Shown here: positions 1 through 64,000 of the stretch, piece by piece | How positions within the stretch are numbered: position 1 is the stretch's first letter | Layout of the letters: each line of letters starts with the position of its first letter | Source of the DNA: an uncultured Spirochaetota bacterium | GTDB lineage: Bacteria; Spirochaetota; Brevinematia; Brevinematales; JAOACQ01 | Length of the DNA: 64,000 bases | Reading direction: 5' to 3' | Assembly (NCBI GenBank): GCA_963835575.1 | Contig: CAWIGG010000002.1 | Span: 224,001 to 288,000, forward strand | Program-made: the position numbers and the translations under genes | The notes under the pieces: model-generated | Database searches by the model: none | What the model saw: the letters and a program-made list of their open reading frames with translations, nothing else | Told to the model about the DNA's origin: nothing

Positions 1-2
1 AC

Positions 3-1322
3 CTTCTCTACGGCGCTCTTCCCGGCGGTCCGGATTCCAGCGATAATTACACCGATGATGTGGAACAATATGTTTACACCGAAGTCGGGATCGATTATAA
101 CGCCGGTCTTGTCGGGGCTCTGGCTGCCCTGACGAAAACATACGGCGCCTCCCAGAGCCCTGAGGCTACTCCCGGCATTGAATCTACCAACGCGCCATGT
201 TATGTCACCGCTTATGTGATGAATGAGGCCTCCGACCATTCGACAATCAGGGCGTTTTTCCACAATGATTCCGTGCTGCCGCCTCATTATGAAAATCAGC
301 TGTCCTTCCGTTATTTCTTTAATTTAAGCGAATATTTCGCCCAGGGTCTGAACGCCAGTGCAGTAACCTCATCCATATTCTACTCGGCCTTAAGCGGAGG
401 GACCCTGACTGCCCCGACCGTATGGGATGACGCGAATCATATATATTATGTTGAAGCCAGCATTGCCGGATCAGATTTGTACGGCAAAGCCGAATTTCAG
501 TTCTCGCTGGCGTCCTACGGCGCCGCTATCTGGGATCCGTCCAATGATTTTTCCAGGACTGGGCTTTCAACTGCAACTAATGACATAATAGCAACCAATA
601 TTGCTGTTTATAGAAACGGCGTCAAAATATTCGGGAATGAGGCGCCCAAGGGCGCCACTTCCAGCAGTACGGCGTCTTCTGCTGCCGTCAGCTCGAGCCT
701 GGCCGCATCCAGTGCGGCTTCAAGCGTTGCCAGCAGTGTTGCCTCATCGGCTGCTGTGAGTTCGAGCCTGGCCGCATCCAGCGTCGCTTCTTCTGCGGCA
801 GTCAGTTCGAGCAGGTCTTCCGCAGCGAGCAGCGTGGTATCCAGCGCCGCATCTTCAGCGGCTATCAGTTCCAGCAGATCAAGCGTAGCATCTTCTGCAG
901 CGGTTAGCTCGAGCCGGTCGAGCGTCGCATCCTCTATTGCTGTGAGTTCGAGCCTGGCCGCATCCAGTGTTGCTTCCAGCACAGCTGCTTCATCCGGCAG
1001 CGGATACGCTGTTAATTATACTGTTAATAATGACTGGGGTGCGGGCGCTACATGCACAGTGACAATAAAGAACAATTCTGCCACAGCCCTTTCGAGCTGG
1101 TCTCTTGTCTGGACATTTGCGGGAAATCAGCAGATCACTCAGATCTGGAGCGCTGCGCAGACAACCAGCGGCGAGACAGTTACGGCCGTCAATCTCAGCT
1201 ATAACGGCACGATCGGCGCGAGCGGCGGGACTCTGAGCTTCGGATTAAATTTAAGCTACAGCGGAGCGAACGCAAAGCCGACGGCGTTTACACTGAACGG
1301 GACGGCATGCACACTCTATTAA
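3..1322 (+). CDS. GH9 cellulase, 5'-truncated by the window edge: GH9 C-terminus + CBM3c-like module + Ser/Ala linker + CBM2
   Basis: Frame is open from base 3 (LLYGALPGGPDSSDNYTDDVEQYVYTEVGIDYNAGLVGALAAL), the GH9 C-terminal catalytic-acid motif; then SFRYFFNLSE...WDPSNDFS (CBM3-like); ends in CBM2. Confidence 0.85.
   Translation, partial: LLYGALPGGPDSSDNYTDDVEQYVYTEVGIDYNAGLVGALAALTKTYGASQSPEATPGIESTNAPCYVTAYVMNEASDHSTIRAFFHNDSVLPPHYENQLSFRYFFNLSEYFAQGLNASAVTSSIFYSALSGGTLTAPTVWDDANHIYYVEASIAGSDLYGKAEFQFSLASYGAAIWDPSNDFSRTGLSTATNDIIATNIAVYRNGVKIFGNEAPKGATSSSTASSAAVSSSLAASSAASSVASSVASSAAVSSSLAASSVASSAAVSSSRSSAASSVVSSAASSAAISSSRSSVASSAAVSSSRSSVASSIAVSSSLAASSVASSTAASSGSGYAVNYTVNNDWGAGATCTVTIKNNSATALSSWSLVWTFAGNQQITQIWSAAQTTSGETVTAVNLSYNGTIGASGGTLSFGLNLSYSGANAKPTAFTLNGTACTLY
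1002..1322 (+). repeat. CBM2-encoding C-terminal module, first of 11 near-identical 321-bp copies; the others start at 2976, 5108, 7035, 9168, 11316, 13665, 16918, 19031, 39796 and 43549
   Basis: Each copy reads GYAVNY.V.NDWG.GAT...FTLNG.AC..Y-stop, 106 aa without indels; Trp pattern typical of CBM2. Confidence 0.92.
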
Positions 1323-1345
1323 ATTTAAAATCTTTATTTTGATCT

Positions 1346-1382
1346 AAATATACCGTCCTTCGTTATGAAGGGCGGTATATTT
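1346..1382 (+). terminator. Intergenic stem-loop (terminator or mRNA stabiliser)
   Basis: aaatataccgtccttc-gttat-gaagggcggtatattt inverted repeat between genes 1 and 2. Confidence 0.6.
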
Positions 1383-1403
1383 CCATACAGGGAGAAAAGT
1401 TTT

Positions 1404-3296
1404 ATGAACATGAGACAAAAATCACAATTATCAAAAAGTATTATCCTGATTTTTCTGGCTTTAATAATGGGCTCCTGTACGGTTTTATCACCGGACCACG
1501 TTAATAGCGGCAGTCAGATAAATAATAATACTGAGAGAGCAACGGACATGAATAGTTTTGTCAAGACTTCCGGAACGCAGTTTGTCGTCAGCGGGAAAAC
1601 TTTTTATTTTAACGGGGCCAACCAGTATTATCTGTTCTACAAATCCCATGCCATGGTTACCGAGGTTATCACCGATGCCGCCGCTCTGGGACTTACCGTT
1701 ATCAGGACCTGGGGTTTCTGCGACGGAGCGCCAAAGGACAACAACTTCGGCTTCCAGCAGAGCGCCGGGGTTTATGATGAGGCGACATTCAAACAGATGG
1801 ATTTTACGATCAATACCTGCAAACAATACGGCATCCGTCTGGTTATCCCGCTGGTCAATAACTGGGACGATATGGGCGGTATGGACCAGTATGTCATATG
1901 GGCAGGAGCTTCAGCTCATGACGATTTTTACACAAACGTGCAGTGCCGGACCCTTTATAAGAGCTATGTCAATTATTTTTTGAACAGGACGAATTCTATA
2001 ACGGGAGTCGTGTATAAAAACGATCCCACCATCATGATGTGGGAACTGGCCAATGAGCCCCGCTGCGACAGCGACATGACCGGCATGAAGCTGAGCAACT
2101 GGATCAATGAAATGGCCGGTTATATCAAGAGCATCGATCAGAACCATCTGGTTTCGATCGGTTCAGAAGGATTTTTCAAGGGGGTCGGATACGGCTATCT
2201 TTATGACGGCTCTTCGGGATGTGATTTTGTCGGCCATAACAGGATCCAGTATATTGACGCGTGTTCCGCTCATCTTTATCCATCCAGCTGGGGCATTTCC
2301 ACGAACGATGCCGTCAACTGGATCATTATGGGGGCGACGAACGCTCATGTCACAGTAGGCAAGCCGTATTATCTGGGTGAATTCGGTTATCCGGATCATA
2401 CCGCGCGCAATCAGATTTATCAGGACTGGTACAATACGCTTTATGCTTACAACGCGGACGGGGCCATGTTCTGGCTTCTGAGCGGCCATCAGGATGACGG
2501 TTCCCTCTATCCGGACTATGACGGTTTTACCGTCTATTATCCCCAGGACACAAATACATGCGCCGTTATATCGGCATACTCCGTCAAGGCAAACGCCGAA
2601 ACCGGGCAAACCCCGGCTTCCGCGGCCAGCAGTACTGCTGTATCTTCTGTCAGTTCGAGCCGGTCTTCCAGCAGTGCGAGCAGCGCAGTTTCCTCGTCAG
2701 TCATTTCCAGCCGCTCGAGCTCGAGCGCGGCAATTTCATCGGCAGTCAGTTCGAGCCGGTCGAGCGTTGCATCCTCAATTGCCGTAAGTTCGAGCCATTC
2801 CAGTGCAGCTTCTTCTGCGGCTGTGAGTTCGAGCAGATCGAGCGTAGCATCTTCAGTTGCGGTAAGCTCCAGCCGGTCGAGCGTAGCTTCTTCAGCAGCA
2901 GTCAGCTCAAGCCTTGCCGCATCCAGTGTTGCAGCTTCTAGCGTGGCTTCCAGCACAGCAGTTTCATCAGGCAGCGGATATGCAGTTAATTACACCGTCA
3001 ACAATGACTGGGGTGCGGGCGCAACATGCACAGTGACGATTAAGAACAATAGCGCGACAGCCCTCAGCAGCTGGTCTCTTGTCTGGACTTTTGCAGGCAA
3101 CCAGGCTATAACCCAGATATGGAGCGCCAGTCAGACTACCAGCGGTGAAACAGTGACTGCCGTGAATTTAAGCTACAACGGTACGATCGGCGCGAGCGGC
3201 GGGACTCAGAGCTTTGGCTTCAATCTGAGCTACAGCGGATCCAATGCAAAACCGGCTTCGTTCACTTTGAATGGGTCGGCGTGCACGCTTTATTAA
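1404..3296 (+). CDS. GH5 (subfamily 7-like) beta-mannanase lipoprotein + linker + CBM2
   Basis: GANQYY, IRTWGFCDG, LVNNWDDMGG, WELANEPR (acid/base), YLGEFG (nucleophile), FWLL; GGAG RBS before ATG 1404; lipobox-like MGSC. Confidence 0.88.
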   Translation: MNMRQKSQLSKSIILIFLALIMGSCTVLSPDHVNSGSQINNNTERATDMNSFVKTSGTQFVVSGKTFYFNGANQYYLFYKSHAMVTEVITDAAALGLTVIRTWGFCDGAPKDNNFGFQQSAGVYDEATFKQMDFTINTCKQYGIRLVIPLVNNWDDMGGMDQYVIWAGASAHDDFYTNVQCRTLYKSYVNYFLNRTNSITGVVYKNDPTIMMWELANEPRCDSDMTGMKLSNWINEMAGYIKSIDQNHLVSIGSEGFFKGVGYGYLYDGSSGCDFVGHNRIQYIDACSAHLYPSSWGISTNDAVNWIIMGATNAHVTVGKPYYLGEFGYPDHTARNQIYQDWYNTLYAYNADGAMFWLLSGHQDDGSLYPDYDGFTVYYPQDTNTCAVISAYSVKANAETGQTPASAASSTAVSSVSSSRSSSSASSAVSSSVISSRSSSSAAISSAVSSSRSSVASSIAVSSSHSSAASSAAVSSSRSSVASSVAVSSSRSSVASSAAVSSSLAASSVAASSVASSTAVSSGSGYAVNYTVNNDWGAGATCTVTIKNNSATALSSWSLVWTFAGNQAITQIWSASQTTSGETVTAVNLSYNGTIGASGGTQSFGFNLSYSGSNAKPASFTLNGSACTLY

Positions 3297-3463
3297 GGGC
3301 AGTTCTAAAAACTCACATTTTTAGAACTGCCGACCTTGTTTTAGATCATGCGGCCGCTGAGTTCGCGCGGCGAACTCCACGCGGCAGCGATAGTTACAAA
3401 AACAAGGAATTTATTTTATAGGGGGCAGTTCCAAAAACTTAAGGTTTTTGGAACTGCCCTTAA
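3293..3463. mobile_element. MITE-like non-coding element with TTAAGGGCAGTTC terminal inverted repeats and two internal hairpins
   Basis: ttaagggcagttc (3293) ... gaactgcccttaa (3463); hairpins ggcagttctaaaaa/tttttagaactgcc and gggcagttccaaaaac/gtttttggaactgccc; related copies at 59747-59786 and 63829-63841. Confidence 0.55.
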
Positions 3464-3643
3464 GTGAAATTTCCGGAAATATTTCCGGTTTTTTATGATG
3501 GGATAGAAGAATATTTATAATGAGAAAAAGTTAATAATAGATAAGTCATTCAGCCCTGTCCGGGCCGGTGCCGCATCCCCCCCCGACCGCGGTATTCGGT
3601 TCCGGACCGGGCGAAAATGACGGATAAAAAATGGAGGAACATT

Positions 3644-5428
3644 ATGTCAGGGAAAAAATCAGGAAAACTTTTCTGTCTGTTTTTAGCAGGCGTGTTTTTT
3701 GTTCTTCAATATGCAGGCTGTTCTTTACAGTTACCGCAGGATTCCGGAACGCAGAGTCTGATGGTTAATCAGCCCAGAGCGACCGTCAGCAGTGTCGGAC
3801 GTCTGACAGGCATCAACTGGTTCGGCTTTGAGACCAGCGCTTACTGCCCGCATGGACTGTATATCAGGGATTATAAATCCATGCTGAAACAAATCAAGGA
3901 TCTGGGATTCAACTGTATCCGCCTGCCGTGGTGCAACGATATGCTGACTCAGACCACCCCTCCCTCGTCCATTCAAATCAACACAAATGAAAGAACGGAT
4001 GCCTATACCGGCCTGCATAACCTGAATGCCGATCTCGCCGGTTTGTCCCCTATACAGGTCATGGACAAGGTAATTGATGAAGCTACCAGAGTCGACGGTC
4101 TTAAGATCATTCTGGACTGCCATTCGCATACTGTTGACAACTATAATAATGAACCTTTATGGTACACATCATCCTGTTCAGAAAGTAAAGCGATTTCCGA
4201 TTGGGTCTTACTTATTAACCGTTATAAGAATAACCCCTATGTCTGCGGAGCAGACCTCAAAAACGAACCCCATGGCAATATGGGCTCATCCGGTATGAAG
4301 CCTCCCGCCACCTGGGGTTATGACGAGCCCGGTCAGGGAACAACAGACTGGAAAGCGGCCGCTGAAAGGATCGGTACCGCCATCCTTAACGCCAATCCCA
4401 ATATGATCATCATCGTGGAAGGCGTGGAATGCTATTACAATTATCCGACCGACACAGTCACCAATTTCTTCTGGTGGGGCGGCGAATTATCAGGCGTTGC
4501 CGACCATCCTATCACCGCTATTCCTTCCGCTCAGCTAATGTATTCGGCGCATGAATATGGTCCTCATGTGTATAACCAGCCCTGGTTTCAGGATTCGACT
4601 TTCCCGAATAATATGCCGGCCATCTGGGACAAGCACTATTATTTCATCAAGAAGAATGGAATCGGCTCTCTCTTCTTTGGTGAATTCGGTATTATGGAAT
4701 CTGAAGTTGACGCCGGCGGCGTGGCAGCCACATGGTATAAGAACTTTATGGCTTATATCGGAACCGCCAACAGCTGGACATTCTGGTGCATCAATCCCGA
4801 CTCAGGAGACACCGGCGGTATATTACAGAGCGACTGGGTTACGGTAGAAACGGGTAAATATAATATATTAAAGCCTTATCTGGCCGCTCAATTCTCTCCT
4901 CTCGGCGGCGGATCAAGTTCATCTTCCTCCTCTGTCGCGGCGAGTTCGAGCCTGGCCGCATCCAGCGTTGCGTCTTCGGTAACAGTCAGCTCCAGCCGTT
5001 CGAGCGCCGCTTCATCTATAGCTGTCAGCTCGAGCCGGGCCGCATCCAGTGTGGCTTCCAGTGTTGCGGTTTCCAGTATAGCTTCCAGCACAGCCGCTTC
5101 ATCAGGCGGTTACGCTGTTAATTACACAGTCAATAATGACTGGGGCGCAGGAGCTACGTGCACAGTAACAGTTAAGAATAACAGTGCGGCGGCTCTTTCC
5201 AGCTGGTCTCTTGTCTGGACATTCGCGGGCAATCAGCAGATTACGCAGATCTGGAGCGCTTCTCAAACGACCAGCGGCGAAACGGTAACAGCCGTCAATC
5301 TCAGTTACAACGGTGCGATAGGAGCGAACGGCGGGACACAGAGCTTCGGCTTTAATCTGAGCTACAGCGGTTCCAACGCCAAACCCGCGGCTTTTACTCT
5401 GAATGGGACAGCTTGTACAACTTATTGA
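3644..5428 (+). CDS. GH5 subfamily 1-like endoglucanase lipoprotein + linker + CBM2
   Basis: GINWFGFET, GFNCIRLP, DLKNEPH, HEYGP, FGEFG, WTFWCINPDSGDTGG (E1/Cel5A-type motifs); GGAGG RBS before 3644. Confidence 0.92.
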   Translation: MSGKKSGKLFCLFLAGVFFVLQYAGCSLQLPQDSGTQSLMVNQPRATVSSVGRLTGINWFGFETSAYCPHGLYIRDYKSMLKQIKDLGFNCIRLPWCNDMLTQTTPPSSIQINTNERTDAYTGLHNLNADLAGLSPIQVMDKVIDEATRVDGLKIILDCHSHTVDNYNNEPLWYTSSCSESKAISDWVLLINRYKNNPYVCGADLKNEPHGNMGSSGMKPPATWGYDEPGQGTTDWKAAAERIGTAILNANPNMIIIVEGVECYYNYPTDTVTNFFWWGGELSGVADHPITAIPSAQLMYSAHEYGPHVYNQPWFQDSTFPNNMPAIWDKHYYFIKKNGIGSLFFGEFGIMESEVDAGGVAATWYKNFMAYIGTANSWTFWCINPDSGDTGGILQSDWVTVETGKYNILKPYLAAQFSPLGGGSSSSSSSVAASSSLAASSVASSVTVSSSRSSAASSIAVSSSRAASSVASSVAVSSIASSTAASSGGYAVNYTVNNDWGAGATCTVTVKNNSAAALSSWSLVWTFAGNQQITQIWSASQTTSGETVTAVNLSYNGAIGANGGTQSFGFNLSYSGSNAKPAAFTLNGTACTTY

Positions 5429-5448
5429 TCAGAATAAAAAATTCCGGT

Positions 5449-5477
5449 AAAAAGGTTGAGGCTTTCCCCGGCCTTTT
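5449..5477 (+). terminator. Intergenic stem-loop
   Basis: aaaaaggttgagg-cttt-ccccggccttttt imperfect hairpin. Confidence 0.4.
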
Positions 5478-5513
5478 TGCTCATCTCATAAATAAAAAAA
5501 ATGGAGGAACATT

Positions 5514-7355
5514 ATGTCAGGAAAAAAATCAGGAAAATTCTTCTGTCTATTTTTAGCAGGCGCGTTTTTTGTTCTTTATTTTGCCGCTTGTTCTATACAG
5601 CCTGCACAGGATTCCGGGGCGCGTAGTCCGGCGGTCTTTCAGACCAGGGCGACAGTCACTGTCAATAACGTGGGAAGGCTGACCGGTGTGAACTGGTTCG
5701 GCTTTGAAACAGGGAATCTCTGTCCCCATGGTCTCTGGTCGAGAGACTACAAATCCATGCTCAAGCAGATTAAAGACCTGGGCTTTAACTGCATCCGTTT
5801 GCCCTGGTGTATTCCCGCGCTGACGGGAAGTCCGTCCAGTATCCAGATCAATGTTTACGGGATAGATGCCTACACAGGCCAGACTAATTTAAATGCCGAT
5901 CTGAGCGGTCTATCCTCTATTCAGGTTATGGATAAAATCATCGAGGTGGGAACACAGACTTATGGCCTTAAATTTATACTTGACTGTCATTCGCTTGTCG
6001 CCGATCAATACCAGAGCGAACCGTTGTGGTACACTTCCGGCGTTTCGGAAAGCCAATGGATTTCCGCATGGACGACCATTGTCAGCCGTTATGCGAATAA
6101 TTCTTATGTGATCGGATGTGATCTGAAAAATGAGCCGCATGGCAATACCGGCACCGGCTATAAACCCCCTGCGACATGGGGATATCAGGCTTCCGGTTAC
6201 GATGCATCGTCAAGTCCCACCGACTGGAAAGCGGCCGCTGAAAGGTGCGGTAAGGCGATTCTTGCGGTTAATCCCAATATCATTATCATGGTAGAAGGTG
6301 TGGAGCAATATAATAACGATTATTTCTGGTGGGGCGGCAATTTGGAAGGAGTGGCATCAAACCAGATCAGCACTTCCAGTATTCCTGCAAGCCAGTTGAT
6401 GTATTCCTGGCATGAATACGGCCCGGAGGTTTTCAACCAGTCCTATTTCACGAATTCCAGTTTTCCGAACAATATGCCCGCGATCTGGGATCAATTTTAC
6501 TATTTTATCAAAAAGCAGAATATTGCGCCCCTGTATCTTGGGGAGTTCGGCATAACGGAAGCCGGAGTCGACGCCGGTGGAACTGCGGCGACATGGTACA
6601 AGTCTTTAATGGCGTATGTGGGCAGTAATGTCAACTGGACGTTCTGGTGCATAAACCCTGATTCGGGAGATACAGGAGGCATCCTCCAGGATGACTGGGT
6701 CACTGTCAATACGGGCAAATACAATATTCTGAAGCCTTATCTGGCCGCTCAATTTTCACCCCTCGGCGGCGGGTCAAGTTCATCTTCATCCTCTGTTGCA
6801 GCGAGTTCGAGCCTGGCCGCATCCAGCGCTGCGTCTTCGGTAACAGTCAGCTCCAGCCGTTCGAGTGCTGCATCATCAGTTGCTGTGAGCTCCAGCCGGT
6901 CAAGTGCAGCTTCTTCAGTTGCTGTGAGCTCCAGCCGTTCGAGTGTTGCATCATCGGCAGCAGTCAGTTCAAGCCTGGCCGCATCCAGTGCGGCTTCCAG
7001 CGCTGCGTCGAGCGCGGCTTCCAGCACATCCGGCGGTTATGCCGTAAACTACAATGTCTCTAATGATTGGGGCACGGGCGCCACTGTCACGGTGACGATA
7101 AAGAATAATTCTGCCGCGGCCCTCTCGAGCTGGTCTCTTGTCTGGACATTCGCGGGCAATCAGCAGATTACGCAGATCTGGAGCGCTTCTCAAACGACCA
7201 GCGGCGAAACGGTAACAGCCGTCAATCTCAGTTACAACGGCATGATCGGAGCGAACGGCGGGACACTGGCTTTCGGATTTAACCTGAGCTACAGCGGCTC
7301 GAACGCCAAGCCGGCGGCCTTTACCCTGAACGGCACGGCATGTACGTTATATTAA
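5514..7355 (+). CDS. GH5 subfamily 1-like endoglucanase lipoprotein + linker + CBM2 (tandem paralog of 3644)
   Basis: Same motifs (GVNWFGFET, KNEPH, LGEFG, NPDSGDTGG); the RBS context atggaggaacattatgtcagg is identical to that of the preceding gene. Confidence 0.92.
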   Translation: MSGKKSGKFFCLFLAGAFFVLYFAACSIQPAQDSGARSPAVFQTRATVTVNNVGRLTGVNWFGFETGNLCPHGLWSRDYKSMLKQIKDLGFNCIRLPWCIPALTGSPSSIQINVYGIDAYTGQTNLNADLSGLSSIQVMDKIIEVGTQTYGLKFILDCHSLVADQYQSEPLWYTSGVSESQWISAWTTIVSRYANNSYVIGCDLKNEPHGNTGTGYKPPATWGYQASGYDASSSPTDWKAAAERCGKAILAVNPNIIIMVEGVEQYNNDYFWWGGNLEGVASNQISTSSIPASQLMYSWHEYGPEVFNQSYFTNSSFPNNMPAIWDQFYYFIKKQNIAPLYLGEFGITEAGVDAGGTAATWYKSLMAYVGSNVNWTFWCINPDSGDTGGILQDDWVTVNTGKYNILKPYLAAQFSPLGGGSSSSSSSVAASSSLAASSAASSVTVSSSRSSAASSVAVSSSRSSAASSVAVSSSRSSVASSAAVSSSLAASSAASSAASSAASSTSGGYAVNYNVSNDWGTGATVTVTIKNNSAAALSSWSLVWTFAGNQQITQIWSASQTTSGETVTAVNLSYNGMIGANGGTLAFGFNLSYSGSNAKPAAFTLNGTACTLY

Positions 7356-7394
7356 AATCCGTTTCAAAATAAATTGATAAGGAGGAAAATTTTT

Positions 7395-9488
7395 ATGAAA
7401 AAAGCGGGTTTTTTAGTTTTTGCGGGAATAGGCCTCTTACTGTTTTCACTGTACTTTGCTTGCAGCCTGAACCTCGGAGCAAGCAATAACGGTAAAGGCA
7501 ATGCCCCAGGAATAACCATACCCAGGGCCTTTGGCGATAGGATCACGGTCTCCGGCACCCAATTTTTCGCGGGCAGCAGCCGGATTTGGATCAACGGCGC
7601 TAATACGCCATGGAACAGCTGGGATGATATGGGCGGTACTATGGATACTAATTGGTGGAACACTGAGTTTCAAACTCTGCATACTAATGGCATTAATGCC
7701 ACACGCGTCTGGCTCATCTGCAGCGGTGATGTCGGAATTGTTATAGACAGCAGCGGCTATGTCTCAAACGCTACCGCCACTTTCTGGAATCACCTCGACA
7801 GTCTTATGCAGATATGCCAGAATCAACAGGTATATCTTGACGCTACCTTAATATCATTCGATTGTGTTAAGAACAATACTGCCTCTAACTGGAAAAATAT
7901 GTTTAATAGTGACAGCAGTATTGATTCATTTGTCAGTAATTTCTTGATTCCTTTAGTTAACCGTTACAAAAATAATCCCTGGCTCTGGACTATTGATCTA
8001 TGCAATGAACCGGATTGGCTTTTCGAGACTTATGGTATTCCATGGAACCGGATTCAGACATATTTCGCTAAATGCGCTGTAGGAATCCATGCGAACAGCA
8101 GCATCCTGGTCAATGTTGGAATGGCAATAATCAAATATAATAGTACTACATGCGCCGGTGCTCAGGGTAATATGGTAAGCGACGCCTCACTGCAAGCATT
8201 AGTGGGAGGCGATACAAGGGCGAAAGTCGATTTTTGGAATGTTCACTACTATCCCTGGATGGATCCATACTGGCCGGTTCCATTTAACGTGACACCGGTT
8301 GTTTTCGGTCTTGACGCGAGCAAACCGTCGATAGTCGGGGAATGCCCGGCTAAGGATTCGACAAACCATACTATTATAGGGGATTATGAAAATGCTTACC
8401 AGAATGGCTGGCAGGGAGTCATGCCATGGACGGCCAACGGTGTGGATGCTAACGGAGACATCACTACTTTGGGGCCTGCTACCCTGGCATTCCTGGGCAA
8501 TCATTACAGTCTTGTGTTTCCAGGCGGAACTAATAGCAGCTCGTCTAGTTTATCCAGCAGTTCGAGCACTTCGACTTCGCTCAGTGCAAGCTCTGCGTCA
8601 TCGGCTGTTAGTTCAAGCCGTTCGAGTGCCGTATCCAGCACTGTCAGTTCGATCAGCTCGGCAGCAAGCTCTTCGTCCGCTTCCGCACAGTATCTGAATA
8701 TCAATCTTCCCTTTACTAATGATGGAGTAGGAGAATATTACTGGCAGACAAGCGGCACGATTACCAGCATGAACTCATGGAATCTCGATGCTCTGGATGT
8801 GAATGGAACAAGCTTTAAAAACGTTTATGTCAGCGGCAGCGGCCTGCCCGCGAAGCAGAACGGGTACTACTATATTCACTATAAAGGCTCCTATTCCTAC
8901 AGTCACGTTGAAATTGCCGGCTCCGGAACGGTAAGCAGCAGCTCCGTTACCTCGGCCGCAAGCAGTTCGAGTTCTGTGTCATCCGCGGCGAGTTCGAGCC
9001 TGGCCGCATCCAGCGCTGCGTCTTCGGTAACAGTCAGCTCCAGCCGGTCAAGTGCAGCTTCTTCAGTTGCTGTGAGCTCCAGCCGTTCGAGTGTTGCATC
9101 ATCGGTAGCAGTCAGTTCCAGCCTGGCTGCATCCAGTGTGGCTTCCAGCGCCGCATCGAGCGCGGGAGGATACGCTGTGAATTACAATGTCTCTAATGAT
9201 TGGGGCGCGGGCGCCACAGTCACGGTAACGATAAAGAATAATTCTGCCGCAGCCCTTTCGAGCTGGTCTCTTGTCTGGACATTCGCTGGTAATCAGGCGA
9301 TCACTCAGATCTGGAGCGCTTCTCAAACGACCAGCGGCGAAACGGTAACAGCCGTCAATCTCAGTTACAATGGTGCGATCGGAGCGAACGGCGGGACACT
9401 GGCTTTCGGATTTAACTTGAGCTACAGCGGTTCCAACGCCAAACCGACGGCTTTCACGCTGAATGGAACGGCATGTTCAACATATTGA
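7395..9488 (+). CDS. GH5-type hydrolase (GH5_10 mannanase-like) + CBM64 + CBM2, lipoprotein
   Basis: NGANTPW, RVWL, DLCNEPDW, VHYY, IVGECP, MPW; internal module LPFTNDGVGEYYWQ...NSWNLDALDVNG...GYYYIHY...HVEI matches the CBM64 pattern. Confidence 0.75.
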   Translation: MKKAGFLVFAGIGLLLFSLYFACSLNLGASNNGKGNAPGITIPRAFGDRITVSGTQFFAGSSRIWINGANTPWNSWDDMGGTMDTNWWNTEFQTLHTNGINATRVWLICSGDVGIVIDSSGYVSNATATFWNHLDSLMQICQNQQVYLDATLISFDCVKNNTASNWKNMFNSDSSIDSFVSNFLIPLVNRYKNNPWLWTIDLCNEPDWLFETYGIPWNRIQTYFAKCAVGIHANSSILVNVGMAIIKYNSTTCAGAQGNMVSDASLQALVGGDTRAKVDFWNVHYYPWMDPYWPVPFNVTPVVFGLDASKPSIVGECPAKDSTNHTIIGDYENAYQNGWQGVMPWTANGVDANGDITTLGPATLAFLGNHYSLVFPGGTNSSSSSLSSSSSTSTSLSASSASSAVSSSRSSAVSSTVSSISSAASSSSASAQYLNINLPFTNDGVGEYYWQTSGTITSMNSWNLDALDVNGTSFKNVYVSGSGLPAKQNGYYYIHYKGSYSYSHVEIAGSGTVSSSSVTSAASSSSSVSSAASSSLAASSAASSVTVSSSRSSAASSVAVSSSRSSVASSVAVSSSLAASSVASSAASSAGGYAVNYNVSNDWGAGATVTVTIKNNSAAALSSWSLVWTFAGNQAITQIWSASQTTSGETVTAVNLSYNGAIGANGGTLAFGFNLSYSGSNAKPTAFTLNGTACSTY

Positions 9489-9499
9489 TAATATGAATA

Positions 9500-9530
9500 T
9501 TCTGGGCTGGCGGATTACGTCAGCCCGGAA
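9500..9530 (+). terminator. Stem-loop after gene, homologous to 11651-11677
   Basis: ttctgggctggcg-gatta-cgtcagcccggaa. Confidence 0.6.
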
Positions 9531-9710
9531 ATATAAAAAGTGAAGAATTGAGAAGAAATCACACTTCAGTATAAACACGTGTTTATAGAAAAAGTATGAA
9601 CGGACAGGTTCATTTCTAAGGCCTGAACTGAAGGCTATTCGTTTTTCATGTGAGGTTAAAAAAAGATTAAATTTTTCATCTCAATAAAAAATAATCGAAA
9701 GGAGGTTTTT

Positions 9711-11636
9711 ATGAATCACTTGAAGGTTAAAGCGATTTTACTGTTCGGAAGCATACTGTGCTTTTTATGGTCATGCTCCGTAAACCCTATGAGTGAGAAA
9801 GGCCAGTCATTGTCTTTCACTGGGGTGAAAGCGACGGCGAACGGAAAGTTTTTGGGAAATATCTGGGGAGGCAATACCGAACCTCTGAACTTCAGCAAGT
9901 ATTGGAACCAGGTGACGCCTGAAAACGCAGGAAAATGGGGATCAGTGGAATTGTCCCAGGGCACTTACAACTGGAGTGATCTGGATGCGCAGTACAGTTA
10001 TGCCAAATCCAAAGGCTTCCCGTTTAAGTTTCATAATCTGGTATGGGGAAGCCAGCAGCCGAGCTGGATCAGTTCATTATCTGCCACAAACCAGGTGCTG
10101 GCTGTAATTGATTGGATCTCGAATGTCGGCGCAAGATACTCAAACCTTGATTTTATCGACGTGGTCAACGAACCGATTAAAACCGGCCAGCCTCCCTATG
10201 GGGCGGCCATCGGCGGCAGCGGTTCGACGGGATGGGACTGGGTCATTTTTGCATTTACGGTGGCACGGAAATATTGCGGCAATGCAAAACTGCTTGTTAA
10301 TGAATACAGTGTGGAAAATGATACCTCTGCAGCAGCGCAATACACCAATATTATCAATTTGCTGAAAAGCCGTAATCTGATAGATGGAGTGGGGATCCAG
10401 GGCCATTATTTCAGTTTGGACAGTGATGATACCGGTACTTTATCAAACTGTCTGTCAATTATATTGTCCACAGGCCTTCCGATTTACATTTCTGAGCTTG
10501 ACCTTGACGGAGATGATGCGACTCAGCTTTCCAGATACCAAAAATATTTTCCGATCCTCTGGAATTACTCAACGATTAAAGGCGTCACACTCTGGGGATA
10601 CATCCAGGGTTCAATCTGGACAACAAACGCTTATCTCTTAACCACTTCCGGGACGGAACGCCCGGCATTGACCTGGCTGATGCAGTATGTCGGCAATACT
10701 ACCTCGACCAGTTCCAGCAGCCCGGTTGCGTCTTCCAGCAGCGCGGCTTCGTCCGTACCTGTAAGCTCCAGCCGGTCGTCCGCGGCGAGCAGTATTGCTT
10801 CTTCAGTTGCTGTCAGCTCCAGCCAGGCGAGCAGTATAGCCAGTTCCGCTTCATCCTCAGTCCAGTATCAGAATATTACTCTTCCGTTCAGCTTTGACGG
10901 CACGGGAGAATTATACTGGCAGACAAGCGGTACGATCACCAGCATGAATTCCTGGAATCTTGATGCGCTGGATGTGAATGGGACAAGCTTTAAAAATGTG
11001 TATGTCGCCGGAAGCAGCCTGCCCGCGAAACAGAATGGATACTACTACATTCACTATAAGGGGTCATATTCCTATAGTCATGTTGAAATTGCCGGCACAT
11101 CAGGATCGGTGAGCAGCAGTTCGATAGCTGTCAGTTCCAGCCCGGCAAGCAGTGTCGCCTCTTCAATAGCGGCAAGCTCCAGCCGTGCAGCCTCTTCAAT
11201 AGCAGCTAGCTCTAGCAGATCGAGTATTGCATCTTCAGTAGCAGTCAGCTCAAGCCTGGCCGCATCCAGTGTCGCTTCCAGTGCGGCATCGAGCACGGCT
11301 TCCAGCACAAGCGGCGGGTATGCAGTGAATTATACCGTCAATAATGACTGGGGCGCGGGCGCCACAGTCACGGTAACCATAAAGAACAATTCCGCAACGG
11401 CCCTTTCGAGCTGGTCTCTTGTCTGGACATTTGCGGGCAATCAGCAGATCACTCAGATCTGGAGCGCCACGCAGACAACCAGCGGCGCGACCGTTACTGT
11501 GAATAGTTTAACTTATAACGGCGCGATCGGCGCGAACGGCGGAACGCAGAGTTTCGGCTTCAATCTGAGCTACAGCGGCTCGAACGCCAAGCCGGCAGCA
11601 TTTACTTTGAATGGGACGGCATGCTCGACTTATTGA
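9711..11636 (+). CDS. GH10 endo-xylanase lipoprotein + CBM64 + CBM2
   Basis: WNQVTPENAGKW, FHNLVWGSQQP, DVVNEP, GIQGH, ISELD, TLWGY. Confidence 0.92.
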   Translation: MNHLKVKAILLFGSILCFLWSCSVNPMSEKGQSLSFTGVKATANGKFLGNIWGGNTEPLNFSKYWNQVTPENAGKWGSVELSQGTYNWSDLDAQYSYAKSKGFPFKFHNLVWGSQQPSWISSLSATNQVLAVIDWISNVGARYSNLDFIDVVNEPIKTGQPPYGAAIGGSGSTGWDWVIFAFTVARKYCGNAKLLVNEYSVENDTSAAAQYTNIINLLKSRNLIDGVGIQGHYFSLDSDDTGTLSNCLSIILSTGLPIYISELDLDGDDATQLSRYQKYFPILWNYSTIKGVTLWGYIQGSIWTTNAYLLTTSGTERPALTWLMQYVGNTTSTSSSSPVASSSSAASSVPVSSSRSSAASSIASSVAVSSSQASSIASSASSSVQYQNITLPFSFDGTGELYWQTSGTITSMNSWNLDALDVNGTSFKNVYVAGSSLPAKQNGYYYIHYKGSYSYSHVEIAGTSGSVSSSSIAVSSSPASSVASSIAASSSRAASSIAASSSRSSIASSVAVSSSLAASSVASSAASSTASSTSGGYAVNYTVNNDWGAGATVTVTIKNNSATALSSWSLVWTFAGNQQITQIWSATQTTSGATVTVNSLTYNGAIGANGGTQSFGFNLSYSGSNAKPAAFTLNGTACSTY

Positions 11637-11650
11637 TAATAATGAATATT

Positions 11651-11677
11651 CCGGGCTGGCGATATACGTCAGCCCGG
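11651..11677 (+). terminator. Stem-loop after gene
   Basis: ccgggctggcg-atata-cgtcagcccgg. Confidence 0.6.
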
Positions 11678-11874
11678 TTATATAAAAAAATAGGAATTGT
11701 AATAGTATGATGAAAATCAATACTTTTATATAAACTCTTGTTTTTGTAGAATAAACAACCAAACTGGCAAGTTTTTAATGCGTCTTGATTGAAGTCTCTG
11801 CCGTGTTAAGTGTGAGGTTTTAAATAATAATGAAATTTTTTGTTTCAATAATGAATATAAGAAAGGAGTATGCT

Positions 11875-13985
11875 ATGAAGCTATTGAAGATGAAAGTTTT
11901 ATTACTGTCCGGAAGCATGCTGTGCTTTTTATGGTCATGCTCGTAAGCCCTTTGAGTGAGAAAAGTCAGTCATTGTCTTTCACCGCGGTGAAAGCGACGG
12001 CGAGCGGAAAGTTTCTGGGTAATATCTGGGGAGGCAGTTCCGAGCCCCTCAATTTCAGTACATACTGGAACCAGGTGACTCCTGAAAACGCCGGGAAATG
12101 GGGTTCCGTGGAATCCAGCCAGGGAACCTATAACTGGAGCGCATTGGACGCGCAATACAGTTATGCTAAATCCAGAGGATATCCTTTTAAATTCCATAAT
12201 CTGATCTGGGGCAGCCAGCAGCCTGCCTGGATCAGCACTTTGTCGGCCGCGAACCAGGTGCTGGCGGTCATCGATTGGATTTCGAATGTCGGCGCGAGAT
12301 ACAGCAATTTAGACTTCATAGATGTGGTCAATGAACCTCTGCATTCGCCGCCCTCCTATTCGAATGCGATGGGCGGAAGCGGCTCCACCGGCTGGGACTG
12401 GATTGTTTTTGCATTTCAACAGGCGCGGAAGTATTGCGGGAATGCAAAACTGCTTATCAATGAGTATGGCGTGGAGGGCAACACCACGGCCATGGCAAAC
12501 TACACGAATATCATCAGTATTCTTAAGGCTTCGAATTTGATAGATGGAGTGGGAGTCCAGGGGCATGATTTCAGTCTTGACGGCTGTTCACTAAGCACGC
12601 TGTCGAACTGCTTGTCTATGATTGCGGCCACAGGATTGCCGATCTATATTTCGGAGCTTGATCTTTCATCTACTGATGACACTGTCCAGCTTGGTCTTTA
12701 TCAGAAGTATTTCCCGGCATTGTGGGAAAATCCGGATGTCATGGGTGTTACTTTGTGGGGTTATATTCAAGGCTCAATATGGACTTCCAATGCTTTTCTT
12801 CTCTACACAAACGGCACGGAACGCCCTGCTCTGACATGGCTGACGAATTATGTGAGAGGCGGGGCTTCTTCTGCAGGCGGATCCATCCAGGTTTTTTTCT
12901 ACAACGGAAATACCAGTACATCAGTAAACAGCCTTTCCCTTAATTTTCTTATATCCAATACGGGACTCTCCATCATCAATTTAACCAATGTGACTCTCCG
13001 CTATTACTACACCATTGACAGCGCAACGAATCAGATCTTCAACTGTAATTACTCGACTTTAGGCAACAGCAGTGTGACCGGAAGTTTTGTAACGATGCCG
13101 AATCCCGGGCCGACTGCAGACAGATATGTTCAGATCGGCTTTACGAGTGCGGCCGGAAGCCTGTATGCCGGGAATAGCGCTGTGGTTCAAGTTGCGGTAA
13201 ATAAAAGTGACTGGTCCAGTTATATACAAACAAATGATTATTCATTTAATTCCTCGGCCGCAACATATACGTCCTGGTCAAAAGTGACCGGGTATATCTC
13301 AGGCACGCTTGCATTTGGCACAGAGCCGTCTTCCGGCAGTTCCTCATCCATCTCAAGTGTGAGTTCCAGTCTATCCAGTTCATTAAGCAGTTCCGTTATT
13401 TCCTCGAGCAGCAGCCGTTCCGCCGCATCATCTTCGGTCAGCTCCAGCCTGAGCTCGAGTAAATCGTCGAGCAGTGTGTCCAGTCCTGCTTCGAGCAGCA
13501 GCCGTTCCAGCGTTGCATCCAGCATTTCCTCATCAGTAGCAGTGAGTTCCAGCCTTTCCAGCGTTGCGTCATCGGCAGCGGTGAGCTCGAGCCTGGCAGC
13601 ATCCAGTGTTGCTTCAAGCGTTGCTTCCAGTGCAGCATCGAGCGCGGCATCCAGCACAAGCGGCGGGTATGCAGTTAATTATACAGTCAATAATGACTGG
13701 GGCGCAGGGGCTACGTGCACGGTGACCATAAAGAACAACAGCGCCGCAGCCGTAAACGGATGGACATTAGTCTGGACATTTGCGGGTAATCAGACTCTCA
13801 CACAGATTTGGAACGCAACTGACACCCAGAGCGGAGCAACTGTTACCGTTAAGAACGCGAGCTTTAATAATATCATCGGAGCGAGCGGCGGGACCCAGAG
13901 CTTCGGATTTAATTTGAGTTACAGCGGTTCGAATGTTAAACCCGCGGCATTTACTTTAAACGGTACGGCATGCACACTTTACTGA
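11875..13985 (+). pseudogene. GH10 xylanase + CBM3 + linker + CBM2 with a 1-bp deletion just after the signal-peptide Cys (pseudogene or sequencing error)
   Basis: RBS aaggag and ATG 11875 give MKLLKMKVLLLSGSMLCFLWSCS-stop (TAA 11944-11946). The paralog at 9711 has tgc tcc gta where this gene has tgc tc gta. The downstream frame (ORF 11922) has intact GH10 motifs and CBM3 (LRYYYTID, YVQIGF, QTNDYSF). Confidence 0.8.
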
Positions 13986-14057
13986 AGAAAATTAATGGCG
14001 AAATTAATTTTAACGCTCTTAATAAGATAATGAAACCATAAAAAATAATCTCCATGT

Positions 14058-14095
14058 TATCTCCCCTCCCTTTTAGGGCGGGGGGGATATTTTTT
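14058..14095 (+). terminator. Rho-independent terminator
   Basis: tatctcccctccc-tttta-gggcgggggggata followed by a T-run. Confidence 0.65.
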
Positions 14096-14134
14096 AAAGA
14101 TGGTTTGTATTTTTAATAAATAAAGATGAATAAA

Positions 14135-14205
14135 AAAACCGTACTCAAAGTATTATAAAAACCGTACTAAAGGTTTAATAATGTTATGCAAGCGAGATTT
14201 ATAAT
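14135..14205 (+). promoter_or_regulatory. Direct-repeat operator (AAAACCGTACT x2, 23-bp period) and TATAAT -10 box
   Basis: Repeats at 14135 and 14158; tataat at 14200; same geometry at three other CAZyme promoters. Confidence 0.7.
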
Positions 14206-14535
14206 AAATGACCTTAAAAAGGTTTTGAATGAGAAAGGATATAAAATTAAGAATGATAGTTGTCTCAAGTTTTTTGATTCGTTTTTTACCGGGTCCTTTC
14301 ATGTGATTTATTGATATGCCTTTTTATATATGTAATTTCATCAACTGTTAATAGAAACAAGCTTAAGTGTTTTTTGTCAGCGGGGGAATAATTGCCGGGT
14401 TGTCATTGATTTATGCCGATGTTTTTATTTATTGATAAGGAGGTTTTCAAGGCTTTAATAACGTGGGTTTGAGAAAAGAATGGATTAAACAGGGAGGCTG
14501 ATTGTGATAAAAAATATTTTATAAGGAGTAATGAC

Positions 14536-17238
14536 ATGAGAAAAGTATTTCCAAGAAAGCAATTTTGGCTTACTTTGATGTTTTTTGCTGTCGGTATTTC
14601 TCTAGCAGTAATCGTATCTTGTTCCCTTTCAACTTTTGGAGGCGGTCCTAATGCGGATTACTCTAAAGTCAATCATGCGCCGAGCTATCCGGGTGTGGCA
14701 ACACGGGCGGCTCCTATGGTCATTGATACCAATGTCTCGGTTGATGCTTCAACTGTTGTCAGGACCATGCCGGACGATTTGTTCGGGAACAACATTGCGG
14801 CCTGGGAAGGGAGTACGGATGGGAAGGACGCCTTTTTGAATGACTTCATGAAGATAAGCGGCATGAAACTGATCCGTTATCCCGGCGGTTCATGGGCAGA
14901 TATCGTGGCCTGGGACACGGTCGGAGTGCCTTCAAGCAATTCATGGGAGCTGGACAATAATGAGTCAATAGCTTTTGCGAAAGCAGCCGGAGCCAATCTC
15001 CAGGCGATCGTCAACTTCAGCGGATACTGGGACGGCGTTCAGCATACACCGGCCGATGCGGTGGCTAAAGCGTCCAACTGGGTCGCCTATATGAAGAACA
15101 CCGCCGCTTTTCCAATTAAATACTGGGAAATCGGCAATGAATCATACGGCAGCTGGGAACAGGGCTACACAAATGGAGCCGCCTATGGCAGCCGTTTTGC
15201 CGATTTTTATAAGGCAATGAAAGCCATTGATTCCACGATCCAGATCGGGGCCGTTTCCACGCCTTACGATAACGGCGACAGCTATACAGGATATTACTGG
15301 TGGATGAGGGATATGTTATCCAATTCAATAGCAAAAGGAGTGATTCCGGATTACCTGATTATCCATACCTATCCGATGGACGAAGCCATGTCGGCCGATG
15401 CCGACGCAAGGCTGTTACAGGCGCCCTGGACGATATCTCAATTGACGGCTAACCTGGACCAGATCGTGGCCAATTATGCCGGATCAAGCTATGTTGGAAA
15501 GATTCCATATAGAATGACGGAATACCGTTCCGTTTTGAACAGCCGCGGCCAGACGATCACTTTCCTGGACGCAATGTTCACGGCACAGTACATCATGGAA
15601 ATGGCGAAACACGGCTGGGCCGGGGCCAATTTGTGGAATATCAGGAACGGTATGAGTACCAGTTATAATGGAGATTACGGCATATTTCAAAAAACCAGTT
15701 CAGGAACTGTTATTGACGACTATTACACAACTTATCTTGTGTTCCCGTTCCTGAGCAGTAAATTCGGGCGCAGCATGGTCAATGCGTCGGTCACAAGCAA
15801 TTCCTATATCAATGCCTATGCTGCCAAGGATGCATCCGGTAATCTGACCATATTGCTGATCAATAATTCTCCGGATACAGACCTTACGGCCCAGGTGAAC
15901 ATTACCGGTTTTACCGCCGCGACAAACGGGTTGGAATGGGTGCTGGCTCCGGCCGGTATGACGGCGAGCGGCGCCACAACACCAATACAGGAATGCACGA
16001 ATATTTCCTATAACGGTGTGGTCCACCCGAGCGCTCAAACTGCTTATTACACGAGCGGCATACCGATAAAAACAGGGACGAATTTTCCGGTTCCAGTGAA
16101 AAAAAGCACGATGGTTCTGGTTAATGTTCCCAGTACGGCCAATGCCAGCAGTTCATCATCCGTTTCTTCCATGTCTTTCGCTTCTTCCAGCAGCCGTCCG
16201 AGTGATATTGTGCAAACTATTCCCGGAAAAGTTATTGGGGATTATTATACGAATATGAACGGCATTCAAGTTGAATCCTGCGGCGATTCAAACGGCGTTG
16301 GAGACGGATACGATATCGGTTATATAGATTATGGAGATTGGTGCGATTACAACGTTAATGTCCAGAGTACGGCAAATTATAATGTGGAATTCAGGATCGC
16401 AGGCGCAACACCGGCTGGATGTATCCAGATTTATACGAATGGACAATGGATCATGCAGACGATATCTACTCTACCGGCAACAACTGGATATCAGGACTGG
16501 ACTTCCTATAATACAAATTTCACACTGACTGCCGGGCGTTATGTACTGCGGGTCTTTTTCAACGGGAACGGCTTTAACTTCGAATATGCCAATTTCACGA
16601 TACCGGGCGGTTCTTCATCGAGTTCCAGCGCAGCATCTTCGGTACCGGCAAGCTCCAGCCGTTCGAGTGTTGCGTCCAGTGTGGCTTCGAGTATTGCATC
16701 GTCAACCGCAGTGAGTTCAAGCCGTGCCGCGTCCAGCGTCGCTTCTTCAGTTGCCGTCAGTTCGAGCCGGTCGAGCGCTGCATCCTCAGCGGCAGTAAGC
16801 TCCAGCAGATCGAGCGCTGCGTCTTCTGTGGCTGTGAGTTCGAGCCGGGCCGCATCAAGTGCAGTTTCCAGTGCTGCGGTTTCCAGTGCGGCTTCCAGCA
16901 CAGCCGCTTCATCTGGCGGTTACGCCGTGAATTATACTGTTAATAATGACTGGGGCGCAGGCGCCACTTGCACGGTGACCATTAAAAACAATAGCGCGGC
17001 AGCCCTCAGCAGCTGGTCTCTTGTCTGGACCTTTGCAGGCAACCAGGCTATAACCCAGATATGGAGCGCCAGTCAGACTACCAGCGGTGAAACGGTGACA
17101 GCCGTCAATCTCAGTTACAACGGTGCGATAGGAGCGAACGGCGGAACACAGAGTTTCGGCTTTAATCTCTCATACAGCGGGTCCAATGCCAAACCAACAG
17201 CATTCACTTTAAACGGAACTGCATGTTCAATTTATTAA
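14536..17238 (+). CDS. Clan GH-A hydrolase (GH51/GH79-like TIM barrel + beta-sandwich) + CBM6 + linker + CBM2, lipoprotein
   Basis: IRYPGGSWAD, YWEIGNESYGSWE, IHTY, MTEY; IGYIDYGDWCDYNVNV...TTGYQDW is CBM6-like. Confidence 0.72.
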   Translation: MRKVFPRKQFWLTLMFFAVGISLAVIVSCSLSTFGGGPNADYSKVNHAPSYPGVATRAAPMVIDTNVSVDASTVVRTMPDDLFGNNIAAWEGSTDGKDAFLNDFMKISGMKLIRYPGGSWADIVAWDTVGVPSSNSWELDNNESIAFAKAAGANLQAIVNFSGYWDGVQHTPADAVAKASNWVAYMKNTAAFPIKYWEIGNESYGSWEQGYTNGAAYGSRFADFYKAMKAIDSTIQIGAVSTPYDNGDSYTGYYWWMRDMLSNSIAKGVIPDYLIIHTYPMDEAMSADADARLLQAPWTISQLTANLDQIVANYAGSSYVGKIPYRMTEYRSVLNSRGQTITFLDAMFTAQYIMEMAKHGWAGANLWNIRNGMSTSYNGDYGIFQKTSSGTVIDDYYTTYLVFPFLSSKFGRSMVNASVTSNSYINAYAAKDASGNLTILLINNSPDTDLTAQVNITGFTAATNGLEWVLAPAGMTASGATTPIQECTNISYNGVVHPSAQTAYYTSGIPIKTGTNFPVPVKKSTMVLVNVPSTANASSSSSVSSMSFASSSSRPSDIVQTIPGKVIGDYYTNMNGIQVESCGDSNGVGDGYDIGYIDYGDWCDYNVNVQSTANYNVEFRIAGATPAGCIQIYTNGQWIMQTISTLPATTGYQDWTSYNTNFTLTAGRYVLRVFFNGNGFNFEYANFTIPGGSSSSSSAASSVPASSSRSSVASSVASSIASSTAVSSSRAASSVASSVAVSSSRSSAASSAAVSSSRSSAASSVAVSSSRAASSAVSSAAVSSAASSTAASSGGYAVNYTVNNDWGAGATCTVTIKNNSAAALSSWSLVWTFAGNQAITQIWSASQTTSGETVTAVNLSYNGAIGANGGTQSFGFNLSYSGSNAKPTAFTLNGTACSIY

Positions 17239-17260
17239 AGAAAAAAGCTCATTAACATCT

Positions 17261-17296
17261 TTCTGCCCCCGCAAATAGCGGGGGCAGAATTTTTTT
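17261..17296 (+). terminator. Rho-independent terminator
   Basis: ttctgcccccgc-aaata-gcgggggcagaa followed by T7. Confidence 0.8.
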
Positions 17297-17336
17297 CAGC
17301 AGAACGGCTGTCATGAATTTCAAGGGTTCATCGTTT

Positions 17337-17430
17337 AAATCTTACCATTGGTAGGATAAAAACCATACCCCGGGAACGGGTAAAACCATACCTTTTGTCC
17401 AGACGGATTAATGCGGTTGTTTTTTATAAT
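17337..17430 (+). promoter_or_regulatory. Triple direct-repeat operator (23-bp period) and TATAAT
   Basis: TACC at 17343, 17366 and 17389 (AAAACCATACC x2); tataat at 17425. Confidence 0.72.
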
Positions 17431-17560
17431 AATAGGCCCTGATTAAGGTTAAAAAATAAAAACAATTATCCCAAATGATTTTACCGCGATTTGCATCTTT
17501 TTATTATTTATCAGATATCAACGAAAGAAATATTACATATAAAAAAGGAGGAAAAGAAAA

Positions 17561-19351
17561 ATGAGGAAAATCTTAGTAAGGTTTCTGCTTCTTGCTCTAA
17601 CTCTTGCGGCCGCATTGTGTGTTGTGTCATGCGCGTTATCAATCCCGGACGGATCGAATCAGGGTGAAAAATCCCAGCCTTTGGGTTCGGGCTTGAGGGC
17701 CGCTCCGGTAGGCAGCGGCGCGTATCCTTACGGAACTGTTCTCGGGAATGACAATCAAATGCTTGTCAACAGCTACAGCACCTGGAAATCGAAATACGTC
17801 ACTTCTTCCGGGGCGTCGGGTTATCTGAGGGTCCAGCGCCCGGAAAATAACAATGATACTGTTTCGGAGGGCATCGGCTACGGCATGCTTATTGCCGTTT
17901 ATATGAATGACCAGGCGACATTCAACTCTCTGTGGAGCTATGCCCAGAAGTATCTGGACGCCGACGGCCTGATGAACTGGCAGATTGACAGTTCCGGGAA
18001 CGTTATCGGACAGAACGGGGCCACGGACGCCGATGAGGATATGACTCTGGCACTGGTTGCCGCCGATAAATTATGGGGCGGCTATACTTCTCAGGCCACG
18101 GGCATGATCCAGAAAATTTATAATAACGAGGTCGAAAGCGGCACCTACTGCATAAAGCCGGGTGATGTCTGGGGCGGATCGGCATGTATGAACCCATCGT
18201 ATTTTGCCACAGCGGAATACCGGGTTTTCGCACAGTATTCCGGCAATACAGGCTGGACTTCCGCGGCATCGGAATGCTATACGGTTTTAAACGCTAATAA
18301 AAACGCCACTACCGGTCTGGTGATGGACTGGTGCCAGGCTAACGGTACCCCTTCTTCCCAGCAGCCCGGTGGAACCAATTATCTCTATGATGCTTGCCGC
18401 GTTCCGATGAGAATATCTCTGGATTATCTGTGGTTCGGGACTTCAAGCGCACAGACTTTCCTGAATACAATGATCGGCTGGTTTGCCAATATCGGCGCAG
18501 CAAATATTAAGTCCAGTTATACTGTAACCGGGACCCCGCTTGTGACTTACCAGGATTGCGCCTTTTTAGGGCCCATCGCTGCCGGTTCATGCTCGGCATC
18601 AGTCAGTTCAACTTTCAGGTCTGATATTTTTACCGATTTGACCAACAGGGGCGTTAATAACAATTACTATAATGATTCTCTGGCAATGATCTGCATGCTG
18701 ATCACAACCGGACACTTCCCGAATCCTCTAACTTTGAGCGGGAACTCTTCATCTTCCGCAGCTGCCAGTTCGAGCCGTTCCAGCGCCGCCTCTTCAGCAG
18801 CTGTGAGCTCCAGTGCAAGCGTAGCTTCTTCTGCCGCTGTGAGTTCGAGCCGGTCGAGCGTCGCTTCTTCAGTTGCCGTCAGTTCGAGCCGGTCGAGCGC
18901 TGCATCCTCAGCGGCAGTAAGCTCTAGCAGATCGAGCGCTGCGTCTTCTGTGGCTGTGAGTTCGAGCCGGGCCGCATCAAGTGCAGCTTCCAGCGCCGCA
19001 GTGTCCAGTGCGGCTTCAAGTACAGCCGGCGGATATGCTGTGAATTATACAGTCAATAATGATTGGGGCGCAGGCGCTACATGCACGGTAACCATAAAGA
19101 ACAATAGCGCCGCGGCTGTAAACGGATGGACCTTAGTATGGACTTACACGGGTAATCAGACTCTCACACAGATATGGAACGCTGCATATACTGCAAGCGG
19201 AGAGACCATTACCGTCACAAACGCAAGCTTTAACAATGTTATCAGTGCTAACGGCGGGACTCAGAGCTTCGGCTTCAATTTGAGCTATAGCGGATCCAAT
19301 GCCAAACCAACGGCGTTTACGCTGAACGGGACGGCATGTACAACGTACTAA
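17561..19351 (+). CDS. GH8 endoglucanase lipoprotein + linker + CBM2
   Basis: TVSEGIGYGM, GLMNWQI, ATDADEDM, NPSYF, YDACRVP. Confidence 0.92.
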   Translation: MRKILVRFLLLALTLAAALCVVSCALSIPDGSNQGEKSQPLGSGLRAAPVGSGAYPYGTVLGNDNQMLVNSYSTWKSKYVTSSGASGYLRVQRPENNNDTVSEGIGYGMLIAVYMNDQATFNSLWSYAQKYLDADGLMNWQIDSSGNVIGQNGATDADEDMTLALVAADKLWGGYTSQATGMIQKIYNNEVESGTYCIKPGDVWGGSACMNPSYFATAEYRVFAQYSGNTGWTSAASECYTVLNANKNATTGLVMDWCQANGTPSSQQPGGTNYLYDACRVPMRISLDYLWFGTSSAQTFLNTMIGWFANIGAANIKSSYTVTGTPLVTYQDCAFLGPIAAGSCSASVSSTFRSDIFTDLTNRGVNNNYYNDSLAMICMLITTGHFPNPLTLSGNSSSSAAASSSRSSAASSAAVSSSASVASSAAVSSSRSSVASSVAVSSSRSSAASSAAVSSSRSSAASSVAVSSSRAASSAASSAAVSSAASSTAGGYAVNYTVNNDWGAGATCTVTIKNNSAAAVNGWTLVWTYTGNQTLTQIWNAAYTASGETITVTNASFNNVISANGGTQSFGFNLSYSGSNAKPTAFTLNGTACTTY

Positions 19352-19360
19352 AATAAAAAA

Positions 19361-19427
19361 GCGGGCGTCCCTCACCAGTTTGTCAAGCTCCACCTGAGAA
19401 ACAAACAAACTGGTGAGGGACGCCCGC
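19361..19427. repeat. 23-bp perfect inverted repeat between convergent genes (REP-like or bidirectional terminator)
   Basis: gcgggcgtccctcaccagtttgt ... acaaactggtgagggacgcccgc. Confidence 0.75.
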
Positions 19428-19450
19428 TATTACTACTTTATTATCTTATT

Positions 19451-19975
19451 TCAATTGTCTCTATGGTCTCTTTTTTTATCTTCCCTGCCGGGCTTCTCTT
19501 TAGCGTTTTTTCCTCTTTGACTATTATCATTCCCTTTCTTTGGTTCTTCATTTTTCCAGCCGCGTTTGTCCCAGTATTTATTCTTATGCCATTCCTTCCA
19601 GTGGGCCTTTGTGTCATTCCATTTTACTTTTACCGCATCATTCCGTGAATCTCTCCACCTGGGAGGCATATGCGTGATTGCGTAGGGAACACGCCGGTTA
19701 TCAACAACAACCCAGTTCCCGGAATAATTATCCGATCTGTACCAGCCCCCCTGCAATGGCCTCCACCAGAAGCCTTCATAAAAGAAAATGTCGTTGTTAT
19801 CGGAAGATGTGTAGTAGATATAGGTGCCCGGTATAACAATCAGATCTGGATTGGAACCTAAAACGATATTGGCCACAGTTTTGTGAACGATAAGTGATGC
19901 AGTGGCAGCAGGCGCCTGTGAGAAAAGCGCCGCAATAAACAAAAAGATCAGAATGAAAAAGGTTCTTTTCAACAT
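19451..19975 (-). CDS. Hypothetical secreted protein with a Trp/Tyr-rich core and basic tail
   Basis: Signal peptide; IFFYEGFWW..GWY; RBS aaggag upstream. Confidence 0.75.
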   Translation of the reverse strand: MLKRTFFILIFLFIAALFSQAPAATASLIVHKTVANIVLGSNPDLIVIPGTYIYYTSSDNNDIFFYEGFWWRPLQGGWYRSDNYSGNWVVVDNRRVPYAITHMPPRWRDSRNDAVKVKWNDTKAHWKEWHKNKYWDKRGWKNEEPKKGNDNSQRGKNAKEKPGREDKKRDHRDN

Positions 19976-20090
19976 ACTGTACTCCTTTTTTAAAATTTGT
20001 TTATACGATTAAATAATATAACCCAAAAAGTCTTAAGAATCAAGGATTAATCCGATTAAAAAAACAGCAGCGGGATCAAAATGGGAAGGA

Positions 20091-21869
20091 TCAGAAAGGC
20101 CATTCTGGGAGCCATTTCAGTAATTGAACATAGTCTCTGCCGGCCGGCATTCCGGAAATGACCGGATAAAAGATGATAAAAAGGGCCGCCGCGGCCGCCA
20201 GCCAGCCGTAAATCAAAAACCGGGTCCATGTTTTCTTTTCCGTAATATGACGCATTATATAAACGGCGCAGAGGACCATAAAAGGAACGGCCGCGTAGAA
20301 ATGATAAATCCAGGTCAGTCTCTGCACAAGAATCCACGGGAGATACTGGGCAAAAAAGCCCGTCAGGATGAAGAAAGCCTTTTTGTCCCTTGTTTTAATA
20401 CCGGCGATAAGGCATGCTATGACAGCCAGAATGCCCGGCCACCAGACCGCTGGATTTCCCATGGCGGCTATGGTGGAGACGGTGACGGCCGGAAAATATT
20501 CATGGCCGCTGTAGTACCAGACGGGTTTCAGCATCAGCGGCCATGTCCACCATTTTGAAGCGTAGGGATGTGTTGCATTGAGGCTGGTATGATAGCGGAG
20601 CATGTTCAGCTGGTTGCCCAGGATCTGGTCCAATCCCGGGCCGCGCGCGAAAGGCGTGGGCAGGTAGGAAAGAACATATACTGACGCGGGAATGACGATG
20701 AATGACAGCGCGGCAATCCCGGCCAGCTTGAGGATTTGCCCGGGATAGCGCCTGACGGAAGCCTTGAGCGTTTCCGCATCTCCGTCCGGAATATTTTTCC
20801 CCGCATTGATTTTCCGGGCCGCGCAGGAACGGTATTCCTGAAAACTCCTGAAGACGGCCGCAAAGAAAATAACGGCAAGTCCCGCGCCGGCGTAAAAAGA
20901 AATCCACTTGACCGATATGCCGAGTCCGAAAAAAAGTCCGCTGAGGAGGAGCGGACAGGCCGCTTTTTTAAGGCCGTTTTTAAAAAGGTCCCCGCTGTAA
21001 AAACAGTACATGAAATAATACATCAGAATGATAAAAAAGACGGCAAATGTGTCGACAGTCCCTATCCGGGATTCTGTAAAATGGAGAAAATCGGCCGCGA
21101 ACAGTATCAGCGCGAAAAACGCGTATTTCCGGCTGTTGAATAATCCGCGGGCGAGCAAGTAAAGAATGATGAGCATGCCGATCCCGAAGAGGGCGCCCAT
21201 CACGCGCCAGCCGAAGGGGCCCATGCCGGAAAGAAATATTCCGCCTGCGATGATCAGTTTGCCGAGGGGCGGATGCGTCCACTCAAAAGGCTCCATTCCA
21301 TGAAGATATTCGTACGCCGTCCGGGCCGTGTAAATTTCGTCAAAATACATACTATTATAGAAGGAAGGAGTAAAAGGAACGGCCGCCTGTTCGTCAAAAA
21401 GGTTGGCCGGAGAACCTTCGCTTAACGGGCTGATTTTTACCGGGATGATATTTTTTACTCTTAAAAGGCGGTACATATTATTTTCTTCTCCCCAGATGCC
21501 GGCCTCGTAAAGAGTGGAACCGGGAATTTCCACTGTCAGCCGGATAAAAGCGGCGCTGAAATCATATTCCGTCCTTTTCCAGGCAAAAAGAGAGGGGATG
21601 AGGGCCCGGTCTTTCATCCAGTTTGTGCCGTCCTGTGAATATTCCAGATCGTATCGCCCTTCGCCGCTTATACCGCCGAAACAGGAAATATATTTTACGT
21701 CTTGTTTTCCGCCCAGGTCAATAATAAAGCTTTCACTTTGTGCGGCCGGCTTCCAGCCGGTGCGGGGGCTTTTCGGGCTTCCGAGATTAAGGAAGGCGAT
21801 AAAGCTGTACACGCATAATAACAGGCAGAGGAATATCAGCTCCTTGTTTGTAAAGGGAAGTCTGGTCAT
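20091..21869 (-). CDS. GT-C protein O-mannosyltransferase-like (PMT/GT39) membrane glycosyltransferase with an N-terminal discoidin-like domain
   Basis: YFDEIY, HPPLGK, PFGWR, VKW, HPYASKWWTWP, MGNP motifs; many TM segments. Confidence 0.85.
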   Translation of the reverse strand: MTRLPFTNKELIFLCLLLCVYSFIAFLNLGSPKSPRTGWKPAAQSESFIIDLGGKQDVKYISCFGGISGEGRYDLEYSQDGTNWMKDRALIPSLFAWKRTEYDFSAAFIRLTVEIPGSTLYEAGIWGEENNMYRLLRVKNIIPVKISPLSEGSPANLFDEQAAVPFTPSFYNSMYFDEIYTARTAYEYLHGMEPFEWTHPPLGKLIIAGGIFLSGMGPFGWRVMGALFGIGMLIILYLLARGLFNSRKYAFFALILFAADFLHFTESRIGTVDTFAVFFIILMYYFMYCFYSGDLFKNGLKKAACPLLLSGLFFGLGISVKWISFYAGAGLAVIFFAAVFRSFQEYRSCAARKINAGKNIPDGDAETLKASVRRYPGQILKLAGIAALSFIVIPASVYVLSYLPTPFARGPGLDQILGNQLNMLRYHTSLNATHPYASKWWTWPLMLKPVWYYSGHEYFPAVTVSTIAAMGNPAVWWPGILAVIACLIAGIKTRDKKAFFILTGFFAQYLPWILVQRLTWIYHFYAAVPFMVLCAVYIMRHITEKKTWTRFLIYGWLAAAAALFIIFYPVISGMPAGRDYVQLLKWLPEWPF

Positions 21870-23443
21870 TGTTTCATCCTTATCTCATTATTCTCTGGAA
21901 TTCCCGCTTCCGATGAAATAAACAGGAGAGGGTTTCTGTTTTTAATAAACAGGTCATAGCCGGTTTTTACAAGCCATGCAAGGGCCGTCAGATGGAGAAA
22001 TGAAATGATAAAAAAGAACTGGTCGAACCGGGGAACATAGAATGAGTTCATCAGGCTGAACTGAAAGACATACCCTGTATTGAGAAAATGCAGCAGGCTT
22101 AAGAACCCGGTGATCAGAAAAATCCTTTTGTCTTTTGTGAAAATGAAAGCAATCAATCCCAGGGCGATGGCCGGGTAGAGGTACCGTTCATGCATCCTGG
22201 AACTTAAAATAAAAACCGCCGTGATAATAAATAAAGCCGTATAAGAATAAAATTCCCGTCCTTTATTTTTCAGGAAGACAAACACGGCCCATCCCAGTAC
22301 GGCAAATATAAATACAAATCCCCAGATGGAATAGGGCAGGAAAAGAAATGTTTCCGAATCAGGCATCCCGTTGCCTCCGGAAAGGGAGAATAAATTGGCA
22401 GCGTTCAGGCTCGCGTAGGGATAGAGGGCAAGGGAGTCCGTGTATTTTTTGAAAATCCAGAACGGACCCTGTATGACGGAAAAGGGAATGATGCCGAGGA
22501 TGAAAACGAGAATGCCGGCCCCCGCGCCGGCCAGGAACGTCCGCAAGCCTCCTTTTCTAATGAAGGCAAAAATAAGGAGCGGGGCGAAGATCAGCGCCTG
22601 CGGTTTGATAAGAAGGGCGGCGGCGAAAAAGCAGCACGCTTGAACGGCCTTTTTTTCAATCAGAAGTATCAGCGTCAGCAGGATGAAGAGGGTGAATACG
22701 GAATCGATCTGGCCCCAGACCGCGGAATTCAGGATAATAGCGGGATTAAAAAGAAAGAGAGCGCTCAGAACAAAAGCCTGCCGGCCGCCTCCGTTTTTTT
22801 CCGCATGGCGGAAGATGAAAAAAGCGGTCAGGAGGTCGGCTATGATTGCCGGCAGTTTAAGAATAATAATATAAAGCCGGGAATCCTGAGGAAGCATAAA
22901 GATTTTTCTGATGGCGCCTATGATGTATAAAAAATAGATATATCCGGGGGGATAGTCCGCGAAAATTCCTATATAGAAGCCCGGTAGTCCCCTGTCGGCG
23001 GCCTGGATCGCCCATGCGGAGAAATTATGTATGTCGACGGGATGCCCTTTAAAGGAAACGGCGAGGATGACGCGGAGGATGAGGCCGGCGGCGAAAAGGA
23101 TGGAAAGGCCCCGGAAATTTATTTCTTTATTCGCAGTGCCGTCAAAAGATTTTTTCTGTAATAAAAAATAGCCTGCCGCCAGAAGCGCGGCGTAGGCAAG
23201 GGTAATAATCAGGAGGACCGGGATCGAGACGGGGTTTCCAGGTTGGGTGTCAGTCACCATCGGGGCCGCCATGTTTGCCAGCTTCATAAAGAAAGGCTGA
23301 ACAGGTGTGAATTTTAGGACAGCCTGTCCATCTTCGACCCGGATGCCGGGTAAATGGGAAATTGTGTTTTCCACCGGGAAAAGACGGCCGCAAAAAGAGA
23401 GCGCAATAATAATGAATAAGAGTTTAACGAGCCTTTTATTCAT
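21866..23443 (-). CDS. GT-C integral membrane glycosyltransferase (ALG6/GT87-like), overlapping the PMT-like gene by 4 bp
   Basis: DYPPGYIY, LKLPAIIAD, FNPAIILNSAVWGQIDS, KPQ, MHERYLYP. Confidence 0.8.
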   Translation of the reverse strand: MNKRLVKLLFIIIALSFCGRLFPVENTISHLPGIRVEDGQAVLKFTPVQPFFMKLANMAAPMVTDTQPGNPVSIPVLLIITLAYAALLAAGYFLLQKKSFDGTANKEINFRGLSILFAAGLILRVILAVSFKGHPVDIHNFSAWAIQAADRGLPGFYIGIFADYPPGYIYFLYIIGAIRKIFMLPQDSRLYIIILKLPAIIADLLTAFFIFRHAEKNGGGRQAFVLSALFLFNPAIILNSAVWGQIDSVFTLFILLTLILLIEKKAVQACCFFAAALLIKPQALIFAPLLIFAFIRKGGLRTFLAGAGAGILVFILGIIPFSVIQGPFWIFKKYTDSLALYPYASLNAANLFSLSGGNGMPDSETFLFLPYSIWGFVFIFAVLGWAVFVFLKNKGREFYSYTALFIITAVFILSSRMHERYLYPAIALGLIAFIFTKDKRIFLITGFLSLLHFLNTGYVFQFSLMNSFYVPRFDQFFFIISFLHLTALAWLVKTGYDLFIKNRNPLLFISSEAGIPENNEIRMKQ

Positions 23444-23794
23444 AATAGTACCTACAGCTCAAATAAGATTTTCCCCGACCTTTATAGCAGGATATAACTA
23501 TAGGCCAAATAAAGAGGTCTGTCAAGAAAGTGTGGAGGGCAGGCGCGGCCTCCGATTTAATCGGGGAGATTGTTCACTTTCTTTTGTCCGGATTGCCTGT
23601 CGGTTATTTCATTTTCGGAGTCAAACCAGCCCCTTACAATAAGCGGGCAAGACAAGCAAAAGAAAGTGAACCGAAAGAAAAATGCCTATTTCGAGGCCAT
23701 TTTCATACGAAGCTATCGGATTGTATGGATGTGTGTTATCCGGCTTTTAATAAACAGTTCATTGTAATAATAGCCGCCTTAAATCGCTGTCCTT

Positions 23795-23838
23795 GCCCAG
23801 CACCACTTTGAGGACGGGCAATCAAAGTGGTGCTGGGC
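23795..23838. repeat. 17-bp perfect inverted repeat (REP-like)
   Basis: gcccagcaccactttga-N10-tcaaagtggtgctgggc. Confidence 0.65.
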
Positions 23839-24197
23839 GTCGGTTTTGACATCCGTGTCAAAAGCATGCGCCTCTCTTCTATTATAATATAAACGGATAG
23901 CACGACTTTATATTGAGATATTTAATGCGCAGATTATGGCTAATGGAAAATGGCCTCTGGAACGGGGGGATGAAGAACTGGATGGAGTAAAAAATAAAAA
24001 ACAAACAACGGACTTTAAGCAAAGAAGCCGTCATTGCGAACAACACATATTCTCCATTGCCGCTGATTTGAGCGTGAAGCAATCTGTCTGCATAAAATAG
24101 TGAAGATGATTAAGAAAAAAATTATAGCTGTGCCGCCACTATTGTTACTGGATATCCCCTCCTGCAGACGGTAAGCCCGGCCTTTTTCGTTCCGCAT

Positions 24198-24351
24198 TTG
24201 ACAAACGCCGGGATAATGTGTTAAACTGAATCGATTGGTAGGAATAGATTTGGGGATTAAATTACTATGTTTTGCTGAAAAAGCAAAGCAATTTTAAGCG
24301 TACTTGTTATGTTAACAGCATTGGGGCATGCGGAGAGGCATGCCTTTTTTT
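24198..24351 (+). promoter_or_regulatory. Sigma70-type promoter followed by a ~115-nt leader that ends in an intrinsic terminator (sRNA or attenuator)
   Basis: TTGACA 24198, TG-n-TAAACT 24222; ggcatgc-ggagag-gcatgcc plus T7 at 24325-24351. Confidence 0.5.
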
Positions 24352-24449
24352 GTTTGAGAAGGAAGTAAAAAGGATTATTTCAGCTATAATAAGATATACA
24401 AAAGTCCTATAAAAATTATTGTAAATTTTGATAGAATAGGAGGTTGCTT

Positions 24450-25076
24450 ATGAAATCCGGCAGTTATTTCTCATGGTTCCAAGAAAATTGGTATAAAGCC
24501 GGGGTATTGGTCGGAATAATCTTGATTGTTTACCTTTTTGCACTTGTACTTCCAAATAATTTGCTGCTTTTTGTCCTGTTAATGTATACCCCTCTATATT
24601 ATCTTCACGAGACTGAAGAATATATTTTTCCAGCCGGTTTTTACCAGTTTTTTAATAAGAATATATTCAAGACAGATCCGGAAAATGGTCCGCTTGAAAC
24701 AAAATCTATATTTTGGATTAATATGGTTTATGTATGGATTGCCATACCAATTTTCAGCCTACTAGCCATTGTTGATTTGCGATGGGCGGCATGGTTGCCC
24801 TATTTTTTCATATTTCAAGCGTTTAGTCATCTAATTCTGGGAATTGTTGGTAAAAAGCTCCTTAACCCGGGTATGATTTCGTCATGGTTAGTGCATGTAC
24901 CTTGGGGAATCTGGACAATAATTCTCCTGATGAATGCAAAAGTTATATTGAATCCATTCTGGAATTTATACCTGCTGATCGGTTTGCTGCTTAATGGAAC
25001 CCTGCCAATCGTGGGACGTTTTCTTCTGGCGCGATACAACAGTAAGAAAAGTGTGGGCAAATCTCGTGCGTCATAG
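24450..25076 (+). CDS. HXXEE-domain membrane protein
   Basis: LHETEEY motif, NPG motif, multiple TM helices; AGGAGG RBS. Confidence 0.85.
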   Translation: MKSGSYFSWFQENWYKAGVLVGIILIVYLFALVLPNNLLLFVLLMYTPLYYLHETEEYIFPAGFYQFFNKNIFKTDPENGPLETKSIFWINMVYVWIAIPIFSLLAIVDLRWAAWLPYFFIFQAFSHLILGIVGKKLLNPGMISSWLVHVPWGIWTIILLMNAKVILNPFWNLYLLIGLLLNGTLPIVGRFLLARYNSKKSVGKSRAS

Positions 25077-25166
25077 TTTTGCCTCTGTATTTTAAGATAT
25101 TTTAGAATAAGTATTTGGAATATCATATAAGTTAAATCGTTAATAAATAATTTGTACCGGACTTTT

Positions 25167-25325
25167 GTATATCAGCGGCTATACGCTCCGCTCCGTCCTC
25201 ACTAGCATTCCGGGCGGTGCTCGGCCTGACGGCAAATTTGGCTTTGTCATCTTTTTTGCGCGTGGGATGCAAAAAAGATGACAACCCTGCGGGACGCCAA
25301 ACTTCTTCTACGCGCACCGTTATAC
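25167..25325 (+). repeat. Degenerate long attC-like (integron cassette) site
   Basis: gtatatc (R''-like, one change from GTATAAC) cagcggctatacgctccgct ... internal hairpin gtcatcttttttgc/gcaaaaaagatgac ... gttatac (R'-like). Confidence 0.5.
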
Positions 25326-25431
25326 GAAATTTGCCGGGCCGAAGCTGGTTGTGTGGTGTTTTCAGGCATCCTTGCCTGAAAACAGCGTAAGGTATATAAT
25401 CAATCTTTAAATAAAACAAAGGAATTAAAGA

Positions 25432-28400
25432 ATGAGAAAACAAGAGGGGCTTTTAATAGTTGAAGAGAAAGTAGATGATTTCAACAGAAACGAAAGTACT
25501 TACCTTTCAAAAAACTTTCAGGAAACGGAAGCGAGGACCCGGTTCATTGACCCGCTTTTTACAGCTCTCGGCTGGGAACTGGAACAAACCGGCCTGAACC
25601 GTCAATGCTGGGATGTTTACCGTGAATTCTCGCAGAGGGACGATTCATCCACTAAAAAGCCCGATTATGCTTTCAGGATCAAAGAAAAAGGCGCGCCCCA
25701 TAATAAATATAAAGAAAAATTCTTTGTCGAGGCGAAAGCCCCATGGGTCCCTCTTACAGACGCAAAGCCCGTCTTTCAGGCCAAAAGATACGCCTTTTCA
25801 TCTCATGGCAAAGCCCCCATCGTCATTCTCACCGACTTTCAGGAATTCCGGGTTTTCAACGGCCTGGAAAGACCGCGTTTCGAAAATCCTCTGCAGGGAT
25901 TGATTAAAGAGCTGGATTTAAAATATACCGATTATTCAGTTAAATGGGATTTACTCTGGGCCAACTTTTCAAAAGAAGCCGTTTATGACGGAAGCATAGA
26001 TATCCTTGCGGGAAAAGTTTCCAGGAGTACAAAAACATTGGACGATGAATTTCTGAATGATATTATCGAATGGAGAGAAACGCTCGCACGGAATGTCGCC
26101 ATCCGGAATAATAACCTGTCCGTCGATGAAATCAATGAAGCCGTTCAAAGAATTCTTGACCGTTTTGTCTTTATCAGAAACCTTGAGGACAGAAACATTG
26201 AAGACGAGAACCTTCTTATAAATCTTGTGGACCGTCAGGACGGCGGGGACGCGCATTTTTATAAATGTATCGTCCCGGTATTCCGTAAATTCGATATTGA
26301 TTATAACGGCCTTCTTTTTAAAAAACATTTCAGCGAAGACCTGGAAATTGATAATAAGGTCATTAAAGATATCATTAAAAGCATGAGTTCGCAGGTCTCA
26401 CCTTTCCGGTTTGATATCATAGAGCCTGAAATATTGGGGCGGATTTATGAAAGATTTCTCGGCTCCAAAATCCGGCTGACGGAAGACCACCATGCGAAGG
26501 TCGAGGAAAAACCGGAAGTGCGCCATGCCGGGGGCGTTTATTACACGCCGGAATATATCGTCAAATACATCGTTGAAAACACCGTGGGAGCGTTATTAAA
26601 AGGTGAAACCGCCGCCACAGACAGGAATGTCTGTGGTACCACCGGCATTCCTGCCGGTGGAGGTATGCCCCCCGAAGAAATCGAGAAAATTAAAATACTC
26701 GACCTCGCCTGCGGTTCGGGAAGTTTCCTGCTTGGGGCTTTCGGCTACCTGATAAAATACCATCAGGATTATTACTCCGGTCTTTCCAAAACCGCCCGGA
26801 AGAAATACAAAGACGATTTTTTTGAAACCCCGGACGGAGAAATCCGCCTGACCCTGCGGAAGAAAGGCAAAATCCTGAAAAACAATATTTTCGGCGTGGA
26901 CATCGACAGGGAGGCCACGGAAGTGGCAATTATGAGCCTTTATTTAAAACTGCTGGACGAGGGTTTTGACAAAGGGCAGGCTTTACTATTTATGAAGGGC
27001 CATATTCTGCCGGATATGACGGCGAATGTGAAGTGCGGGAATAGTTTGATTGGCACGGATTACTTTGAAGGAATGCTAAAGATAAACGATGAGGAATTTA
27101 AGAAGATCAATCCTTTCGATTGGGAGAAAGAGTTTTCTGAAATACTAAAAAAAGGCGGCTTCGATTGTGTGATTGGGAACCCGCCGTATATTCGTATTCA
27201 AGAGCTTAAGGAATATCAACCTGAAACCATTCCCTACTTAAAATCAAAATACTATTCTGCTTTATCTGGAAATATTGACATTTATGTAATTTTCGTGGAA
27301 AAAGGGCTAAGTTTATTAGATAAAAATGGTAAACTTGGATTTATTCTTCCAAGTAAATTTTTTGCCACTGATTATGGAACAGCATTACGAAAAATTATTT
27401 CAGAAAAAAAGGCTTTGAATAAAATAATTGATTTTGGACATTCACAAGTATTTGAAAATGCAACTACTTATACCTGTTTATTATTCCTATCAAATGAACC
27501 GGTTAATAAAATGAATTATACCAAAGTTATTAATACATCTGAGATGCTCAAAGATGAAACAATGTCAATATTAATAGAGAATGATAAACTTACTGATTCT
27601 CCATGGATATTTGCTACAAATACAGAAAATCTAATAGCTGAGAAATTATTAAATAATTGTGTGCCGTTGAGTATGATATCAAGAATTGGGCGTGGCTCTA
27701 GTTCAGGAAATGATGATGTTTTTATGCTAAAAATTAAAAACGGTTCTTTCTTTACACGGCAAGACGAAAGTATTAATATTGAAAAAGAAATTCTACGCGT
27801 ACCTATTTATGCAACTGATTTCAATCGTTTTAGTTTTGCACCAGATTCTGGAGAACTAATTATTTTTCCTTATAAAGTCAATAATAATGATTATGAATTG
27901 ATTTCTGAAAATGAAATAAAAAACAATTTCCCTAAAGCATATAAATATCTTTATACACATAAAAAGGAATTGGAGGCACGCAAACAATTTAAAACATGGT
28001 ATAGTTTTAGTGCTCCAAGAAATTTAGAAGTTCATGAAAAAGCGCATATTCTTGTACCACTTTTAGCGGATCGTGGTTTGTTTTGTCGGCTTCCACTGGA
28101 ATCCAATAATTATTGTTTAATGGCTAGTGGAGGATTTAGTATAACAATAAATAGCGAGTGTGGATTATCTCCAAATTACATACTAGGTTTATTAAATTCA
28201 CGCGTATTATTTTGGCGTCTTCGTTCAATTAGCAATATATTTCGAGGTGGATGGATTACTTGTACAAAACAATATGTCGAAACATTACCAATATATAAAA
28301 TCAATTTTTCTGTTGAAAGAGATAAATTTCATTATGACAGTATGGTATCCTTTGTAGATCAAATGCTTTCCGTTCAAAAAGACCTGCAAAAATCTAATAC

Positions 28401-28524
28401 CGATCAGGGGAAAGCCCTTTTAAACCGGCAGATTGAAATGCTCAACAGCCAGATTGATAAACTGGTATATGAGCTGTATGGATTGACGGACGAGGAGATA
28501 AAAGTGGTGGAGGGGAAGGAATGA
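25432..28524 (+). CDS. Type IIG restriction-modification enzyme (fused REase, N6-MTase and TRD; Eco57I/TaqI-C-like)
   Basis: PDY..FVEAK nuclease motif, GVYYTP, LDLACGSGSFL (motif I), GVDID, NPPY (motif IV), LGLLNS, terminal IDKLVYELYGLTDEEI. Confidence 0.9.
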   Translation: MRKQEGLLIVEEKVDDFNRNESTYLSKNFQETEARTRFIDPLFTALGWELEQTGLNRQCWDVYREFSQRDDSSTKKPDYAFRIKEKGAPHNKYKEKFFVEAKAPWVPLTDAKPVFQAKRYAFSSHGKAPIVILTDFQEFRVFNGLERPRFENPLQGLIKELDLKYTDYSVKWDLLWANFSKEAVYDGSIDILAGKVSRSTKTLDDEFLNDIIEWRETLARNVAIRNNNLSVDEINEAVQRILDRFVFIRNLEDRNIEDENLLINLVDRQDGGDAHFYKCIVPVFRKFDIDYNGLLFKKHFSEDLEIDNKVIKDIIKSMSSQVSPFRFDIIEPEILGRIYERFLGSKIRLTEDHHAKVEEKPEVRHAGGVYYTPEYIVKYIVENTVGALLKGETAATDRNVCGTTGIPAGGGMPPEEIEKIKILDLACGSGSFLLGAFGYLIKYHQDYYSGLSKTARKKYKDDFFETPDGEIRLTLRKKGKILKNNIFGVDIDREATEVAIMSLYLKLLDEGFDKGQALLFMKGHILPDMTANVKCGNSLIGTDYFEGMLKINDEEFKKINPFDWEKEFSEILKKGGFDCVIGNPPYIRIQELKEYQPETIPYLKSKYYSALSGNIDIYVIFVEKGLSLLDKNGKLGFILPSKFFATDYGTALRKIISEKKALNKIIDFGHSQVFENATTYTCLLFLSNEPVNKMNYTKVINTSEMLKDETMSILIENDKLTDSPWIFATNTENLIAEKLLNNCVPLSMISRIGRGSSSGNDDVFMLKIKNGSFFTRQDESINIEKEILRVPIYATDFNRFSFAPDSGELIIFPYKVNNNDYELISENEIKNNFPKAYKYLYTHKKELEARKQFKTWYSFSAPRNLEVHEKAHILVPLLADRGLFCRLPLESNNYCLMASGGFSITINSECGLSPNYILGLLNSRVLFWRLRSISNIFRGGWITCTKQYVETLPIYKINFSVERDKFHYDSMVSFVDQMLSVQKDLQKSNTDQGKALLNRQIEMLNSQIDKLVYELYGLTDEEIKVVEGKE
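26605..26664. repeat. 60-bp REP doublet inserted in-frame in the R-M gene
   Basis: ccacagac-aggaat-gtctgtgg and the inverted ccaccggc-attcct-gccggtgg; AGGT direct repeats at 26601 and 26661. Confidence 0.65.
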
Positions 28525-28621
28525 CTAACTACAGATAAATAGATGCACATGGATAGAAAACGGCCCGAATCTGTGTTTATCCGCGCTTAATTAACCCATA
28601 CGTGGGCAGGGAGGATGAATA

Positions 28622-31243
28622 ATGATGCTAAGAGAGTTTCATAATTTTATGATTGAACTTGCAGAAAAATCTGTTTCAGATGATGTTAAACGGATGGGAA
28701 ATATTATCTTGAAATATCTTAATGAAATTATTCCTCTTAGCACTGCATATGGTCAGCGATCAAAAAAGATTATCGAATTAGCACAAAACGAATTTGAAAA
28801 AATAGTTCCACAAATTACTGTTTCTACAGAGTCTAATCAGGAAGATGAATTTGCTATCAGTCGATTAAAAAGTATTGAAATTGAATCATTCAGGGGTTTT
28901 AATCAAAAAGAAATATTTGATATAGATGCGCCGATAGTTCTACTTTATGGTCCCAATGGTTCAGGAAAAACCAGCTTTTGTGAGGCGTTAGAATATTCCC
29001 TTTTAGGGTTTGTGGAAGAAGCAGAGGTAAAACGGTTTTCAAACACAGATTACCTCAAGAATGCAAGAACAGATAGGCTTGAATTTCCTATACTAAAAGC
29101 AATTAATGCCAAAGGAGAAATGATTCTGGTTTCTCAGAATGATGCAATTTACAGATTTTGTTTTGTTGAAAAAAATAGAATAGACGACTTTTCCCGCATG
29201 GCTGCAAAGTTACCTGCTCAACAAAATAAATTGATCGGCACTCTTTTTGGCTTGGATTCTTTTGATGAGTTTGTGAAGGGATTTTCCAATGAACTAGATT
29301 CGAGATATATCGATTTAATCGGTCAAAAAACTATTGAATTGCAAGAAAAGAGAAAAACTCTCAGTGCTGACGAACAAATAGCTGCATCAGCGGAAAAAGA
29401 TTTTGAAGAACTTACATCAACTGAAAACAAGACGGTATCAGAATTTAAATCTGATATGAATTATCCCGATTTTGTTGCTTATCTTGGTACTATAGAGAAA
29501 CCTGGCAGAATTCAAGAACTCGAACAATTAATAGAAAAACAAATACCGAAAAAAATTGGATTGACTCTTTCAATACTTAAAGAGATTGATAATTCACTGA
29601 CATATTCTCTAGAGAAAATTAATAGTTATGAAAAAACACTGGAGGCCAAAAGGAATCAGATTTCTTTTCGTAACTTGTATCGGGCAGTAAAAGAACTACA
29701 TACTGAAAATCCTGATATTTGTCCTGCTTGTTCCACCCCTTTGAAAAAAGTTGCTCAAGATCCCTATTTAAGAGCAGAAAATGGATTAAAAGAATTGGAA
29801 AATCTTTCAGAATTAGAACAAAATTTATCTGATTACAAAGCGGCACAGCAAAAATCTTTAAGTGATTTGTTTCAATTGGTGAAATCTGCGGTTGATTTTG
29901 AACAGACTTGCTTAAATCATGAATTAACCAATGTTCCGAATTCTGAAAAAGAAATGACATGTGATTTGTGGCTGAATTTTAAGCAAGACTCTGGTGATGA
30001 CGGTTTGAATTGGCAGAAATTGGAAAATATTATTAGTAAAATAGAAGAATATGATAATAAAATTGAAGAACTTGAAAATGAGCGCGATAGTTATATTGTT
30101 GAAATTAAACAGCTAAGAATATATAGGGAAGAGGTTGTTCGTCATGATGAAGCCCGCAAGAAGAAAAATGAAACTATTGAGAAGGCTAAAAAAAATATAA
30201 TTCAATTTGAAACAGATAATAAAAAGCTAATTGAAGAAGTAGAATCAGAAAAGCAAAATATAGAAACAAATAAAAGAATTGCGGGCGCTTATAAAATTTT
30301 CGTTGAAGAACTGAATATCTATCGAAAGGAATTGCCAGAAAAATTGATAGCAGATTTAGCAGATAAAGTTAAGGAACTCTACAATGGGTTTAATCGAGCG
30401 GACCAGGATGGTGACCTTTTAGCGGAGATTCGTTTGCCTCTTGTCTGTGGAAGTAAAATTGAAGTTGCTTTCAATAGCGAACCAACTCATTTTTTTGATG
30501 CGTTGCATGTATTAAGTGAAGGACATATCCGATGTTTAGGATTATCCATATTATTGGCAAAGAATTTAAAACAAAAGTGTCCTCTTTTGATTTTTGATGA
30601 TCCTGTTAATGCAATAGATGATGATCATCGAGAAGGAATTCGTAGAACAATATTCGAAGATAGTTTGTTTGCCGATTCACAAATAATTCTTACTTGTCAT
30701 GGAGAAGAGTTCTTTAAGGATGTTCAGAATTTATTAGGTGTGAAAAAAGTAAAAGAAACAAAAGCATTTACGTTTATTCCACATATTGGAGATAATCAGA
30801 TTATAGTTGATTCATCACCTACCCCAAGAAACTATGTGGTTGCTGCGAGAAATCACTTTTCTAAAGGTGAAATTCGTGAATCATTGGCAAAAAGTAGACG
30901 AGCATTGGAATTTCTCGCGAATGAAACATGGAAGTTTGTTGCCAAATATGGTGATGGTTCTCTTGCATTGACAATAAAAGGCCCAAAAGAAAGGTTAGAA
31001 TTAAGAAATCTAATAGAGAAATTGAGTTCTAAAGTTAAAAAAAGTAATTTTATACACAATGAAAAAGATAAATTATCTTCAGCTTTATCATCTTTATTAG
31101 GTATTGATGGACAATCACGAGAATGGAGATATTTAAATGGTGGTACACATGAAGAGGAAGACCGGGAAGAATTTGACCGACCAACAGTTCAAACAATTGT
31201 TGAATCTCTTGAAAAAACAGATGAGGTGATAAGGGCTGAATAA
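28622..31243 (+). CDS. SMC/Rad50-like ABC ATPase with zinc hook and C-terminal HEPN-like domain (RloC-like)
   Basis: Walker A GPNGSGKT, CPAC within coiled coil, LSEG signature, LIFDDP Walker B, TCH H-loop; C-terminal RRALE...RYLNGGTH (R-x6-H). Confidence 0.75.
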   Translation: MMLREFHNFMIELAEKSVSDDVKRMGNIILKYLNEIIPLSTAYGQRSKKIIELAQNEFEKIVPQITVSTESNQEDEFAISRLKSIEIESFRGFNQKEIFDIDAPIVLLYGPNGSGKTSFCEALEYSLLGFVEEAEVKRFSNTDYLKNARTDRLEFPILKAINAKGEMILVSQNDAIYRFCFVEKNRIDDFSRMAAKLPAQQNKLIGTLFGLDSFDEFVKGFSNELDSRYIDLIGQKTIELQEKRKTLSADEQIAASAEKDFEELTSTENKTVSEFKSDMNYPDFVAYLGTIEKPGRIQELEQLIEKQIPKKIGLTLSILKEIDNSLTYSLEKINSYEKTLEAKRNQISFRNLYRAVKELHTENPDICPACSTPLKKVAQDPYLRAENGLKELENLSELEQNLSDYKAAQQKSLSDLFQLVKSAVDFEQTCLNHELTNVPNSEKEMTCDLWLNFKQDSGDDGLNWQKLENIISKIEEYDNKIEELENERDSYIVEIKQLRIYREEVVRHDEARKKKNETIEKAKKNIIQFETDNKKLIEEVESEKQNIETNKRIAGAYKIFVEELNIYRKELPEKLIADLADKVKELYNGFNRADQDGDLLAEIRLPLVCGSKIEVAFNSEPTHFFDALHVLSEGHIRCLGLSILLAKNLKQKCPLLIFDDPVNAIDDDHREGIRRTIFEDSLFADSQIILTCHGEEFFKDVQNLLGVKKVKETKAFTFIPHIGDNQIIVDSSPTPRNYVVAARNHFSKGEIRESLAKSRRALEFLANETWKFVAKYGDGSLALTIKGPKERLELRNLIEKLSSKVKKSNFIHNEKDKLSSALSSLLGIDGQSREWRYLNGGTHEEEDREEFDRPTVQTIVESLEKTDEVIRAE

Positions 31244-31311
31244 AGCATTAAAAATAATGAATAACTCCAAAATTTAATAAAAAAGAATTATTAATAAGTG
31301 AGGATATAAAA

Positions 31312-31848
31312 ATGTTAAGATGGATATTCTTTTTGTTAAGTTTAATAGCATTCTGTATTCTAGCTTTTGTTCTATGTCCTGGAAAAGGATTTGCAATATC
31401 AGGTTTATTAATTGGAATTTACGGTTTTGGCGCAACAATTTATACTCTTCAAAAAGGAAACATTATTCGGGAAGCTGAATTTATTGAAAGACTATGTGGC
31501 GTTTTTGAAAGGCCAAATATCAGCAAACTTTATTATAAAATTGAATATAATCATTTGTCCTCTATTTTAGATGAATCAGAAGATGAGAAAGATTTAGATG
31601 AATTGATTAGTTTTTTTGATAGTATGGAGTATTATCATAAGAAAAAAATAATCTCCGATGATGAAGTGGAATTTGTTGCTGTTGAATTGTTGACAGTTTA
31701 TGAGAATGAAGTTGTCCGCCAATACATTAAGAAAGTTCAAAAATATTTCAATAAATATCAGCATGATATTATTCCATCAACTGGTTTTCAAGATTTAGCT
31801 GAGAAATTAATAAAAGAACCGAAATACAGTATTTATAAAAAGAAATGA
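31312..31848 (+). CDS. Hypothetical protein with two N-terminal TM helices (DUF4760-like)
   Basis: Two hydrophobic helices then a helical domain; RBS gagga; AT-rich. Confidence 0.65.
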   Translation: MLRWIFFLLSLIAFCILAFVLCPGKGFAISGLLIGIYGFGATIYTLQKGNIIREAEFIERLCGVFERPNISKLYYKIEYNHLSSILDESEDEKDLDELISFFDSMEYYHKKKIISDDEVEFVAVELLTVYENEVVRQYIKKVQKYFNKYQHDIIPSTGFQDLAEKLIKEPKYSIYKKK

Positions 31849-31965
31849 TCAGCGAAACTATGTTCATCTGTGGTTAATTAACCCTTAAGGCAGTATTTAA
31901 TATGGAAAGAACAATTGGGGTTGAATAAAAAAGCAAAATGTTAACAAATATTTTAGGGGGTATAT

Positions 31966-32853
31966 ATGAAGAAAATTTTCCTTACTCTATTATTCTTGGT
32001 TCCGGGTTCTTTCCTGTTTCCCTGGACAGACGGCGGTCATAAACTCGTCGGCTATATCGCCGGGGAGTATTTGAGTGCTGCCGCGTGCAGCAATATCTAC
32101 AAATTTATCAAGAACGATCTTACCGCTGGTTCCAATTCACTGGAACAGCAGGTCAAGGCATGGATCATTCAGATAGCCCCGGATGCCGATTATATTTCAA
32201 ATAAGGTGGGCGCCTGGCACTATATTGATTTACCGGAAGCCTCGAATTGGACGAGAAATGATATCTCAGCCTATATAGCTGCCAATACCGATAATGTCGT
32301 TTCTCAATTATCAAACGAAACGGCTTTCTTTGCAAAAGGTAAAAATAAGCCCGATTCCAAGGCTTACACCAATTTAATGCTTTTGATCCATTTTGCAGGC
32401 GATATCGCTCAGCCGATGCATAATATCGACTTTAACGGCGACAGCGGCGGTAATGACCGGGTATTCACCAATCTGTACGAATTTTATCAAGGGCACAACA
32501 AAAGAGTCAGTCTGCATCTTCTGTGGGATTTGGAGGCAAATACCAATGATGTAACGGATATTGACGGAAAAGGGAAAGAATTGGCGTCGGATATTTCAAA
32601 CATGATATTGACTAACGCCGGTTTGATAGCCAATTGGACGAACGGCTCGTTAATCGACTGGTCTTATGAGAGTTATTTGATCGGGAGAAATATTTATTCC
32701 AATCTTTCGATAACCAATGGGACTAAATCAATGTTGGCAATGACTAATTTCTCTGAATACAGGTCAAATAATCAAGAGACAGCGTTTATGCAGATTAAAA
32801 AAGGCGGATTCAGATTAGCCTATTTGCTGAATACCCTATTCGGGAAAAAGTGA
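31966..32853 (+). CDS. Secreted S1/P1 nuclease
   Basis: Signal peptide then W..GH, PD, WHYID, HFAGD..QPMH, GGN, LH..WD zinc ligands. Confidence 0.9.
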   Translation: MKKIFLTLLFLVPGSFLFPWTDGGHKLVGYIAGEYLSAAACSNIYKFIKNDLTAGSNSLEQQVKAWIIQIAPDADYISNKVGAWHYIDLPEASNWTRNDISAYIAANTDNVVSQLSNETAFFAKGKNKPDSKAYTNLMLLIHFAGDIAQPMHNIDFNGDSGGNDRVFTNLYEFYQGHNKRVSLHLLWDLEANTNDVTDIDGKGKELASDISNMILTNAGLIANWTNGSLIDWSYESYLIGRNIYSNLSITNGTKSMLAMTNFSEYRSNNQETAFMQIKKGGFRLAYLLNTLFGKK

Positions 32854-32996
32854 CCCGGATGACACGGATGGGAACTGCTTAAAGTTAAATTAAAAATTGG
32901 GGGATAAAAAATTTCCCCAAAATTTATCGTAAGGATGGCAAAATGGCCCGGAAGAAGACGGAGGAGGAGATTAAGGTGGTGGAGGGGAACGGTTAA

Positions 32997-33719
32997 ATGA
33001 TAGAAAGCCGGGAAAATATTTTATTCCGCGGGAAATACCGCGCAAAAACCACACGGCTGCCGAATTGGGATTACGGTGCGAACGGTTTTTATTTCGTAAC
33101 CATCTGTCTTAAAAACCGGGAATGTGTTTTCGGCAATGTGATTGACGGCAAAATGGTCCTGTCCGAAACCGGAAAAATTGCCGGTCAATTTTGGAAGGCC
33201 ATACCGGAACATTTTCCGTTTGTAATCCCGGATGAATATATTATCATGCCGGACCATATCCATGGGATAATTGTAATTAATAAAAATGATGACAATGATA
33301 ATGCCGTAATACCTGCACCCGTAACCGTAACCGAATCCGAAACCGCGGTAGTAGAGACAAGGCAATGCCTTGTCTCTACGAATACGAATACGACGAATAC
33401 GAAAATGAATACGAATACCGGTAATATGGGTATTACGAATACGGGTATTATGGATAATACAATATCGGAAACAACGGATTCGGGAACGAATAATATTAAA
33501 TCCCGGTTTCAGGACCAGGGTTCGAGAACATTATCATCAATCATCGGTTCGTATAAATCGGTATGTAAAAAAACAATCAATAGAATACAAAACGCCATTG
33601 ATTTTCAATGGCAATCCCGTTTCCATGACCATATCATCAGGGATGAACGGGCATTGATAAATATCAGGAATTATATTATCAATAATCCCGCAAATTGGGA
33701 AACGGATGAGGAACGATAA
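32997..33719 (+). mobile_element. REP-associated tyrosine transposase (Y1/HUH) with an internal REP palindrome
   Basis: RLPNWDY, YFVTIC, MPDHIHGI (HUH), WQSRFHDHIIR, YIINNP; palindrome gtagagacaaggca-a-tgccttgtctctac at 33351-33379. Confidence 0.88.
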
Positions 33720-33737
33720 ATATCTAGGGAGAAACTC

Positions 33738-34775
33738 ATGAGAAAAAAGAAGAATCAAATGGTACCCGACAATACCTATACCGAGTTTTTGCTTTATACC
33801 ACGCCGAACGGCAAGGTAAAAGTAGAGATATTTCTGCATGATGAAAACATCTGGCTTACACAGGATAAAATCGCGCTTTTATTCGGGGTGCAAAGGCCTG
33901 CAATTACTAAGCATTTAAAAAATATTTTCGAAAGCAAAGAACTTATTGAAAAATCAGTTAGTTCCATTTTGGAACATACTGCCGGAGACGGCAAAACTTA
34001 TAAAACAAAATTTTACAATCTCGACGCCATTATTTCCGTGGGCTATCGTGTTAATTCCGCGCAGGCGACTCATTTTCGTATCTGGGCGACCGAACGGCTG
34101 AAAGAGTATATCATCAAAGGTTTTACCATGGATGACGAGCGGCTTAAAAATCCGCAAAATATCTTCGGGCAGGATTATTTTGAGGAACAATTAGCCCGCA
34201 TTCGGGATATTCGATCGAGCGAACGCCGTTTTTATCAAAAAATTACCGATATCTATGCAGAGTGTAGCGCCGATTATGACAGTGAGAGCGAAGAAACCAA
34301 AGTCTTTTTCGCGACCGTGCAGAATAAATTACATTGGGCTATCAGCAGGCAGACTGCCGCCGAAATAATTTATTCCCGTGCCGATAGTCAAAGACAGAAT
34401 ATGGGGCTGACCAACTGGAAAAACGCTCCCGATGGACAAATACGAAAAACAGATGCGGGTATTGCTAAAAATTATTTAAATGAAAAAGAGCTGGACCGGC
34501 TTAATCGCGTTGTTTCGATGTATCTGGATTATGCCGAATTGCAGGCAAATAATCGTAAAATAATGAACATGAAAGATTGGATCGCTAAATTAGACGCTTT
34601 CTTACAATTCAATGAAAAAGAGATTTTAACCAATCCCGGGAAAGTAACCGCTGAAATTGCCAAAGTTTTCGCCGAAAATGAACATGAAAAGTATCGTGTC
34701 ATTCAAGACAAATTGCTGGAGTCTGATTTTGATAAAGCAATAAAGCGGCTTGAGGGTAGGAATAAATCTCATTAG
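33738..34775 (+). CDS. rhuM: Virulence RhuM family protein
   Basis: IWLTQ, YNLDAIISVGYRVNS, FRIWAT..LKEYIIKGF, RIRDIRSSERRFYQKITD. Confidence 0.9.
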   Translation: MRKKKNQMVPDNTYTEFLLYTTPNGKVKVEIFLHDENIWLTQDKIALLFGVQRPAITKHLKNIFESKELIEKSVSSILEHTAGDGKTYKTKFYNLDAIISVGYRVNSAQATHFRIWATERLKEYIIKGFTMDDERLKNPQNIFGQDYFEEQLARIRDIRSSERRFYQKITDIYAECSADYDSESEETKVFFATVQNKLHWAISRQTAAEIIYSRADSQRQNMGLTNWKNAPDGQIRKTDAGIAKNYLNEKELDRLNRVVSMYLDYAELQANNRKIMNMKDWIAKLDAFLQFNEKEILTNPGKVTAEIAKVFAENEHEKYRVIQDKLLESDFDKAIKRLEGRNKSH

Positions 34776-35052
34776 TCCCAAAAACATCCGCGTGGGACTT
34801 GTGGTGAGCTTGCCGAATCCATTGGGGTTCAATAATCATTTTCAATAAAATAAAAAAGGTTCTGAAACAAAATCCTTTTATCTGCCGGGCGTAGCCCACC
34901 CCAAAAATCCCCCATCGTCCTATGTTATGGTATGCATCGAGAAAAGCATCCAGGCGGCTTTAATAAAACTAAATCCTATTAATCCGCATTAATCCGTGCA
35001 AATCTGTGTGAGAAATCGGATATTATAAAAAAGAATCTCTGCAAATCCCCGC

Positions 35053-36501
35053 TTAAATCAGTGTCAACGCCGTAATAACGCCAAAGATCAAAAACAAAAA
35101 GACAAACGCCAGTTTTATTGCCGGAACATTCCCGGCAAGCGCTTCCCCGATCTTTTTGCTGGAAACGCCGAAATAGACCAGGATGAAGATCAATACCAGC
35201 GGGATGATAAACGCGATGTTGTAGATCAAAAGATAGATCAGGCCGGGAAACCGCTCGTCCGAATTCTGGACCATATAGCCGATCACCGGCAGGTAAACCT
35301 GCCCGGTGCAGACTAGTGTGAATAGTGAAACAATGAATCCCAGTAAGAGCGAGCTGAGAAAAATACTGTAGTCTTTCATCTGCATGCGGATGTTATGCCG
35401 GACGGCTTTCTGAAAGAAGTCGGGCAGTTTGAGGATCATCTCGTTATTTTTCCCCTGCCGGGCTTTGATGAAATCGAAAAAGCTCAGCACGGCCAGGACC
35501 GCGAGAACGGCGATCAAAATGTATTTAATGGTTATCGAGACGGCAGGGTAGAACGAAATGGTTTTGACGAATTGGAACAGCCCCAGCCCGATGAGGAAGT
35601 ACGTCAGGAAGACGGAGAAGATGTAAATGATCCCCGAAAGGAGAATGCTCCTGGCCGATTTCAACTGGAGCGTCAGGTAGGAGATCAGCAGGATGATCAC
35701 GGTAAAGGCGCAGGGATTAATGCCGTCCAGAAGGCCGGCGGAAAAAACGGCGATAACGCTGATTCCCTTATTGAGGTTATTCATGCCGGAACCGGAATCA
35801 TTTCCCTCGGTCAATTTTATGATCGCGTCCTTTCCGAAATAGTTTTTCCCCTTGTAAACCAGGATCGGCAAGTCGGGATAGAACCCCATCTTTTTAACGA
35901 ATTTATCCGCGCTCTCTTTGTTTTCATTTATTTCCAGATTATAGTAATTGATGATGATGCCGCTGTCCCGGCCTATTATCCATCCGAGCAGTTTATTAAT
36001 GACCGGAATACAGCTCTCGCAGTGTATGTTGTTCATGATCGTCGCAATATTATTGGATTCAAGAGTGCTCATATCAAGGTTTGTCAGGTAGTTGATTCTT
36101 CTGTCGTAATCCTTGTGCGGGCCGGCCGCGGGATTATTGATGATCCCGATGACGGTTAGAATAATATCCGGGGTGTCTTTATCGTTTGATTTAACGGCGA
36201 TATGCCTGGAAAGGACTCCGTCAAAACTCTTTTCTATTTTGACTGTAAAGCCGATGACAACCGACCTGTTTTTTTCGAGGGAATACGCTTTATCATTGGT
36301 CAGGACTAATCCTTCATCGGGAGTTATGGATAGATTTAAAACAGTATTCCCGGCGTTCGAAACGGTAAAGCCGCCCTCGATGCTCCGGCCGCTCTCAATG
36401 AAGCCGAAATTATATTCGGAAGGCTCTATGCTTAATTTCGGACTTGCGAATAGATATGCCGAATAAAAAATAAAGGTCATGATAATAAAAATTCTTAACA
36501 T
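35053..36501 (-). CDS. DUF1573/Ig-like + thioredoxin-like (CxxC) + CcdA/DsbD-type membrane redox protein
   Basis: YNFGFI..NAGN.VL; CESC; GLLDGINPCAF; CTGQVYLP; LLIYN..FIIPL. Confidence 0.8.
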   Translation of the reverse strand: MLRIFIIMTFIFYSAYLFASPKLSIEPSEYNFGFIESGRSIEGGFTVSNAGNTVLNLSITPDEGLVLTNDKAYSLEKNRSVVIGFTVKIEKSFDGVLSRHIAVKSNDKDTPDIILTVIGIINNPAAGPHKDYDRRINYLTNLDMSTLESNNIATIMNNIHCESCIPVINKLLGWIIGRDSGIIINYYNLEINENKESADKFVKKMGFYPDLPILVYKGKNYFGKDAIIKLTEGNDSGSGMNNLNKGISVIAVFSAGLLDGINPCAFTVIILLISYLTLQLKSARSILLSGIIYIFSVFLTYFLIGLGLFQFVKTISFYPAVSITIKYILIAVLAVLAVLSFFDFIKARQGKNNEMILKLPDFFQKAVRHNIRMQMKDYSIFLSSLLLGFIVSLFTLVCTGQVYLPVIGYMVQNSDERFPGLIYLLIYNIAFIIPLVLIFILVYFGVSSKKIGEALAGNVPAIKLAFVFLFLIFGVITALTLI

Positions 36502-36679
36502 TTTTCACGTCCTTATGATGCATTGAAGCATGTTTACCCTTTGTTTTACAGGCTTCAAGGCCCGTTTTGTTGACTGTTATTATAACTCTTTTTATACTTA
36601 ATGTACATGAAAAAGGCTGGTTTTTCAAAGAGGCTTTAATTCATAAACCCGATATTCATTATGCTGGAGGAATAGCGTT

Positions 36680-38005
36680 ATGAAAAGAAAAAATATTTTG
36701 ATAAATTTTCCGGCGGTCATTTTGATTCTCTCCGTCCTGGCTTTAGCAGGATGCGCCGTTAAGAAGAAACCTCTCGGCTTTCATGCCCTGAAGATAAACG
36801 GGCAGTTCGTGGATGCCGTAATTTTTCAGGAAGAATATAACAAGTATTTTGAAAATTTCAGCAAAAATTCCAGGATAATGAGGATGACTGATGATGAACG
36901 AGAGGCAGAGGTTCTCCAGAAAGTTATAGATAGGGAGATTACTGAAAATTACATCACAAACCGCAAGGATATCGTTGTCACGGATCAGGAAGCGGCTGAT
37001 TTTTTGAACCATTATATCAAGCCGGGCATGTATATGGATATTGATGAGGATGAGCCGGTTCCCCTGAGCTACAGGGATGTCGTTGTCAGCCAGGCAATTT
37101 TTTACTCCGTCAAACCCTATCTGATGAGGATGAAGATCATCCCTGAACTGGCCGGAAAGTATCATATTACCGTCAGTCAGAAAGAGATAAAGGATGAATA
37201 CAATCGGCAGCTTAAAAATAATTATCTTGTCATCGGGAGGCATATAGTTTTGCCGAATGGGCAGATGGAGCTCGCCAATGAACTCGCGGAAAAAATGAAA
37301 AAAGAGTCCGATGTCGCCGATCTGGTCCAGAAATATTCCATAGACGCCGACGCGAAGGATAAAGGCGGGGTGATGGGGAATATCGCCAATGCCCCGATTA
37401 CGCCCGATTTTCCAAAAAAAATGCTGAATGTCAGGCCAAGGGAAATCATCAAGCCTATCCAGCTTAAATACGGGATCGAGATCATCAGGATAGATGATGT
37501 CCTCCAGTTTAATCATACAGAGGATGAGATCGGGAAAAGCATCCTGATGAATAAATTCTATACTTCACCGGCCTATCATGACTGGGTGGAAACTCTGAAA
37601 TCCGGCAATAATATAGAAGTTGTCGATCCGGTATTCAAGGCATACGATCTTTATAAAACCGGCAAATACGCGGAAGCCGCGCCTCTCTTCATAAAATTAT
37701 ACCAGACCGGGAAAGCTCGTGATAAACTGGACATGGCAGTGGACAGTTTTAAAAAATCGGGTGATGGAATTGATGTTGTCCATTGGAGTGAGGAAGGCGT
37801 AAAAGCTTTTCCCGCTTTCAGGTGGAATTATTATCTGTCCCAGGCCGTTGGGTTCATGATGCAGCAGAAAACAAATGACTGTCTCCTGGCCATGAAGAAC
37901 GCTGAAAAAGCGGCCGGCGATGAAATCTTAAAAGAAATAACCGATCAGTATTTTGCATTGGGTTTGACCAACGAGGGCAGCAGATATAGCAGCGGCGGAA
38001 AATAA
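36680..38005 (+). CDS. Parvulin/PrsA-SurA-like peptidyl-prolyl isomerase lipoprotein with a TPR-like C-terminus
   Basis: LAGC lipobox; RHIV, KYSID..KDKGG.MG, PIQLKYGIEII. Confidence 0.7.
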   Translation: MKRKNILINFPAVILILSVLALAGCAVKKKPLGFHALKINGQFVDAVIFQEEYNKYFENFSKNSRIMRMTDDEREAEVLQKVIDREITENYITNRKDIVVTDQEAADFLNHYIKPGMYMDIDEDEPVPLSYRDVVVSQAIFYSVKPYLMRMKIIPELAGKYHITVSQKEIKDEYNRQLKNNYLVIGRHIVLPNGQMELANELAEKMKKESDVADLVQKYSIDADAKDKGGVMGNIANAPITPDFPKKMLNVRPREIIKPIQLKYGIEIIRIDDVLQFNHTEDEIGKSILMNKFYTSPAYHDWVETLKSGNNIEVVDPVFKAYDLYKTGKYAEAAPLFIKLYQTGKARDKLDMAVDSFKKSGDGIDVVHWSEEGVKAFPAFRWNYYLSQAVGFMMQQKTNDCLLAMKNAEKAAGDEILKEITDQYFALGLTNEGSRYSSGGK

Positions 38006-38096
38006 CCGGATTCCATTAATTCCTTCATTAAATCATACCTGATAATTCTTAAACAATTCAACAGACATATTCATGTCGCTTATCACAATAAAGTTT

Positions 38097-38189
38097 AATC
38101 ATACTTATAGTCGGACAAAAACAGTACTTTTCGTACGGACAAATCCATACCTCATGGTCTGGTAAATTTATTTTAATATTTGATATAAT
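38097..38189 (+). promoter_or_regulatory. Triple direct-repeat operator (23-bp period) and TATAAT
   Basis: TAC[T/C] at 38102, 38125 and 38148; tataat at 38184. Confidence 0.68.
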
Positions 38190-38277
38190 ATTTATGTTTC
38201 AATTTGTTAATGATAAGGTCAAGCATTATTTAATAGAGTAAATTATTTATAGAAAATATAAAAGTAAGGAGGAAAAA

Positions 38278-40116
38278 ATGAAAACAAGTGGAAAAATCCT
38301 GGTAAGATTATCGATTGTTGCCGCGGTTGTTTTGAGCTTTATTGTTTTTACAGCCTGCTCTCTTCAAAATCCCGACAACAACGGCAGTACAACTGTCCAG
38401 AACAGTACAACACAGACAAGGGCTTTTGCCGGGATGACGGAAGCGCTTACATTCTTTCACGCCAATTATTGCGGCTCAGGCCAGACCGTTTCCTGGAGAA
38501 GCAACTGTCATATGGGCGACAATCCCACCGGCGGTTACCATGACGCCGGCGACCACGTGAAGTTCAATCTTCCCGCGGCTTTCATGGCATCGATGCTCTG
38601 CTGGGCCGATTATGAATACGGCGGATTTTCAGCAGACGCGGAAATTTCAAGGGCCCTCAGCTATCTGAGCGCATGCTGGAACGGCAGCACTTATATCTAT
38701 CAGGTGGGCGACGGCGGTACAGACCATGCCTACTGGGGTTCTCCCGAACTTCAGACCGGTGCAAGGCCGTCATACAGCACGACCCAGGCTTCAGCCGCAA
38801 TGGCGCAGGCCGCCGCTGCTTTCGCGCTGGCCTCTATTACCGGCCATACAGGCGGCAATATCAATACTGCAAAATCCCTTTTTACAGCCGCTGACAACGC
38901 AAAGAGTGATGCCGGGTATGCAGCAGCCGCTAATGGTTATTATACATCAGGCGGATTCTATGACGATTTGATGTGGGCCGCTGTATGGCTCTATATTGCC
39001 ACAAGCGATTCGTCTTATCTGACAAAGGCTGAAGGCTATTACAGCAATCTGAATGCCGATATCATCTGGACACATTGCTGGGATGATTCTCGCTACGGCG
39101 CCATCCTGAAGCTCGCCCAGCTGACCGGCAAATCGGTCTATATCAACCGGGTCGAAACCAACCTTGACTGGTGGCAGAAAGGCACCAGCGGCGGTATTAC
39201 CTATACGCCCGGCGGACTGCCCTATCTGAACAACTGGGGATGCCTGCGCTATGCTTCTGCCGAAGCTTTCCTGGCCAAGATATGGGCCGATTATACATCA
39301 TTGGGCACTGCCAGCAAGAAAGCCGGCTATAAGACTTTTGCCAACAATGTGCTCAATTATATTGAAGGATCCAATCCTCAGAGTGAATGCTACATTATCG
39401 GTGTTGGAAGCAAATACCCTCAGTGTCCTCACCACCGTGCGGCAAATCCGGGCAAGACTTGCCCTTCATTGCATGTGCTCACAGGAGCCATGCCCGGCGG
39501 GCCTGATTCAGGTGATAACTTTGTCGATGATCCGAATCAGTACCAGTATACTGAACCTGCTATCGACTACAACGCATGTCTTGTTGCCGCTCTCGCGGCC
39601 GCAAACGGCACGCTGAAATCCCATAATTATTCCTCAGCCAGCAGTTCTTCGACAGCTTCGAGCCAGGCTAGCGTCGCTTCTTCAGCGGCAGTTAGCTCCA
39701 GCCGTTCGAGTGTTGCTTCTTCTGCTGCTGTAAGTTCCAGCCGTTCAAGTGTTGCATCCAGTGCGGCGGCTTCCAGTACAGCTGCCTCATCAGGCGGTTA
39801 CGCTGTGAATTATACTGTTAATAATGACTGGGGTGCGGGCGCAACATGCACAGTGACCATCAAGAACAACAGCGCTACAGCAGTGAATGGATGGACATTA
39901 GTCTGGACATTCGCCGGCAATCAGACGCTGACGCAGATTTGGAACGCGACATATACTGCGAGCGGCGCAACAATTACTGTTAAGAATGCAAGCTTTAACA
40001 ATATCATCGGCGCGAGCGGCGGAACGCAGAGCTTCGGCTTCAATCTGAGCTACAGCGGTTCGAACGCCAAACCGGCTTCGTTCACATTGAACGGAACGGC
40101 ATGCACAACATATTGA
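38278..40116 (+). CDS. GH9 endoglucanase lipoprotein + linker + CBM2
   Basis: GGYHDAGDHVKF, QVGDGGTDHAYWG, DDLMWAA, WGCLRYA, PHHR, TEPAIDYNA. Confidence 0.93.
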   Translation: MKTSGKILVRLSIVAAVVLSFIVFTACSLQNPDNNGSTTVQNSTTQTRAFAGMTEALTFFHANYCGSGQTVSWRSNCHMGDNPTGGYHDAGDHVKFNLPAAFMASMLCWADYEYGGFSADAEISRALSYLSACWNGSTYIYQVGDGGTDHAYWGSPELQTGARPSYSTTQASAAMAQAAAAFALASITGHTGGNINTAKSLFTAADNAKSDAGYAAAANGYYTSGGFYDDLMWAAVWLYIATSDSSYLTKAEGYYSNLNADIIWTHCWDDSRYGAILKLAQLTGKSVYINRVETNLDWWQKGTSGGITYTPGGLPYLNNWGCLRYASAEAFLAKIWADYTSLGTASKKAGYKTFANNVLNYIEGSNPQSECYIIGVGSKYPQCPHHRAANPGKTCPSLHVLTGAMPGGPDSGDNFVDDPNQYQYTEPAIDYNACLVAALAAANGTLKSHNYSSASSSSTASSQASVASSAAVSSSRSSVASSAAVSSSRSSVASSAAASSTAASSGGYAVNYTVNNDWGAGATCTVTIKNNSATAVNGWTLVWTFAGNQTLTQIWNATYTASGATITVKNASFNNIIGASGGTQSFGFNLSYSGSNAKPASFTLNGTACTTY

Positions 40117-40159
40117 TAACAATTTTCTTCCTGCTCTATTAGATGCAGGTCTTATTATG

Positions 40160-40196
40160 AAAAAAGGCCTCCCTATAATGAGGGAGGCCTTTTTTT
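40160..40196 (+). terminator. Rho-independent terminator, the target site of the group IIC intron
   Basis: aaaaaaggcctccct-ataatg-agggaggccttttttt. Confidence 0.88.
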
Positions 40197-40199
40197 ATT

Positions 40200-41077
40200 G
40201 TGCGCCCGGCAGGGCGCACGTTCTTGCGGGTGAAAGTCCCGTATGCACCCGGTAAGGGGAATCCCTCACCAGTTTGTGAACTTCTCCGGGCAGCCGGACA
40301 AACTGGTGAGGGACAGACGGCAAGGGTGTCCGCCGTGAGGCGGAATCTGAAGGAAGCTGCAGGCAAAGCACTGGTCTGACGAACAGAAACCGCATAGAGG
40401 CGGCACTGCTGGGTGAGACGGCAATTATCGTTAAAGCCCGATACTTACACAGAAAGCAATGACGTAGATGCGGCAGACATAAGTGTGAAGGAACGAGCGC
40501 ATTACCCGGGGAGGTCTGACAGCCTGCCACATATTGGCTATTGTCATCGAAAGGTGATAAGAGGGGTTTTCAGAAGTCAGCAGAAGCCATAGTAACCTCT
40601 TGACCGGAGGCGAAGGGCAGAACCAAACTATAGGAGTACCGCTATGAATCCTGACACGGTAACTTACGCAGAAGCGGAAGGAAACTTTCCGGCTTTGACA
40701 AAGGATAGGGACGGAATTCCGAAGAATAGCCAAAGCGCGTGTATCCGTGCAGAGAGTCAAAGAAGGAGTACACCGGATGAAACAAATTTAATAGAGCGTC
40801 TGGTCAAACGCGAGAACATGCTGGAAGCTTATCACAGGGTGGTAAGCAATAAGGGGGCGGCGGGAGTTGACGGAGTCACTGTAAAACAGCTAAAAGGCTT
40901 CATCAACAAACATATGAACATCGCCTTTCCTAAGAAATTATTCGACAGTATGGGACTCGTATCGATGCTGAACAAGATTTGTATTTATCAGAAATTATAT
41001 TTTGGAACCGCCGTATACGGAACCGTACGTACGGTGGTGTGAGAGGTCGGCGGGTGTAAACCCGCCTCCTACTCAAT
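40200..41077 (+). mobile_element. Group IIC intron, internally deleted (non-autonomous)
   Basis: 5' GTGCGCCCGGC directly after a terminator; GGGTGAAAGTCCC; domain V gaaccgccgtatacggaaccgtacgtacggtggtgtgagagg; domain VI ending ctactcaat. Confidence 0.92.
40644..41042 (+). pseudogene. ltrA: Remnant intron-encoded RT/maturase (N-terminal RT0 joined to the C-terminal tail)
   Basis: RENMLEAYHRVVSNKGAAGVDG runs directly into NIAFPKKLFDSMGLVSM; no RT core or YADD. Confidence 0.85.
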
Positions 41078-41180
41078 TACAGGGATTTATTTTTAGATAA
41101 TCATATTAATTTCTTTTATAATAACGAGTTACCATTATTATGTTTAATAATCTTTTGAACTGAACAATTTTTAATATTCC

Positions 41181-41272
41181 TGTCTTACCTTAGGTCGGAT
41201 AAAAACCATACCTAAGGTACGGTTAAAACCATACCTTATGTTCTGACATATTTTTTTAATATTTTTTATACT
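41181..41272 (+). promoter_or_regulatory. Triple direct-repeat operator (23-bp period) and TATACT
   Basis: TACC at 41186, 41209 and 41232; tatact at 41267. Confidence 0.72.
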
Positions 41273-41475
41273 AACGCTGGCGAATTGTCATTTTTTGATT
41301 GGGATAAATCCCTGATTATATCTCGTTTTTAATTATATATAAATTTAATATAAAAAGGAGGAAATGATGGGAAAAACTTAAAAAAATAACAGGTCTGAAT
41401 AAAAAAGTTTAAAGTGTTAGTAAGAGCTTTATGAAAAGGTTATTACCTTTCATGAAGAAAAGTAAGGAGGAAAAG

Positions 41476-43869
41476 ATGAAGTCAAAAGTAAGAATCGGAT
41501 TAAAACTTCTGGCTGTTGTTTCCATTGTTTTGAGCGTTATTATTTTTGCCGCCTGTGCGCTTCAGAATCTTGACAACTCTAACGGCAGTACAACTGTCCA
41601 GAACAGTACAACACAGACAAGGGCTTTTGCCGGGATGACGGAAGCGCTTACATTCTTTCACGCCAATTATTGCGGCTCAGGCCAGACCGTTTCCTGGAGA
41701 AGCAACTGTCATATGGGCGACAATCCCACCGGCGGTTACCATGACGCCGGCGACCACGTGAAGTTCAATCTTCCCGCGGCTTTCATGGCATCGATGCTCT
41801 GCTGGGCCGATTATGAATACGGCGGATTTTCAGCAGACGCGGAAATTTCAAGGGCCCTCAGCTATCTGAGCGCATGCTGGAACGGCAGCACTTATATCTA
41901 TCAGGTGGGCGACGGCGGTACAGACCATGCCTACTGGGGTTCTCCCGAACTTCAGACCGGTGCAAGGCCGTCATACAGCACGACCCAGGCTTCAGCCGCA
42001 ATGGCGCAGGCCGCCGCTGCTTTCGCGCTGGCCTCTATTACCGGCCATACCGGCGGCAATATCAATACTGCAAAATCCCTTTTTACAGCCGCTGACAACG
42101 CAAAGAGTGATGCCGGGTATGCAGCAGCCGCCAATGGTTATTATACATCAGGCGGATTCTATGATGATCTGATGTGGGCCGCAATATGGATTTATCTTGC
42201 CACAAGCGACACCAACTACCTGAACAAAGCAGAATCTTATTATACTAATTTGAACTCCGATATCATCTGGACACATTGCTGGGATGATTCCCGCTACGGC
42301 GCCATCCTGAAGCTTGCCCAGATTACCGGAAAGAAAGTCTATATCAACCGGGTCGAAACCAACCTTGACTGGTGGCAGAAAGGCACCAGCGGCGGTATTA
42401 CCTATACGCCCGGCGGACTGCCCTATCTGAACAACTGGGGATGCCTGCGCTATGCTTCTGCCGAAGCTTTCCTGGCCAAGATATGGGCCGATTATACATC
42501 ATTGGGCACTGCCAGCAAGAAAGCCGGCTATAAGACTTTTGCCAACAATGTGCTCAATTATATTGAAGGATCCAATCCTCAGAGTGAATGCTACATTATC
42601 GGTGTTGGAAGCAAATACCCTCAGTGTCCTCACCACCGTGCGGCAAATCCGGGCAAGACTTGCCCTTCATTGCATGTGCTCACAGGAGCCATGCCCGGCG
42701 GGCCTGATTCAGGTGATAACTTTGTCGATGATCCGAATCAGTACCAGTATACTGAACCTGCTATCGACTACAACGCATGTCTTGTTGCCGCTCTCGCGGC
42801 CGCAAACGGCACGCTGAAATCCCCTGTTTATCCGACACCCACTCCGCCCCCGGTAAGTGCGGTTGGGACTGGAACTGGATTAACAGGCACATATTATGCT
42901 AATATGAATTTAACTGCTCCTGCTGCTTATTCTGAATTAGACACAAACATTAACTTTAACTGGAATGGCTCTGCACCCGCTACCAATATGCCTGCAACAT
43001 CATGGTCGGCTAAGTGGACCGGTTATATTCAGGCCAGAATGTCGACAACATATACTTTCCATCTTCTGTCTGATGACGGATCTACGCTGACTATTAACAA
43101 CGTTTCAGTCATTTCCGACTGGACAGATCATGCCAATGATGCGCAGTATAAAACTTCTGGAACAATTGCTATGACTGCAGGTACGCTTTATCCAATCACC
43201 GTAACTTACTATCAGGACGGTGGTTCGTCGGCTATTACCTTGAGCTGGGAAAATGGATGGCTGGCTGAAGAAGTTGTTCCGACAACCCAGCTGTATCCTT
43301 CAACGAATGGTACTAGCAGCAGTTCCAGTGTTGCTTCTTCAGTTGCAGCAAGCTCCAGCCGGGCAAGCAGTGTAGCTTCTTCTGTTGCAGTATCCAGTGT
43401 TGCTTCTTCAGTTGCGGTGAGCTCCAGCCGGTCGAGTGTAGCTTCTTCTGTTGCAGTATCCAGTGTTGCATCCTCAGTTGCGGTGAGCTCCAGCCGGTCG
43501 AGCGCCGCTTCAAGCGCGGCGGCTTCCAGCACAGCTGCCTCATCAGGCGGTTACGCTGTGAATTATACTGTTAATAATGACTGGGGTGCGGGCGCAACAT
43601 GCACAGTGACGATTAAGAACAACAGCGCGACAGCCCTCAGCAGCTGGTCTCTTGTCTGGACTTTTGCAGGCAACCAGGCTATAACCCAGATATGGAGCGC
43701 CAGTCAGACTACCAGCGGTGAAACAGTGACTGCCGTGAATTTAAGCTACAACGGTACGATCGGCGCTAACGGCGGTACGCAAGCTTTCGGCTTTAATCTG
43801 AGCTACAGCGGCGCGAACGCCAAGCCGGCCGCATTTACTTTGAACGGAACGGCATGCACACTCTATTAG
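41476..43869 (+). CDS. GH9 endoglucanase lipoprotein + PA14 domain + linker + CBM2
   Basis: Catalytic domain nearly identical to that of 38278; GTGLTGTYY, INFNW, SAKWTGYI, SDDGS, YYQDGG is PA14; AGGAGG RBS before 41476. Confidence 0.92.
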   Translation: MKSKVRIGLKLLAVVSIVLSVIIFAACALQNLDNSNGSTTVQNSTTQTRAFAGMTEALTFFHANYCGSGQTVSWRSNCHMGDNPTGGYHDAGDHVKFNLPAAFMASMLCWADYEYGGFSADAEISRALSYLSACWNGSTYIYQVGDGGTDHAYWGSPELQTGARPSYSTTQASAAMAQAAAAFALASITGHTGGNINTAKSLFTAADNAKSDAGYAAAANGYYTSGGFYDDLMWAAIWIYLATSDTNYLNKAESYYTNLNSDIIWTHCWDDSRYGAILKLAQITGKKVYINRVETNLDWWQKGTSGGITYTPGGLPYLNNWGCLRYASAEAFLAKIWADYTSLGTASKKAGYKTFANNVLNYIEGSNPQSECYIIGVGSKYPQCPHHRAANPGKTCPSLHVLTGAMPGGPDSGDNFVDDPNQYQYTEPAIDYNACLVAALAAANGTLKSPVYPTPTPPPVSAVGTGTGLTGTYYANMNLTAPAAYSELDTNINFNWNGSAPATNMPATSWSAKWTGYIQARMSTTYTFHLLSDDGSTLTINNVSVISDWTDHANDAQYKTSGTIAMTAGTLYPITVTYYQDGGSSAITLSWENGWLAEEVVPTTQLYPSTNGTSSSSSVASSVAASSSRASSVASSVAVSSVASSVAVSSSRSSVASSVAVSSVASSVAVSSSRSSAASSAAASSTAASSGGYAVNYTVNNDWGAGATCTVTIKNNSATALSSWSLVWTFAGNQAITQIWSASQTTSGETVTAVNLSYNGTIGANGGTQAFGFNLSYSGANAKPAAFTLNGTACTLY

Positions 43870-43936
43870 TAAGAGCAAGTCATAAAGTTTGTTTGAACTG
43901 AGTGTGACATTCAAGGTTTAATTCTGATCTTTAATA

Positions 43937-43971
43937 GAAACAGGGTTGGACATAGTGTCCAACCCTGTTTC
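43937..43971. terminator. Hairpin between convergent genes
   Basis: gaaacagggttggaca-tag-tgtccaaccctgtttc. Confidence 0.75.
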
Positions 43972-43988
43972 GTTATAATGAATATTTT

Positions 43989-46900
43989 TTAAAACCGGAT
44001 AGCCGTCACCGAATGTTTGGGTAATATCAGCTTCAGGTATTTAGTACCCTGTTCTGTGATGACCTTTGTATACATTTTGTAGTTTTTATCTTCTGTCCTG
44101 TTAATCAGCATGAGATAATGATAATTATTGTCTTTGGAAGCGTAAATGGAGTAATTATCCGTTTGATTATTGGTAATATCGACAAATTTATCGCCGCAAG
44201 CGTATTTATGGAACATCCTGATATAATACTGGGGCCTGACGGCCATGGTATTATAATCGTTTGTATTAACGGCTATTAATGCCGGTCTGAACAAAGTCCA
44301 TTCCAGAGGGTCCGACAGGCCGAAATACTGCATGGAATCAAACCCGAGCTTTTTGCCGTATTCAAAAACCTCTGCGGTAAATATGGCCGTGGCCAGGCAA
44401 TCCTGCATTATTGCGGTTTCCAGCCTCGTGCTCCCGCCGGTGTTCCATTCTCCGATAATAAGCTTGCTGCCCGGAATATATTGATCGGCTTTCTGTTTCA
44501 TCGTATTATAAAAATTGGAGAGAGAAGTGATTTCACAGCCGTAATTATTCCGGATCACAATATGTTCAATGGAAGGATAAGACGGATCAGAAGGACTTTG
44601 CCCCGAATCGAACCACTTATACCAGTGGACTGAAAGAGCTCCCGGATTATTGCCGTTCAACTGGACAAGCATATCGTCCAGGATGTATTGCGGGTCATTG
44701 GCGCCGGTTTCAATTAAAGCGAATGAGACACCCGGCTTGACGGCCCTTATGGCCCGGCAGTAGTTCGTATATCTAATTATATAATTAGAGAGTACCTGTT
44801 CCCCGGTGTCGCCCTGGAAAAAGTACCAGTTGGAATAAATGTTATTTTCAGGTTCGTTCCCGGCGGAAATATATTTAAGATCATAACCCAGTTCGTTCAC
44901 GATCTGGTCGATCATATTGCTTTCCATGTCAACATTATCATTATAAAGATTGACTTCCGGTTCGGCCTGAATATTCAATTCGCGGCATAAGGCGATATAA
45001 TTGGATACATCTCCCCCCGTCATTTTATACTGGTACGGATCGTACATCCCGAATGAATCATTGTCCGAGGATGGATCGTTCCTGTCGTAGCGGACCCTTT
45101 CCTGGCCGCCGGGGAAGCGGGCAATATCCACTTTGATGTTCCTGATCAGTTCCTTATACTTCGGCAGGGCGAAAAACCTGTGGCTGTCGATCTGTATATT
45201 GACGCCGTAATAAATATCGGAAACCTGTTTCGCCGGGGCGGTATAGTCGATGACATAGTCGGGGGACGGCGAGTAAGTCTCGGATACCACCGTCAATGTG
45301 TTTTTGGAATTGAGGATATTCTGGACGGATGCCGATATCGATCCGACGGTTGATGTATCGACGGCGAGGTTGTTCACCGTAACGGATTCATTAGAAAGGG
45401 AATCCCCTGTTAATATATAGACATTATAATTATTCGGGTTCCCGTTATGAACCAGTTGATCATCAGGTATGTCCGGCAGTGTTGAGTCGGAACCGTTGGT
45501 AGTAACAGGCCCGCCCCATAATTTAGCGATCTCGCTGGAATTAAGGGCGCGGTTATAAAACCGGATATCGTCCAGAATGCCCTTCAAATACTGATTGTAG
45601 ATTCTCCCTATATAGTTGTCAGAGCAGTTCCCCAGATCCGCGGGCGAATGATCGAGTATCCAGTGACTGGAAGCGTCCAGCATTCCATTGATATATAAAG
45701 AGTCTATCTTTGCCTGGGAATCCACGACCAGTACAATATGGTACCACTGGTTCGTTTGCATTACGGTCGAACTGATAACGCTTGAGGCGAGGTTATTATT
45801 ATAACTATACCAGTACTGCAGATGAGCGCCTCCGTCATTCCGGATATGCAGACTGATGTCATTGGTGGAATCCTTTCCGAAATAGAGAAGCCTGTCCCAG
45901 TTCCCGGTATTGGAGACATAGTAATACCAGCAGCTATATGTAAAGGATGCCGTATTTCTCAAGTCAGGAATAGTGATATAATCGCTGACGCCGTTAAGAT
46001 AACAGGCGTTTTTCGGATTATTATTTCTATCATTGGTTAAAACGGTCCCGCTTACGGTAACGGGCTGATTAAATCCGCTTGTATCGGCGATATAGCCATT
46101 AAACAATAGTTCCAGCGTCAGGCTTCCGGTCGGCGCGATGGAAGTCATTGCCTCAATAGTCCCAGTCCAGTACTGTACATCTGAGGCAAGCTGTTGACAG
46201 CATTGAAGGACCAGGCCGTCGGAGCCCCAGCCGGCCGCCAGGAGGGCTGCCCAGCCGGCGGCATCCATATTCATATGCGCTATATAGAGCGTCGATCCGT
46301 CGGGCGAGATATCGCAGACAAAGTTGACGCCTCCGCGGTTGATGCTTGAAGGAAGCTGCCGGACGTTCGTCAGGGTGCCGTCATCCAGTATGTCCGCCGA
46401 ACAGACATATGTCCGGATCATCCGCGGGTCAAACATATCGGATATTCCCGAACCGGCCAGATCATTGGCATTCGGCAGAGGGGGAATAAAAGGCGAAGTC
46501 TGCTTCATGACGGTATTATCCCCGTTAAGGTTCATGCAGTTGAAATAAGCCTTTTTACCGTCCTGGGTCACATACATCCTGCCGACCCACCAGAGTCCGC
46601 CCCGTCCGCTGAAGTCATTTTCGCTGTGCCACTGTCCGTTCAGGTAATGAATGGGATGGAAGGGGTTAATTGTACCCCTTAGTTCTGAGGCCGGTCCGAA
46701 AGCGGAGCCCTGGAGCTTTGACTCATATGTTCTGATCTTGATATAATCCCCTTTAACTGTATTATGCACCCAATAGCAGAGCGTGAAATAGAGCGTTTTT
46801 CTTGCGTCATTGTATGTCGGGCATAATATCCAGGGTGTCTGCATACTATTATAAGGAGCCGAATTGATGATATTGCTGACCTGGGAAAAATCCCAGAGAG

Positions 46901-47345
46901 AACTGGATGTAAAGTAAACATTTGTATCATCCTCACTGGAGTATTTATAGAGTTTAAAGATACCCTGGCTGTATCCGAAGAGCATATAATAATCGCTGTT
47001 GTATTCAAAAGCGCAGGAGTAGCCGGGGGGTGTGGAGTTGGTCCCGTCAAAAAGAAGATTTTTAGCCCCATTCTGCAGGTCTCTGGAAGCTTTGCTTTTT
47101 ATTCCGCTCAAAACGGATATGGAAGCGTATTTGTCCATTCCGATGTTGACGCCCGCCGAATAATTTCCATCCACACGCGTCATGACGGTCTTACTCCCGG
47201 TCTTGCCGGTGATAAAGTTCCAGCTGGTGGTTGTGTCGACAATATTACCATTATTGTTCCGGCTGTTATTGCCGGACGGCATCAGTACACAGCCGGTTAG
47301 TAATATAACAGCTAATACCGGAACAAAAAATATCAGCTTCTTCAT
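43989..47345 (-). CDS. Large lipoprotein: unknown N-terminal region + LamG domain + C-terminal GH51/79-like clan GH-A domain
   Basis: LTGC lipobox; NQWYHIV..LYING..GILDDIRFYNRAL (LamG); RFPGG, AGNEPE, VHWY, IIGEWN. Confidence 0.72.
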   Translation of the reverse strand: MKKLIFFVPVLAVILLTGCVLMPSGNNSRNNNGNIVDTTTSWNFITGKTGSKTVMTRVDGNYSAGVNIGMDKYASISVLSGIKSKASRDLQNGAKNLLFDGTNSTPPGYSCAFEYNSDYYMLFGYSQGIFKLYKYSSEDDTNVYFTSSSLWDFSQVSNIINSAPYNSMQTPWILCPTYNDARKTLYFTLCYWVHNTVKGDYIKIRTYESKLQGSAFGPASELRGTINPFHPIHYLNGQWHSENDFSGRGGLWWVGRMYVTQDGKKAYFNCMNLNGDNTVMKQTSPFIPPLPNANDLAGSGISDMFDPRMIRTYVCSADILDDGTLTNVRQLPSSINRGGVNFVCDISPDGSTLYIAHMNMDAAGWAALLAAGWGSDGLVLQCCQQLASDVQYWTGTIEAMTSIAPTGSLTLELLFNGYIADTSGFNQPVTVSGTVLTNDRNNNPKNACYLNGVSDYITIPDLRNTASFTYSCWYYYVSNTGNWDRLLYFGKDSTNDISLHIRNDGGAHLQYWYSYNNNLASSVISSTVMQTNQWYHIVLVVDSQAKIDSLYINGMLDASSHWILDHSPADLGNCSDNYIGRIYNQYLKGILDDIRFYNRALNSSEIAKLWGGPVTTNGSDSTLPDIPDDQLVHNGNPNNYNVYILTGDSLSNESVTVNNLAVDTSTVGSISASVQNILNSKNTLTVVSETYSPSPDYVIDYTAPAKQVSDIYYGVNIQIDSHRFFALPKYKELIRNIKVDIARFPGGQERVRYDRNDPSSDNDSFGMYDPYQYKMTGGDVSNYIALCRELNIQAEPEVNLYNDNVDMESNMIDQIVNELGYDLKYISAGNEPENNIYSNWYFFQGDTGEQVLSNYIIRYTNYCRAIRAVKPGVSFALIETGANDPQYILDDMLVQLNGNNPGALSVHWYKWFDSGQSPSDPSYPSIEHIVIRNNYGCEITSLSNFYNTMKQKADQYIPGSKLIIGEWNTGGSTRLETAIMQDCLATAIFTAEVFEYGKKLGFDSMQYFGLSDPLEWTLFRPALIAVNTNDYNTMAVRPQYYIRMFHKYACGDKFVDITNNQTDNYSIYASKDNNYHYLMLINRTEDKNYKMYTKVITEQGTKYLKLILPKHSVTAIRF

Positions 47346-47922
47346 TTGAAATCCTCCTGTTAATGCTTCTGTATATAATACGATTCAAATATGTGATTTT
47401 TGAAATAGCTTTGAAAAATATTTTTTATTAATTAAAAACAGGCATAGTGCAGAAATAATATTACTCGTCTTTTTGACAATAATTATGAATTTAAAAGACA
47501 ATAATCATAAATGAGTATAAAGTTTAGAACATAGTTATTGTTTAATGGATAGGAGACAATGGGGCGTAACCACTTCCCAGATTAGATCGGGGATCACAGA
47601 ATTCACAGATTATAATCTTGGAAGAATAGATTCGGTTGCAGACAATTTGAAAACTTAATAAAAAACCCTTTCCACATATTTTAAAAATTTATAATTCATC
47701 TCATAGATACAGAGATCGCAGAAATTTATTATAATTAACTATAAATATAAGAATATATTTCGGCTCTTTGCCTCCACTTCGGCAGGCTTGGTCCCCGAGC
47801 CGGGTCGAGGGACAGTGCAGCGCTCAGCACCTTTGCGGTGAATATGCCAGGCATAAAGAATGTTTTTAACTTTTCATATAGCCTTAAAGTTGGATCCATC
47901 TGTGTAATCTGTGGTTCCAGTT

Positions 47923-48528
47923 CTATCTGAAATATTCTTTTAAATCGTTGATATCATGATAATGTATGGCATGAAATCCAAGCTTTCGCGCGGCGGTAAT
48001 ATTCCCGATGGTATCATCTATAAAAAGGCATTCTTCCGGTTTACAACCCAGATTTTTGGCGCATAATAAATAAATTTCTTTTTCAGGTTTTATAATCTTG
48101 TGTTCGCTGGAAAAAGTCAGAATATCAAAGATTTTAAAGATGTCCGTATTTTTATTGAGGTAATCCAGGCAGCTTTTGATCATATTGGATAATACGGCGG
48201 TTTTTATACGGTATTTGATTTTAATTTCTTTGATAAATTCCAGTAAATGAGCGTCAATATCCGTCCAGCTTTTAACATCAAGACGGGACAATTGGGCGGC
48301 TGTCTTTTTATTGAATGAAATGGAAAGATTGTCCATAATCATGCGCCAGTATTCAATATCAGATATTACGCCTCTATCCAGATCCGGCCTGAATTTCAGA
48401 TAGACTTCTGTAAAAACTTCAACATCCGATTTCAAAAGGTTTGCCATTTTCCACACAAGTTCATCCGGCTGTTTTTTAGTGATAACGCCGCCGTAGTCAA
48501 ACAGGGCGGCTCTGATTTTTTTATTCAT
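47923..48528 (-). CDS. HAD-family phosphatase (YihX-like)
   Basis: FDYGGV, LSN, KP...IY, FIDD..N motifs. Confidence 0.9.
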   Translation of the reverse strand: MNKKIRAALFDYGGVITKKQPDELVWKMANLLKSDVEVFTEVYLKFRPDLDRGVISDIEYWRMIMDNLSISFNKKTAAQLSRLDVKSWTDIDAHLLEFIKEIKIKYRIKTAVLSNMIKSCLDYLNKNTDIFKIFDILTFSSEHKIIKPEKEIYLLCAKNLGCKPEECLFIDDTIGNITAARKLGFHAIHYHDINDLKEYFR

Positions 48529-48895
48529 ATTAGTCCTTTTTGGCAGTCCTACCCGGCTTCAAGCCAATAAAGCAATAATGTATTCTTAAATAAGAGCGGG
48601 GTGAAACTGCCCGGTAATATATGGCATAAAGTTCAGGAAACTTTAAATTGTGATAAATATTTTTTTAAATTTTATGGATACAATTATCCTTTTATATGTT
48701 ATAATAAAGGCGTTCAATTCAGTATTATAGACTCAAATAAATGAAAAAATCAAATCAAACTTGAACAGTGATTTTTAAAATCTCAGTTTAAAGTTAACGA
48801 AAACCATATTCAAATTATGGTATCAAGCAGACTTTTACCGGATTGCTTTAATTTTTATTATATAGGTTGTCATGGTCGGGGGAAAAGGAGGCGCA

Positions 48896-50695
48896 ATGGC
48901 CCCGGAAATTTCTCCAGATAAATTTTTAACTCATGAGGCTGAGATCTATCTTCAAATCGGCCGTCTGCTTAAAAAAGAAAGGCCCCAGGAAATCCAGGAC
49001 AAAGTTATGCAGATGCTCAATCTGGACATCAGCCTGGAAGAAATAATAAAGAAAATCAAAGAAATGGATAATATTGAAGGATTAAAAGCCAGGGTGTCCG
49101 GGCCTGCAAATGAAGGCGGCACGGAAACGTTTCAAAGGAAAAAATATATTGTGCAGGCCGCGACAGTTCAAAAAAATATACGCGGAATAAAAGTCCCCCG
49201 GAAAAAACTGAATTTTTTTAAATATCTTTTCACTGAATGGCTGAACATCCGCAGGTTTAGTCTTAAAACTCCCATCATAAGGTCCGGTTTTTTTAAGTTT
49301 AAAATCGATATGAAAAGAGCTCAGTGGGAATCGATACAGAAGGACGCCTCCCTGATCCTGCATTATCTCAGATTTATTCTGGAGAACGGGTGGATGATAC
49401 TGAGTAAGCATGAATACAACCGCCTGGTCCTGCTGAAAAAACTGTGCGATGAAATTTCAGCGTGTAATATGACTTATTTTCATGATGATGAATATGTCCT
49501 GGGAAAAATCGCTCCCGTTGAGATGTATTTTCTGGCCTGCCACTACCGGCAGGATTATTCGAATAAGATTCTGGACTCGCTTATTTTCGTCTTGAAATAC
49601 TTTAAAAGATCCGAGGATAAAATTCACAGTGTTTCTTTTTTTGTAAATAAGCTTCTTTTCCAGACCAGGGATGTTTATTCGCTTTACAACCTTATCCTTG
49701 CGGTCAATATGGTAAATTACAGGAAATATATAGGCCTATATGATCTTATACAGGAATTGCCGGGGGGCGTTATTTCGAATTATGATTTTGACTGCGACGG
49801 CAATACCAGGCCGAAAATCGCCGCCTTCATCAGCGAAAAAGAAATGAGGCTTGAACAGCTGATGGAAGAGAAAAGGGAAATGAATAAAGTCGGGCTGCTT
49901 ATAAAGCAGAACGCGGATCAAAAAACAGAGGGACGGGGTTTTGAGGAATATGATGCGCTGATCCGGTTTTATGAGGCGGAAACAGGCATGGACAAACCGA
50001 AGTTCCTTATCGATAAAGACAATCTGTATCTGTTCGGGGGAAATTTCATCAAGCGCTTTCTCGGTGAATTTGAAATATTTCTGAACGGGAGGTTCAAAAT
50101 TGAAAAGTGGGGCGAGATCCAGCCGTTTACAGTTGAGTTTTTTGCGGGCGATATCGGCAGGATGCAGAGCCTTTTAAAAGCATTTAATGGGAAGAATCTC
50201 GCTTTTTTGCGCTTTAATCATGCCCGTCTGGCTGAAATAAAAAGGAGTCAGAATTTCGGGACAGCTTCCAGTGAGGAAATTGAAATTGTCAGGTTTATTG
50301 ACGAGATTTCAGCATTGATCCTTGAAATAGGGAAAAAAATCGGCCATCTCAGCATTGCCTGCCGGACTGACCCTTTCGGTCCGGACCAGGAAAAAGTATT
50401 TAAACCTATGGACCTTTCCTATTTATCAAAAAGTCCTATAACTATTCCCTTCTGCGATAAGAACATTCTGCTGCCCGGGTTTCTGTATGAAAAGAAGTTT
50501 AGTGAAGCGCTTTTGACTATTACCGCTCTCTGCTACGACGCCGGAAGATTTCTGCAGAATGAAGAGATTGTCTCATACAGGCAGAAAGAATTGAAAATGG
50601 ACGAGGAAATTTTAAAAATCAAGCAGACTCTGGAAAGAGTGGCGGATCCGGTGGTATTTGAGAGGATCAGGAAAGTCTATCGGCTCTGGCAGTAA
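48896..50695 (+). CDS. Hypothetical protein
   Basis: Long ORF with an AGGAGG RBS before ATG 48896; no recognised motif. Confidence 0.75.
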   Translation: MAPEISPDKFLTHEAEIYLQIGRLLKKERPQEIQDKVMQMLNLDISLEEIIKKIKEMDNIEGLKARVSGPANEGGTETFQRKKYIVQAATVQKNIRGIKVPRKKLNFFKYLFTEWLNIRRFSLKTPIIRSGFFKFKIDMKRAQWESIQKDASLILHYLRFILENGWMILSKHEYNRLVLLKKLCDEISACNMTYFHDDEYVLGKIAPVEMYFLACHYRQDYSNKILDSLIFVLKYFKRSEDKIHSVSFFVNKLLFQTRDVYSLYNLILAVNMVNYRKYIGLYDLIQELPGGVISNYDFDCDGNTRPKIAAFISEKEMRLEQLMEEKREMNKVGLLIKQNADQKTEGRGFEEYDALIRFYEAETGMDKPKFLIDKDNLYLFGGNFIKRFLGEFEIFLNGRFKIEKWGEIQPFTVEFFAGDIGRMQSLLKAFNGKNLAFLRFNHARLAEIKRSQNFGTASSEEIEIVRFIDEISALILEIGKKIGHLSIACRTDPFGPDQEKVFKPMDLSYLSKSPITIPFCDKNILLPGFLYEKKFSEALLTITALCYDAGRFLQNEEIVSYRQKELKMDEEILKIKQTLERVADPVVFERIRKVYRLWQ

Positions 50696-50901
50696 ATGGA
50701 ATAGTTTGATTATATATTGGCATCACCAGCCACAGAATGGATTCGACAGGCTCACCACAAGTGACACAGAATATCACGGAATTCTAGTATATTGGTAGTG
50801 TCAGAAACAATATTCTGCATTTTGCTTTTCCTAATGTTGATTTTTTTCAGTGGACTTCTGTGAAATTCTGCGGCTTATTAGTTACTTTTAAAACATCAAT
50901 T

Positions 50902-52524
50902 TTAAAATCTTTTAAACAGGATTTTTTCCAGAATGAGAGCCTCGTAAGGCTGAAGACCGGCGGTATTCTTTATCACGCTTTCCTTTCTGATATGGGTGGA
51001 GAAAATCAATTTCCATCTTTCGCCGTCGTTGATTTTAAAGAACCGCTTCTTATTGGAAAGATTGACAGCTATAATCATTTTCTGCACGCCGGATGATCTG
51101 AAATATGCAATGATGGCGGGTCCTGTCTTGATCTGTTCCCAATCGCCGGAATGAAGGGCCGGATTCTGCTTCCTGAGCGCGATCAGCTTTTTATATACGT
51201 TTAACAGGGAAGAGGGATTTTTCTCCTCACTACCGGCATTTGTCTCAGGATATTCCGGATTGACTTTCAGCCAGGGCTTTGCTTCCGAAAACCCCGCGTT
51301 CTTTTTATTGGACCACTGCATCGGCGTCCGTTCCCCGTCACGGCCCTTGTTGACAGGCCAGTAATGCAGGCCGATCGGGTCTTCAATCTCATGTCTTTTT
51401 ATTATGCCGTTCCTCATGCCGATTTCCTCGCCGTAGTAGATAAAAGGCGTGCCTCTCAGGGTTAAAAGCAGTACGGCTGCGGCCTTCGCGCGGCTTATGG
51501 AATCCTTCCCTTTTGAGAACCGGCTGAAGCTCCTCGGCTGGTCATGGCTCGAAAAGGCCAGTGCGGGCCAGCCCCCGGCAGGCGTCGCATCATACCAGGT
51601 CCTGATCGTATTGAGGATTTTCCGCGCGTTCCATTTCATGAATACCTGCGAAAAATCAAAGCTCATATGGAGCTTGTCGGAACCCTTGCCCAGATAGCCG
51701 GCCGCCATCGCGGGATCTCCCGGCGATTCAGCCATAACCTCGCCGACCAGCACTCTATCTTTGTATGAATTGATGAGCTTTCTTAATTCCTTTAATAAAG
51801 GGTGCATTTCCGGCCGGTCTCTTTCATAGAGATGCTTCTGCAGGTCGTAAGGCCGGAGGTTCGGGCCCAAACCGAAGGGATTATTCCTGAATTGCGCGTC
51901 TTTAAAATAGCAGTTGACGACATCCAGCCGGAATCCGTCCACGCCTTTGTCCAGCCAGAATTTGATTCCCTTAAAGACGGCGGCCTTCACGGCCGGGTTT
52001 CTCCAGTTCAGATCCGGCTGTTCCTTCAGAAAGGAATGAAGATAAAACTGTTTTGTCTTCCTGTCCCATTCCCATGCCCTTCCGCCGAAAACCCCCTGCC
52101 AGTTGTTAGGGGGTTTACCGTTAATGCCGCTATGCCAGATATACCAGTCCCGCCTGGGATTATTCCGTGAAAGGCGCGATTCAATAAACCATGGGTGCAG
52201 ATTGGATGTGTGGTTGATAACAAGGTCCATGATGATCTTTATTTTCTTTTTATGGGCTTCTTTTAAAAGGAGGTCAAAATCCTTCATTGTCCCGAAAAAA
52301 GGATCGATCGACCTGTAGTCGCTGATGTCATAGCCCGCGTCGGCCATCGGCGATTGGTATACAGGCGAGAGCCAGATACAGTCGATGCCGAGCCCGGCAA
52401 GATAGTCCAGCTTTTCGATGATGCCGTTCAGGTCCCCGATACCATCGCCGTTCGAGTCTTTAAAGCTCTGCGGGTAAATCTGATAGAACACACCGCTTTT
52501 CCACCATAAGGGCTTTTCTTTCAT
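50902..52524 (-). CDS. GH13 alpha-glucosidase / oligo-1,6-glucosidase
   Basis: YQIYP.SF.DSNGDGIGD, DLVINH, QPDLNW, GFRLDV, VGE, HD, YYGEEIGM, RTPMQW. Confidence 0.92.
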   Translation of the reverse strand: MKEKPLWWKSGVFYQIYPQSFKDSNGDGIGDLNGIIEKLDYLAGLGIDCIWLSPVYQSPMADAGYDISDYRSIDPFFGTMKDFDLLLKEAHKKKIKIIMDLVINHTSNLHPWFIESRLSRNNPRRDWYIWHSGINGKPPNNWQGVFGGRAWEWDRKTKQFYLHSFLKEQPDLNWRNPAVKAAVFKGIKFWLDKGVDGFRLDVVNCYFKDAQFRNNPFGLGPNLRPYDLQKHLYERDRPEMHPLLKELRKLINSYKDRVLVGEVMAESPGDPAMAAGYLGKGSDKLHMSFDFSQVFMKWNARKILNTIRTWYDATPAGGWPALAFSSHDQPRSFSRFSKGKDSISRAKAAAVLLLTLRGTPFIYYGEEIGMRNGIIKRHEIEDPIGLHYWPVNKGRDGERTPMQWSNKKNAGFSEAKPWLKVNPEYPETNAGSEEKNPSSLLNVYKKLIALRKQNPALHSGDWEQIKTGPAIIAYFRSSGVQKMIIAVNLSNKKRFFKINDGERWKLIFSTHIRKESVIKNTAGLQPYEALILEKILFKRF

Positions 52525-53807
52525 TTTTTCATCTCCTTCGCCACGGACATCAGCTTTTTATGCTGTAAGTCAATGTCCTTCTGAAAGAAGAACGCGGCAA
52601 TCCAGAGCAGAATCGCGCATGGGATCCAGAAAGCGGCGGAGAAATTCATCGCGAAAGTCAGGCCGAAAGAGACGGATAGAATGCCGCCGATGAACTTGCC
52701 GACGCCGGTCCCTACGGAGTCCGTCAGGTTAAAGATGGAAAATATGGCGCCTCGGTTCTCAGGCACATTTGTGTCCAGAAGCATCGCCCTGATATTCGGG
52801 CCCGCGATCCCGACCAGGAATGCCCCGACGAATCCGCATAGCAGCATCAGGGGCAGGTTGCCGGAAGGGATTAAGGAAAACATGGCGATGACAACCAGCG
52901 AGCCGGCGAATGTTGTGATGGAACAGAGTAGGGGCATGTAAATGGATTTTTTCCTGAAAAGCATGCCGCCGAATATCCCTCCCAGTATCACGCCGGCCGT
53001 CATGCCGACGCCGAAGAGAAGAAAGACCGTTGTGGCCTGTTCTATTGAGAGCCCCTTGTTTTCGTTAAAGAACTTGACCAGGAAAAGCGGTATGGCGCCC
53101 CAGGGTATTGTTCCGAGAAGGCCCTGAACAAAAAGGAATATATTTGTTTTAATTTTGATCAGGTTCAGATAATCCCCGAGCTTGATTTTTTTCGGGTAAA
53201 GCAGGCCTTCCGCTATCAGTTTATTCAGGGCCTCTTCAGAAGCGCCATGCTGAGGTTCCTGAACAAGGAAATAAAACAGGATGATGAAAAGGAAATTGGG
53301 CGCGGAAGCGAGAATGAAAGGGAGCCTCCAGCCGTATGTCGGGCCGACATAGCCGCCGATAAGAAGGCCGACAATCTGGCCGATGCTGATGGCCGCCGTC
53401 ATGTAGGCTGTGGCGGAAGCCCTCTTCTTTTCCTCATAGAGGTCCCCGATAAGGGAAAAGATGATCGGGAATGAGGCCCCGACCCCGAACCCGGTCAGTA
53501 TTCTCAGAGTAAAAAACTGCGCGTAATTCATGGAAAAAGCCGTTAAGAGACAGGGGATCTGACCTATGAGGACAGAATAGATAAAAAGCATCTTCCGGCT
53601 GCCCTTGTCTGCAAAGTAGCCCCAGAGAAGGCTGATGACGGCGCCCAGCAGCGTAAAAAGGCCGCTCATCAGGCCGATGTCCGCGTCGTTGACATGAAAC
53701 TCCTTTTCTATCGCGGAAAGGGTGGCGTTCATCAGGTTCTGATCGGCATTGAGCATCACGGCTATCAGGATCATAAGAACAAGGGTGAGATTTCTGTTTT
53801 TAATCAT
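52521..53807 (-). CDS. MFS transporter, coupled to the GH13 gene
   Basis: 12-TM pattern, GYFADKGSRK motif A; 4-bp overlap with the glucosidase. Confidence 0.9.
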   Translation of the reverse strand: MIKNRNLTLVLMILIAVMLNADQNLMNATLSAIEKEFHVNDADIGLMSGLFTLLGAVISLLWGYFADKGSRKMLFIYSVLIGQIPCLLTAFSMNYAQFFTLRILTGFGVGASFPIIFSLIGDLYEEKKRASATAYMTAAISIGQIVGLLIGGYVGPTYGWRLPFILASAPNFLFIILFYFLVQEPQHGASEEALNKLIAEGLLYPKKIKLGDYLNLIKIKTNIFLFVQGLLGTIPWGAIPLFLVKFFNENKGLSIEQATTVFLLFGVGMTAGVILGGIFGGMLFRKKSIYMPLLCSITTFAGSLVVIAMFSLIPSGNLPLMLLCGFVGAFLVGIAGPNIRAMLLDTNVPENRGAIFSIFNLTDSVGTGVGKFIGGILSVSFGLTFAMNFSAAFWIPCAILLWIAAFFFQKDIDLQHKKLMSVAKEMKK

Positions 53808-53940
53808 GACAGGCTCCTTATAAAATAAGCTTATGATAGTTTTATAATCATAAATTCTTTCTAATACAAAAATTCTGGCCTGATTTCCGAAAAAAAATAG
53901 AAAATGATCCCTTAAATGATAATATAATGGAAGTTACATA

Positions 53941-54400
53941 TCAAGATAATGGGCCAAAGTTTCTCGTCCTTTAGACTTTATCCGGCAGCCGTACCATTCA
54001 TCATAAATGGCCCATTCGGTGATTTCCCGGACTTTTGACAGGATTTCATTGATGATTTTCTTGTCAGATTCGCGCAGTCCCGGTTTGCCCGGGAGCGGCA
54101 GAATGAAATTTTATCCTCATAAATATCAATTGAATTGCATTTTGTGCCGCGGCTGATGGCGCTGACTTTTCCGGAATAAAAGTCCTCCGGCAGATCATGA
54201 TATTTTTTATCAATATAAGAACAGATAGGATGTCTGTCTTCCGAATAAGGGCCTGTGTATAGCTGATAATGAGGCAAATCCAGACTTTTTATCCATTCCT
54301 GATAATGCTTTTGGTCTTCAAAAGATTTAAATTTGATGCAGAAATCAAGGACCGGCCCGGCTCCTCCGAATCTGTTTTCTTCCCGGCTCCAGTCTTTCAT
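53941..54400 (-). CDS. Small hypothetical protein, possibly frameshifted near 54060
   Basis: AGGAGG RBS and ATG at 54400; main frame stops at 53978; an alternative frame (KIINEILSKVREITEWAIY...) runs to 53941. Confidence 0.4.
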
Positions 54401-54578
54401 AATAAAACTAAGCCTCCTCTTTTTTGATACGCTGTTCTTATATATAATACGCCTTTTACAATTAAATTTTGCAATAATTTTAAAATATTTTAATTCTTTT
54501 TTATGCAGACTTAAAAGATTTTTTGTTATATAATAATTCTCCTCAAATTTATTTTTAATAATAATCAAGAGGAAAATT

Positions 54579-55850
54579 ATGGCAGAGATTAATTATCAAT
54601 CAAAAAAGCTTCATTACGGCTGGATTATTCTCATACTGGCTGTGGCGACCGTCATGGGCGCGCTGGGGTTCGGCCGCTTCGGATACACAATGCTCCTGCC
54701 ATCCATGAAAACCGGCCTCTCTTTAAATGAAATTCAGGCGGGAGACCTTGCCGCCGGCAATATGCTGGGATACCTCGTGCTGGCGCTGACATGCGGAATA
54801 CTGGCATCGCGCTTCGGGCCGAGGCTGGTCATCGGGATGTCCATGATTGTCAGCGCTTTTTCTCTTTTCCTGACAGGTTTATCATGGAATTATTATTCCG
54901 CCCTGATCGCCAGGACTTTGACCGGAATGGGCGGCGGCGGGTCGAATGTGCCGGTTATGGGGCTGGTATCATCCTGGTTCGGAAAACGGAGGCGCGGGCT
55001 TGCCGCCGGCATAGCCGTCAGCGGCTCCAGCTTCGGGCTTTTATTCGCCGGCAGTATTCTTCCTTTTGTACTGGAAGCCGGAGGCGGAAACGGCTGGCGG
55101 TATTCATGGTACTGCCTGGCCGGAGCGGTATTGATTATCGCGGTCCTCGGTTTTATTTTTCTTAAAAACTCTCCGAAAGCCGCGGGCCTCTCAGCCGTCG
55201 GGGCTTCGGAGGATGAGAAAACAGAGGCCGGCAAACAGTCTTCATCACTGAAGTGGGGATTGATCGTTAAAACGCCCGCCGTCTGGCACCTGGCGCTGAT
55301 ATACATCATGTTCGGCTTTTCCTATATTATCTACGCCACGTTTTTTGTCCGTTATCTCAGCGGCGAGGGTGGATTTTCGACTAAGGAAGCCGGCGGGCTC
55401 TGGGCGCTGATCGGCGGCTTCAGCATAGCGAGCGGGTTTATCTGGGGCGCCTTTTCCGACAGGACCGGCAGAAAATACGGCCTGGCCGTCGTGTTCTTTA
55501 TCCAGTTTCTGAGTTTTACTCTGTTCGGCGCCTGGAAGGCGATGCCGGGTTATATTATTTCCTCTGTCTTATTCGCGCTGACAGCCTGGAGCATTCCGGC
55601 CATCATGGCGGCGGCCGTCAGCGACATATCGGGACCGAGGCTGGCGCCGGCGGCTTTGGGTTTTATCACTTTCTTTTTCGGGATCGGGCAGGTGCTCGGG
55701 CCTATGCTGGCTGGAAGGATTTCCGCCGCCGGCGGATCTTATTCCCCGGCATTCATCGCGGCCGGCATTGCCGCACTTGCGGGCGCGGTTTTGTCGCTAT
55801 TTTTAAAAAAGGCCCATGGAGCGCCGGCGGAAAGAACTAAAATTGAGTGA
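54579..55850 (+). CDS. MFS transporter (YbfB/YjiJ-like)
   Basis: GFGRFGYTMLLP, N.LGYL, SDRTGRK, 12 TM helices. Confidence 0.9.
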   Translation: MAEINYQSKKLHYGWIILILAVATVMGALGFGRFGYTMLLPSMKTGLSLNEIQAGDLAAGNMLGYLVLALTCGILASRFGPRLVIGMSMIVSAFSLFLTGLSWNYYSALIARTLTGMGGGGSNVPVMGLVSSWFGKRRRGLAAGIAVSGSSFGLLFAGSILPFVLEAGGGNGWRYSWYCLAGAVLIIAVLGFIFLKNSPKAAGLSAVGASEDEKTEAGKQSSSLKWGLIVKTPAVWHLALIYIMFGFSYIIYATFFVRYLSGEGGFSTKEAGGLWALIGGFSIASGFIWGAFSDRTGRKYGLAVVFFIQFLSFTLFGAWKAMPGYIISSVLFALTAWSIPAIMAAAVSDISGPRLAPAALGFITFFFGIGQVLGPMLAGRISAAGGSYSPAFIAAGIAALAGAVLSLFLKKAHGAPAERTKIE

Positions 55851-55878
55851 TAATTATAGAAGGAGCAAAAAAGATTTT

Positions 55879-57393
55879 ATGAAATATTATATTATGTTTA
55901 TACTGCTTTGTTTTATTCCATTTACAGGATTTACCAAAGACAAAAAAGTTATATCGATATTATACTTTGATAATACGACAAAGAATAAGGAATATAAATG
56001 GCTCTGCAAAGGCTTGGCCGATATGCTGATAACGGATGTGGCCCAGTCCAGTTCCGTCATTGTCGTGGAGAGGGAACAGCTGAATAAAGTTCTCTCCGAA
56101 CAGAAGCTTGCGCTCACCGGCCTGGTTGACGAAAAGAACGCGCTGAAAATAGGGGAGCTCCTGAACGCGGACAACCTCATAACAGGCAGTTTTATCATTC
56201 AGAACGATACGGTCAGGATAGACGCGAAAATAGTGGACACGCAGACCGGTAAAATAACAGGGATTAAGAGTACGGGAAAGATCGCCTCCATTCTGGATAT
56301 AGCGGAAGAACTTGCCGGCAATATTTTTTCCCGGCTGGTCCTTACGGCTCCTCTGCAGACGCAGACCGGCGGCGCCTCGCTTGACGCGATGAGATATTAT
56401 TATGAAGGCGTTGATAATCTGGACGCGGGCGACTTCCAGAACGCGCTTTCGAATTTCAACCAGTCGGCCAGGATTGATCCCCTCTATGACAGGCCGCAGA
56501 AGGGGCTGGAAAAAGCCTATGAATTCCTTAAGGATTTCAAGATGCGCCGCTATCAAAGGGAGGTGAACCAGCTTTATGAAAGGCTGGCAAAATTAAAAAA
56601 GGTCCTCGATATGAAGCCCTATAAAAATTACGCTAATATGGTCACGAACGAAGGCTGGCTGAAAATGACGCCGGAAGAAAGGGAAGCCTTTAATAGGGAG
56701 AATGAAATTTACATCAGTTATTCCACTCCGTCCCTCTGCACGCTGGAACTGCAGAATACCCTGATGCAGGTCGCCGATAAAAAGGAATCGTTCATTTCTG
56801 AGAAATGGGACGAAATGGAGAGTGATTTTAATAAAAAGAAAGACAGTATTCAAAAGGATCTGCGAGAAGAAAATAATAAGCAGAGGGAGAAGGAAAAGGC
56901 CTTTGACAAGGAATACAGGGAAAAGTCGGATGAGATTGATAAGATGGAAGATAAAGATTTAAAGGAGAAGAAAAGTGATGAATTGAAGGGATGGAGAAAT
57001 ACAGGGAGAGACCGGCTGAAAAAGGAATGGGATGAACTGCAGAAAAAGCATGATGACGAGGAAAAAGCCCTGGACCAGGAAGAGGATTCGAACAGCCGGA
57101 ATAAAGAGCAGGATGAAAAATCCATAAAAGATAAAAACTTTGTTATCCTGAAAGAGATCACAAGGATTTCCGAAAATTCGCGCCACGAGTACGCGAAAGA
57201 TAAATTCCTGCCTAATATCCTTTATATGGAGCTTTTAGCGCTGAACCAGCTGAAGGATTATAAAGCCCTTAAGGAAAACTGCGAAGCCTTCCTGACGGAT
57301 TATCCCGATTACCAGGCGAACTGGGCCGTGGAGGATTTTTATAAAAGATCGCTGGATGAATTGAAAAAGCAGGAAAGCGGGGCAAAAGAATAA
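55879..57393 (+). CDS. Secreted CsgG/FlgO-like domain + TPR + charged coiled-coil protein
   Basis: ISILYFDN, GLADMLITD, VVEREQL..VLSEQ, IGELLNAD..ITGSF; TPR-like helices. Confidence 0.75.
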   Translation: MKYYIMFILLCFIPFTGFTKDKKVISILYFDNTTKNKEYKWLCKGLADMLITDVAQSSSVIVVEREQLNKVLSEQKLALTGLVDEKNALKIGELLNADNLITGSFIIQNDTVRIDAKIVDTQTGKITGIKSTGKIASILDIAEELAGNIFSRLVLTAPLQTQTGGASLDAMRYYYEGVDNLDAGDFQNALSNFNQSARIDPLYDRPQKGLEKAYEFLKDFKMRRYQREVNQLYERLAKLKKVLDMKPYKNYANMVTNEGWLKMTPEEREAFNRENEIYISYSTPSLCTLELQNTLMQVADKKESFISEKWDEMESDFNKKKDSIQKDLREENNKQREKEKAFDKEYREKSDEIDKMEDKDLKEKKSDELKGWRNTGRDRLKKEWDELQKKHDDEEKALDQEEDSNSRNKEQDEKSIKDKNFVILKEITRISENSRHEYAKDKFLPNILYMELLALNQLKDYKALKENCEAFLTDYPDYQANWAVEDFYKRSLDELKKQESGAKE

Positions 57394-57503
57394 TAACGGG
57401 GGCGGCGGGGAAGAAAGCCCGCTAATAACCCTAATGATCGCGAATATTCAGGGAATATTGGTGTTTATTTGCGTTAATTCGCGTGATTCGCGGGAAAGCT
57501 CCA

Positions 57504-58565
57504 TCACCGGTCCTTCATCTGGTCCCTGACGAATTTCCCCGATTCGGACAGCTTATCGTCCGTCCATCCGCCTCCCGACACGGCATCCGGCTTGAGCGCC
57601 GCAGAGGTTTCCTGTTTGTCCGAGAGCGACCAGTTGCACCAGCTGATCTTGTTATCGTTCATAAAATCAACCCATTTCTTCGCTTCAGCAAGGAAGGGCC
57701 CGTTGTTGCCGCTGGAATCGCTTGTGCCCCATTCCGTGCAGAAAACAGCGATCTTCGGCAAAACATCTTTAACACGGTCTCTCAGCCATTGTGTATGGGA
57801 ACCCGCGTAAAAATGAAAGGTATACATAATGTTATCATATTTCAAAGGATCGGCGGCGGCATCCTGCACATCCTGGCTCCATGAACCTGTTCCGACGATA
57901 ATGACCGCGTTGCTGTCTCCCGCCCTGATGACAGGAATGACGGTTTCCGCGTAAGGTTTGATTTTATCGCTCCAATGCACTTCTGCACCGTTAGGTTCAT
58001 TGCAGATTTCATACATGACGTGTTTTTTTGCGCCGTACTGAAAGGCCATTCTCTTGAAGAAGTCCATCGATTTCTTTATGAAGATGTTCGGGTCCTTGTC
58101 TCCCAGGACATGCCAGTCGATGATGCAGTAAATACCGTTGGTTTCTGTATACCTGACAGCATCCTTAACAAAATATTCCAGGGCCGGATCGATTATATAT
58201 CCCTTATCAAGGGTATAGAGAGCGACGCGCAGGACATCCATTTTCCAATTTTTAACAAGCCAGGCTATTCCGTCCTTATTGATAAAACGCCCGTACCACT
58301 GTACGCCATGCGTGGAAAAGCCGCGGAGCTGTAGGGGCGCCCCTTTTTCATCGCAGAGCTGTGTGCCGATGACTCTCAGTTTGCCATGTACGGCGGCCGG
58401 CGATAGAGCGGGATATTTCCCGGAAATTCCTGAATTTGTATAGGCCAGTTTTTCCTGCGGTTCAACCGGCGCGGTTGTTTTTACCGTACCGGAAGAAGCG
58501 TAGGCGGAAATGAAACATGATACTATAATCGATATTAAAATAAACCTGATTAATTTCATAAACAT
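57504..58565 (-). CDS. GH5 subfamily 2 endoglucanase (no CBM)
   Basis: QLRGFSTHG, IIDWH, EICNEPN, FHFYAG, TEWGTS, SWCNWS. Confidence 0.92.
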   Translation of the reverse strand: MFMKLIRFILISIIVSCFISAYASSGTVKTTAPVEPQEKLAYTNSGISGKYPALSPAAVHGKLRVIGTQLCDEKGAPLQLRGFSTHGVQWYGRFINKDGIAWLVKNWKMDVLRVALYTLDKGYIIDPALEYFVKDAVRYTETNGIYCIIDWHVLGDKDPNIFIKKSMDFFKRMAFQYGAKKHVMYEICNEPNGAEVHWSDKIKPYAETVIPVIRAGDSNAVIIVGTGSWSQDVQDAAADPLKYDNIMYTFHFYAGSHTQWLRDRVKDVLPKIAVFCTEWGTSDSSGNNGPFLAEAKKWVDFMNDNKISWCNWSLSDKQETSAALKPDAVSGGGWTDDKLSESGKFVRDQMKDR

Positions 58566-58610
58566 CCTCCTATTAATTATAAATAAAATTCTATTTTAAT
58601 ACAGACAAAA

Positions 58611-59672
58611 TTACCGGTTTGTCATTTGATCCCTGACAAACCTGCCGGACAGCGACAGATTATCATCTGACCAGCCGCCGGATGCCCGGGTACTCGGCTT
58701 AAGAAAAGCAGACACTTCCTGTTTGTCTGAAAATGACCAGTTGCACCAGCTGATCTTTTTACTGTTCAGGAAATCCATCCAGAGTTTGGATTCTTCGAGG
58801 AAGGGCCCGTTGTTTCCGCTGGAATCGCTGGTGCCCCACTCTGTGCAGAAAATTGGGATTTTTGACGAGGCCTGATTGACCCGGTCCCTCAGCCGCTGTG
58901 TATGCGTCCCCGCGTAAAAATGAACGGTATAGAGGACATTATCAAATTTCAAAGGATCGGCTGCGGCGTCCTGTACATCCTGGCTCCAGGTGCCCGTGCC
59001 GACAATGATGACGGCGTTGGAATCCCCCGAGCGGATTACCGGTATGATATATTCCGCATATGGTTTAATTTTACTTTCCCAGGTAACGCTTTTTCCATTC
59101 GGTTCATTGCAGATCTCATAGATGACATGTTTTTTTGCGCCGTAAAGGAAAGACATCTTCTTAAAAAAATCCTTTGCGTACTTTTTATAAAGATTCGGGT
59201 CCCGGTCGTTCAAAACATGCCAGTCGATGACGCAGTAAATCCCGCTTTCCTCTGCATACTCCACTGCGTATTTAACATAACTGACCAGGGACGGGTCCAT
59301 CATGAACCCCTGTTCGACAGTGTAAAGGGCCACTCTGAAAACATCCATTTTCCAGTTTTTCGCCAGCCAGTCAATCCCTTCCTTGTTTACAAACTGCCCG
59401 AACCATTGAACGCCATGCGTGGAAAGGCCCCGGAGCTGTACGGGATCGCCCTTTTCATCGCAAAGCTGTGTGCCGATTACTTTCAGCTTGCCATGTATGG
59501 CGACAGGGGAGTGATCGGGATATACTCCTGAAATACCTGAATTGGTATAGATATAAATTTCCGCCGGTTCGTTTGTCTTAACGGCATCGGTATTTGAGCA
59601 TGCCGTTAATAAAAAGGAAAATGCAAAGGGAAGAAAAATCATTCTTTTAATATAAATATAAATGATATTCAT
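58611..59672 (-). CDS. GH5 subfamily 2 endoglucanase lipoprotein (tandem paralog)
   Basis: Same motifs; LTAC lipobox; GGAGG RBS before ATG 59672. Confidence 0.9.
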   Translation of the reverse strand: MNIIYIYIKRMIFLPFAFSFLLTACSNTDAVKTNEPAEIYIYTNSGISGVYPDHSPVAIHGKLKVIGTQLCDEKGDPVQLRGLSTHGVQWFGQFVNKEGIDWLAKNWKMDVFRVALYTVEQGFMMDPSLVSYVKYAVEYAEESGIYCVIDWHVLNDRDPNLYKKYAKDFFKKMSFLYGAKKHVIYEICNEPNGKSVTWESKIKPYAEYIIPVIRSGDSNAVIIVGTGTWSQDVQDAAADPLKFDNVLYTVHFYAGTHTQRLRDRVNQASSKIPIFCTEWGTSDSSGNNGPFLEESKLWMDFLNSKKISWCNWSFSDKQEVSAFLKPSTRASGGWSDDNLSLSGRFVRDQMTNR

Positions 59673-59836
59673 TAAAAGCCTCCGGTTCAAACTACTAAGG
59701 ATAACAATTAAAAACTTTCTTGTCAAAACTGCGTGTAAATAAGCCGAGGGCAGTCCCAAAAAACTAAAGTATTTGGAACTGTCCTTAATTTTTTTCAATA
59801 ATAAAGAAAGGCTGCCTTGACAGCAGCCCATGTTTT

Positions 59837-60709
59837 TTATTTAAATAATCCCTTGATTAAATCCTCTGCTTTGACATCTTCATTCTTTTTACTGCTTCCG
59901 CTGCCGTCCTTCTTCTCTTTTGTTTCATTTCCATCGGTGGTTTTCATTTCTTCCTTTTTATAACCCGCGGGGATTTTGAACAAATCATCGCCGAGATTCT
60001 TTACATTGATTTCATCAACAGTCATGGTGCTGACGCTTTCCTGCGTCTTTTTATCTTCTCCGGTCGACTTCTGGGTGGTGACGGATTTCAGGACAAAACC
60101 GAGATTTTTTAGTGTTTCCGTCTGTTTTTGGATCAGGTTGTCCAGGTCTTTAAATGAAGTTTTAAAAGATCTGGATTTGTAGATATCCGAGAATTCCTTT
60201 GCCGCGACAGCGTCGCTTCCCCAGAGTTCCTGTGTCTGGTCGATATGGGATTTGGCGGTAATAAAGGCAATTTTGGTTTCCAGGTCGTACGAGCTTGAAA
60301 TGGAGATATGCCGGCAGTTGTAGGACAAAATCGCCTCAGGGGTTAATTTTTGAACATCAACTTTGGGATTGGATATTTTCATCTGTATCACAGCACCCAG
60401 AGTCTGCGAAAGGCTTTCAATAGACATTTCAGTATAAGTTTTATCCTCCGTGTTAACGATATAAACGATATTGGTGTTGGCTTTATACAGGAAATAGCTC
60501 CCCTTTTTATACATCGGGTTTTTAGCGCCGGTGCTTTTAACAAAATCTTCCCGGATATTCCCTTTCTGGGCATATCCATGAGTGACTACTGTTGATTCCT
60601 TCCCGTTTGATTTGGAAGCCGTTGTCGATTGCCATTCCACTCCGGCAAAAACAAATGCGGGAACAATCACTAATGATAGAATCAATGGAATAAAAAATCT
60701 TCTCTTCAT
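59837..60709 (-). CDS. Secreted DUF4412-like protein
   Basis: Signal peptide; EAILSYNCRH, DLFKIPAGYK. Confidence 0.7.
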   Translation of the reverse strand: MKRRFFIPLILSLVIVPAFVFAGVEWQSTTASKSNGKESTVVTHGYAQKGNIREDFVKSTGAKNPMYKKGSYFLYKANTNIVYIVNTEDKTYTEMSIESLSQTLGAVIQMKISNPKVDVQKLTPEAILSYNCRHISISSSYDLETKIAFITAKSHIDQTQELWGSDAVAAKEFSDIYKSRSFKTSFKDLDNLIQKQTETLKNLGFVLKSVTTQKSTGEDKKTQESVSTMTVDEINVKNLGDDLFKIPAGYKKEEMKTTDGNETKEKKDGSGSSKKNEDVKAEDLIKGLFK

Positions 60710-60842
60710 ATATAATCCTCCTCATAATATTTTATATTTTGATAAACTATTAAAAATTGAGGCAGGCTTAGAAAAACGCCTGTTTTTACAGCCGCTCTAA
60801 TTATAATTCAGTCTGGGATGTAATTCAAATCCGAAGTTATTA

Positions 60843-61931
60843 TTAATAATTGACCCGGTTTTTCCCCTGGCGCTTTCCTGTCAGCAGGGCCTGATCGGCT
60901 TTAATGACGCATTCTTCTATACCGGCCGACCCGTCAAATACCGCCAGTCCGAAGGTCATGGTCAATTTATATTTCATACGCTTATAAACATATTTGGTTT
61001 CGGCGATCTTCGCCCTCATTCTGTCCGCTATGGCGGCGGCATTTTCCAGCGAGGTCTCAGCCAGAAGTATCATGAATTCCTCGCCTCCCCAGCGTGCCAG
61101 GCTGTCCTGGTCCCTCAGTGATTTTTTCATAAAATCGGAAAGGCTTTTTAAGATATAATCGCCGCAGTCATGGCCGTATGAATCGTTGAAAATTTTAAAA
61201 TCATCAATATCGCAGATAACCAGAGAGAACGGCCGCATGGATCTTTTAGAGCGCTTTACTTCGTCATCTATCTTCTCCAGCATAAAACGTCTGTTGTAAA
61301 GGCCTGTCAGGTGATCGATCTTCGCCAGTAATTCGAGGTTCCGGTTTAAAAGCCTCATCCTCTCTTCCGCGCGGACAACGGTCCGGCTGTAATAGAAAGA
61401 AATAAACGCGATTATGGCAGCAGAGCCAGTCATATTCATGATATTAAGGCCGTGGGCCAGATGAATGTCGGGCGGGTTGAGAGGCTTAATGAGAAAACTG
61501 TAAACGAAAAGGGCGATATAAGACAACCCGTATATTCCGGTAATACTGAATTTCAACTTGGGGCTTTGCTTCGATGCGAAAAAAGCTATGGGGATAATGC
61601 AGATGATATAATAATGAAAGCCGCTTTCCCAGCCGAGGAATGTAACCGCCAGGAATGCATGGATGAGGACCTCCAGCGAGCAGACAGCCTGCGACAGGAA
61701 GTGTTTTTTATGCTGGTTCATTATGAATCCGAATATATAGAGAAGCATGCTTCCTATATTGAGAAATGAAAGAAACGGGATATTTATGATCCAGAATATA
61801 AAAAAGAATATAAAATGGCCCGCGAGGCCGACCAGTGTTCCGAAATTGAGGATCGTATAAAAGTAAACAAAATCGGGATGGATATCCCTTGTTTTAAAAA
61901 AAGACAATAGAAAACGCTTGAGCCCGCCCAT
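60843..61931 (-). CDS. Membrane-bound diguanylate cyclase (GGDEF)
   Basis: DHLTGLYNRR, DIDDFKIFNDSYGHDCGD, ARWGGEEF, GKN. Confidence 0.93.
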   Translation of the reverse strand: MGGLKRFLLSFFKTRDIHPDFVYFYTILNFGTLVGLAGHFIFFFIFWIINIPFLSFLNIGSMLLYIFGFIMNQHKKHFLSQAVCSLEVLIHAFLAVTFLGWESGFHYYIICIIPIAFFASKQSPKLKFSITGIYGLSYIALFVYSFLIKPLNPPDIHLAHGLNIMNMTGSAAIIAFISFYYSRTVVRAEERMRLLNRNLELLAKIDHLTGLYNRRFMLEKIDDEVKRSKRSMRPFSLVICDIDDFKIFNDSYGHDCGDYILKSLSDFMKKSLRDQDSLARWGGEEFMILLAETSLENAAAIADRMRAKIAETKYVYKRMKYKLTMTFGLAVFDGSAGIEECVIKADQALLTGKRQGKNRVNY

Positions 61932-62170
61932 CCTCCCCCCTAAACTCTATACATTAGATTCAAGCATTCATTATATATTTAAAAATAATTTTGTCAATGA
62001 TGTTAATTATCTTTAATAGGAATGAGTTTTTTTGACAATTTATAAGAATATAAGCTGCCGGTTAAACGGCGGCTTTCTTATTTTACTGGACATTTATTGC
62101 TGAATCTGTATAATATTATTTGTAATAAAAAATGGCTGCTTCCCGTGAAAATTACCGGGGAGGGATTAAA

Positions 62171-62818
62171 ATGGACCGAGTTCAGTTGAACAATTATCTA
62201 TCCGGTTTAAAAACTGCAATATTTGTTATTTTTCTCATCTCTTTTTTTCTGCCGTTTCTAGGCCTGCTGAGCTTTTTTTCCTCATTTTCGGATTCCCTGA
62301 ATTTGTTTTTATTATCAAGGGTTGTCATAAAATCCGTTTTTGTCAGGGAGGATATGGCCCTGTTATTATCCGGCTCGATTTTTCTTCTGAGCCTGTACCT
62401 GACGCCCCTTCTGTATATTATTTTTTATATTATAAAGAAATATCTGAAGTTTAAACCAGTTAACACAAAAAAGGTCCTTATTGTTTTATTTTCCGTTATT
62501 TATGTTGTTTTTTTATTTAACTGCTATCTGGTTATGCCTCCCTCTTCCGTATTGATCCCTTTCGCGGCATTGTTTATTGTTCCTGCGGCGGCATTGTTTT
62601 ATCTGACAATCAGGTATTATAATCAGGCTTATTTATTGATAGAAAACAGCATGATCTGCTTTATGCACCCGGCGGTTTTCCTGCTTTTCTGGAATTATTT
62701 CACAACCAGAGGAAAGGATTATTTATTCGGCGCCTCAGTCTATTTTTTCAGCTACGCCGCGCTTTTCATTATCGCGTTAGTAGAAGTATATTTATCGAAA
62801 AATAAAAGGACACATTGA
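62171..62818 (+). CDS. Hypothetical membrane protein
   Basis: About 6 hydrophobic segments; start could be 62132. Confidence 0.65.
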   Translation: MDRVQLNNYLSGLKTAIFVIFLISFFLPFLGLLSFFSSFSDSLNLFLLSRVVIKSVFVREDMALLLSGSIFLLSLYLTPLLYIIFYIIKKYLKFKPVNTKKVLIVLFSVIYVVFLFNCYLVMPPSSVLIPFAALFIVPAAALFYLTIRYYNQAYLLIENSMICFMHPAVFLLFWNYFTTRGKDYLFGASVYFFSYAALFIIALVEVYLSKNKRTH

Positions 62819-63114
62819 TCCGGAACTTTATTTCATCCTGCCGGACAAAAATAAAAGAGTCATTTACAAGGATACAGGCAGAAGAGGCGGGCTGGAAATA
62901 AACGGGAATATCGGATGATCCGCTAATGCATGCGAATAATAATCTGACATCTCCAAATTTTCCAGTCTTTGCGATCTCTGCGACTTTGCGTGATTAAAAC
63001 CTGATTTAACAGTCTTATTTATTCATCTAAATATGTTCAAAACCAAAAATTTACTTATTATATCTCCGTTCTTATAATAATTTTGAATTATTTTTTAAAA
63101 AGAGGAGAAGAAAG

Positions 63115-63825
63115 GTGTATTCTCTCAGGGTCAAGATCTGCGGAATAAAGGATAAAGAAATCGCCGGATGCGCTGTGGAAAGCGGGACTGACGCTCTGGG
63201 CTTTGTTTTTTATGATAAAAGCCCGCGGTTTATAGAGCCTTCAGCCGCCGGGGATATTATTAAAGGTCTCCCGCCTTTTGTGAATAAAACCGGCGTTTTT
63301 GTCGACAAAACAATGGAAGAAATACTCGCGGTTGTCGAAAAAAGCGGCATTGATACCATTCAGCTCCATGGCGAATCAGAGATTTATGATGGTCCTTTTA
63401 TACAAAAATTATCCCTGGCTTCCAGGCTACCTGTAATACTGGCAAGGAGAGTGGAAGAAATTAACGGGGAAACCCTATCGGGAATCAGAAAGGAATGGGG
63501 AGATAATAAAATCAGCGCCTTTCTGATTGATAGACTGGACAGGGCCGAATACGGCGGGACAGGCAGGCCGGCTGTCTGGCAGGAGATTACAGACAAAGGT
63601 TTAAAAAAATTTATCAGGGAGAGAATTATCATAGCCGGAGGCATTAATAGCGGCAATATCAGCGGCCTGCTGAATAAAATTAATCCTTATGGAGTAGACG
63701 TCTCAAGCGGTGTGGAAAAAGAAAAAGGCGTTAAAGATAAAATACTCATTCAGAAATTTATGGCTAAAGTAAAACATGCAATGAGCAATTGCCAGCAGGA
63801 AGATGAAGTGATCGGACTGTATTAA
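63115..63825 (+). CDS. trpF: Phosphoribosylanthranilate isomerase
   Basis: VKICGI, ALGFVF..KSPR, QLHG, GGTG, AGGI, VDVSSGVE. Confidence 0.93.
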   Translation: MYSLRVKICGIKDKEIAGCAVESGTDALGFVFYDKSPRFIEPSAAGDIIKGLPPFVNKTGVFVDKTMEEILAVVEKSGIDTIQLHGESEIYDGPFIQKLSLASRLPVILARRVEEINGETLSGIRKEWGDNKISAFLIDRLDRAEYGGTGRPAVWQEITDKGLKKFIRERIIIAGGINSGNISGLLNKINPYGVDVSSGVEKEKGVKDKILIQKFMAKVKHAMSNCQQEDEVIGLY

Positions 63826-64000
63826 TGAGCAGTTCCAAAACTTGTGGTGAGTTTACAGACTGTGTGAAAAGTCAAAATTTCACCACGAAGACCACGAAGA
63901 GCACGAAGAAATAAATGGGTTAGTCAAAAATAATTGTTATTGATTGTTCAATTTTTACTGTTTCAAATATGATAAACATTAATAAAAAAGAAAGATTTAA

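Follow-up and report, generated by a model that had tools for sequence, protein, structure and literature searches.

The window analysed here, a stretch of 64,000 nucleotides, belongs to a genome (G000) placed by RecA in the order Brevinematales, this protein being 88% identical to that of a Brevinematales MAG and 75% to that of Thermospira aquatica. It carries eleven hydrolase genes that end in CBM2, all on the + strand. The first, GH9-CBM3-Ser linker-CBM2, is present with its 3' half (1..1322; whole gene G000:C2:222695-225322, 875 aa), its lipobox and K-A motif falling outside the window, and is followed by a GH5 mannanase-type enzyme with Ser linker and CBM2 (1404..3296; lipobox Cys 1476, R-A 1536-1541), by two GH5 endoglucanase-type enzymes of the same layout (3644..5428, Cys 3719, R-A 3776-3781; 5514..7355, Cys 5589, R-A 5646-5651) and by a GH5 mannanase-like protein built as Ser-CBM64-Ser-CBM2 (7395..9488, ORF from 7374; Cys 7461, R-A 7524-7529), which has no catalytic match in Pfam but resembles structures of GH5 mannanases (4oou, E 3e-23). 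A GH10 xylanase with the same Ser-CBM64-Ser-CBM2 tail (9711..11636; Cys 9774, K-A 9828-9833), a GH10-CBM3-Ser-CBM2 gene (11875..13985; K-A at 11991), a GH51-like domain joined to CBM6, Ser linker and CBM2 (14536..17238; Cys 14620, R-A 14704-14709) and a GH8 endoglucanase-Ser-CBM2 (17561..19351; Cys 17630, R-A 17696-17701) come next. Two further enzymes, GH9-Ser-CBM2 (38278..40116; Cys 38356, R-A 38419-38424) and GH9-PA14-Ser-CBM2 (41476..43869; Cys 41554, R-A 41620-41625), lie beyond an 18,926-bp gap (19352-38277) occupied by other genes. These include a GT39/PMT-family membrane glycosyltransferase with an F5/8-like loop and an Asp-Glu motif (20091..21869, - strand), a GT87-like membrane protein overlapping its start (21866..23443, - strand) and a SurA/PrsA-like PPIase lipoprotein (36680..38005, + strand). 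The PPIase, of which a homologue adjoins a GH9-CBM64 gene in genome G007 and two paralogues occur elsewhere in G000, is possibly a folding helper.

The initial annotation had described eleven co-oriented genes ending in the same 106-aa CBM2, and both strand and positions were borne out, as was the module, whose copies align without gaps at 76-93% identity to the first; the CBM64 modules it had read as internal were located by Pfam at about 8691 and 10866. Among the families it had named, Pfam recovered GH9 and GH5 three times each, GH10 twice and GH8, while the gene at 14536 matched GH51 only weakly (E 4e-6); expected catalytic motifs were present in 10/10 window enzymes checked. A lipoprotein-type Cys, claimed for the ten visible N-termini, stands in frame in nine. 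In the tenth, the second GH10, the signal peptide starting at ATG 11875 runs in another frame, one base being short near 11944 with respect to its paralogue, a base not covered by reads; this frameshift is either an assembly error or a pseudogene.

At the genome scale the set comprises 25 hydrolases, each ending in one indel-free 106-aa CBM2, and Pfam scans of the full set gave no protein more than one catalytic family. Twenty-one of the genes fall within a 75-kb region beginning 31 kb ahead of the window: besides the eleven in the window, ten are found upstream of it and four elsewhere in the genome. The clustering previously proposed is supported, but the window genes do not form one block. 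Lipobox and CBM2 are combined in 24/25 genes (one of them frameshifted), the exception being a GH48 located away from the cluster, within a gene cluster for a type II-like machine. Exported proteins of spirochaetes are often lipoproteins, and with 204 lipoproteins predicted genome-wide (by a rule-based lipobox scan, not SignalP) the lipobox by itself is unremarkable in G000. No match was found in G000, 94% complete, to cohesin (PF00963) or dockerin (PF00404), nor to SusD-like PF07980 in 9/9 genomes including G000, while control genomes matched in all three cases; a SusC-like TonB-dependent transporter was absent from the 30 window proteins scanned. The type IX C-terminal sorting domain PF18962 had no match in G000, nor in any control genome, and the corresponding cargo feature is missing, CBM2 being the C-terminus of the enzymes. 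The suggestion of a clustered, cellulosome-free system for cellulose, xylan and mannan in a spirochaete is supported by RecA and by the GH48-CBM2, and eight GH9 together with GH48 suggest that cellulose degradation in Brevinematales has been overlooked.

In the eleven CBM2 copies of the window W12-G13 and W49 are invariant, and the third surface position is Tyr or Phe as in PDB 3ndy, the best solved match (E 5e-36). Since we take surface aromatics and a Gly after the first Trp as the mark of CBM2a, the module is predicted to be of this cellulose-binding type. The 3ndy structure is the CBM2 of EngD from Clostridium cellulovorans, which produces cellulosomes; there the module sits on one free enzyme, unlike the genome-wide cassette of G000. 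CBM64 occurs in three G000 genes, always ahead of the terminal module, which is CBM2 in 25/25; in G001, one enzyme ends in CBM64 and another in CBM2. Among the 401 spirochaete genomes sampled, none besides G000 exceeded two CBM2 matches. The copies are mosaic and one pair is 100% identical, yet a median of 58% of four-fold sites differ while 81% amino-acid identity is kept, indicating old copies under selection, and the array is a case from nature in which many unrelated enzymes have received copies of a single module. Two GH5 genes carry Lys instead of the acid/base Glu; a split kinase was also noticed, and a remote GH5 is interrupted by a premature stop.

Operator-like motifs, each a pair of AAA[AT]CCATAC-type copies spaced by 23 bp, were recognized on the + strand at 14135..14167, 17359..17391, 38118..38150 and 41202..41234. 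A matrix built from nine cluster sites and run on the genome retrieved eight unique sites outside, six of which precede hydrolases, including 4/4 of the remote CBM2 genes, compared to 1, 1 and 0 matches in three shuffled genomes. The 25 hydrolases are thus likely, as predicted from these sites, to be co-regulated.

A second common element lies in the short tether between lipid and enzyme. At +17 to +29 after the lipobox Cys, where the catalytic domain starts, Lys or Arg followed by Ala was found in 21/23 CBM2 lipoproteins and in 17/181 other predicted lipoproteins (Fisher p 3e-16), within-sequence shuffles giving a mean of 1.4 and a maximum of 6. The two remaining proteins read K-S-A and R-M-A; K/R is invariant in 23/23, and the preceding residue is mostly small or aliphatic (T 10, V 2, S 2, L 2, P 2; n=23). 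The tethers are otherwise dissimilar (median identity 24%, 2/253 pairs above 50%) and the enzymes come from several GH families, hence simple duplication does not explain the motif. Three of the 17 motif-bearing proteins among the others are CBM3-bearing hydrolases; overall, the motif is present in 24/26 lipoprotein hydrolases with CBM2 or CBM3, compared to 0/8 Pfam-confirmed ones without (0/14 when the latter are loosely chosen). Solved homologues (1kwf/1cem, 8gf3, 2c0h) begin 1-3 residues past the K/R, as extrapolated from alignments.

The motif recurs in 21/30 enzymes of other spirochaetes, S. thermophila-like genomes included (G120 5/7, G224 6/7, G007 2/3, G011 2/2, and G068 6/7, the seventh reading R-G), and is missing in the enzymes of G001, the closest relative possessing any (0/2), and of G010 and G151 (0/1 each). 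In an out-of-sample GH5 set, with a preset position range, K/R-[AGS] occurred in 6/11 lipoproteins with a module, 5/33 without and 7/51 proteins of signal-peptidase-I type, whereas strict K/R-A occurred in only 1/11 of the module-bearing lipoproteins. Q-K-S stands at a similar place in 2/3 CBM2-less GH8 lipoproteins, and V-K-A or T-K-A ends some Firmicutes-type signal peptides at the same position. A search for a protease common to all motif-bearing genomes found none: C11 was present in 1/5 further genomes and in 17/41 relatives without the toolkit, C14 in 2/5 genomes, and gingipain C25 had no match in 5/5 genomes, nor in any control genome.

The GT39 gene flanking the cluster encodes a protein over the cut-off of both the PMT and PMT_4TMC Pfam models, whose top homologues are named GT39 and whose YFDEIY at residue 175 corresponds to the loop Asp-Glu motif that we take to be typical of the GT39/PMT family; it falls outside NF058602, the curated equivalog for protein O-mannosyltransferases (92.7 bits; cut-off 800). 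Orthologues (E <= 1e-30) were detected in 4/401 spirochaete genomes (G000, G068, G120, G224), in every case no farther than about 4 kb from a CBM-tagged hydrolase, and in G120 and G224 the GT87-like protein and GT39 are fused. The other three genomes belong to one family, hence these amount to two independent lineages. G001, G007, G010 and G011 possess Ser-linker enzymes without this GT39, and the GT39 family is widespread also outside the known cellulose degraders. Arg occurs in 25/25 linkers (2-5 per linker, often as R-S or R-A), and a promiscuous protease would thus remove CBM2. In Caldicellulosiruptor bescii, a GT39 encoded within the glucan degradation locus adds glycans to the cellulases of that locus and makes them more stable (PMC6151902). 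The G000 protein is a likely candidate linker O-glycosyltransferase, and its link with the hydrolases suggests that a diderm phylum independently took up the glycan protection of cellulase linkers demonstrated for Caldicellulosiruptor.

Overall, the best explanation, to which we assign a probability of about 0.5, would combine lipoprotein export, proteolytic release at Lys/Arg-Ala and Ser linkers O-glycosylated by GT39. Sec export, and lipidation of the Cys in the lipobox, are predicted with little doubt; the enzymes would then be brought to the surface of the cell by the spirochaetal lipoprotein route and, by a slight preference on our side, be cut at the motif ending the short tether, tentatively by an Arg/Lys-specific protease acting ahead of the Ala. 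Freed enzymes would bind cellulose through CBM2, while lipoprotein hydrolases without CBM2/CBM3, which do not show the motif, would stay on the cell, and GH48, devoid of a lipobox, would exit via the type II-like machine. For the shielding of Arg-bearing linkers by GT39 we see odds a little better than even. The motif suggests that the lipid may be a removable export handle rather than the anchor of the initial annotation. A precedent is offered by type V pilins, described in PMC5789003 as lipoprotein precursors freed by a cut at Arg, an uncleaved anchor protein staying membrane-bound. Release from the lipid anchor, if true, would be an undescribed enzyme secretion route for spirochaetes, and the conserved motif gives an exact N-terminus prediction testable in S. 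thermophila, a harmless relative available in culture.

Alternatively, the enzymes may stay lipid-anchored and glue the cell to cellulose via CBM2, the motif being an uncut sorting or flipping signal or an inherited boundary sequence. We consider this unlikely, although it accounts equally well for everything except cleavage and agrees with the lack of a common protease and with motif-free G001; other reports describe 31 lipobox-anchored carbohydrases in Saccharophagus degradans (PMC2386152) and a dedicated surface-lipoprotein pathway in spirochaetes (10.1101/2022.12.21.521298). The position of the motif at a domain boundary, at variable distance (+18 to +28) from the Cys, nevertheless fits a cut site better than a signal at the lipid end, and its tracking of the cellulose-binding module would be expected if only self-targeting enzymes were released. 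It is distinctly improbable that the motif is a second site of signal-peptidase-I type (small-K/R-Ala, cut after Ala) that sets the enzyme free in the periplasm, for export by the type II-like system, which possibly recognises the uniform CBM2. Signal peptidase I follows the -3/-1 rule, which a small or aliphatic residue before K/R and then Ala, Gly or Ser would satisfy; V-K-A and T-K-A do end ordinary signal peptides in some homologues, and genes for a secretin, GspE, GspF, a GspG-like protein and a prepilin peptidase surround GH48 in G000. Signal peptidase I is, however, not known to need K/R, found here in 23/23 proteins vs. 7/51 of its homologous substrates; a secretin was present in only 2/5 genomes tested and in neither of the motif-bearing G224 and G007, and lipidation would be redundant in such a route.

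Most improbable appears a reading without special export logic, in which the uniform cassette would result mainly from genes duplicating and recombining while the array grew and in part decayed, or from mis-assembled repeats. The frameshift, the Lys-substituted GH5 pair, the split kinase and the premature stop would suit it, as would the identical CBM2 pair and the occurrence of the expansion in 1/41 genomes only. It is largely refuted by the synonymous divergence of the copies, and further opposed by the intact catalytic motifs, by eight short contigs of run X1 that match the window with 0-1 differences and by the recurrence of motif and template in distant spirochaetes.

The enzyme set itself may derive from an older toolkit of spirochaetes, its terminal module having been exchanged for CBM2 and shuffled through recombination. 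The CBM64-tagged hydrolases of S. thermophila (original paper: Angelov 2011) are represented here by G120 and G068, the G120 CBM64 module matching PDB 5e9p at 185 bits. They share with G000 orthologous GH9, GH5, GH10 and GH12 domains (42-66% identity), lipobox, short R-A tether, low-complexity linker, one repeated terminal CBM and an adjacent GT39, and differ in counting seven enzymes instead of 25, in terminal CBM64 (CBM2 in G000, with CBM64 internal in three), in Pro/Thr rather than Ser/Ala linkers, in lacking GH48 (only in G000 among 11 genomes searched) and in belonging, within the phylum, to a different family and order-level group. The earlier comparison was right on module positions but supposed a kinship more distant than it is, and the possible novelty it had raised does not extend to the lipoprotein-linker-terminal CBM template, already present in S. 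thermophila-like genomes. Judged by its sequences, the G000 system is a variant, with CBM2, of the CBM64 toolkit found in S. thermophila, and is similar to the glucan degradation locus of Caldicellulosiruptor. Cellulolytic spirochaetes might even share a route of their own, a proposal we put forward with some reserve, in which module-bearing lipoproteins are shed by an Arg/Lys-specific cut, a co-inherited GT39 shields the linkers and the terminal CBM64/CBM2 cassette is swappable set-wide; this, if true, would add a further design of bacterial cellulose attack beside cellulosomes, PULs and free enzymes secreted by type II/IX systems.

The enzymes of the C. bescii locus carry CBM3. The locus likewise groups cellulases that are not cellulosomal and bear linkers and CBMs, together with a GT39, Cbes_1864, which has a sugar-binding-like N-terminal loop and 556 aa vs. 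592 aa in G000 (PMC6151902); it differs by several catalytic domains per enzyme, Pro/Thr linkers and a Gram-positive cell, compared to one catalytic domain, CBM2, Ser linkers, lipoboxes and a diderm envelope in G000. The maturation of type V pilins in Bacteroidota (Mfa1/3/4) also starts from a lipoprotein precursor, whose short N-terminal extension has an exposed Arg/Lys at its end, and leaves the uncleaved members anchored (PMC5789003), whereas the cargo in G000 consists of glycoside hydrolases with no pilin fold and cleavage is predicted from sequence. CBM2-polyserine enzymes of Saccharophagus, Cellvibrio and Teredinibacter are similar in bearing CBM2 on many hydrolases, Ser-rich linkers and many lipobox carbohydrases; there, in the table passage considered, lipobox enzymes are without CBM2 and CBM2 enzymes without lipobox (PMC2386152), while G000 combines the lipobox with a CBM2 that is nearly the same throughout, most of the genes lying in one cluster.

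The 11 co-oriented genes described in the initial annotation as a common build of lipoprotein signal, catalytic domain, Ser linker and terminal CBM2 proved real and of that build, and their 106-aa CBM2 terminus aligns without gaps in all 11. The source genome (4.39 Mb, 94% complete; the window is positions 224001-288000 of its contig C2) encodes 25 CBM2-ended proteins in total, with 19 genes in C2:193020-243351, two beyond an 18.9-kb gap and four elsewhere. The set comprises eight GH9, eight GH5 or GH5-like and two GH10 proteins, and single GH8, GH12, GH27, GH48, GH116, weak GH51-like and GH30 members, the last assigned by eye and subfamily labels resting on PDB matches or recall. A search of the genome found no dockerin, cohesin or SusD, in keeping with the claim of a cellulosome-free system. 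In line with the suspected spirochaete origin, RecA, at 88% identity to the protein of a Brevinematales MAG and 75% to that of Thermospira aquatica, places the genome in Brevinematales. Among 40 relatives searched, CBM2 occurs only in G001, the closest relative with such enzymes, as one copy, and other spirochaete genomes had at most two matches each (401 genomes, with only part of the candidates scored per genome). A CBM2 profile search returned 148 matches, of which 17 passed the lipobox rule, seven of them from the source genome itself; no second large CBM2 lipoprotein set was seen among the 148. Metagenome contigs yielded 14 distant CBM2 loci (46-58%), and a search of genome contigs for related loci gave three, whose homologues are partial or of the signal-peptidase-I type. 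One of the three, in a Spirochaetales MAG (L011:323-7295), encodes homologues of the GH9 and GH5 enzymes that have ordinary signal peptides and all end in a dockerin-like repeat, which gives the toolkit a third kind of terminal cassette.

The lipoprotein signals attributed to these enzymes stood in most cases. A rule-based scan of the genome (not SignalP) gave 218 candidates, reduced to 204 by removing 14 with further membrane helices, and these include 23 of the 25 CBM2 proteins; the claim did not hold for the second GH10, whose lipobox lies in another reading frame, and the GH48 signal peptide is free of Cys. With 204 predicted lipoproteins genome-wide, the lipobox is therefore ordinary in this organism; the sequence following it is not. 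Lys/Arg-Ala is found 18-28 residues past the lipobox Cys, at the start of the catalytic domain, in 21 of the 23 CBM2 lipoproteins (the other two have K-S-A and R-M-A) vs. 17 of 181 other predicted lipoproteins in an equal window (p = 3e-16), this window having been set on the CBM2 lipoproteins themselves. Shuffling within sequences (5000 times) left on average 1.4 motif-bearing proteins and at most 6, against the 21 observed. The tethers are otherwise unlike one another (median 24% identity), and solved homologues, as extrapolated from alignments, start one to three residues past the K/R. Three of the 17 motif-bearing non-CBM2 lipoproteins are CBM3 hydrolases; with these included, 24 of the 26 hydrolases that are predicted lipoproteins and bear CBM2 or CBM3 have the motif, and none of those sampled without such a module does, be they Pfam-confirmed (0/8) or loosely chosen (0/14), the CBM-less ones having been picked non-exhaustively by BLAST and eye. 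Two CBM-less GH8 lipoproteins show Q-K-S.

Further lipoproteins were noted along the way. A remote GH5 lipoprotein (L091:142-1899; C2:1805842-1807600) has K-A and an in-frame stop before its Ser linker and CBM3. Window 43989-47345 (minus strand) encodes a 1118-aa lipoprotein with LamG and an unassigned, hydrolase-like C-terminal part, paralogous to one in L100, without the K/R-A motif, and at 57504-59831 (minus strand) lie two tandem CBM-less GH5 cellulase-type genes, one of them for a lipoprotein without the motif.

In other spirochaetes 21 of 30 CBM-tagged enzymes have the strict motif, the count being made in a window of +9 to +30 that was picked after viewing and with one further G007 gene, its N-terminus beyond the fetched region, excluded. 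The motif is present in 5/7 and 6/7 enzymes of the S. thermophila-like genomes G120 and G068, respectively, and in 6/7 of G224, 2/3 of G007 and 2/2 of G011, and absent from those of G010 (0/1), G151 (0/1) and G001 (0/2). Out-of-sample support from GH5 homologues was weaker: with a preset window, 110 of 120 listed homologues were scored (four own sequences and six without a usable N-terminus excluded), and K/R-[AGS] was found in 6/11 lipoproteins with a module vs. 5/33 without, and in 7/51 and 1/15 of the signal-peptidase-I types, several positives belonging to one clade and one lipoprotein being misfiled. The strict K/R-A was found in 1/11 module-bearing lipoproteins, with two more R-A sites just beyond the window.

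We infer a cut at the tether motif with a probability of about 0.55, a rating held down because no protease tracks the motif and because the small-K/R-Ala consensus is also compatible with signal peptidase I. The tether motif may accordingly be read as a signal peptidase I site, which fits the V-K-A in which some homologous signal peptides finish. A cut after lipidation, on the other reading, would free from the lipid tether those enzymes that carry their own cellulose-binding module, so that only self-targeting enzymes are let go; freeing only enzymes able to find cellulose unaided would make functional sense, and such release, if true, is the bold and cheaply testable element of the system. 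Its nearest precedent in the literature covered is the maturation of type V pilins, in which signal peptidase II acts, the lipidated precursor is cut at an exposed Arg and an uncleaved member stays on the membrane (PMC5789003); for spirochaetes, a route placing lipoproteins on the cell surface is described (10.1101/2022.12.21.521298).

The source genome has three C11 peptidases, lipoproteins that retain the catalytic His-Gly and Asp-Ala-Cys motifs, as candidates for cutting at the tether motif. As a general release protease C11 was rejected, with matches in only one of five further genomes. C14 was present in two of five and, like C25, did not track the motif; C25 gave no match in five genomes, the control genome being likewise silent. 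The regex scan for other proteases was crude, missing even signal peptidases I and II. Another array, of about nine lipoprotein genes in one orientation whose products have Gly/Ser tethers, lies at C2:141273-159169 (L051); two of its members encode clostripain-family peptidases.

Beside the cluster, window 20091-21869 encodes a GT39/PMT membrane glycosyltransferase with an Asp-Glu motif; the gene ahead of it is GT87-like. Orthologues at E ≤ 1e-30 were found in four of 401 spirochaete genomes, namely the source genome and three members of a single family, in each of which CBM64 was matched seven times. The module of G120 matches the CBM64 solved for S. thermophila; in G120 and G224 the GT39 is fused to a GT87-like part and followed by GT2 and then a CBM64 hydrolase, and in G068 it is equally near such a hydrolase. 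In C. bescii, the glycosylation and stability of cellulases, and growth on crystalline cellulose, depend on a GT39 encoded within the glucan degradation locus (PMC6151902). Glycans added by GT39 may shield the Ser linkers of the CBM2 enzymes from proteolysis, and since the linkers of all 25 are about half Ser with 2-5 Arg each, such protection would be important in the presence of a protease specific for Arg. Against this role count the failure to find an orthologue in G001, G007, G010 and G011 and the wide distribution of close homologues in Bacillota, with others in Nitrospirota and Geobacter. A distant PMT-family gene (23-25%) is present in G001, G007, G011 and the source genome itself, and the GT39 scores far under the curated O-mannosyltransferase cut-off.

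Every ingredient of the system is precedented: a repeated terminal CBM in S. thermophila, GT39 in a cellulase locus, Arg-released lipoproteins and, in PMC2386152, carbohydrases with a lipobox as well as CBM2 joined to polyserine linkers. A search of the openly accessible literature showed no description of the cluster, nor of the tether motif for any spirochaete; the S. thermophila literature may mention lipoprotein signals. PMC11481507 and PMC13386854 (the latter by term search, with no matches) added nothing further on the subject.

Nine upstream regions within the cluster share a 33-bp element. At score 20 the matrix from these sites matched the genome 39 times, i.e., the nine seeds, 22 identical copies that we read as one repeated element, and eight unique sites, six of which lie ahead of hydrolase genes (each of the four remote CBM2 genes, and two that encode CBM3 enzymes); three shuffled genomes gave 1, 1, and 0 matches. 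The sugar-binding LacI-type/PAS/LuxR protein encoded at the head of the cluster (C2:190155-192662) is its likely regulator, and one with a similar domain layout is encoded next to the two-gene locus of G001. At score ≥14 the operator had no match at the G001 counterpart of this regulator, and G011 had one. An operator-like site also lies 368 bp upstream of a CHU_C, FlgD-Ig and OmpA protein (L106:869-3547; C4:133869).

GH48 (L006:5883-8384; C2:760799-776348), found in one of 11 genomes searched, stands alone among the CBM2 enzymes in having a signal peptide free of Cys. Its neighbours encode a secretin, GspE, GspF, a pseudopilin and a prepilin peptidase, in a type II secretion/type IV pilus-like cluster, and this position among type II-like secretion genes suggests a separate exit for the sole enzyme without a lipobox. 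A secretin occurs in two of five genomes, scoring under the GspD and PilQ cut-offs. A 1891-aa SprA/Sov-like protein (L107:418-6093; 87 bits, cut-off 200) was discarded, having no link to the CBM2 enzymes.

Catalytic domains are 42-66% identical to their G120 counterparts. The CBM2 copies share 69-100% protein identity (median 81%) with a median of 58% of four-fold sites differing, different enzymes have identical 105-base CBM2 blocks in common, and site incompatibility grows with distance (permutation p = 0.0005); on these grounds the set reads as one that expanded long ago and under selection, with recombination in patches. CBM64 stands ahead of CBM2 in three genes of the source genome, G007 has tandem CBM64 in that position, and G001 has one gene with a CBM64 end and one with a CBM2 end; this is consistent with a putative order of events in which CBM2 joined and later displaced CBM64.

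The frameshift near 11944, in the second GH10 gene, marks either a sequence error or a pseudogene, and two adjacent GH5 genes (L004:10513 and L004:12863; C2:201895 and 204170) have Lys for the acid/base Glu (N-K-P); reads of run X1 gave short low-depth contigs, none spanning the frameshift or the two Glu-to-Lys codons. Inside the cluster, a frameshift divides a single receiver domain between a 7TM sensor kinase and a neighbouring reading frame for a GGDEF protein (L005:10207-13501; C2:218207-221501). A group II intron that is shortened internally and carries part of a reverse transcriptase is inserted behind a GH9 gene at window 40180-41090 (Rfam matches 40329-41077); a 99% identical copy is found at C2:221604-222502 (L005:13752-14500), and elsewhere on C2 there are four or more further full-length copies that are nearly identical. 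The cluster gap holds a lower-GC island (window 25432-34775) with a restriction-modification enzyme, an SMC-like ATPase, an S1/P1 nuclease, a REP-associated transposase and RhuM. The gene at L101:112-1644 (minus strand) encodes a lipoprotein that has a domain of the thiol-activated cytolysin family.

Follow-up and report, generated by a model that had tools for sequence, protein, structure and literature searches.

The CBM2 enzyme genes of the window

The window analysed here is a stretch of 64,000 nt (contig CAWIGG010000002.1, assembly GCA_963835575.1, positions 224,001 to 288,000) from a spirochaete genome designated G000. It carries ten genes for modular, CBM2-containing enzymes whose N-terminal regions can be read, the 3' part of a further one, two glycosyltransferase genes and a gene for a CBM-less GH5 lipoprotein (Table 1).

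Table 1. Features of the window (nt positions; the hyphen in R-A and K-A marks the border behind the basic residue)
Feature	Position	Strand	Remarks
GH9-CBM3-CBM2 gene, 3' part	1..1322	+	N-terminus beyond window (G000:C2:222677), K-A at +23
GH5-CBM2 lipoprotein	1365..3296	+	Cys codon 1476; R-A 1536-1541 (TER-ATD)
GH5-CBM2 lipoprotein	3617..5428	+	Cys 3719; R-A 3776-3781
GH5-CBM2 lipoprotein	5514..7355	+	Cys 5589; R-A 5646-5651
GH5 mannanase-fold enzyme, CBM64 + CBM2	7374..9488	+	Cys 7461; R-A 7524-7529; Arg = homologues' signal-peptidase -1 position
GH10-CBM64-CBM2 lipoprotein	9711..11636	+	Cys 9774; K-A 9828-9833
GH10-CBM3-CBM2	11877..13985	+	signal peptide out of frame in assembly; K-A 11991-11996
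Lipoprotein, CBM6 + CBM2, catalytic domain without Pfam match	14536..17238	+	Cys 14620; R-A 14704-14709; longest tether
GH8-CBM2 lipoprotein	17561..19351	+	Cys 17630; R-A 17696-17701
Protein O-mannosyltransferase-like gene (PMT, PMT_4TMC)	20091..21869	-	candidate modifier of Ser-rich linkers
GT87-like membrane glycosyltransferase	21866..23443	-	overlaps PMT gene
GH9-CBM2 lipoprotein	38278..40116	+	Cys 38356; R-A 38419-38424
GH9-PA14-CBM2 lipoprotein	41431..43869	+	Cys 41554; R-A 41620-41625
CBM-less GH5 lipoprotein, motif absent	58611..59672	-	Cys codon 59600; internal control

A first-pass annotation of this DNA had listed ten motifs of Arg or Lys followed by Ala ([RK]A), each separated from a lipid anchor by a spacer of 18-28 aa and located directly ahead of the catalytic domain. 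All ten are present, and the Cys-to-K/R gap of 17-27 residues, measured in the nine genes with an in-frame Cys, is close to the spacer given. The CBM-less GH5 lipoprotein has, as described, no [RK]A ahead of its domain. Nine of the ten N-termini taken for lipoproteins have an in-frame Cys. For the tenth, the GH10 at 11922, the assembly shows no lipobox in frame with the enzyme; the signal peptide (ATG near 11877) is read in a different frame. Because P0242, a database protein from another contig, is identical to this GH10 over 679 downstream residues and has an intact lipoprotein N-terminus, the frameshift is likely an assembly error.

Enrichment of the motif in G000

Lipoproteins were predicted by a lipobox heuristic, which caught 22 of the 24 lipoprotein-type CBM2 enzymes of G000; one was added by eye and one via P0242. 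K or R is found at +19 to +29 after the predicted lipidated Cys in 24/24 of them, directly followed by Ala in 22. The motif-bearing catalytic domains belong to GH5, GH8, GH9, GH10, GH12, GH27 and GH116, and two are unassigned. This means, the spread over unrelated families noted in the window holds for seven Pfam GH families genome-wide. Three GH8 lipoproteins without CBM2 (QK-S twice, QN-S once) were left out of the motif-bearing count.

The proposed comparison with other lipoproteins of the genome gave a clear excess: [RK]A occurs within mature residues 15-34 in 20/22 heuristic-found CBM2 lipoproteins and in 22/205 other predicted lipoproteins (Fisher 4e-15, a value that is overstated because paralogues are not independent). 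The pattern used for picking sites was devised after the sequences had been inspected. Among lipoproteins with similarly polar tethers, 4/64 have the motif, two of which carry CBM3. K-A is also present in one CBM-less GH5 lipoprotein (G000:C2:1805809), an observation that counts against the reading favoured below. The tethers are unalignable, with a median identity of 13% and more than 50% in only 2/253 pairs. Their length spread is narrow (SD 2.2 residues), and K/R make up 2.6% of the remaining tether residues. At the 27 G000 sites, 14 K and 13 R are encoded by five codons in use.

The motif in other spirochaetes

In family f31, distant spirochaetes of another order, [RK]A is found in 17 of 21 CBM64 enzymes, R-G in two and R-F in one. 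A CBM-less GH10 adjoining a motif-bearing GH10 in this family is devoid of it. The background was estimated in a 400 kb sample of genome G063, where the motif occurs in 2/17 predicted lipoproteins, both carbohydrate proteins with VSR-A. In the sister genus g4, a basic residue precedes the domain in 9/9 enzymes and is followed by Ala in four; the remaining five have V, T, P, G or V (V in two). Thus, the motif is real and more widespread than first noted. Of the [RK]A element originally regarded as conserved, the basic residue stands as invariant and the Ala does not, as only 4/9 sister-genus enzymes have it.

[RK]A ahead of the domain was found in none of the two CBM-bearing orthologues of G001, a genome of the same genus as G000. 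One G123 enzyme has a short tether only, with R-V at +8. Both findings count against the reading favoured below. A phylum-wide GH9 search returned mainly other architectures, in which the motif is absent. In this search, three GH9 lipoproteins of the Ig type, all from one family, have R-A at +14. The CBM64 glycanases of Spirochaeta thermophila have the same architecture, and P0253, a GH10 named S. thermophila in its source, shares the N-terminus of the G123 GH10. Seven CBM64 enzymes were reportedly described in S. thermophila by Angelov in 2011. The literature searches, including those on these glycanases, yielded no earlier report of the tether motif or of a release route.

Register with signal peptidase sites

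Among 119 homologues of the enzyme at 7374, 71 begin alike, and 71/71 of these have Ala or Gly where the 7374 enzyme has Arg. The Arg occupies the signal-peptidase -1 position of the family; therefore, a cut after it would yield the usual mature N-terminus. In the structure model of this enzyme, pLDDT is 48 and 55 for residues 1-20 and 82 for residues 21-30; Arg is residue 22, and the first strand starts at 28. In this one modelled enzyme, the Arg appears to sit on the border between disorder and order.

A proposed release route

We propose that the enzymes are exported as lipoproteins and subsequently released by a membrane-held, fragipain-like protease specific for Arg/Lys. Judged from the sequence data, this reading has a probability of about 0.65. 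First, Sec export, lipidation of the Cys and lipoprotein trafficking, probably to the outer surface, would follow from the lipobox-like signal peptides. Second, the protease would cut behind the Lys/Arg that lies some 20 residues past the lipid, where the disordered tether meets the folded domain. The freed enzyme would have the N-terminus of homologues secreted by signal peptidase I and would reach insoluble cellulose or hemicellulose via CBM2, CBM3 or CBM64. Most enzymes that have no CBM of this kind have no site either and would remain on the cell.

The first-pass annotation had also read the motif as a shedding site and compared it to type V pilins. The enrichment and the C11 proteases described below support the shedding part, as do the conservation in another spirochaete order and the register with the homologues' signal-peptidase site; the pilin comparison gives way to shedding of the fragipain type. 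According to PMC8406203 and PMC12632263, fragipain cleaves Arg-Ala and frees surface lipoproteins. Fragipain/doripain shedding by C11 proteases of Bacteroidota resembles the predicted release in its lipoprotein precursor, Arg-Ala and liberation of the C-terminal protein (same sources). The C11 lipoprotein proteases of G000 share fragipain-type catalytic motifs. In contrast to fragipain, the phylum is another one, modular cellulases and hemicellulases serve as the presumed substrates, the predicted cut removes a 20-residue tether only instead of a prodomain, Lys is as frequent as Arg, and some motif-bearing genomes have no detectable C11. Type V pilins are cut by Arg-gingipain, Mfa1 (Cys20) between Arg49 and Ala50 and FimA between Arg46 and Ala47, and likewise have a lipidated Cys (here predicted) and about 30 residues before Arg-Ala (PMC13655056). 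Fragipain is the closer analogy because neither pilin fold nor strand exchange is involved: The substrates here are GH-linker-CBM proteins, which would be released rather than polymerised. The data suggest that a route known from gut Bacteroides and other Bacteroidota may operate in these spirochaetes, too.

Candidate proteases

In C11 proteases, the Asp preceding the catalytic Cys has a role in Arg/Lys binding. The search for a clostripain-like protease, recommended earlier, yielded three C11 lipoproteins in G000 with intact catalytic residues, His-Gly and Asp-Ala-Cys (HG, FDAC), and clostripain as best PDB match. C11 was not found in the motif-bearing G063 (one contig, 99% complete), in G241 or in G010, and only a divergent copy was detected in G007. 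Clostripain is not needed for the motif. The search for C25 gingipain gave no match, and its control gave no match anywhere either.

IcsP, an omptin, sheds a surface protein of its own cell. G000 encodes one omptin with both catalytic pairs (Asp-Asp, Asp-His), and 3/3 f31 genomes have one as well. Omptins were not found in the three g4 genomes, yet one is present in the motif-less G001. In the S1 pocket (Glu27 and Asp208 of OmpT), the G000 copy keeps the Asp and has Tyr for Glu, whereas the G063 copy lacks the Asp. The single-sequence model of the G000 omptin has a pLDDT of 32. Omptins cleave after Arg/Lys (PMC11410778). OmpT differs in preferring dibasic sites.

C14 was considered as a common sheddase, i.e. 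the releasing protease, and fitted all of five genomes, but was rejected: The types differ (lipoproteins in g4; one signal-less protein and one WD40 fusion in G000), and f31 has none (0/3). S8 (3/5 genomes) and Trypsin_2 (5/5 genomes, HtrA-like by inspection) provided no specific candidate. No protease family tested spans all motif-bearing genomes, which counts against the release reading. For G000, a C11 lipoprotein is the likeliest sheddase and takes about half of the remaining weight, followed by omptin and then by some other protease. The sheddase may differ between lineages.

Alternative explanations

The lack of a single protease co-occurring with the motif, together with the narrow tether length, would also suit a signal by which the enzymes are sorted or recognised for surface translocation or vesicle loading. 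In this case, the enzymes would stay lipidated and attach cells or vesicles to the substrate. Bacteroidota are known to have short signals in the tether that serve lipoprotein export (PMC12632263). However, 60/64 other polar-tether lipoproteins do not have the motif, and the ancestral cleavage position and the K/R interchange suit the P1 residue of a protease better. A sorting signal fares best among the alternatives, improbable as it is.

Ranking next, and likewise improbable, is cleavage of T/V/S-[RK]-A by signal peptidase I behind the Ala, which would generate a soluble form alongside the lipidated one. This enzyme was found in all 5 genomes checked, which would account for the lack of a special protease that co-occurs with the motif. 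The pattern (P2 = T, V or S) fits 18/27 G000 sites, Ala lies two after P2 in 25/27, f31 sites are mainly S-R-A, and ordinary signal peptides of the 7374 homologues have R or K at -2 in 26/71 cases. Site choice is governed by the -3/-1 rule, which calls for small residues at both positions. However, the invariant residue is the basic one, which signal peptidase I does not require. To our knowledge, signal peptidase I does not tolerate Val, Pro or Met at -1, yet the -1 residue would be Val or Pro in 3/9 g4 enzymes and Met once in G000. At 7/27 sites, the P2 position is occupied by P, E, K, Q, N or M. Furthermore, the site is 17-27 residues past the Cys, with no hydrophobic anchor after lipoprotein processing, the Arg of the 7374 family is at -1 instead of -2 of the ancestral site, and G000 has only one signal peptidase I frame.

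Least probable is a functionless relic, either a donor signal-peptide remnant (x-K/R-A) from gene fusion or an N-terminal cassette spread by duplication: Most copies belong to a single tandem cluster whose CBM2 modules are nearly identical, both G001 orthologues have lost the motif and donor-type signal peptides frequently end in RA or KA, but a median tether identity of 13% speaks against a shared cassette, the motif persists across two orders and in seven or more GH families, the 7374 enzyme reads R-A-F-G instead of the expected K-A-A-F-G, and GH5 donor signal peptides end mostly in VSA, VMA or INA.

Linkers, O-mannosyltransferase and implications

The Ser-rich linkers contain 84 Arg, mostly in SSSR-S and SSSR-A. 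Their 17 [RK]A sites, in 12/27 proteins, count against proteolytic release because a free protease could cut them. In four genomes, the enzyme genes have an O-mannosyltransferase gene next to them, whose product may shield the linkers. In the glucan degradation locus of Caldicellulosiruptor bescii, a PMT-family gene (GT39, Cbes_1864) likewise adjoins multidomain cellulase genes, and its deletion abolished glycosylation and increased CelA cleavage (PMC6151902). The likeness is limited to linker protection, and the C. bescii enzymes are not described there as lipoproteins.

A wider scenario can be offered tentatively, at well below even odds: At least two orders of free-living cellulolytic spirochaetes might share an undescribed, general secretion route for soluble enzymes, the lipoprotein pathway to the surface followed by clipping at a basic residue at fixed distance from the membrane. 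The sheddase would have been swapped between lineages, so that the S. thermophila-like family would use an omptin, G000 a clostripain and the sister genus a C14 lipoprotein with relaxed P1', and the cluster-linked O-mannosyltransferase would protect Arg-containing linkers from the same protease.

How spirochaetes transport soluble enzymes across two membranes is little understood. The motif provides a candidate sequence rule separating released from anchored lipoproteins as well as boundaries for cellulase expression, and predicts, to one residue, where each CBM64 enzyme of a cultured, harmless relative would begin in its mature form. If the release reading is true, protease-driven lipoprotein shedding would reach beyond the toxins and pili of Bacteroidota and cover, in another phylum, an entire cellulase system of the non-cellulosomal type.

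The basic site in the CBM2 lipoproteins

The genome under study (G000, 4.39 Mb) encodes 25 CBM2 proteins, of which 24 carry a lipobox-like Cys and one, a GH48, an ordinary signal peptide. The window spans G000:C2:224001-288000 and takes in the end of a tandem glycoside hydrolase cluster, and every enzyme of this cluster ends in a Ser-rich linker and a CBM2. A Pfam scan of all these lipoproteins except one GH9, which was assigned by separate search, placed the 24 in GH5, GH8, GH9, GH10, GH12, GH27 and GH116, with two domains remaining without match. The cluster is split by a low-GC island, and a group II intron remnant sits between the two GH9 paralogues of the window (see table).

In all 24 lipoproteins, Lys or Arg is found at +19 to +29 (Cys = +1; median 21.5), the position in one frameshifted GH10 being inferred from its paralogue. 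The next residue is Ala in 22, Ser in one and Met in one. Among 23 of these proteins, the tethers share a median identity of 13%, and Lys and Arg outside the site make up 2.6% of tether residues. All ten motifs quoted in the first-pass annotation are present in the window sequence. Its statement that ten visible N-termini carry the motif stands, with one correction: The signal peptide of the GH10-CBM3-CBM2 enzyme at 11922 (plus strand) is out of frame in the assembly due to a one-base frameshift. Since a database protein on another contig, P0242, is identical to this GH10 over 679 residues and has an intact N-terminus, the frameshift is probably an assembly error.

The proposed enrichment over other lipoproteins was also found: [RK]A occurs in 20 of 22 CBM2 lipoproteins vs. 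22 of 205 others predicted in G000, using a pattern set after inspection of the sequences and a purpose-made lipoprotein heuristic that includes some false calls. Among 64 lipoproteins with equally polar tethers just four have it, two CBM3 carriers, one ice-binding-like protein and one of unassigned type. Of 12 carbohydrate-active lipoproteins examined that lack both CBM2 and CBM3, namely four GH5 (the window control among them), three GH8, a GH13, a GH16, a GH43, a deacetylase and a GHL15, one has the motif. Thus, barring one exception, the site goes with modules that target insoluble polysaccharide. The motif is real and, by every sign available, under selection; that it is a relic is the least probable of the readings considered.

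Features in the window and in the genomes compared
Feature	Location	Strand	Remarks
Frameshift in GH10 signal peptide	window 11877-11950	+
PMT and GT87-like genes	window 20091-23443	-	directly after cellulase cluster
Low-GC island (30-41%)	window 24444-34775		restriction-modification fusion (Eco57I-type), SMC-like ATPase, S1/P1 nuclease, RhuM-family gene
Group II intron remnant	window 40210-41077	+	three Rfam matches; internally shortened 132-aa ORF; just past terminator-like hairpin
LamG-containing lipoprotein, large	window 43989-47345	-	N-terminus near-identical to next
LamG-containing lipoprotein, large	G000:C3:281938-285288	+
Lipoprotein array, L266	G000:C2:141276-159172	-	about ten lipoproteins, Gly/Ser tethers: two C11 proteases, beta-helix proteins, CBM4-subtilase fusion
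C11 lipoproteins (three)	G000:C2:146293, 153235, 933249		His-Gly and Phe-Asp-Ala-Cys present
GH48-CBM2, L267	G000:C2:770886-773411	-	sole CBM2 enzyme with ordinary signal peptide; outside cluster
Cytolysin-family lipoprotein, L268	G000:C5:379612-381147	-	matches thiol-activated cytolysin family
Omptin, L218	G000:C6:210890-211933	-	four catalytic residues kept; Tyr for S1 Glu
Short-tether CBM64 enzyme, L211	G123:C1:2062034 region

The motif in other spirochaetes

In a sister genus (G007, G010, G011), the N-terminus is visible for nine modular GH5/GH9 lipoproteins, and all nine have Lys or Arg before the domain at +18 to +22, followed by Ala (four), Val (two), Thr, Pro or Gly (one each). In a family of another order (G063, G123, G241), 21 CBM64 enzymes were compared: 17 have [RK]A, two Arg-Gly and one Arg-Phe at +13 to +23, and the last has a short tether with Arg-Val at +8. 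A protein that its source names Spirochaeta thermophila shares the N-terminus of this short-tether enzyme, which also resembles that of a CBM-less GH10 paralogue in G063; the enzyme is possibly a recombinant. The motif is absent from a CBM-less GH10 adjoining a motif-bearing GH10 in this family. In a 400-kb sample of G063, two of 17 predicted lipoproteins, a CBM56 protein and an amylase, have [RK]A, both as VSR-A. Two findings count against conservation: Neither of two CBM-bearing orthologues in G001 (same genus as G000) has [RK]A before the domain, though both have an Arg further up the tether, and a GH9 of genome G004 has Lys-Ile at the tether site. Among 120 GH5 homologues, four lipoproteins named Spirochaetales or Spirochaetaceae have Arg-Ser or Lys-Gly at +15 to +19, and lipoproteins with long Gly/Ser/Pro tethers mostly have no comparable site. 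The motif is common to cellulolytic spirochaetes of two orders, which, genomes inside each group being kin, counts as no more than two or three independent lineages.

Proposed proteolytic release and its alternatives

These sequences are best explained by proteolytic release at the basic residue, with a probability of about 0.65. Fragipain, which cleaves BFT and Fab1 at Arg-Ala, is reported to free many surface lipoproteins (PMC8406203, PMC12632263), and type V pilins are cleaved at Arg49-Ala50 and Arg46-Ala47 (PMC13655056). The predicted spirochaete system would work like this route; it is not classed as a member because C11 (clostripain family) is not tied to the motif in spirochaete genomes. 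No report of the motif or of lipoprotein shedding of spirochaete cellulases was found in a search of titles and the opening lines of abstracts covering few subscription journals, and a term search of the main text of a phylum-wide preprint (10.1101/2025.07.04.663154) returned neither lipoproteins nor omptins.

That the motif is instead a sorting signal is unlikely. A cut at the motif by signal peptidase I is about as unlikely.

The register of the site speaks for release at the basic residue. Of 119 homologues of the GH5 enzyme at 7374, 71 share its xFGDRI-type mature start. This start follows Ala in 68 of them and Gly in 3; two residues further towards the N-terminus, 67 have Ala, Val or Thr. 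Arg occupies this Ala/Gly place in the window enzyme, so the predicted cut after Arg would yield the same N-terminus as the homologues obtain from signal peptidase I. In the GH10s, a comparison by eye puts the predicted start no more than one or two residues from where the homologues begin. In the AlphaFold model of the 7374 enzyme (GH5 mannanase fold, pLDDT 92.6), confidence is low over residues 1-20, and the ordered part begins at the Arg, which is residue 22.

Candidate proteases

The search for a clostripain-like protease suggested in the first-pass annotation yielded three C11 lipoproteins in G000, whose best-matching solved structure is clostripain. Two of their genes are located 40-47 kb upstream of the enzyme cluster. 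C11 was detected in nine of 12 genomes of G000's family; it was not found in motif-bearing G010, G241 and G063, the latter a single contig. G000 also encodes a cytolysin-family lipoprotein, and protease activation is reported for related lipoproteins of Bacteroidota (PMC11169675). By this analogy, the C11 proteases may have other substrates.

Omptins are encoded in G000 and in all three genomes of the CBM64 family. Of 401 spirochaete genomes sampled, 104 encode one, G001 among them, and in one family 44 of 51 do; none of the three sister-genus genomes does. The omptin profile matches OmpT with E 2.5e-40. With residue roles after PMC11410778, the S1 Glu replaced in the G000 copy is nearly invariant across 31 aligned omptins. 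A C14 lipoprotein occurs in all three sister-genus genomes; as a common sheddase C14 was rejected, since the CBM64 family has none. No tested protease family fits every motif-bearing genome. Either the sheddase would vary from lineage to lineage, in keeping with the looser P1' of the sister genus, or it would belong to another family or be signal peptidase I.

Linkers and O-mannosyltransferase

Arg occurs 84 times in the Ser-rich linkers, mostly in SSSR-S and SSSR-A. An Arg protease free to diffuse would cut off the CBM. A membrane-held protease, as the narrow spacing suggests, would reach only the lipid-proximal site. In addition, the linkers may be glycosylated. The window PMT shows 38-39% identity to its closest matches (G063, G241) vs. 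22-23% to the others (four compared). These matches sit one gene from CBM64 enzyme genes, and by coordinates the G123 PMT is placed likewise. In all three genomes, the PMT of this type forms part of a longer, fused gene, which has a GT2 behind it and adjoins the CBM64 enzyme genes. PMT_4TMC is present in all 12 genomes of G000's family and in 25 of the 401 spirochaete genomes overall, mostly as a more distant type. In C. bescii, cleavage of CelA is limited by the GT39 of the cellulase locus, as PMC6151902 describes. The location of PMT next to CBM64 enzyme genes suggests a dedicated O-glycosylation of linkers in spirochaetes.
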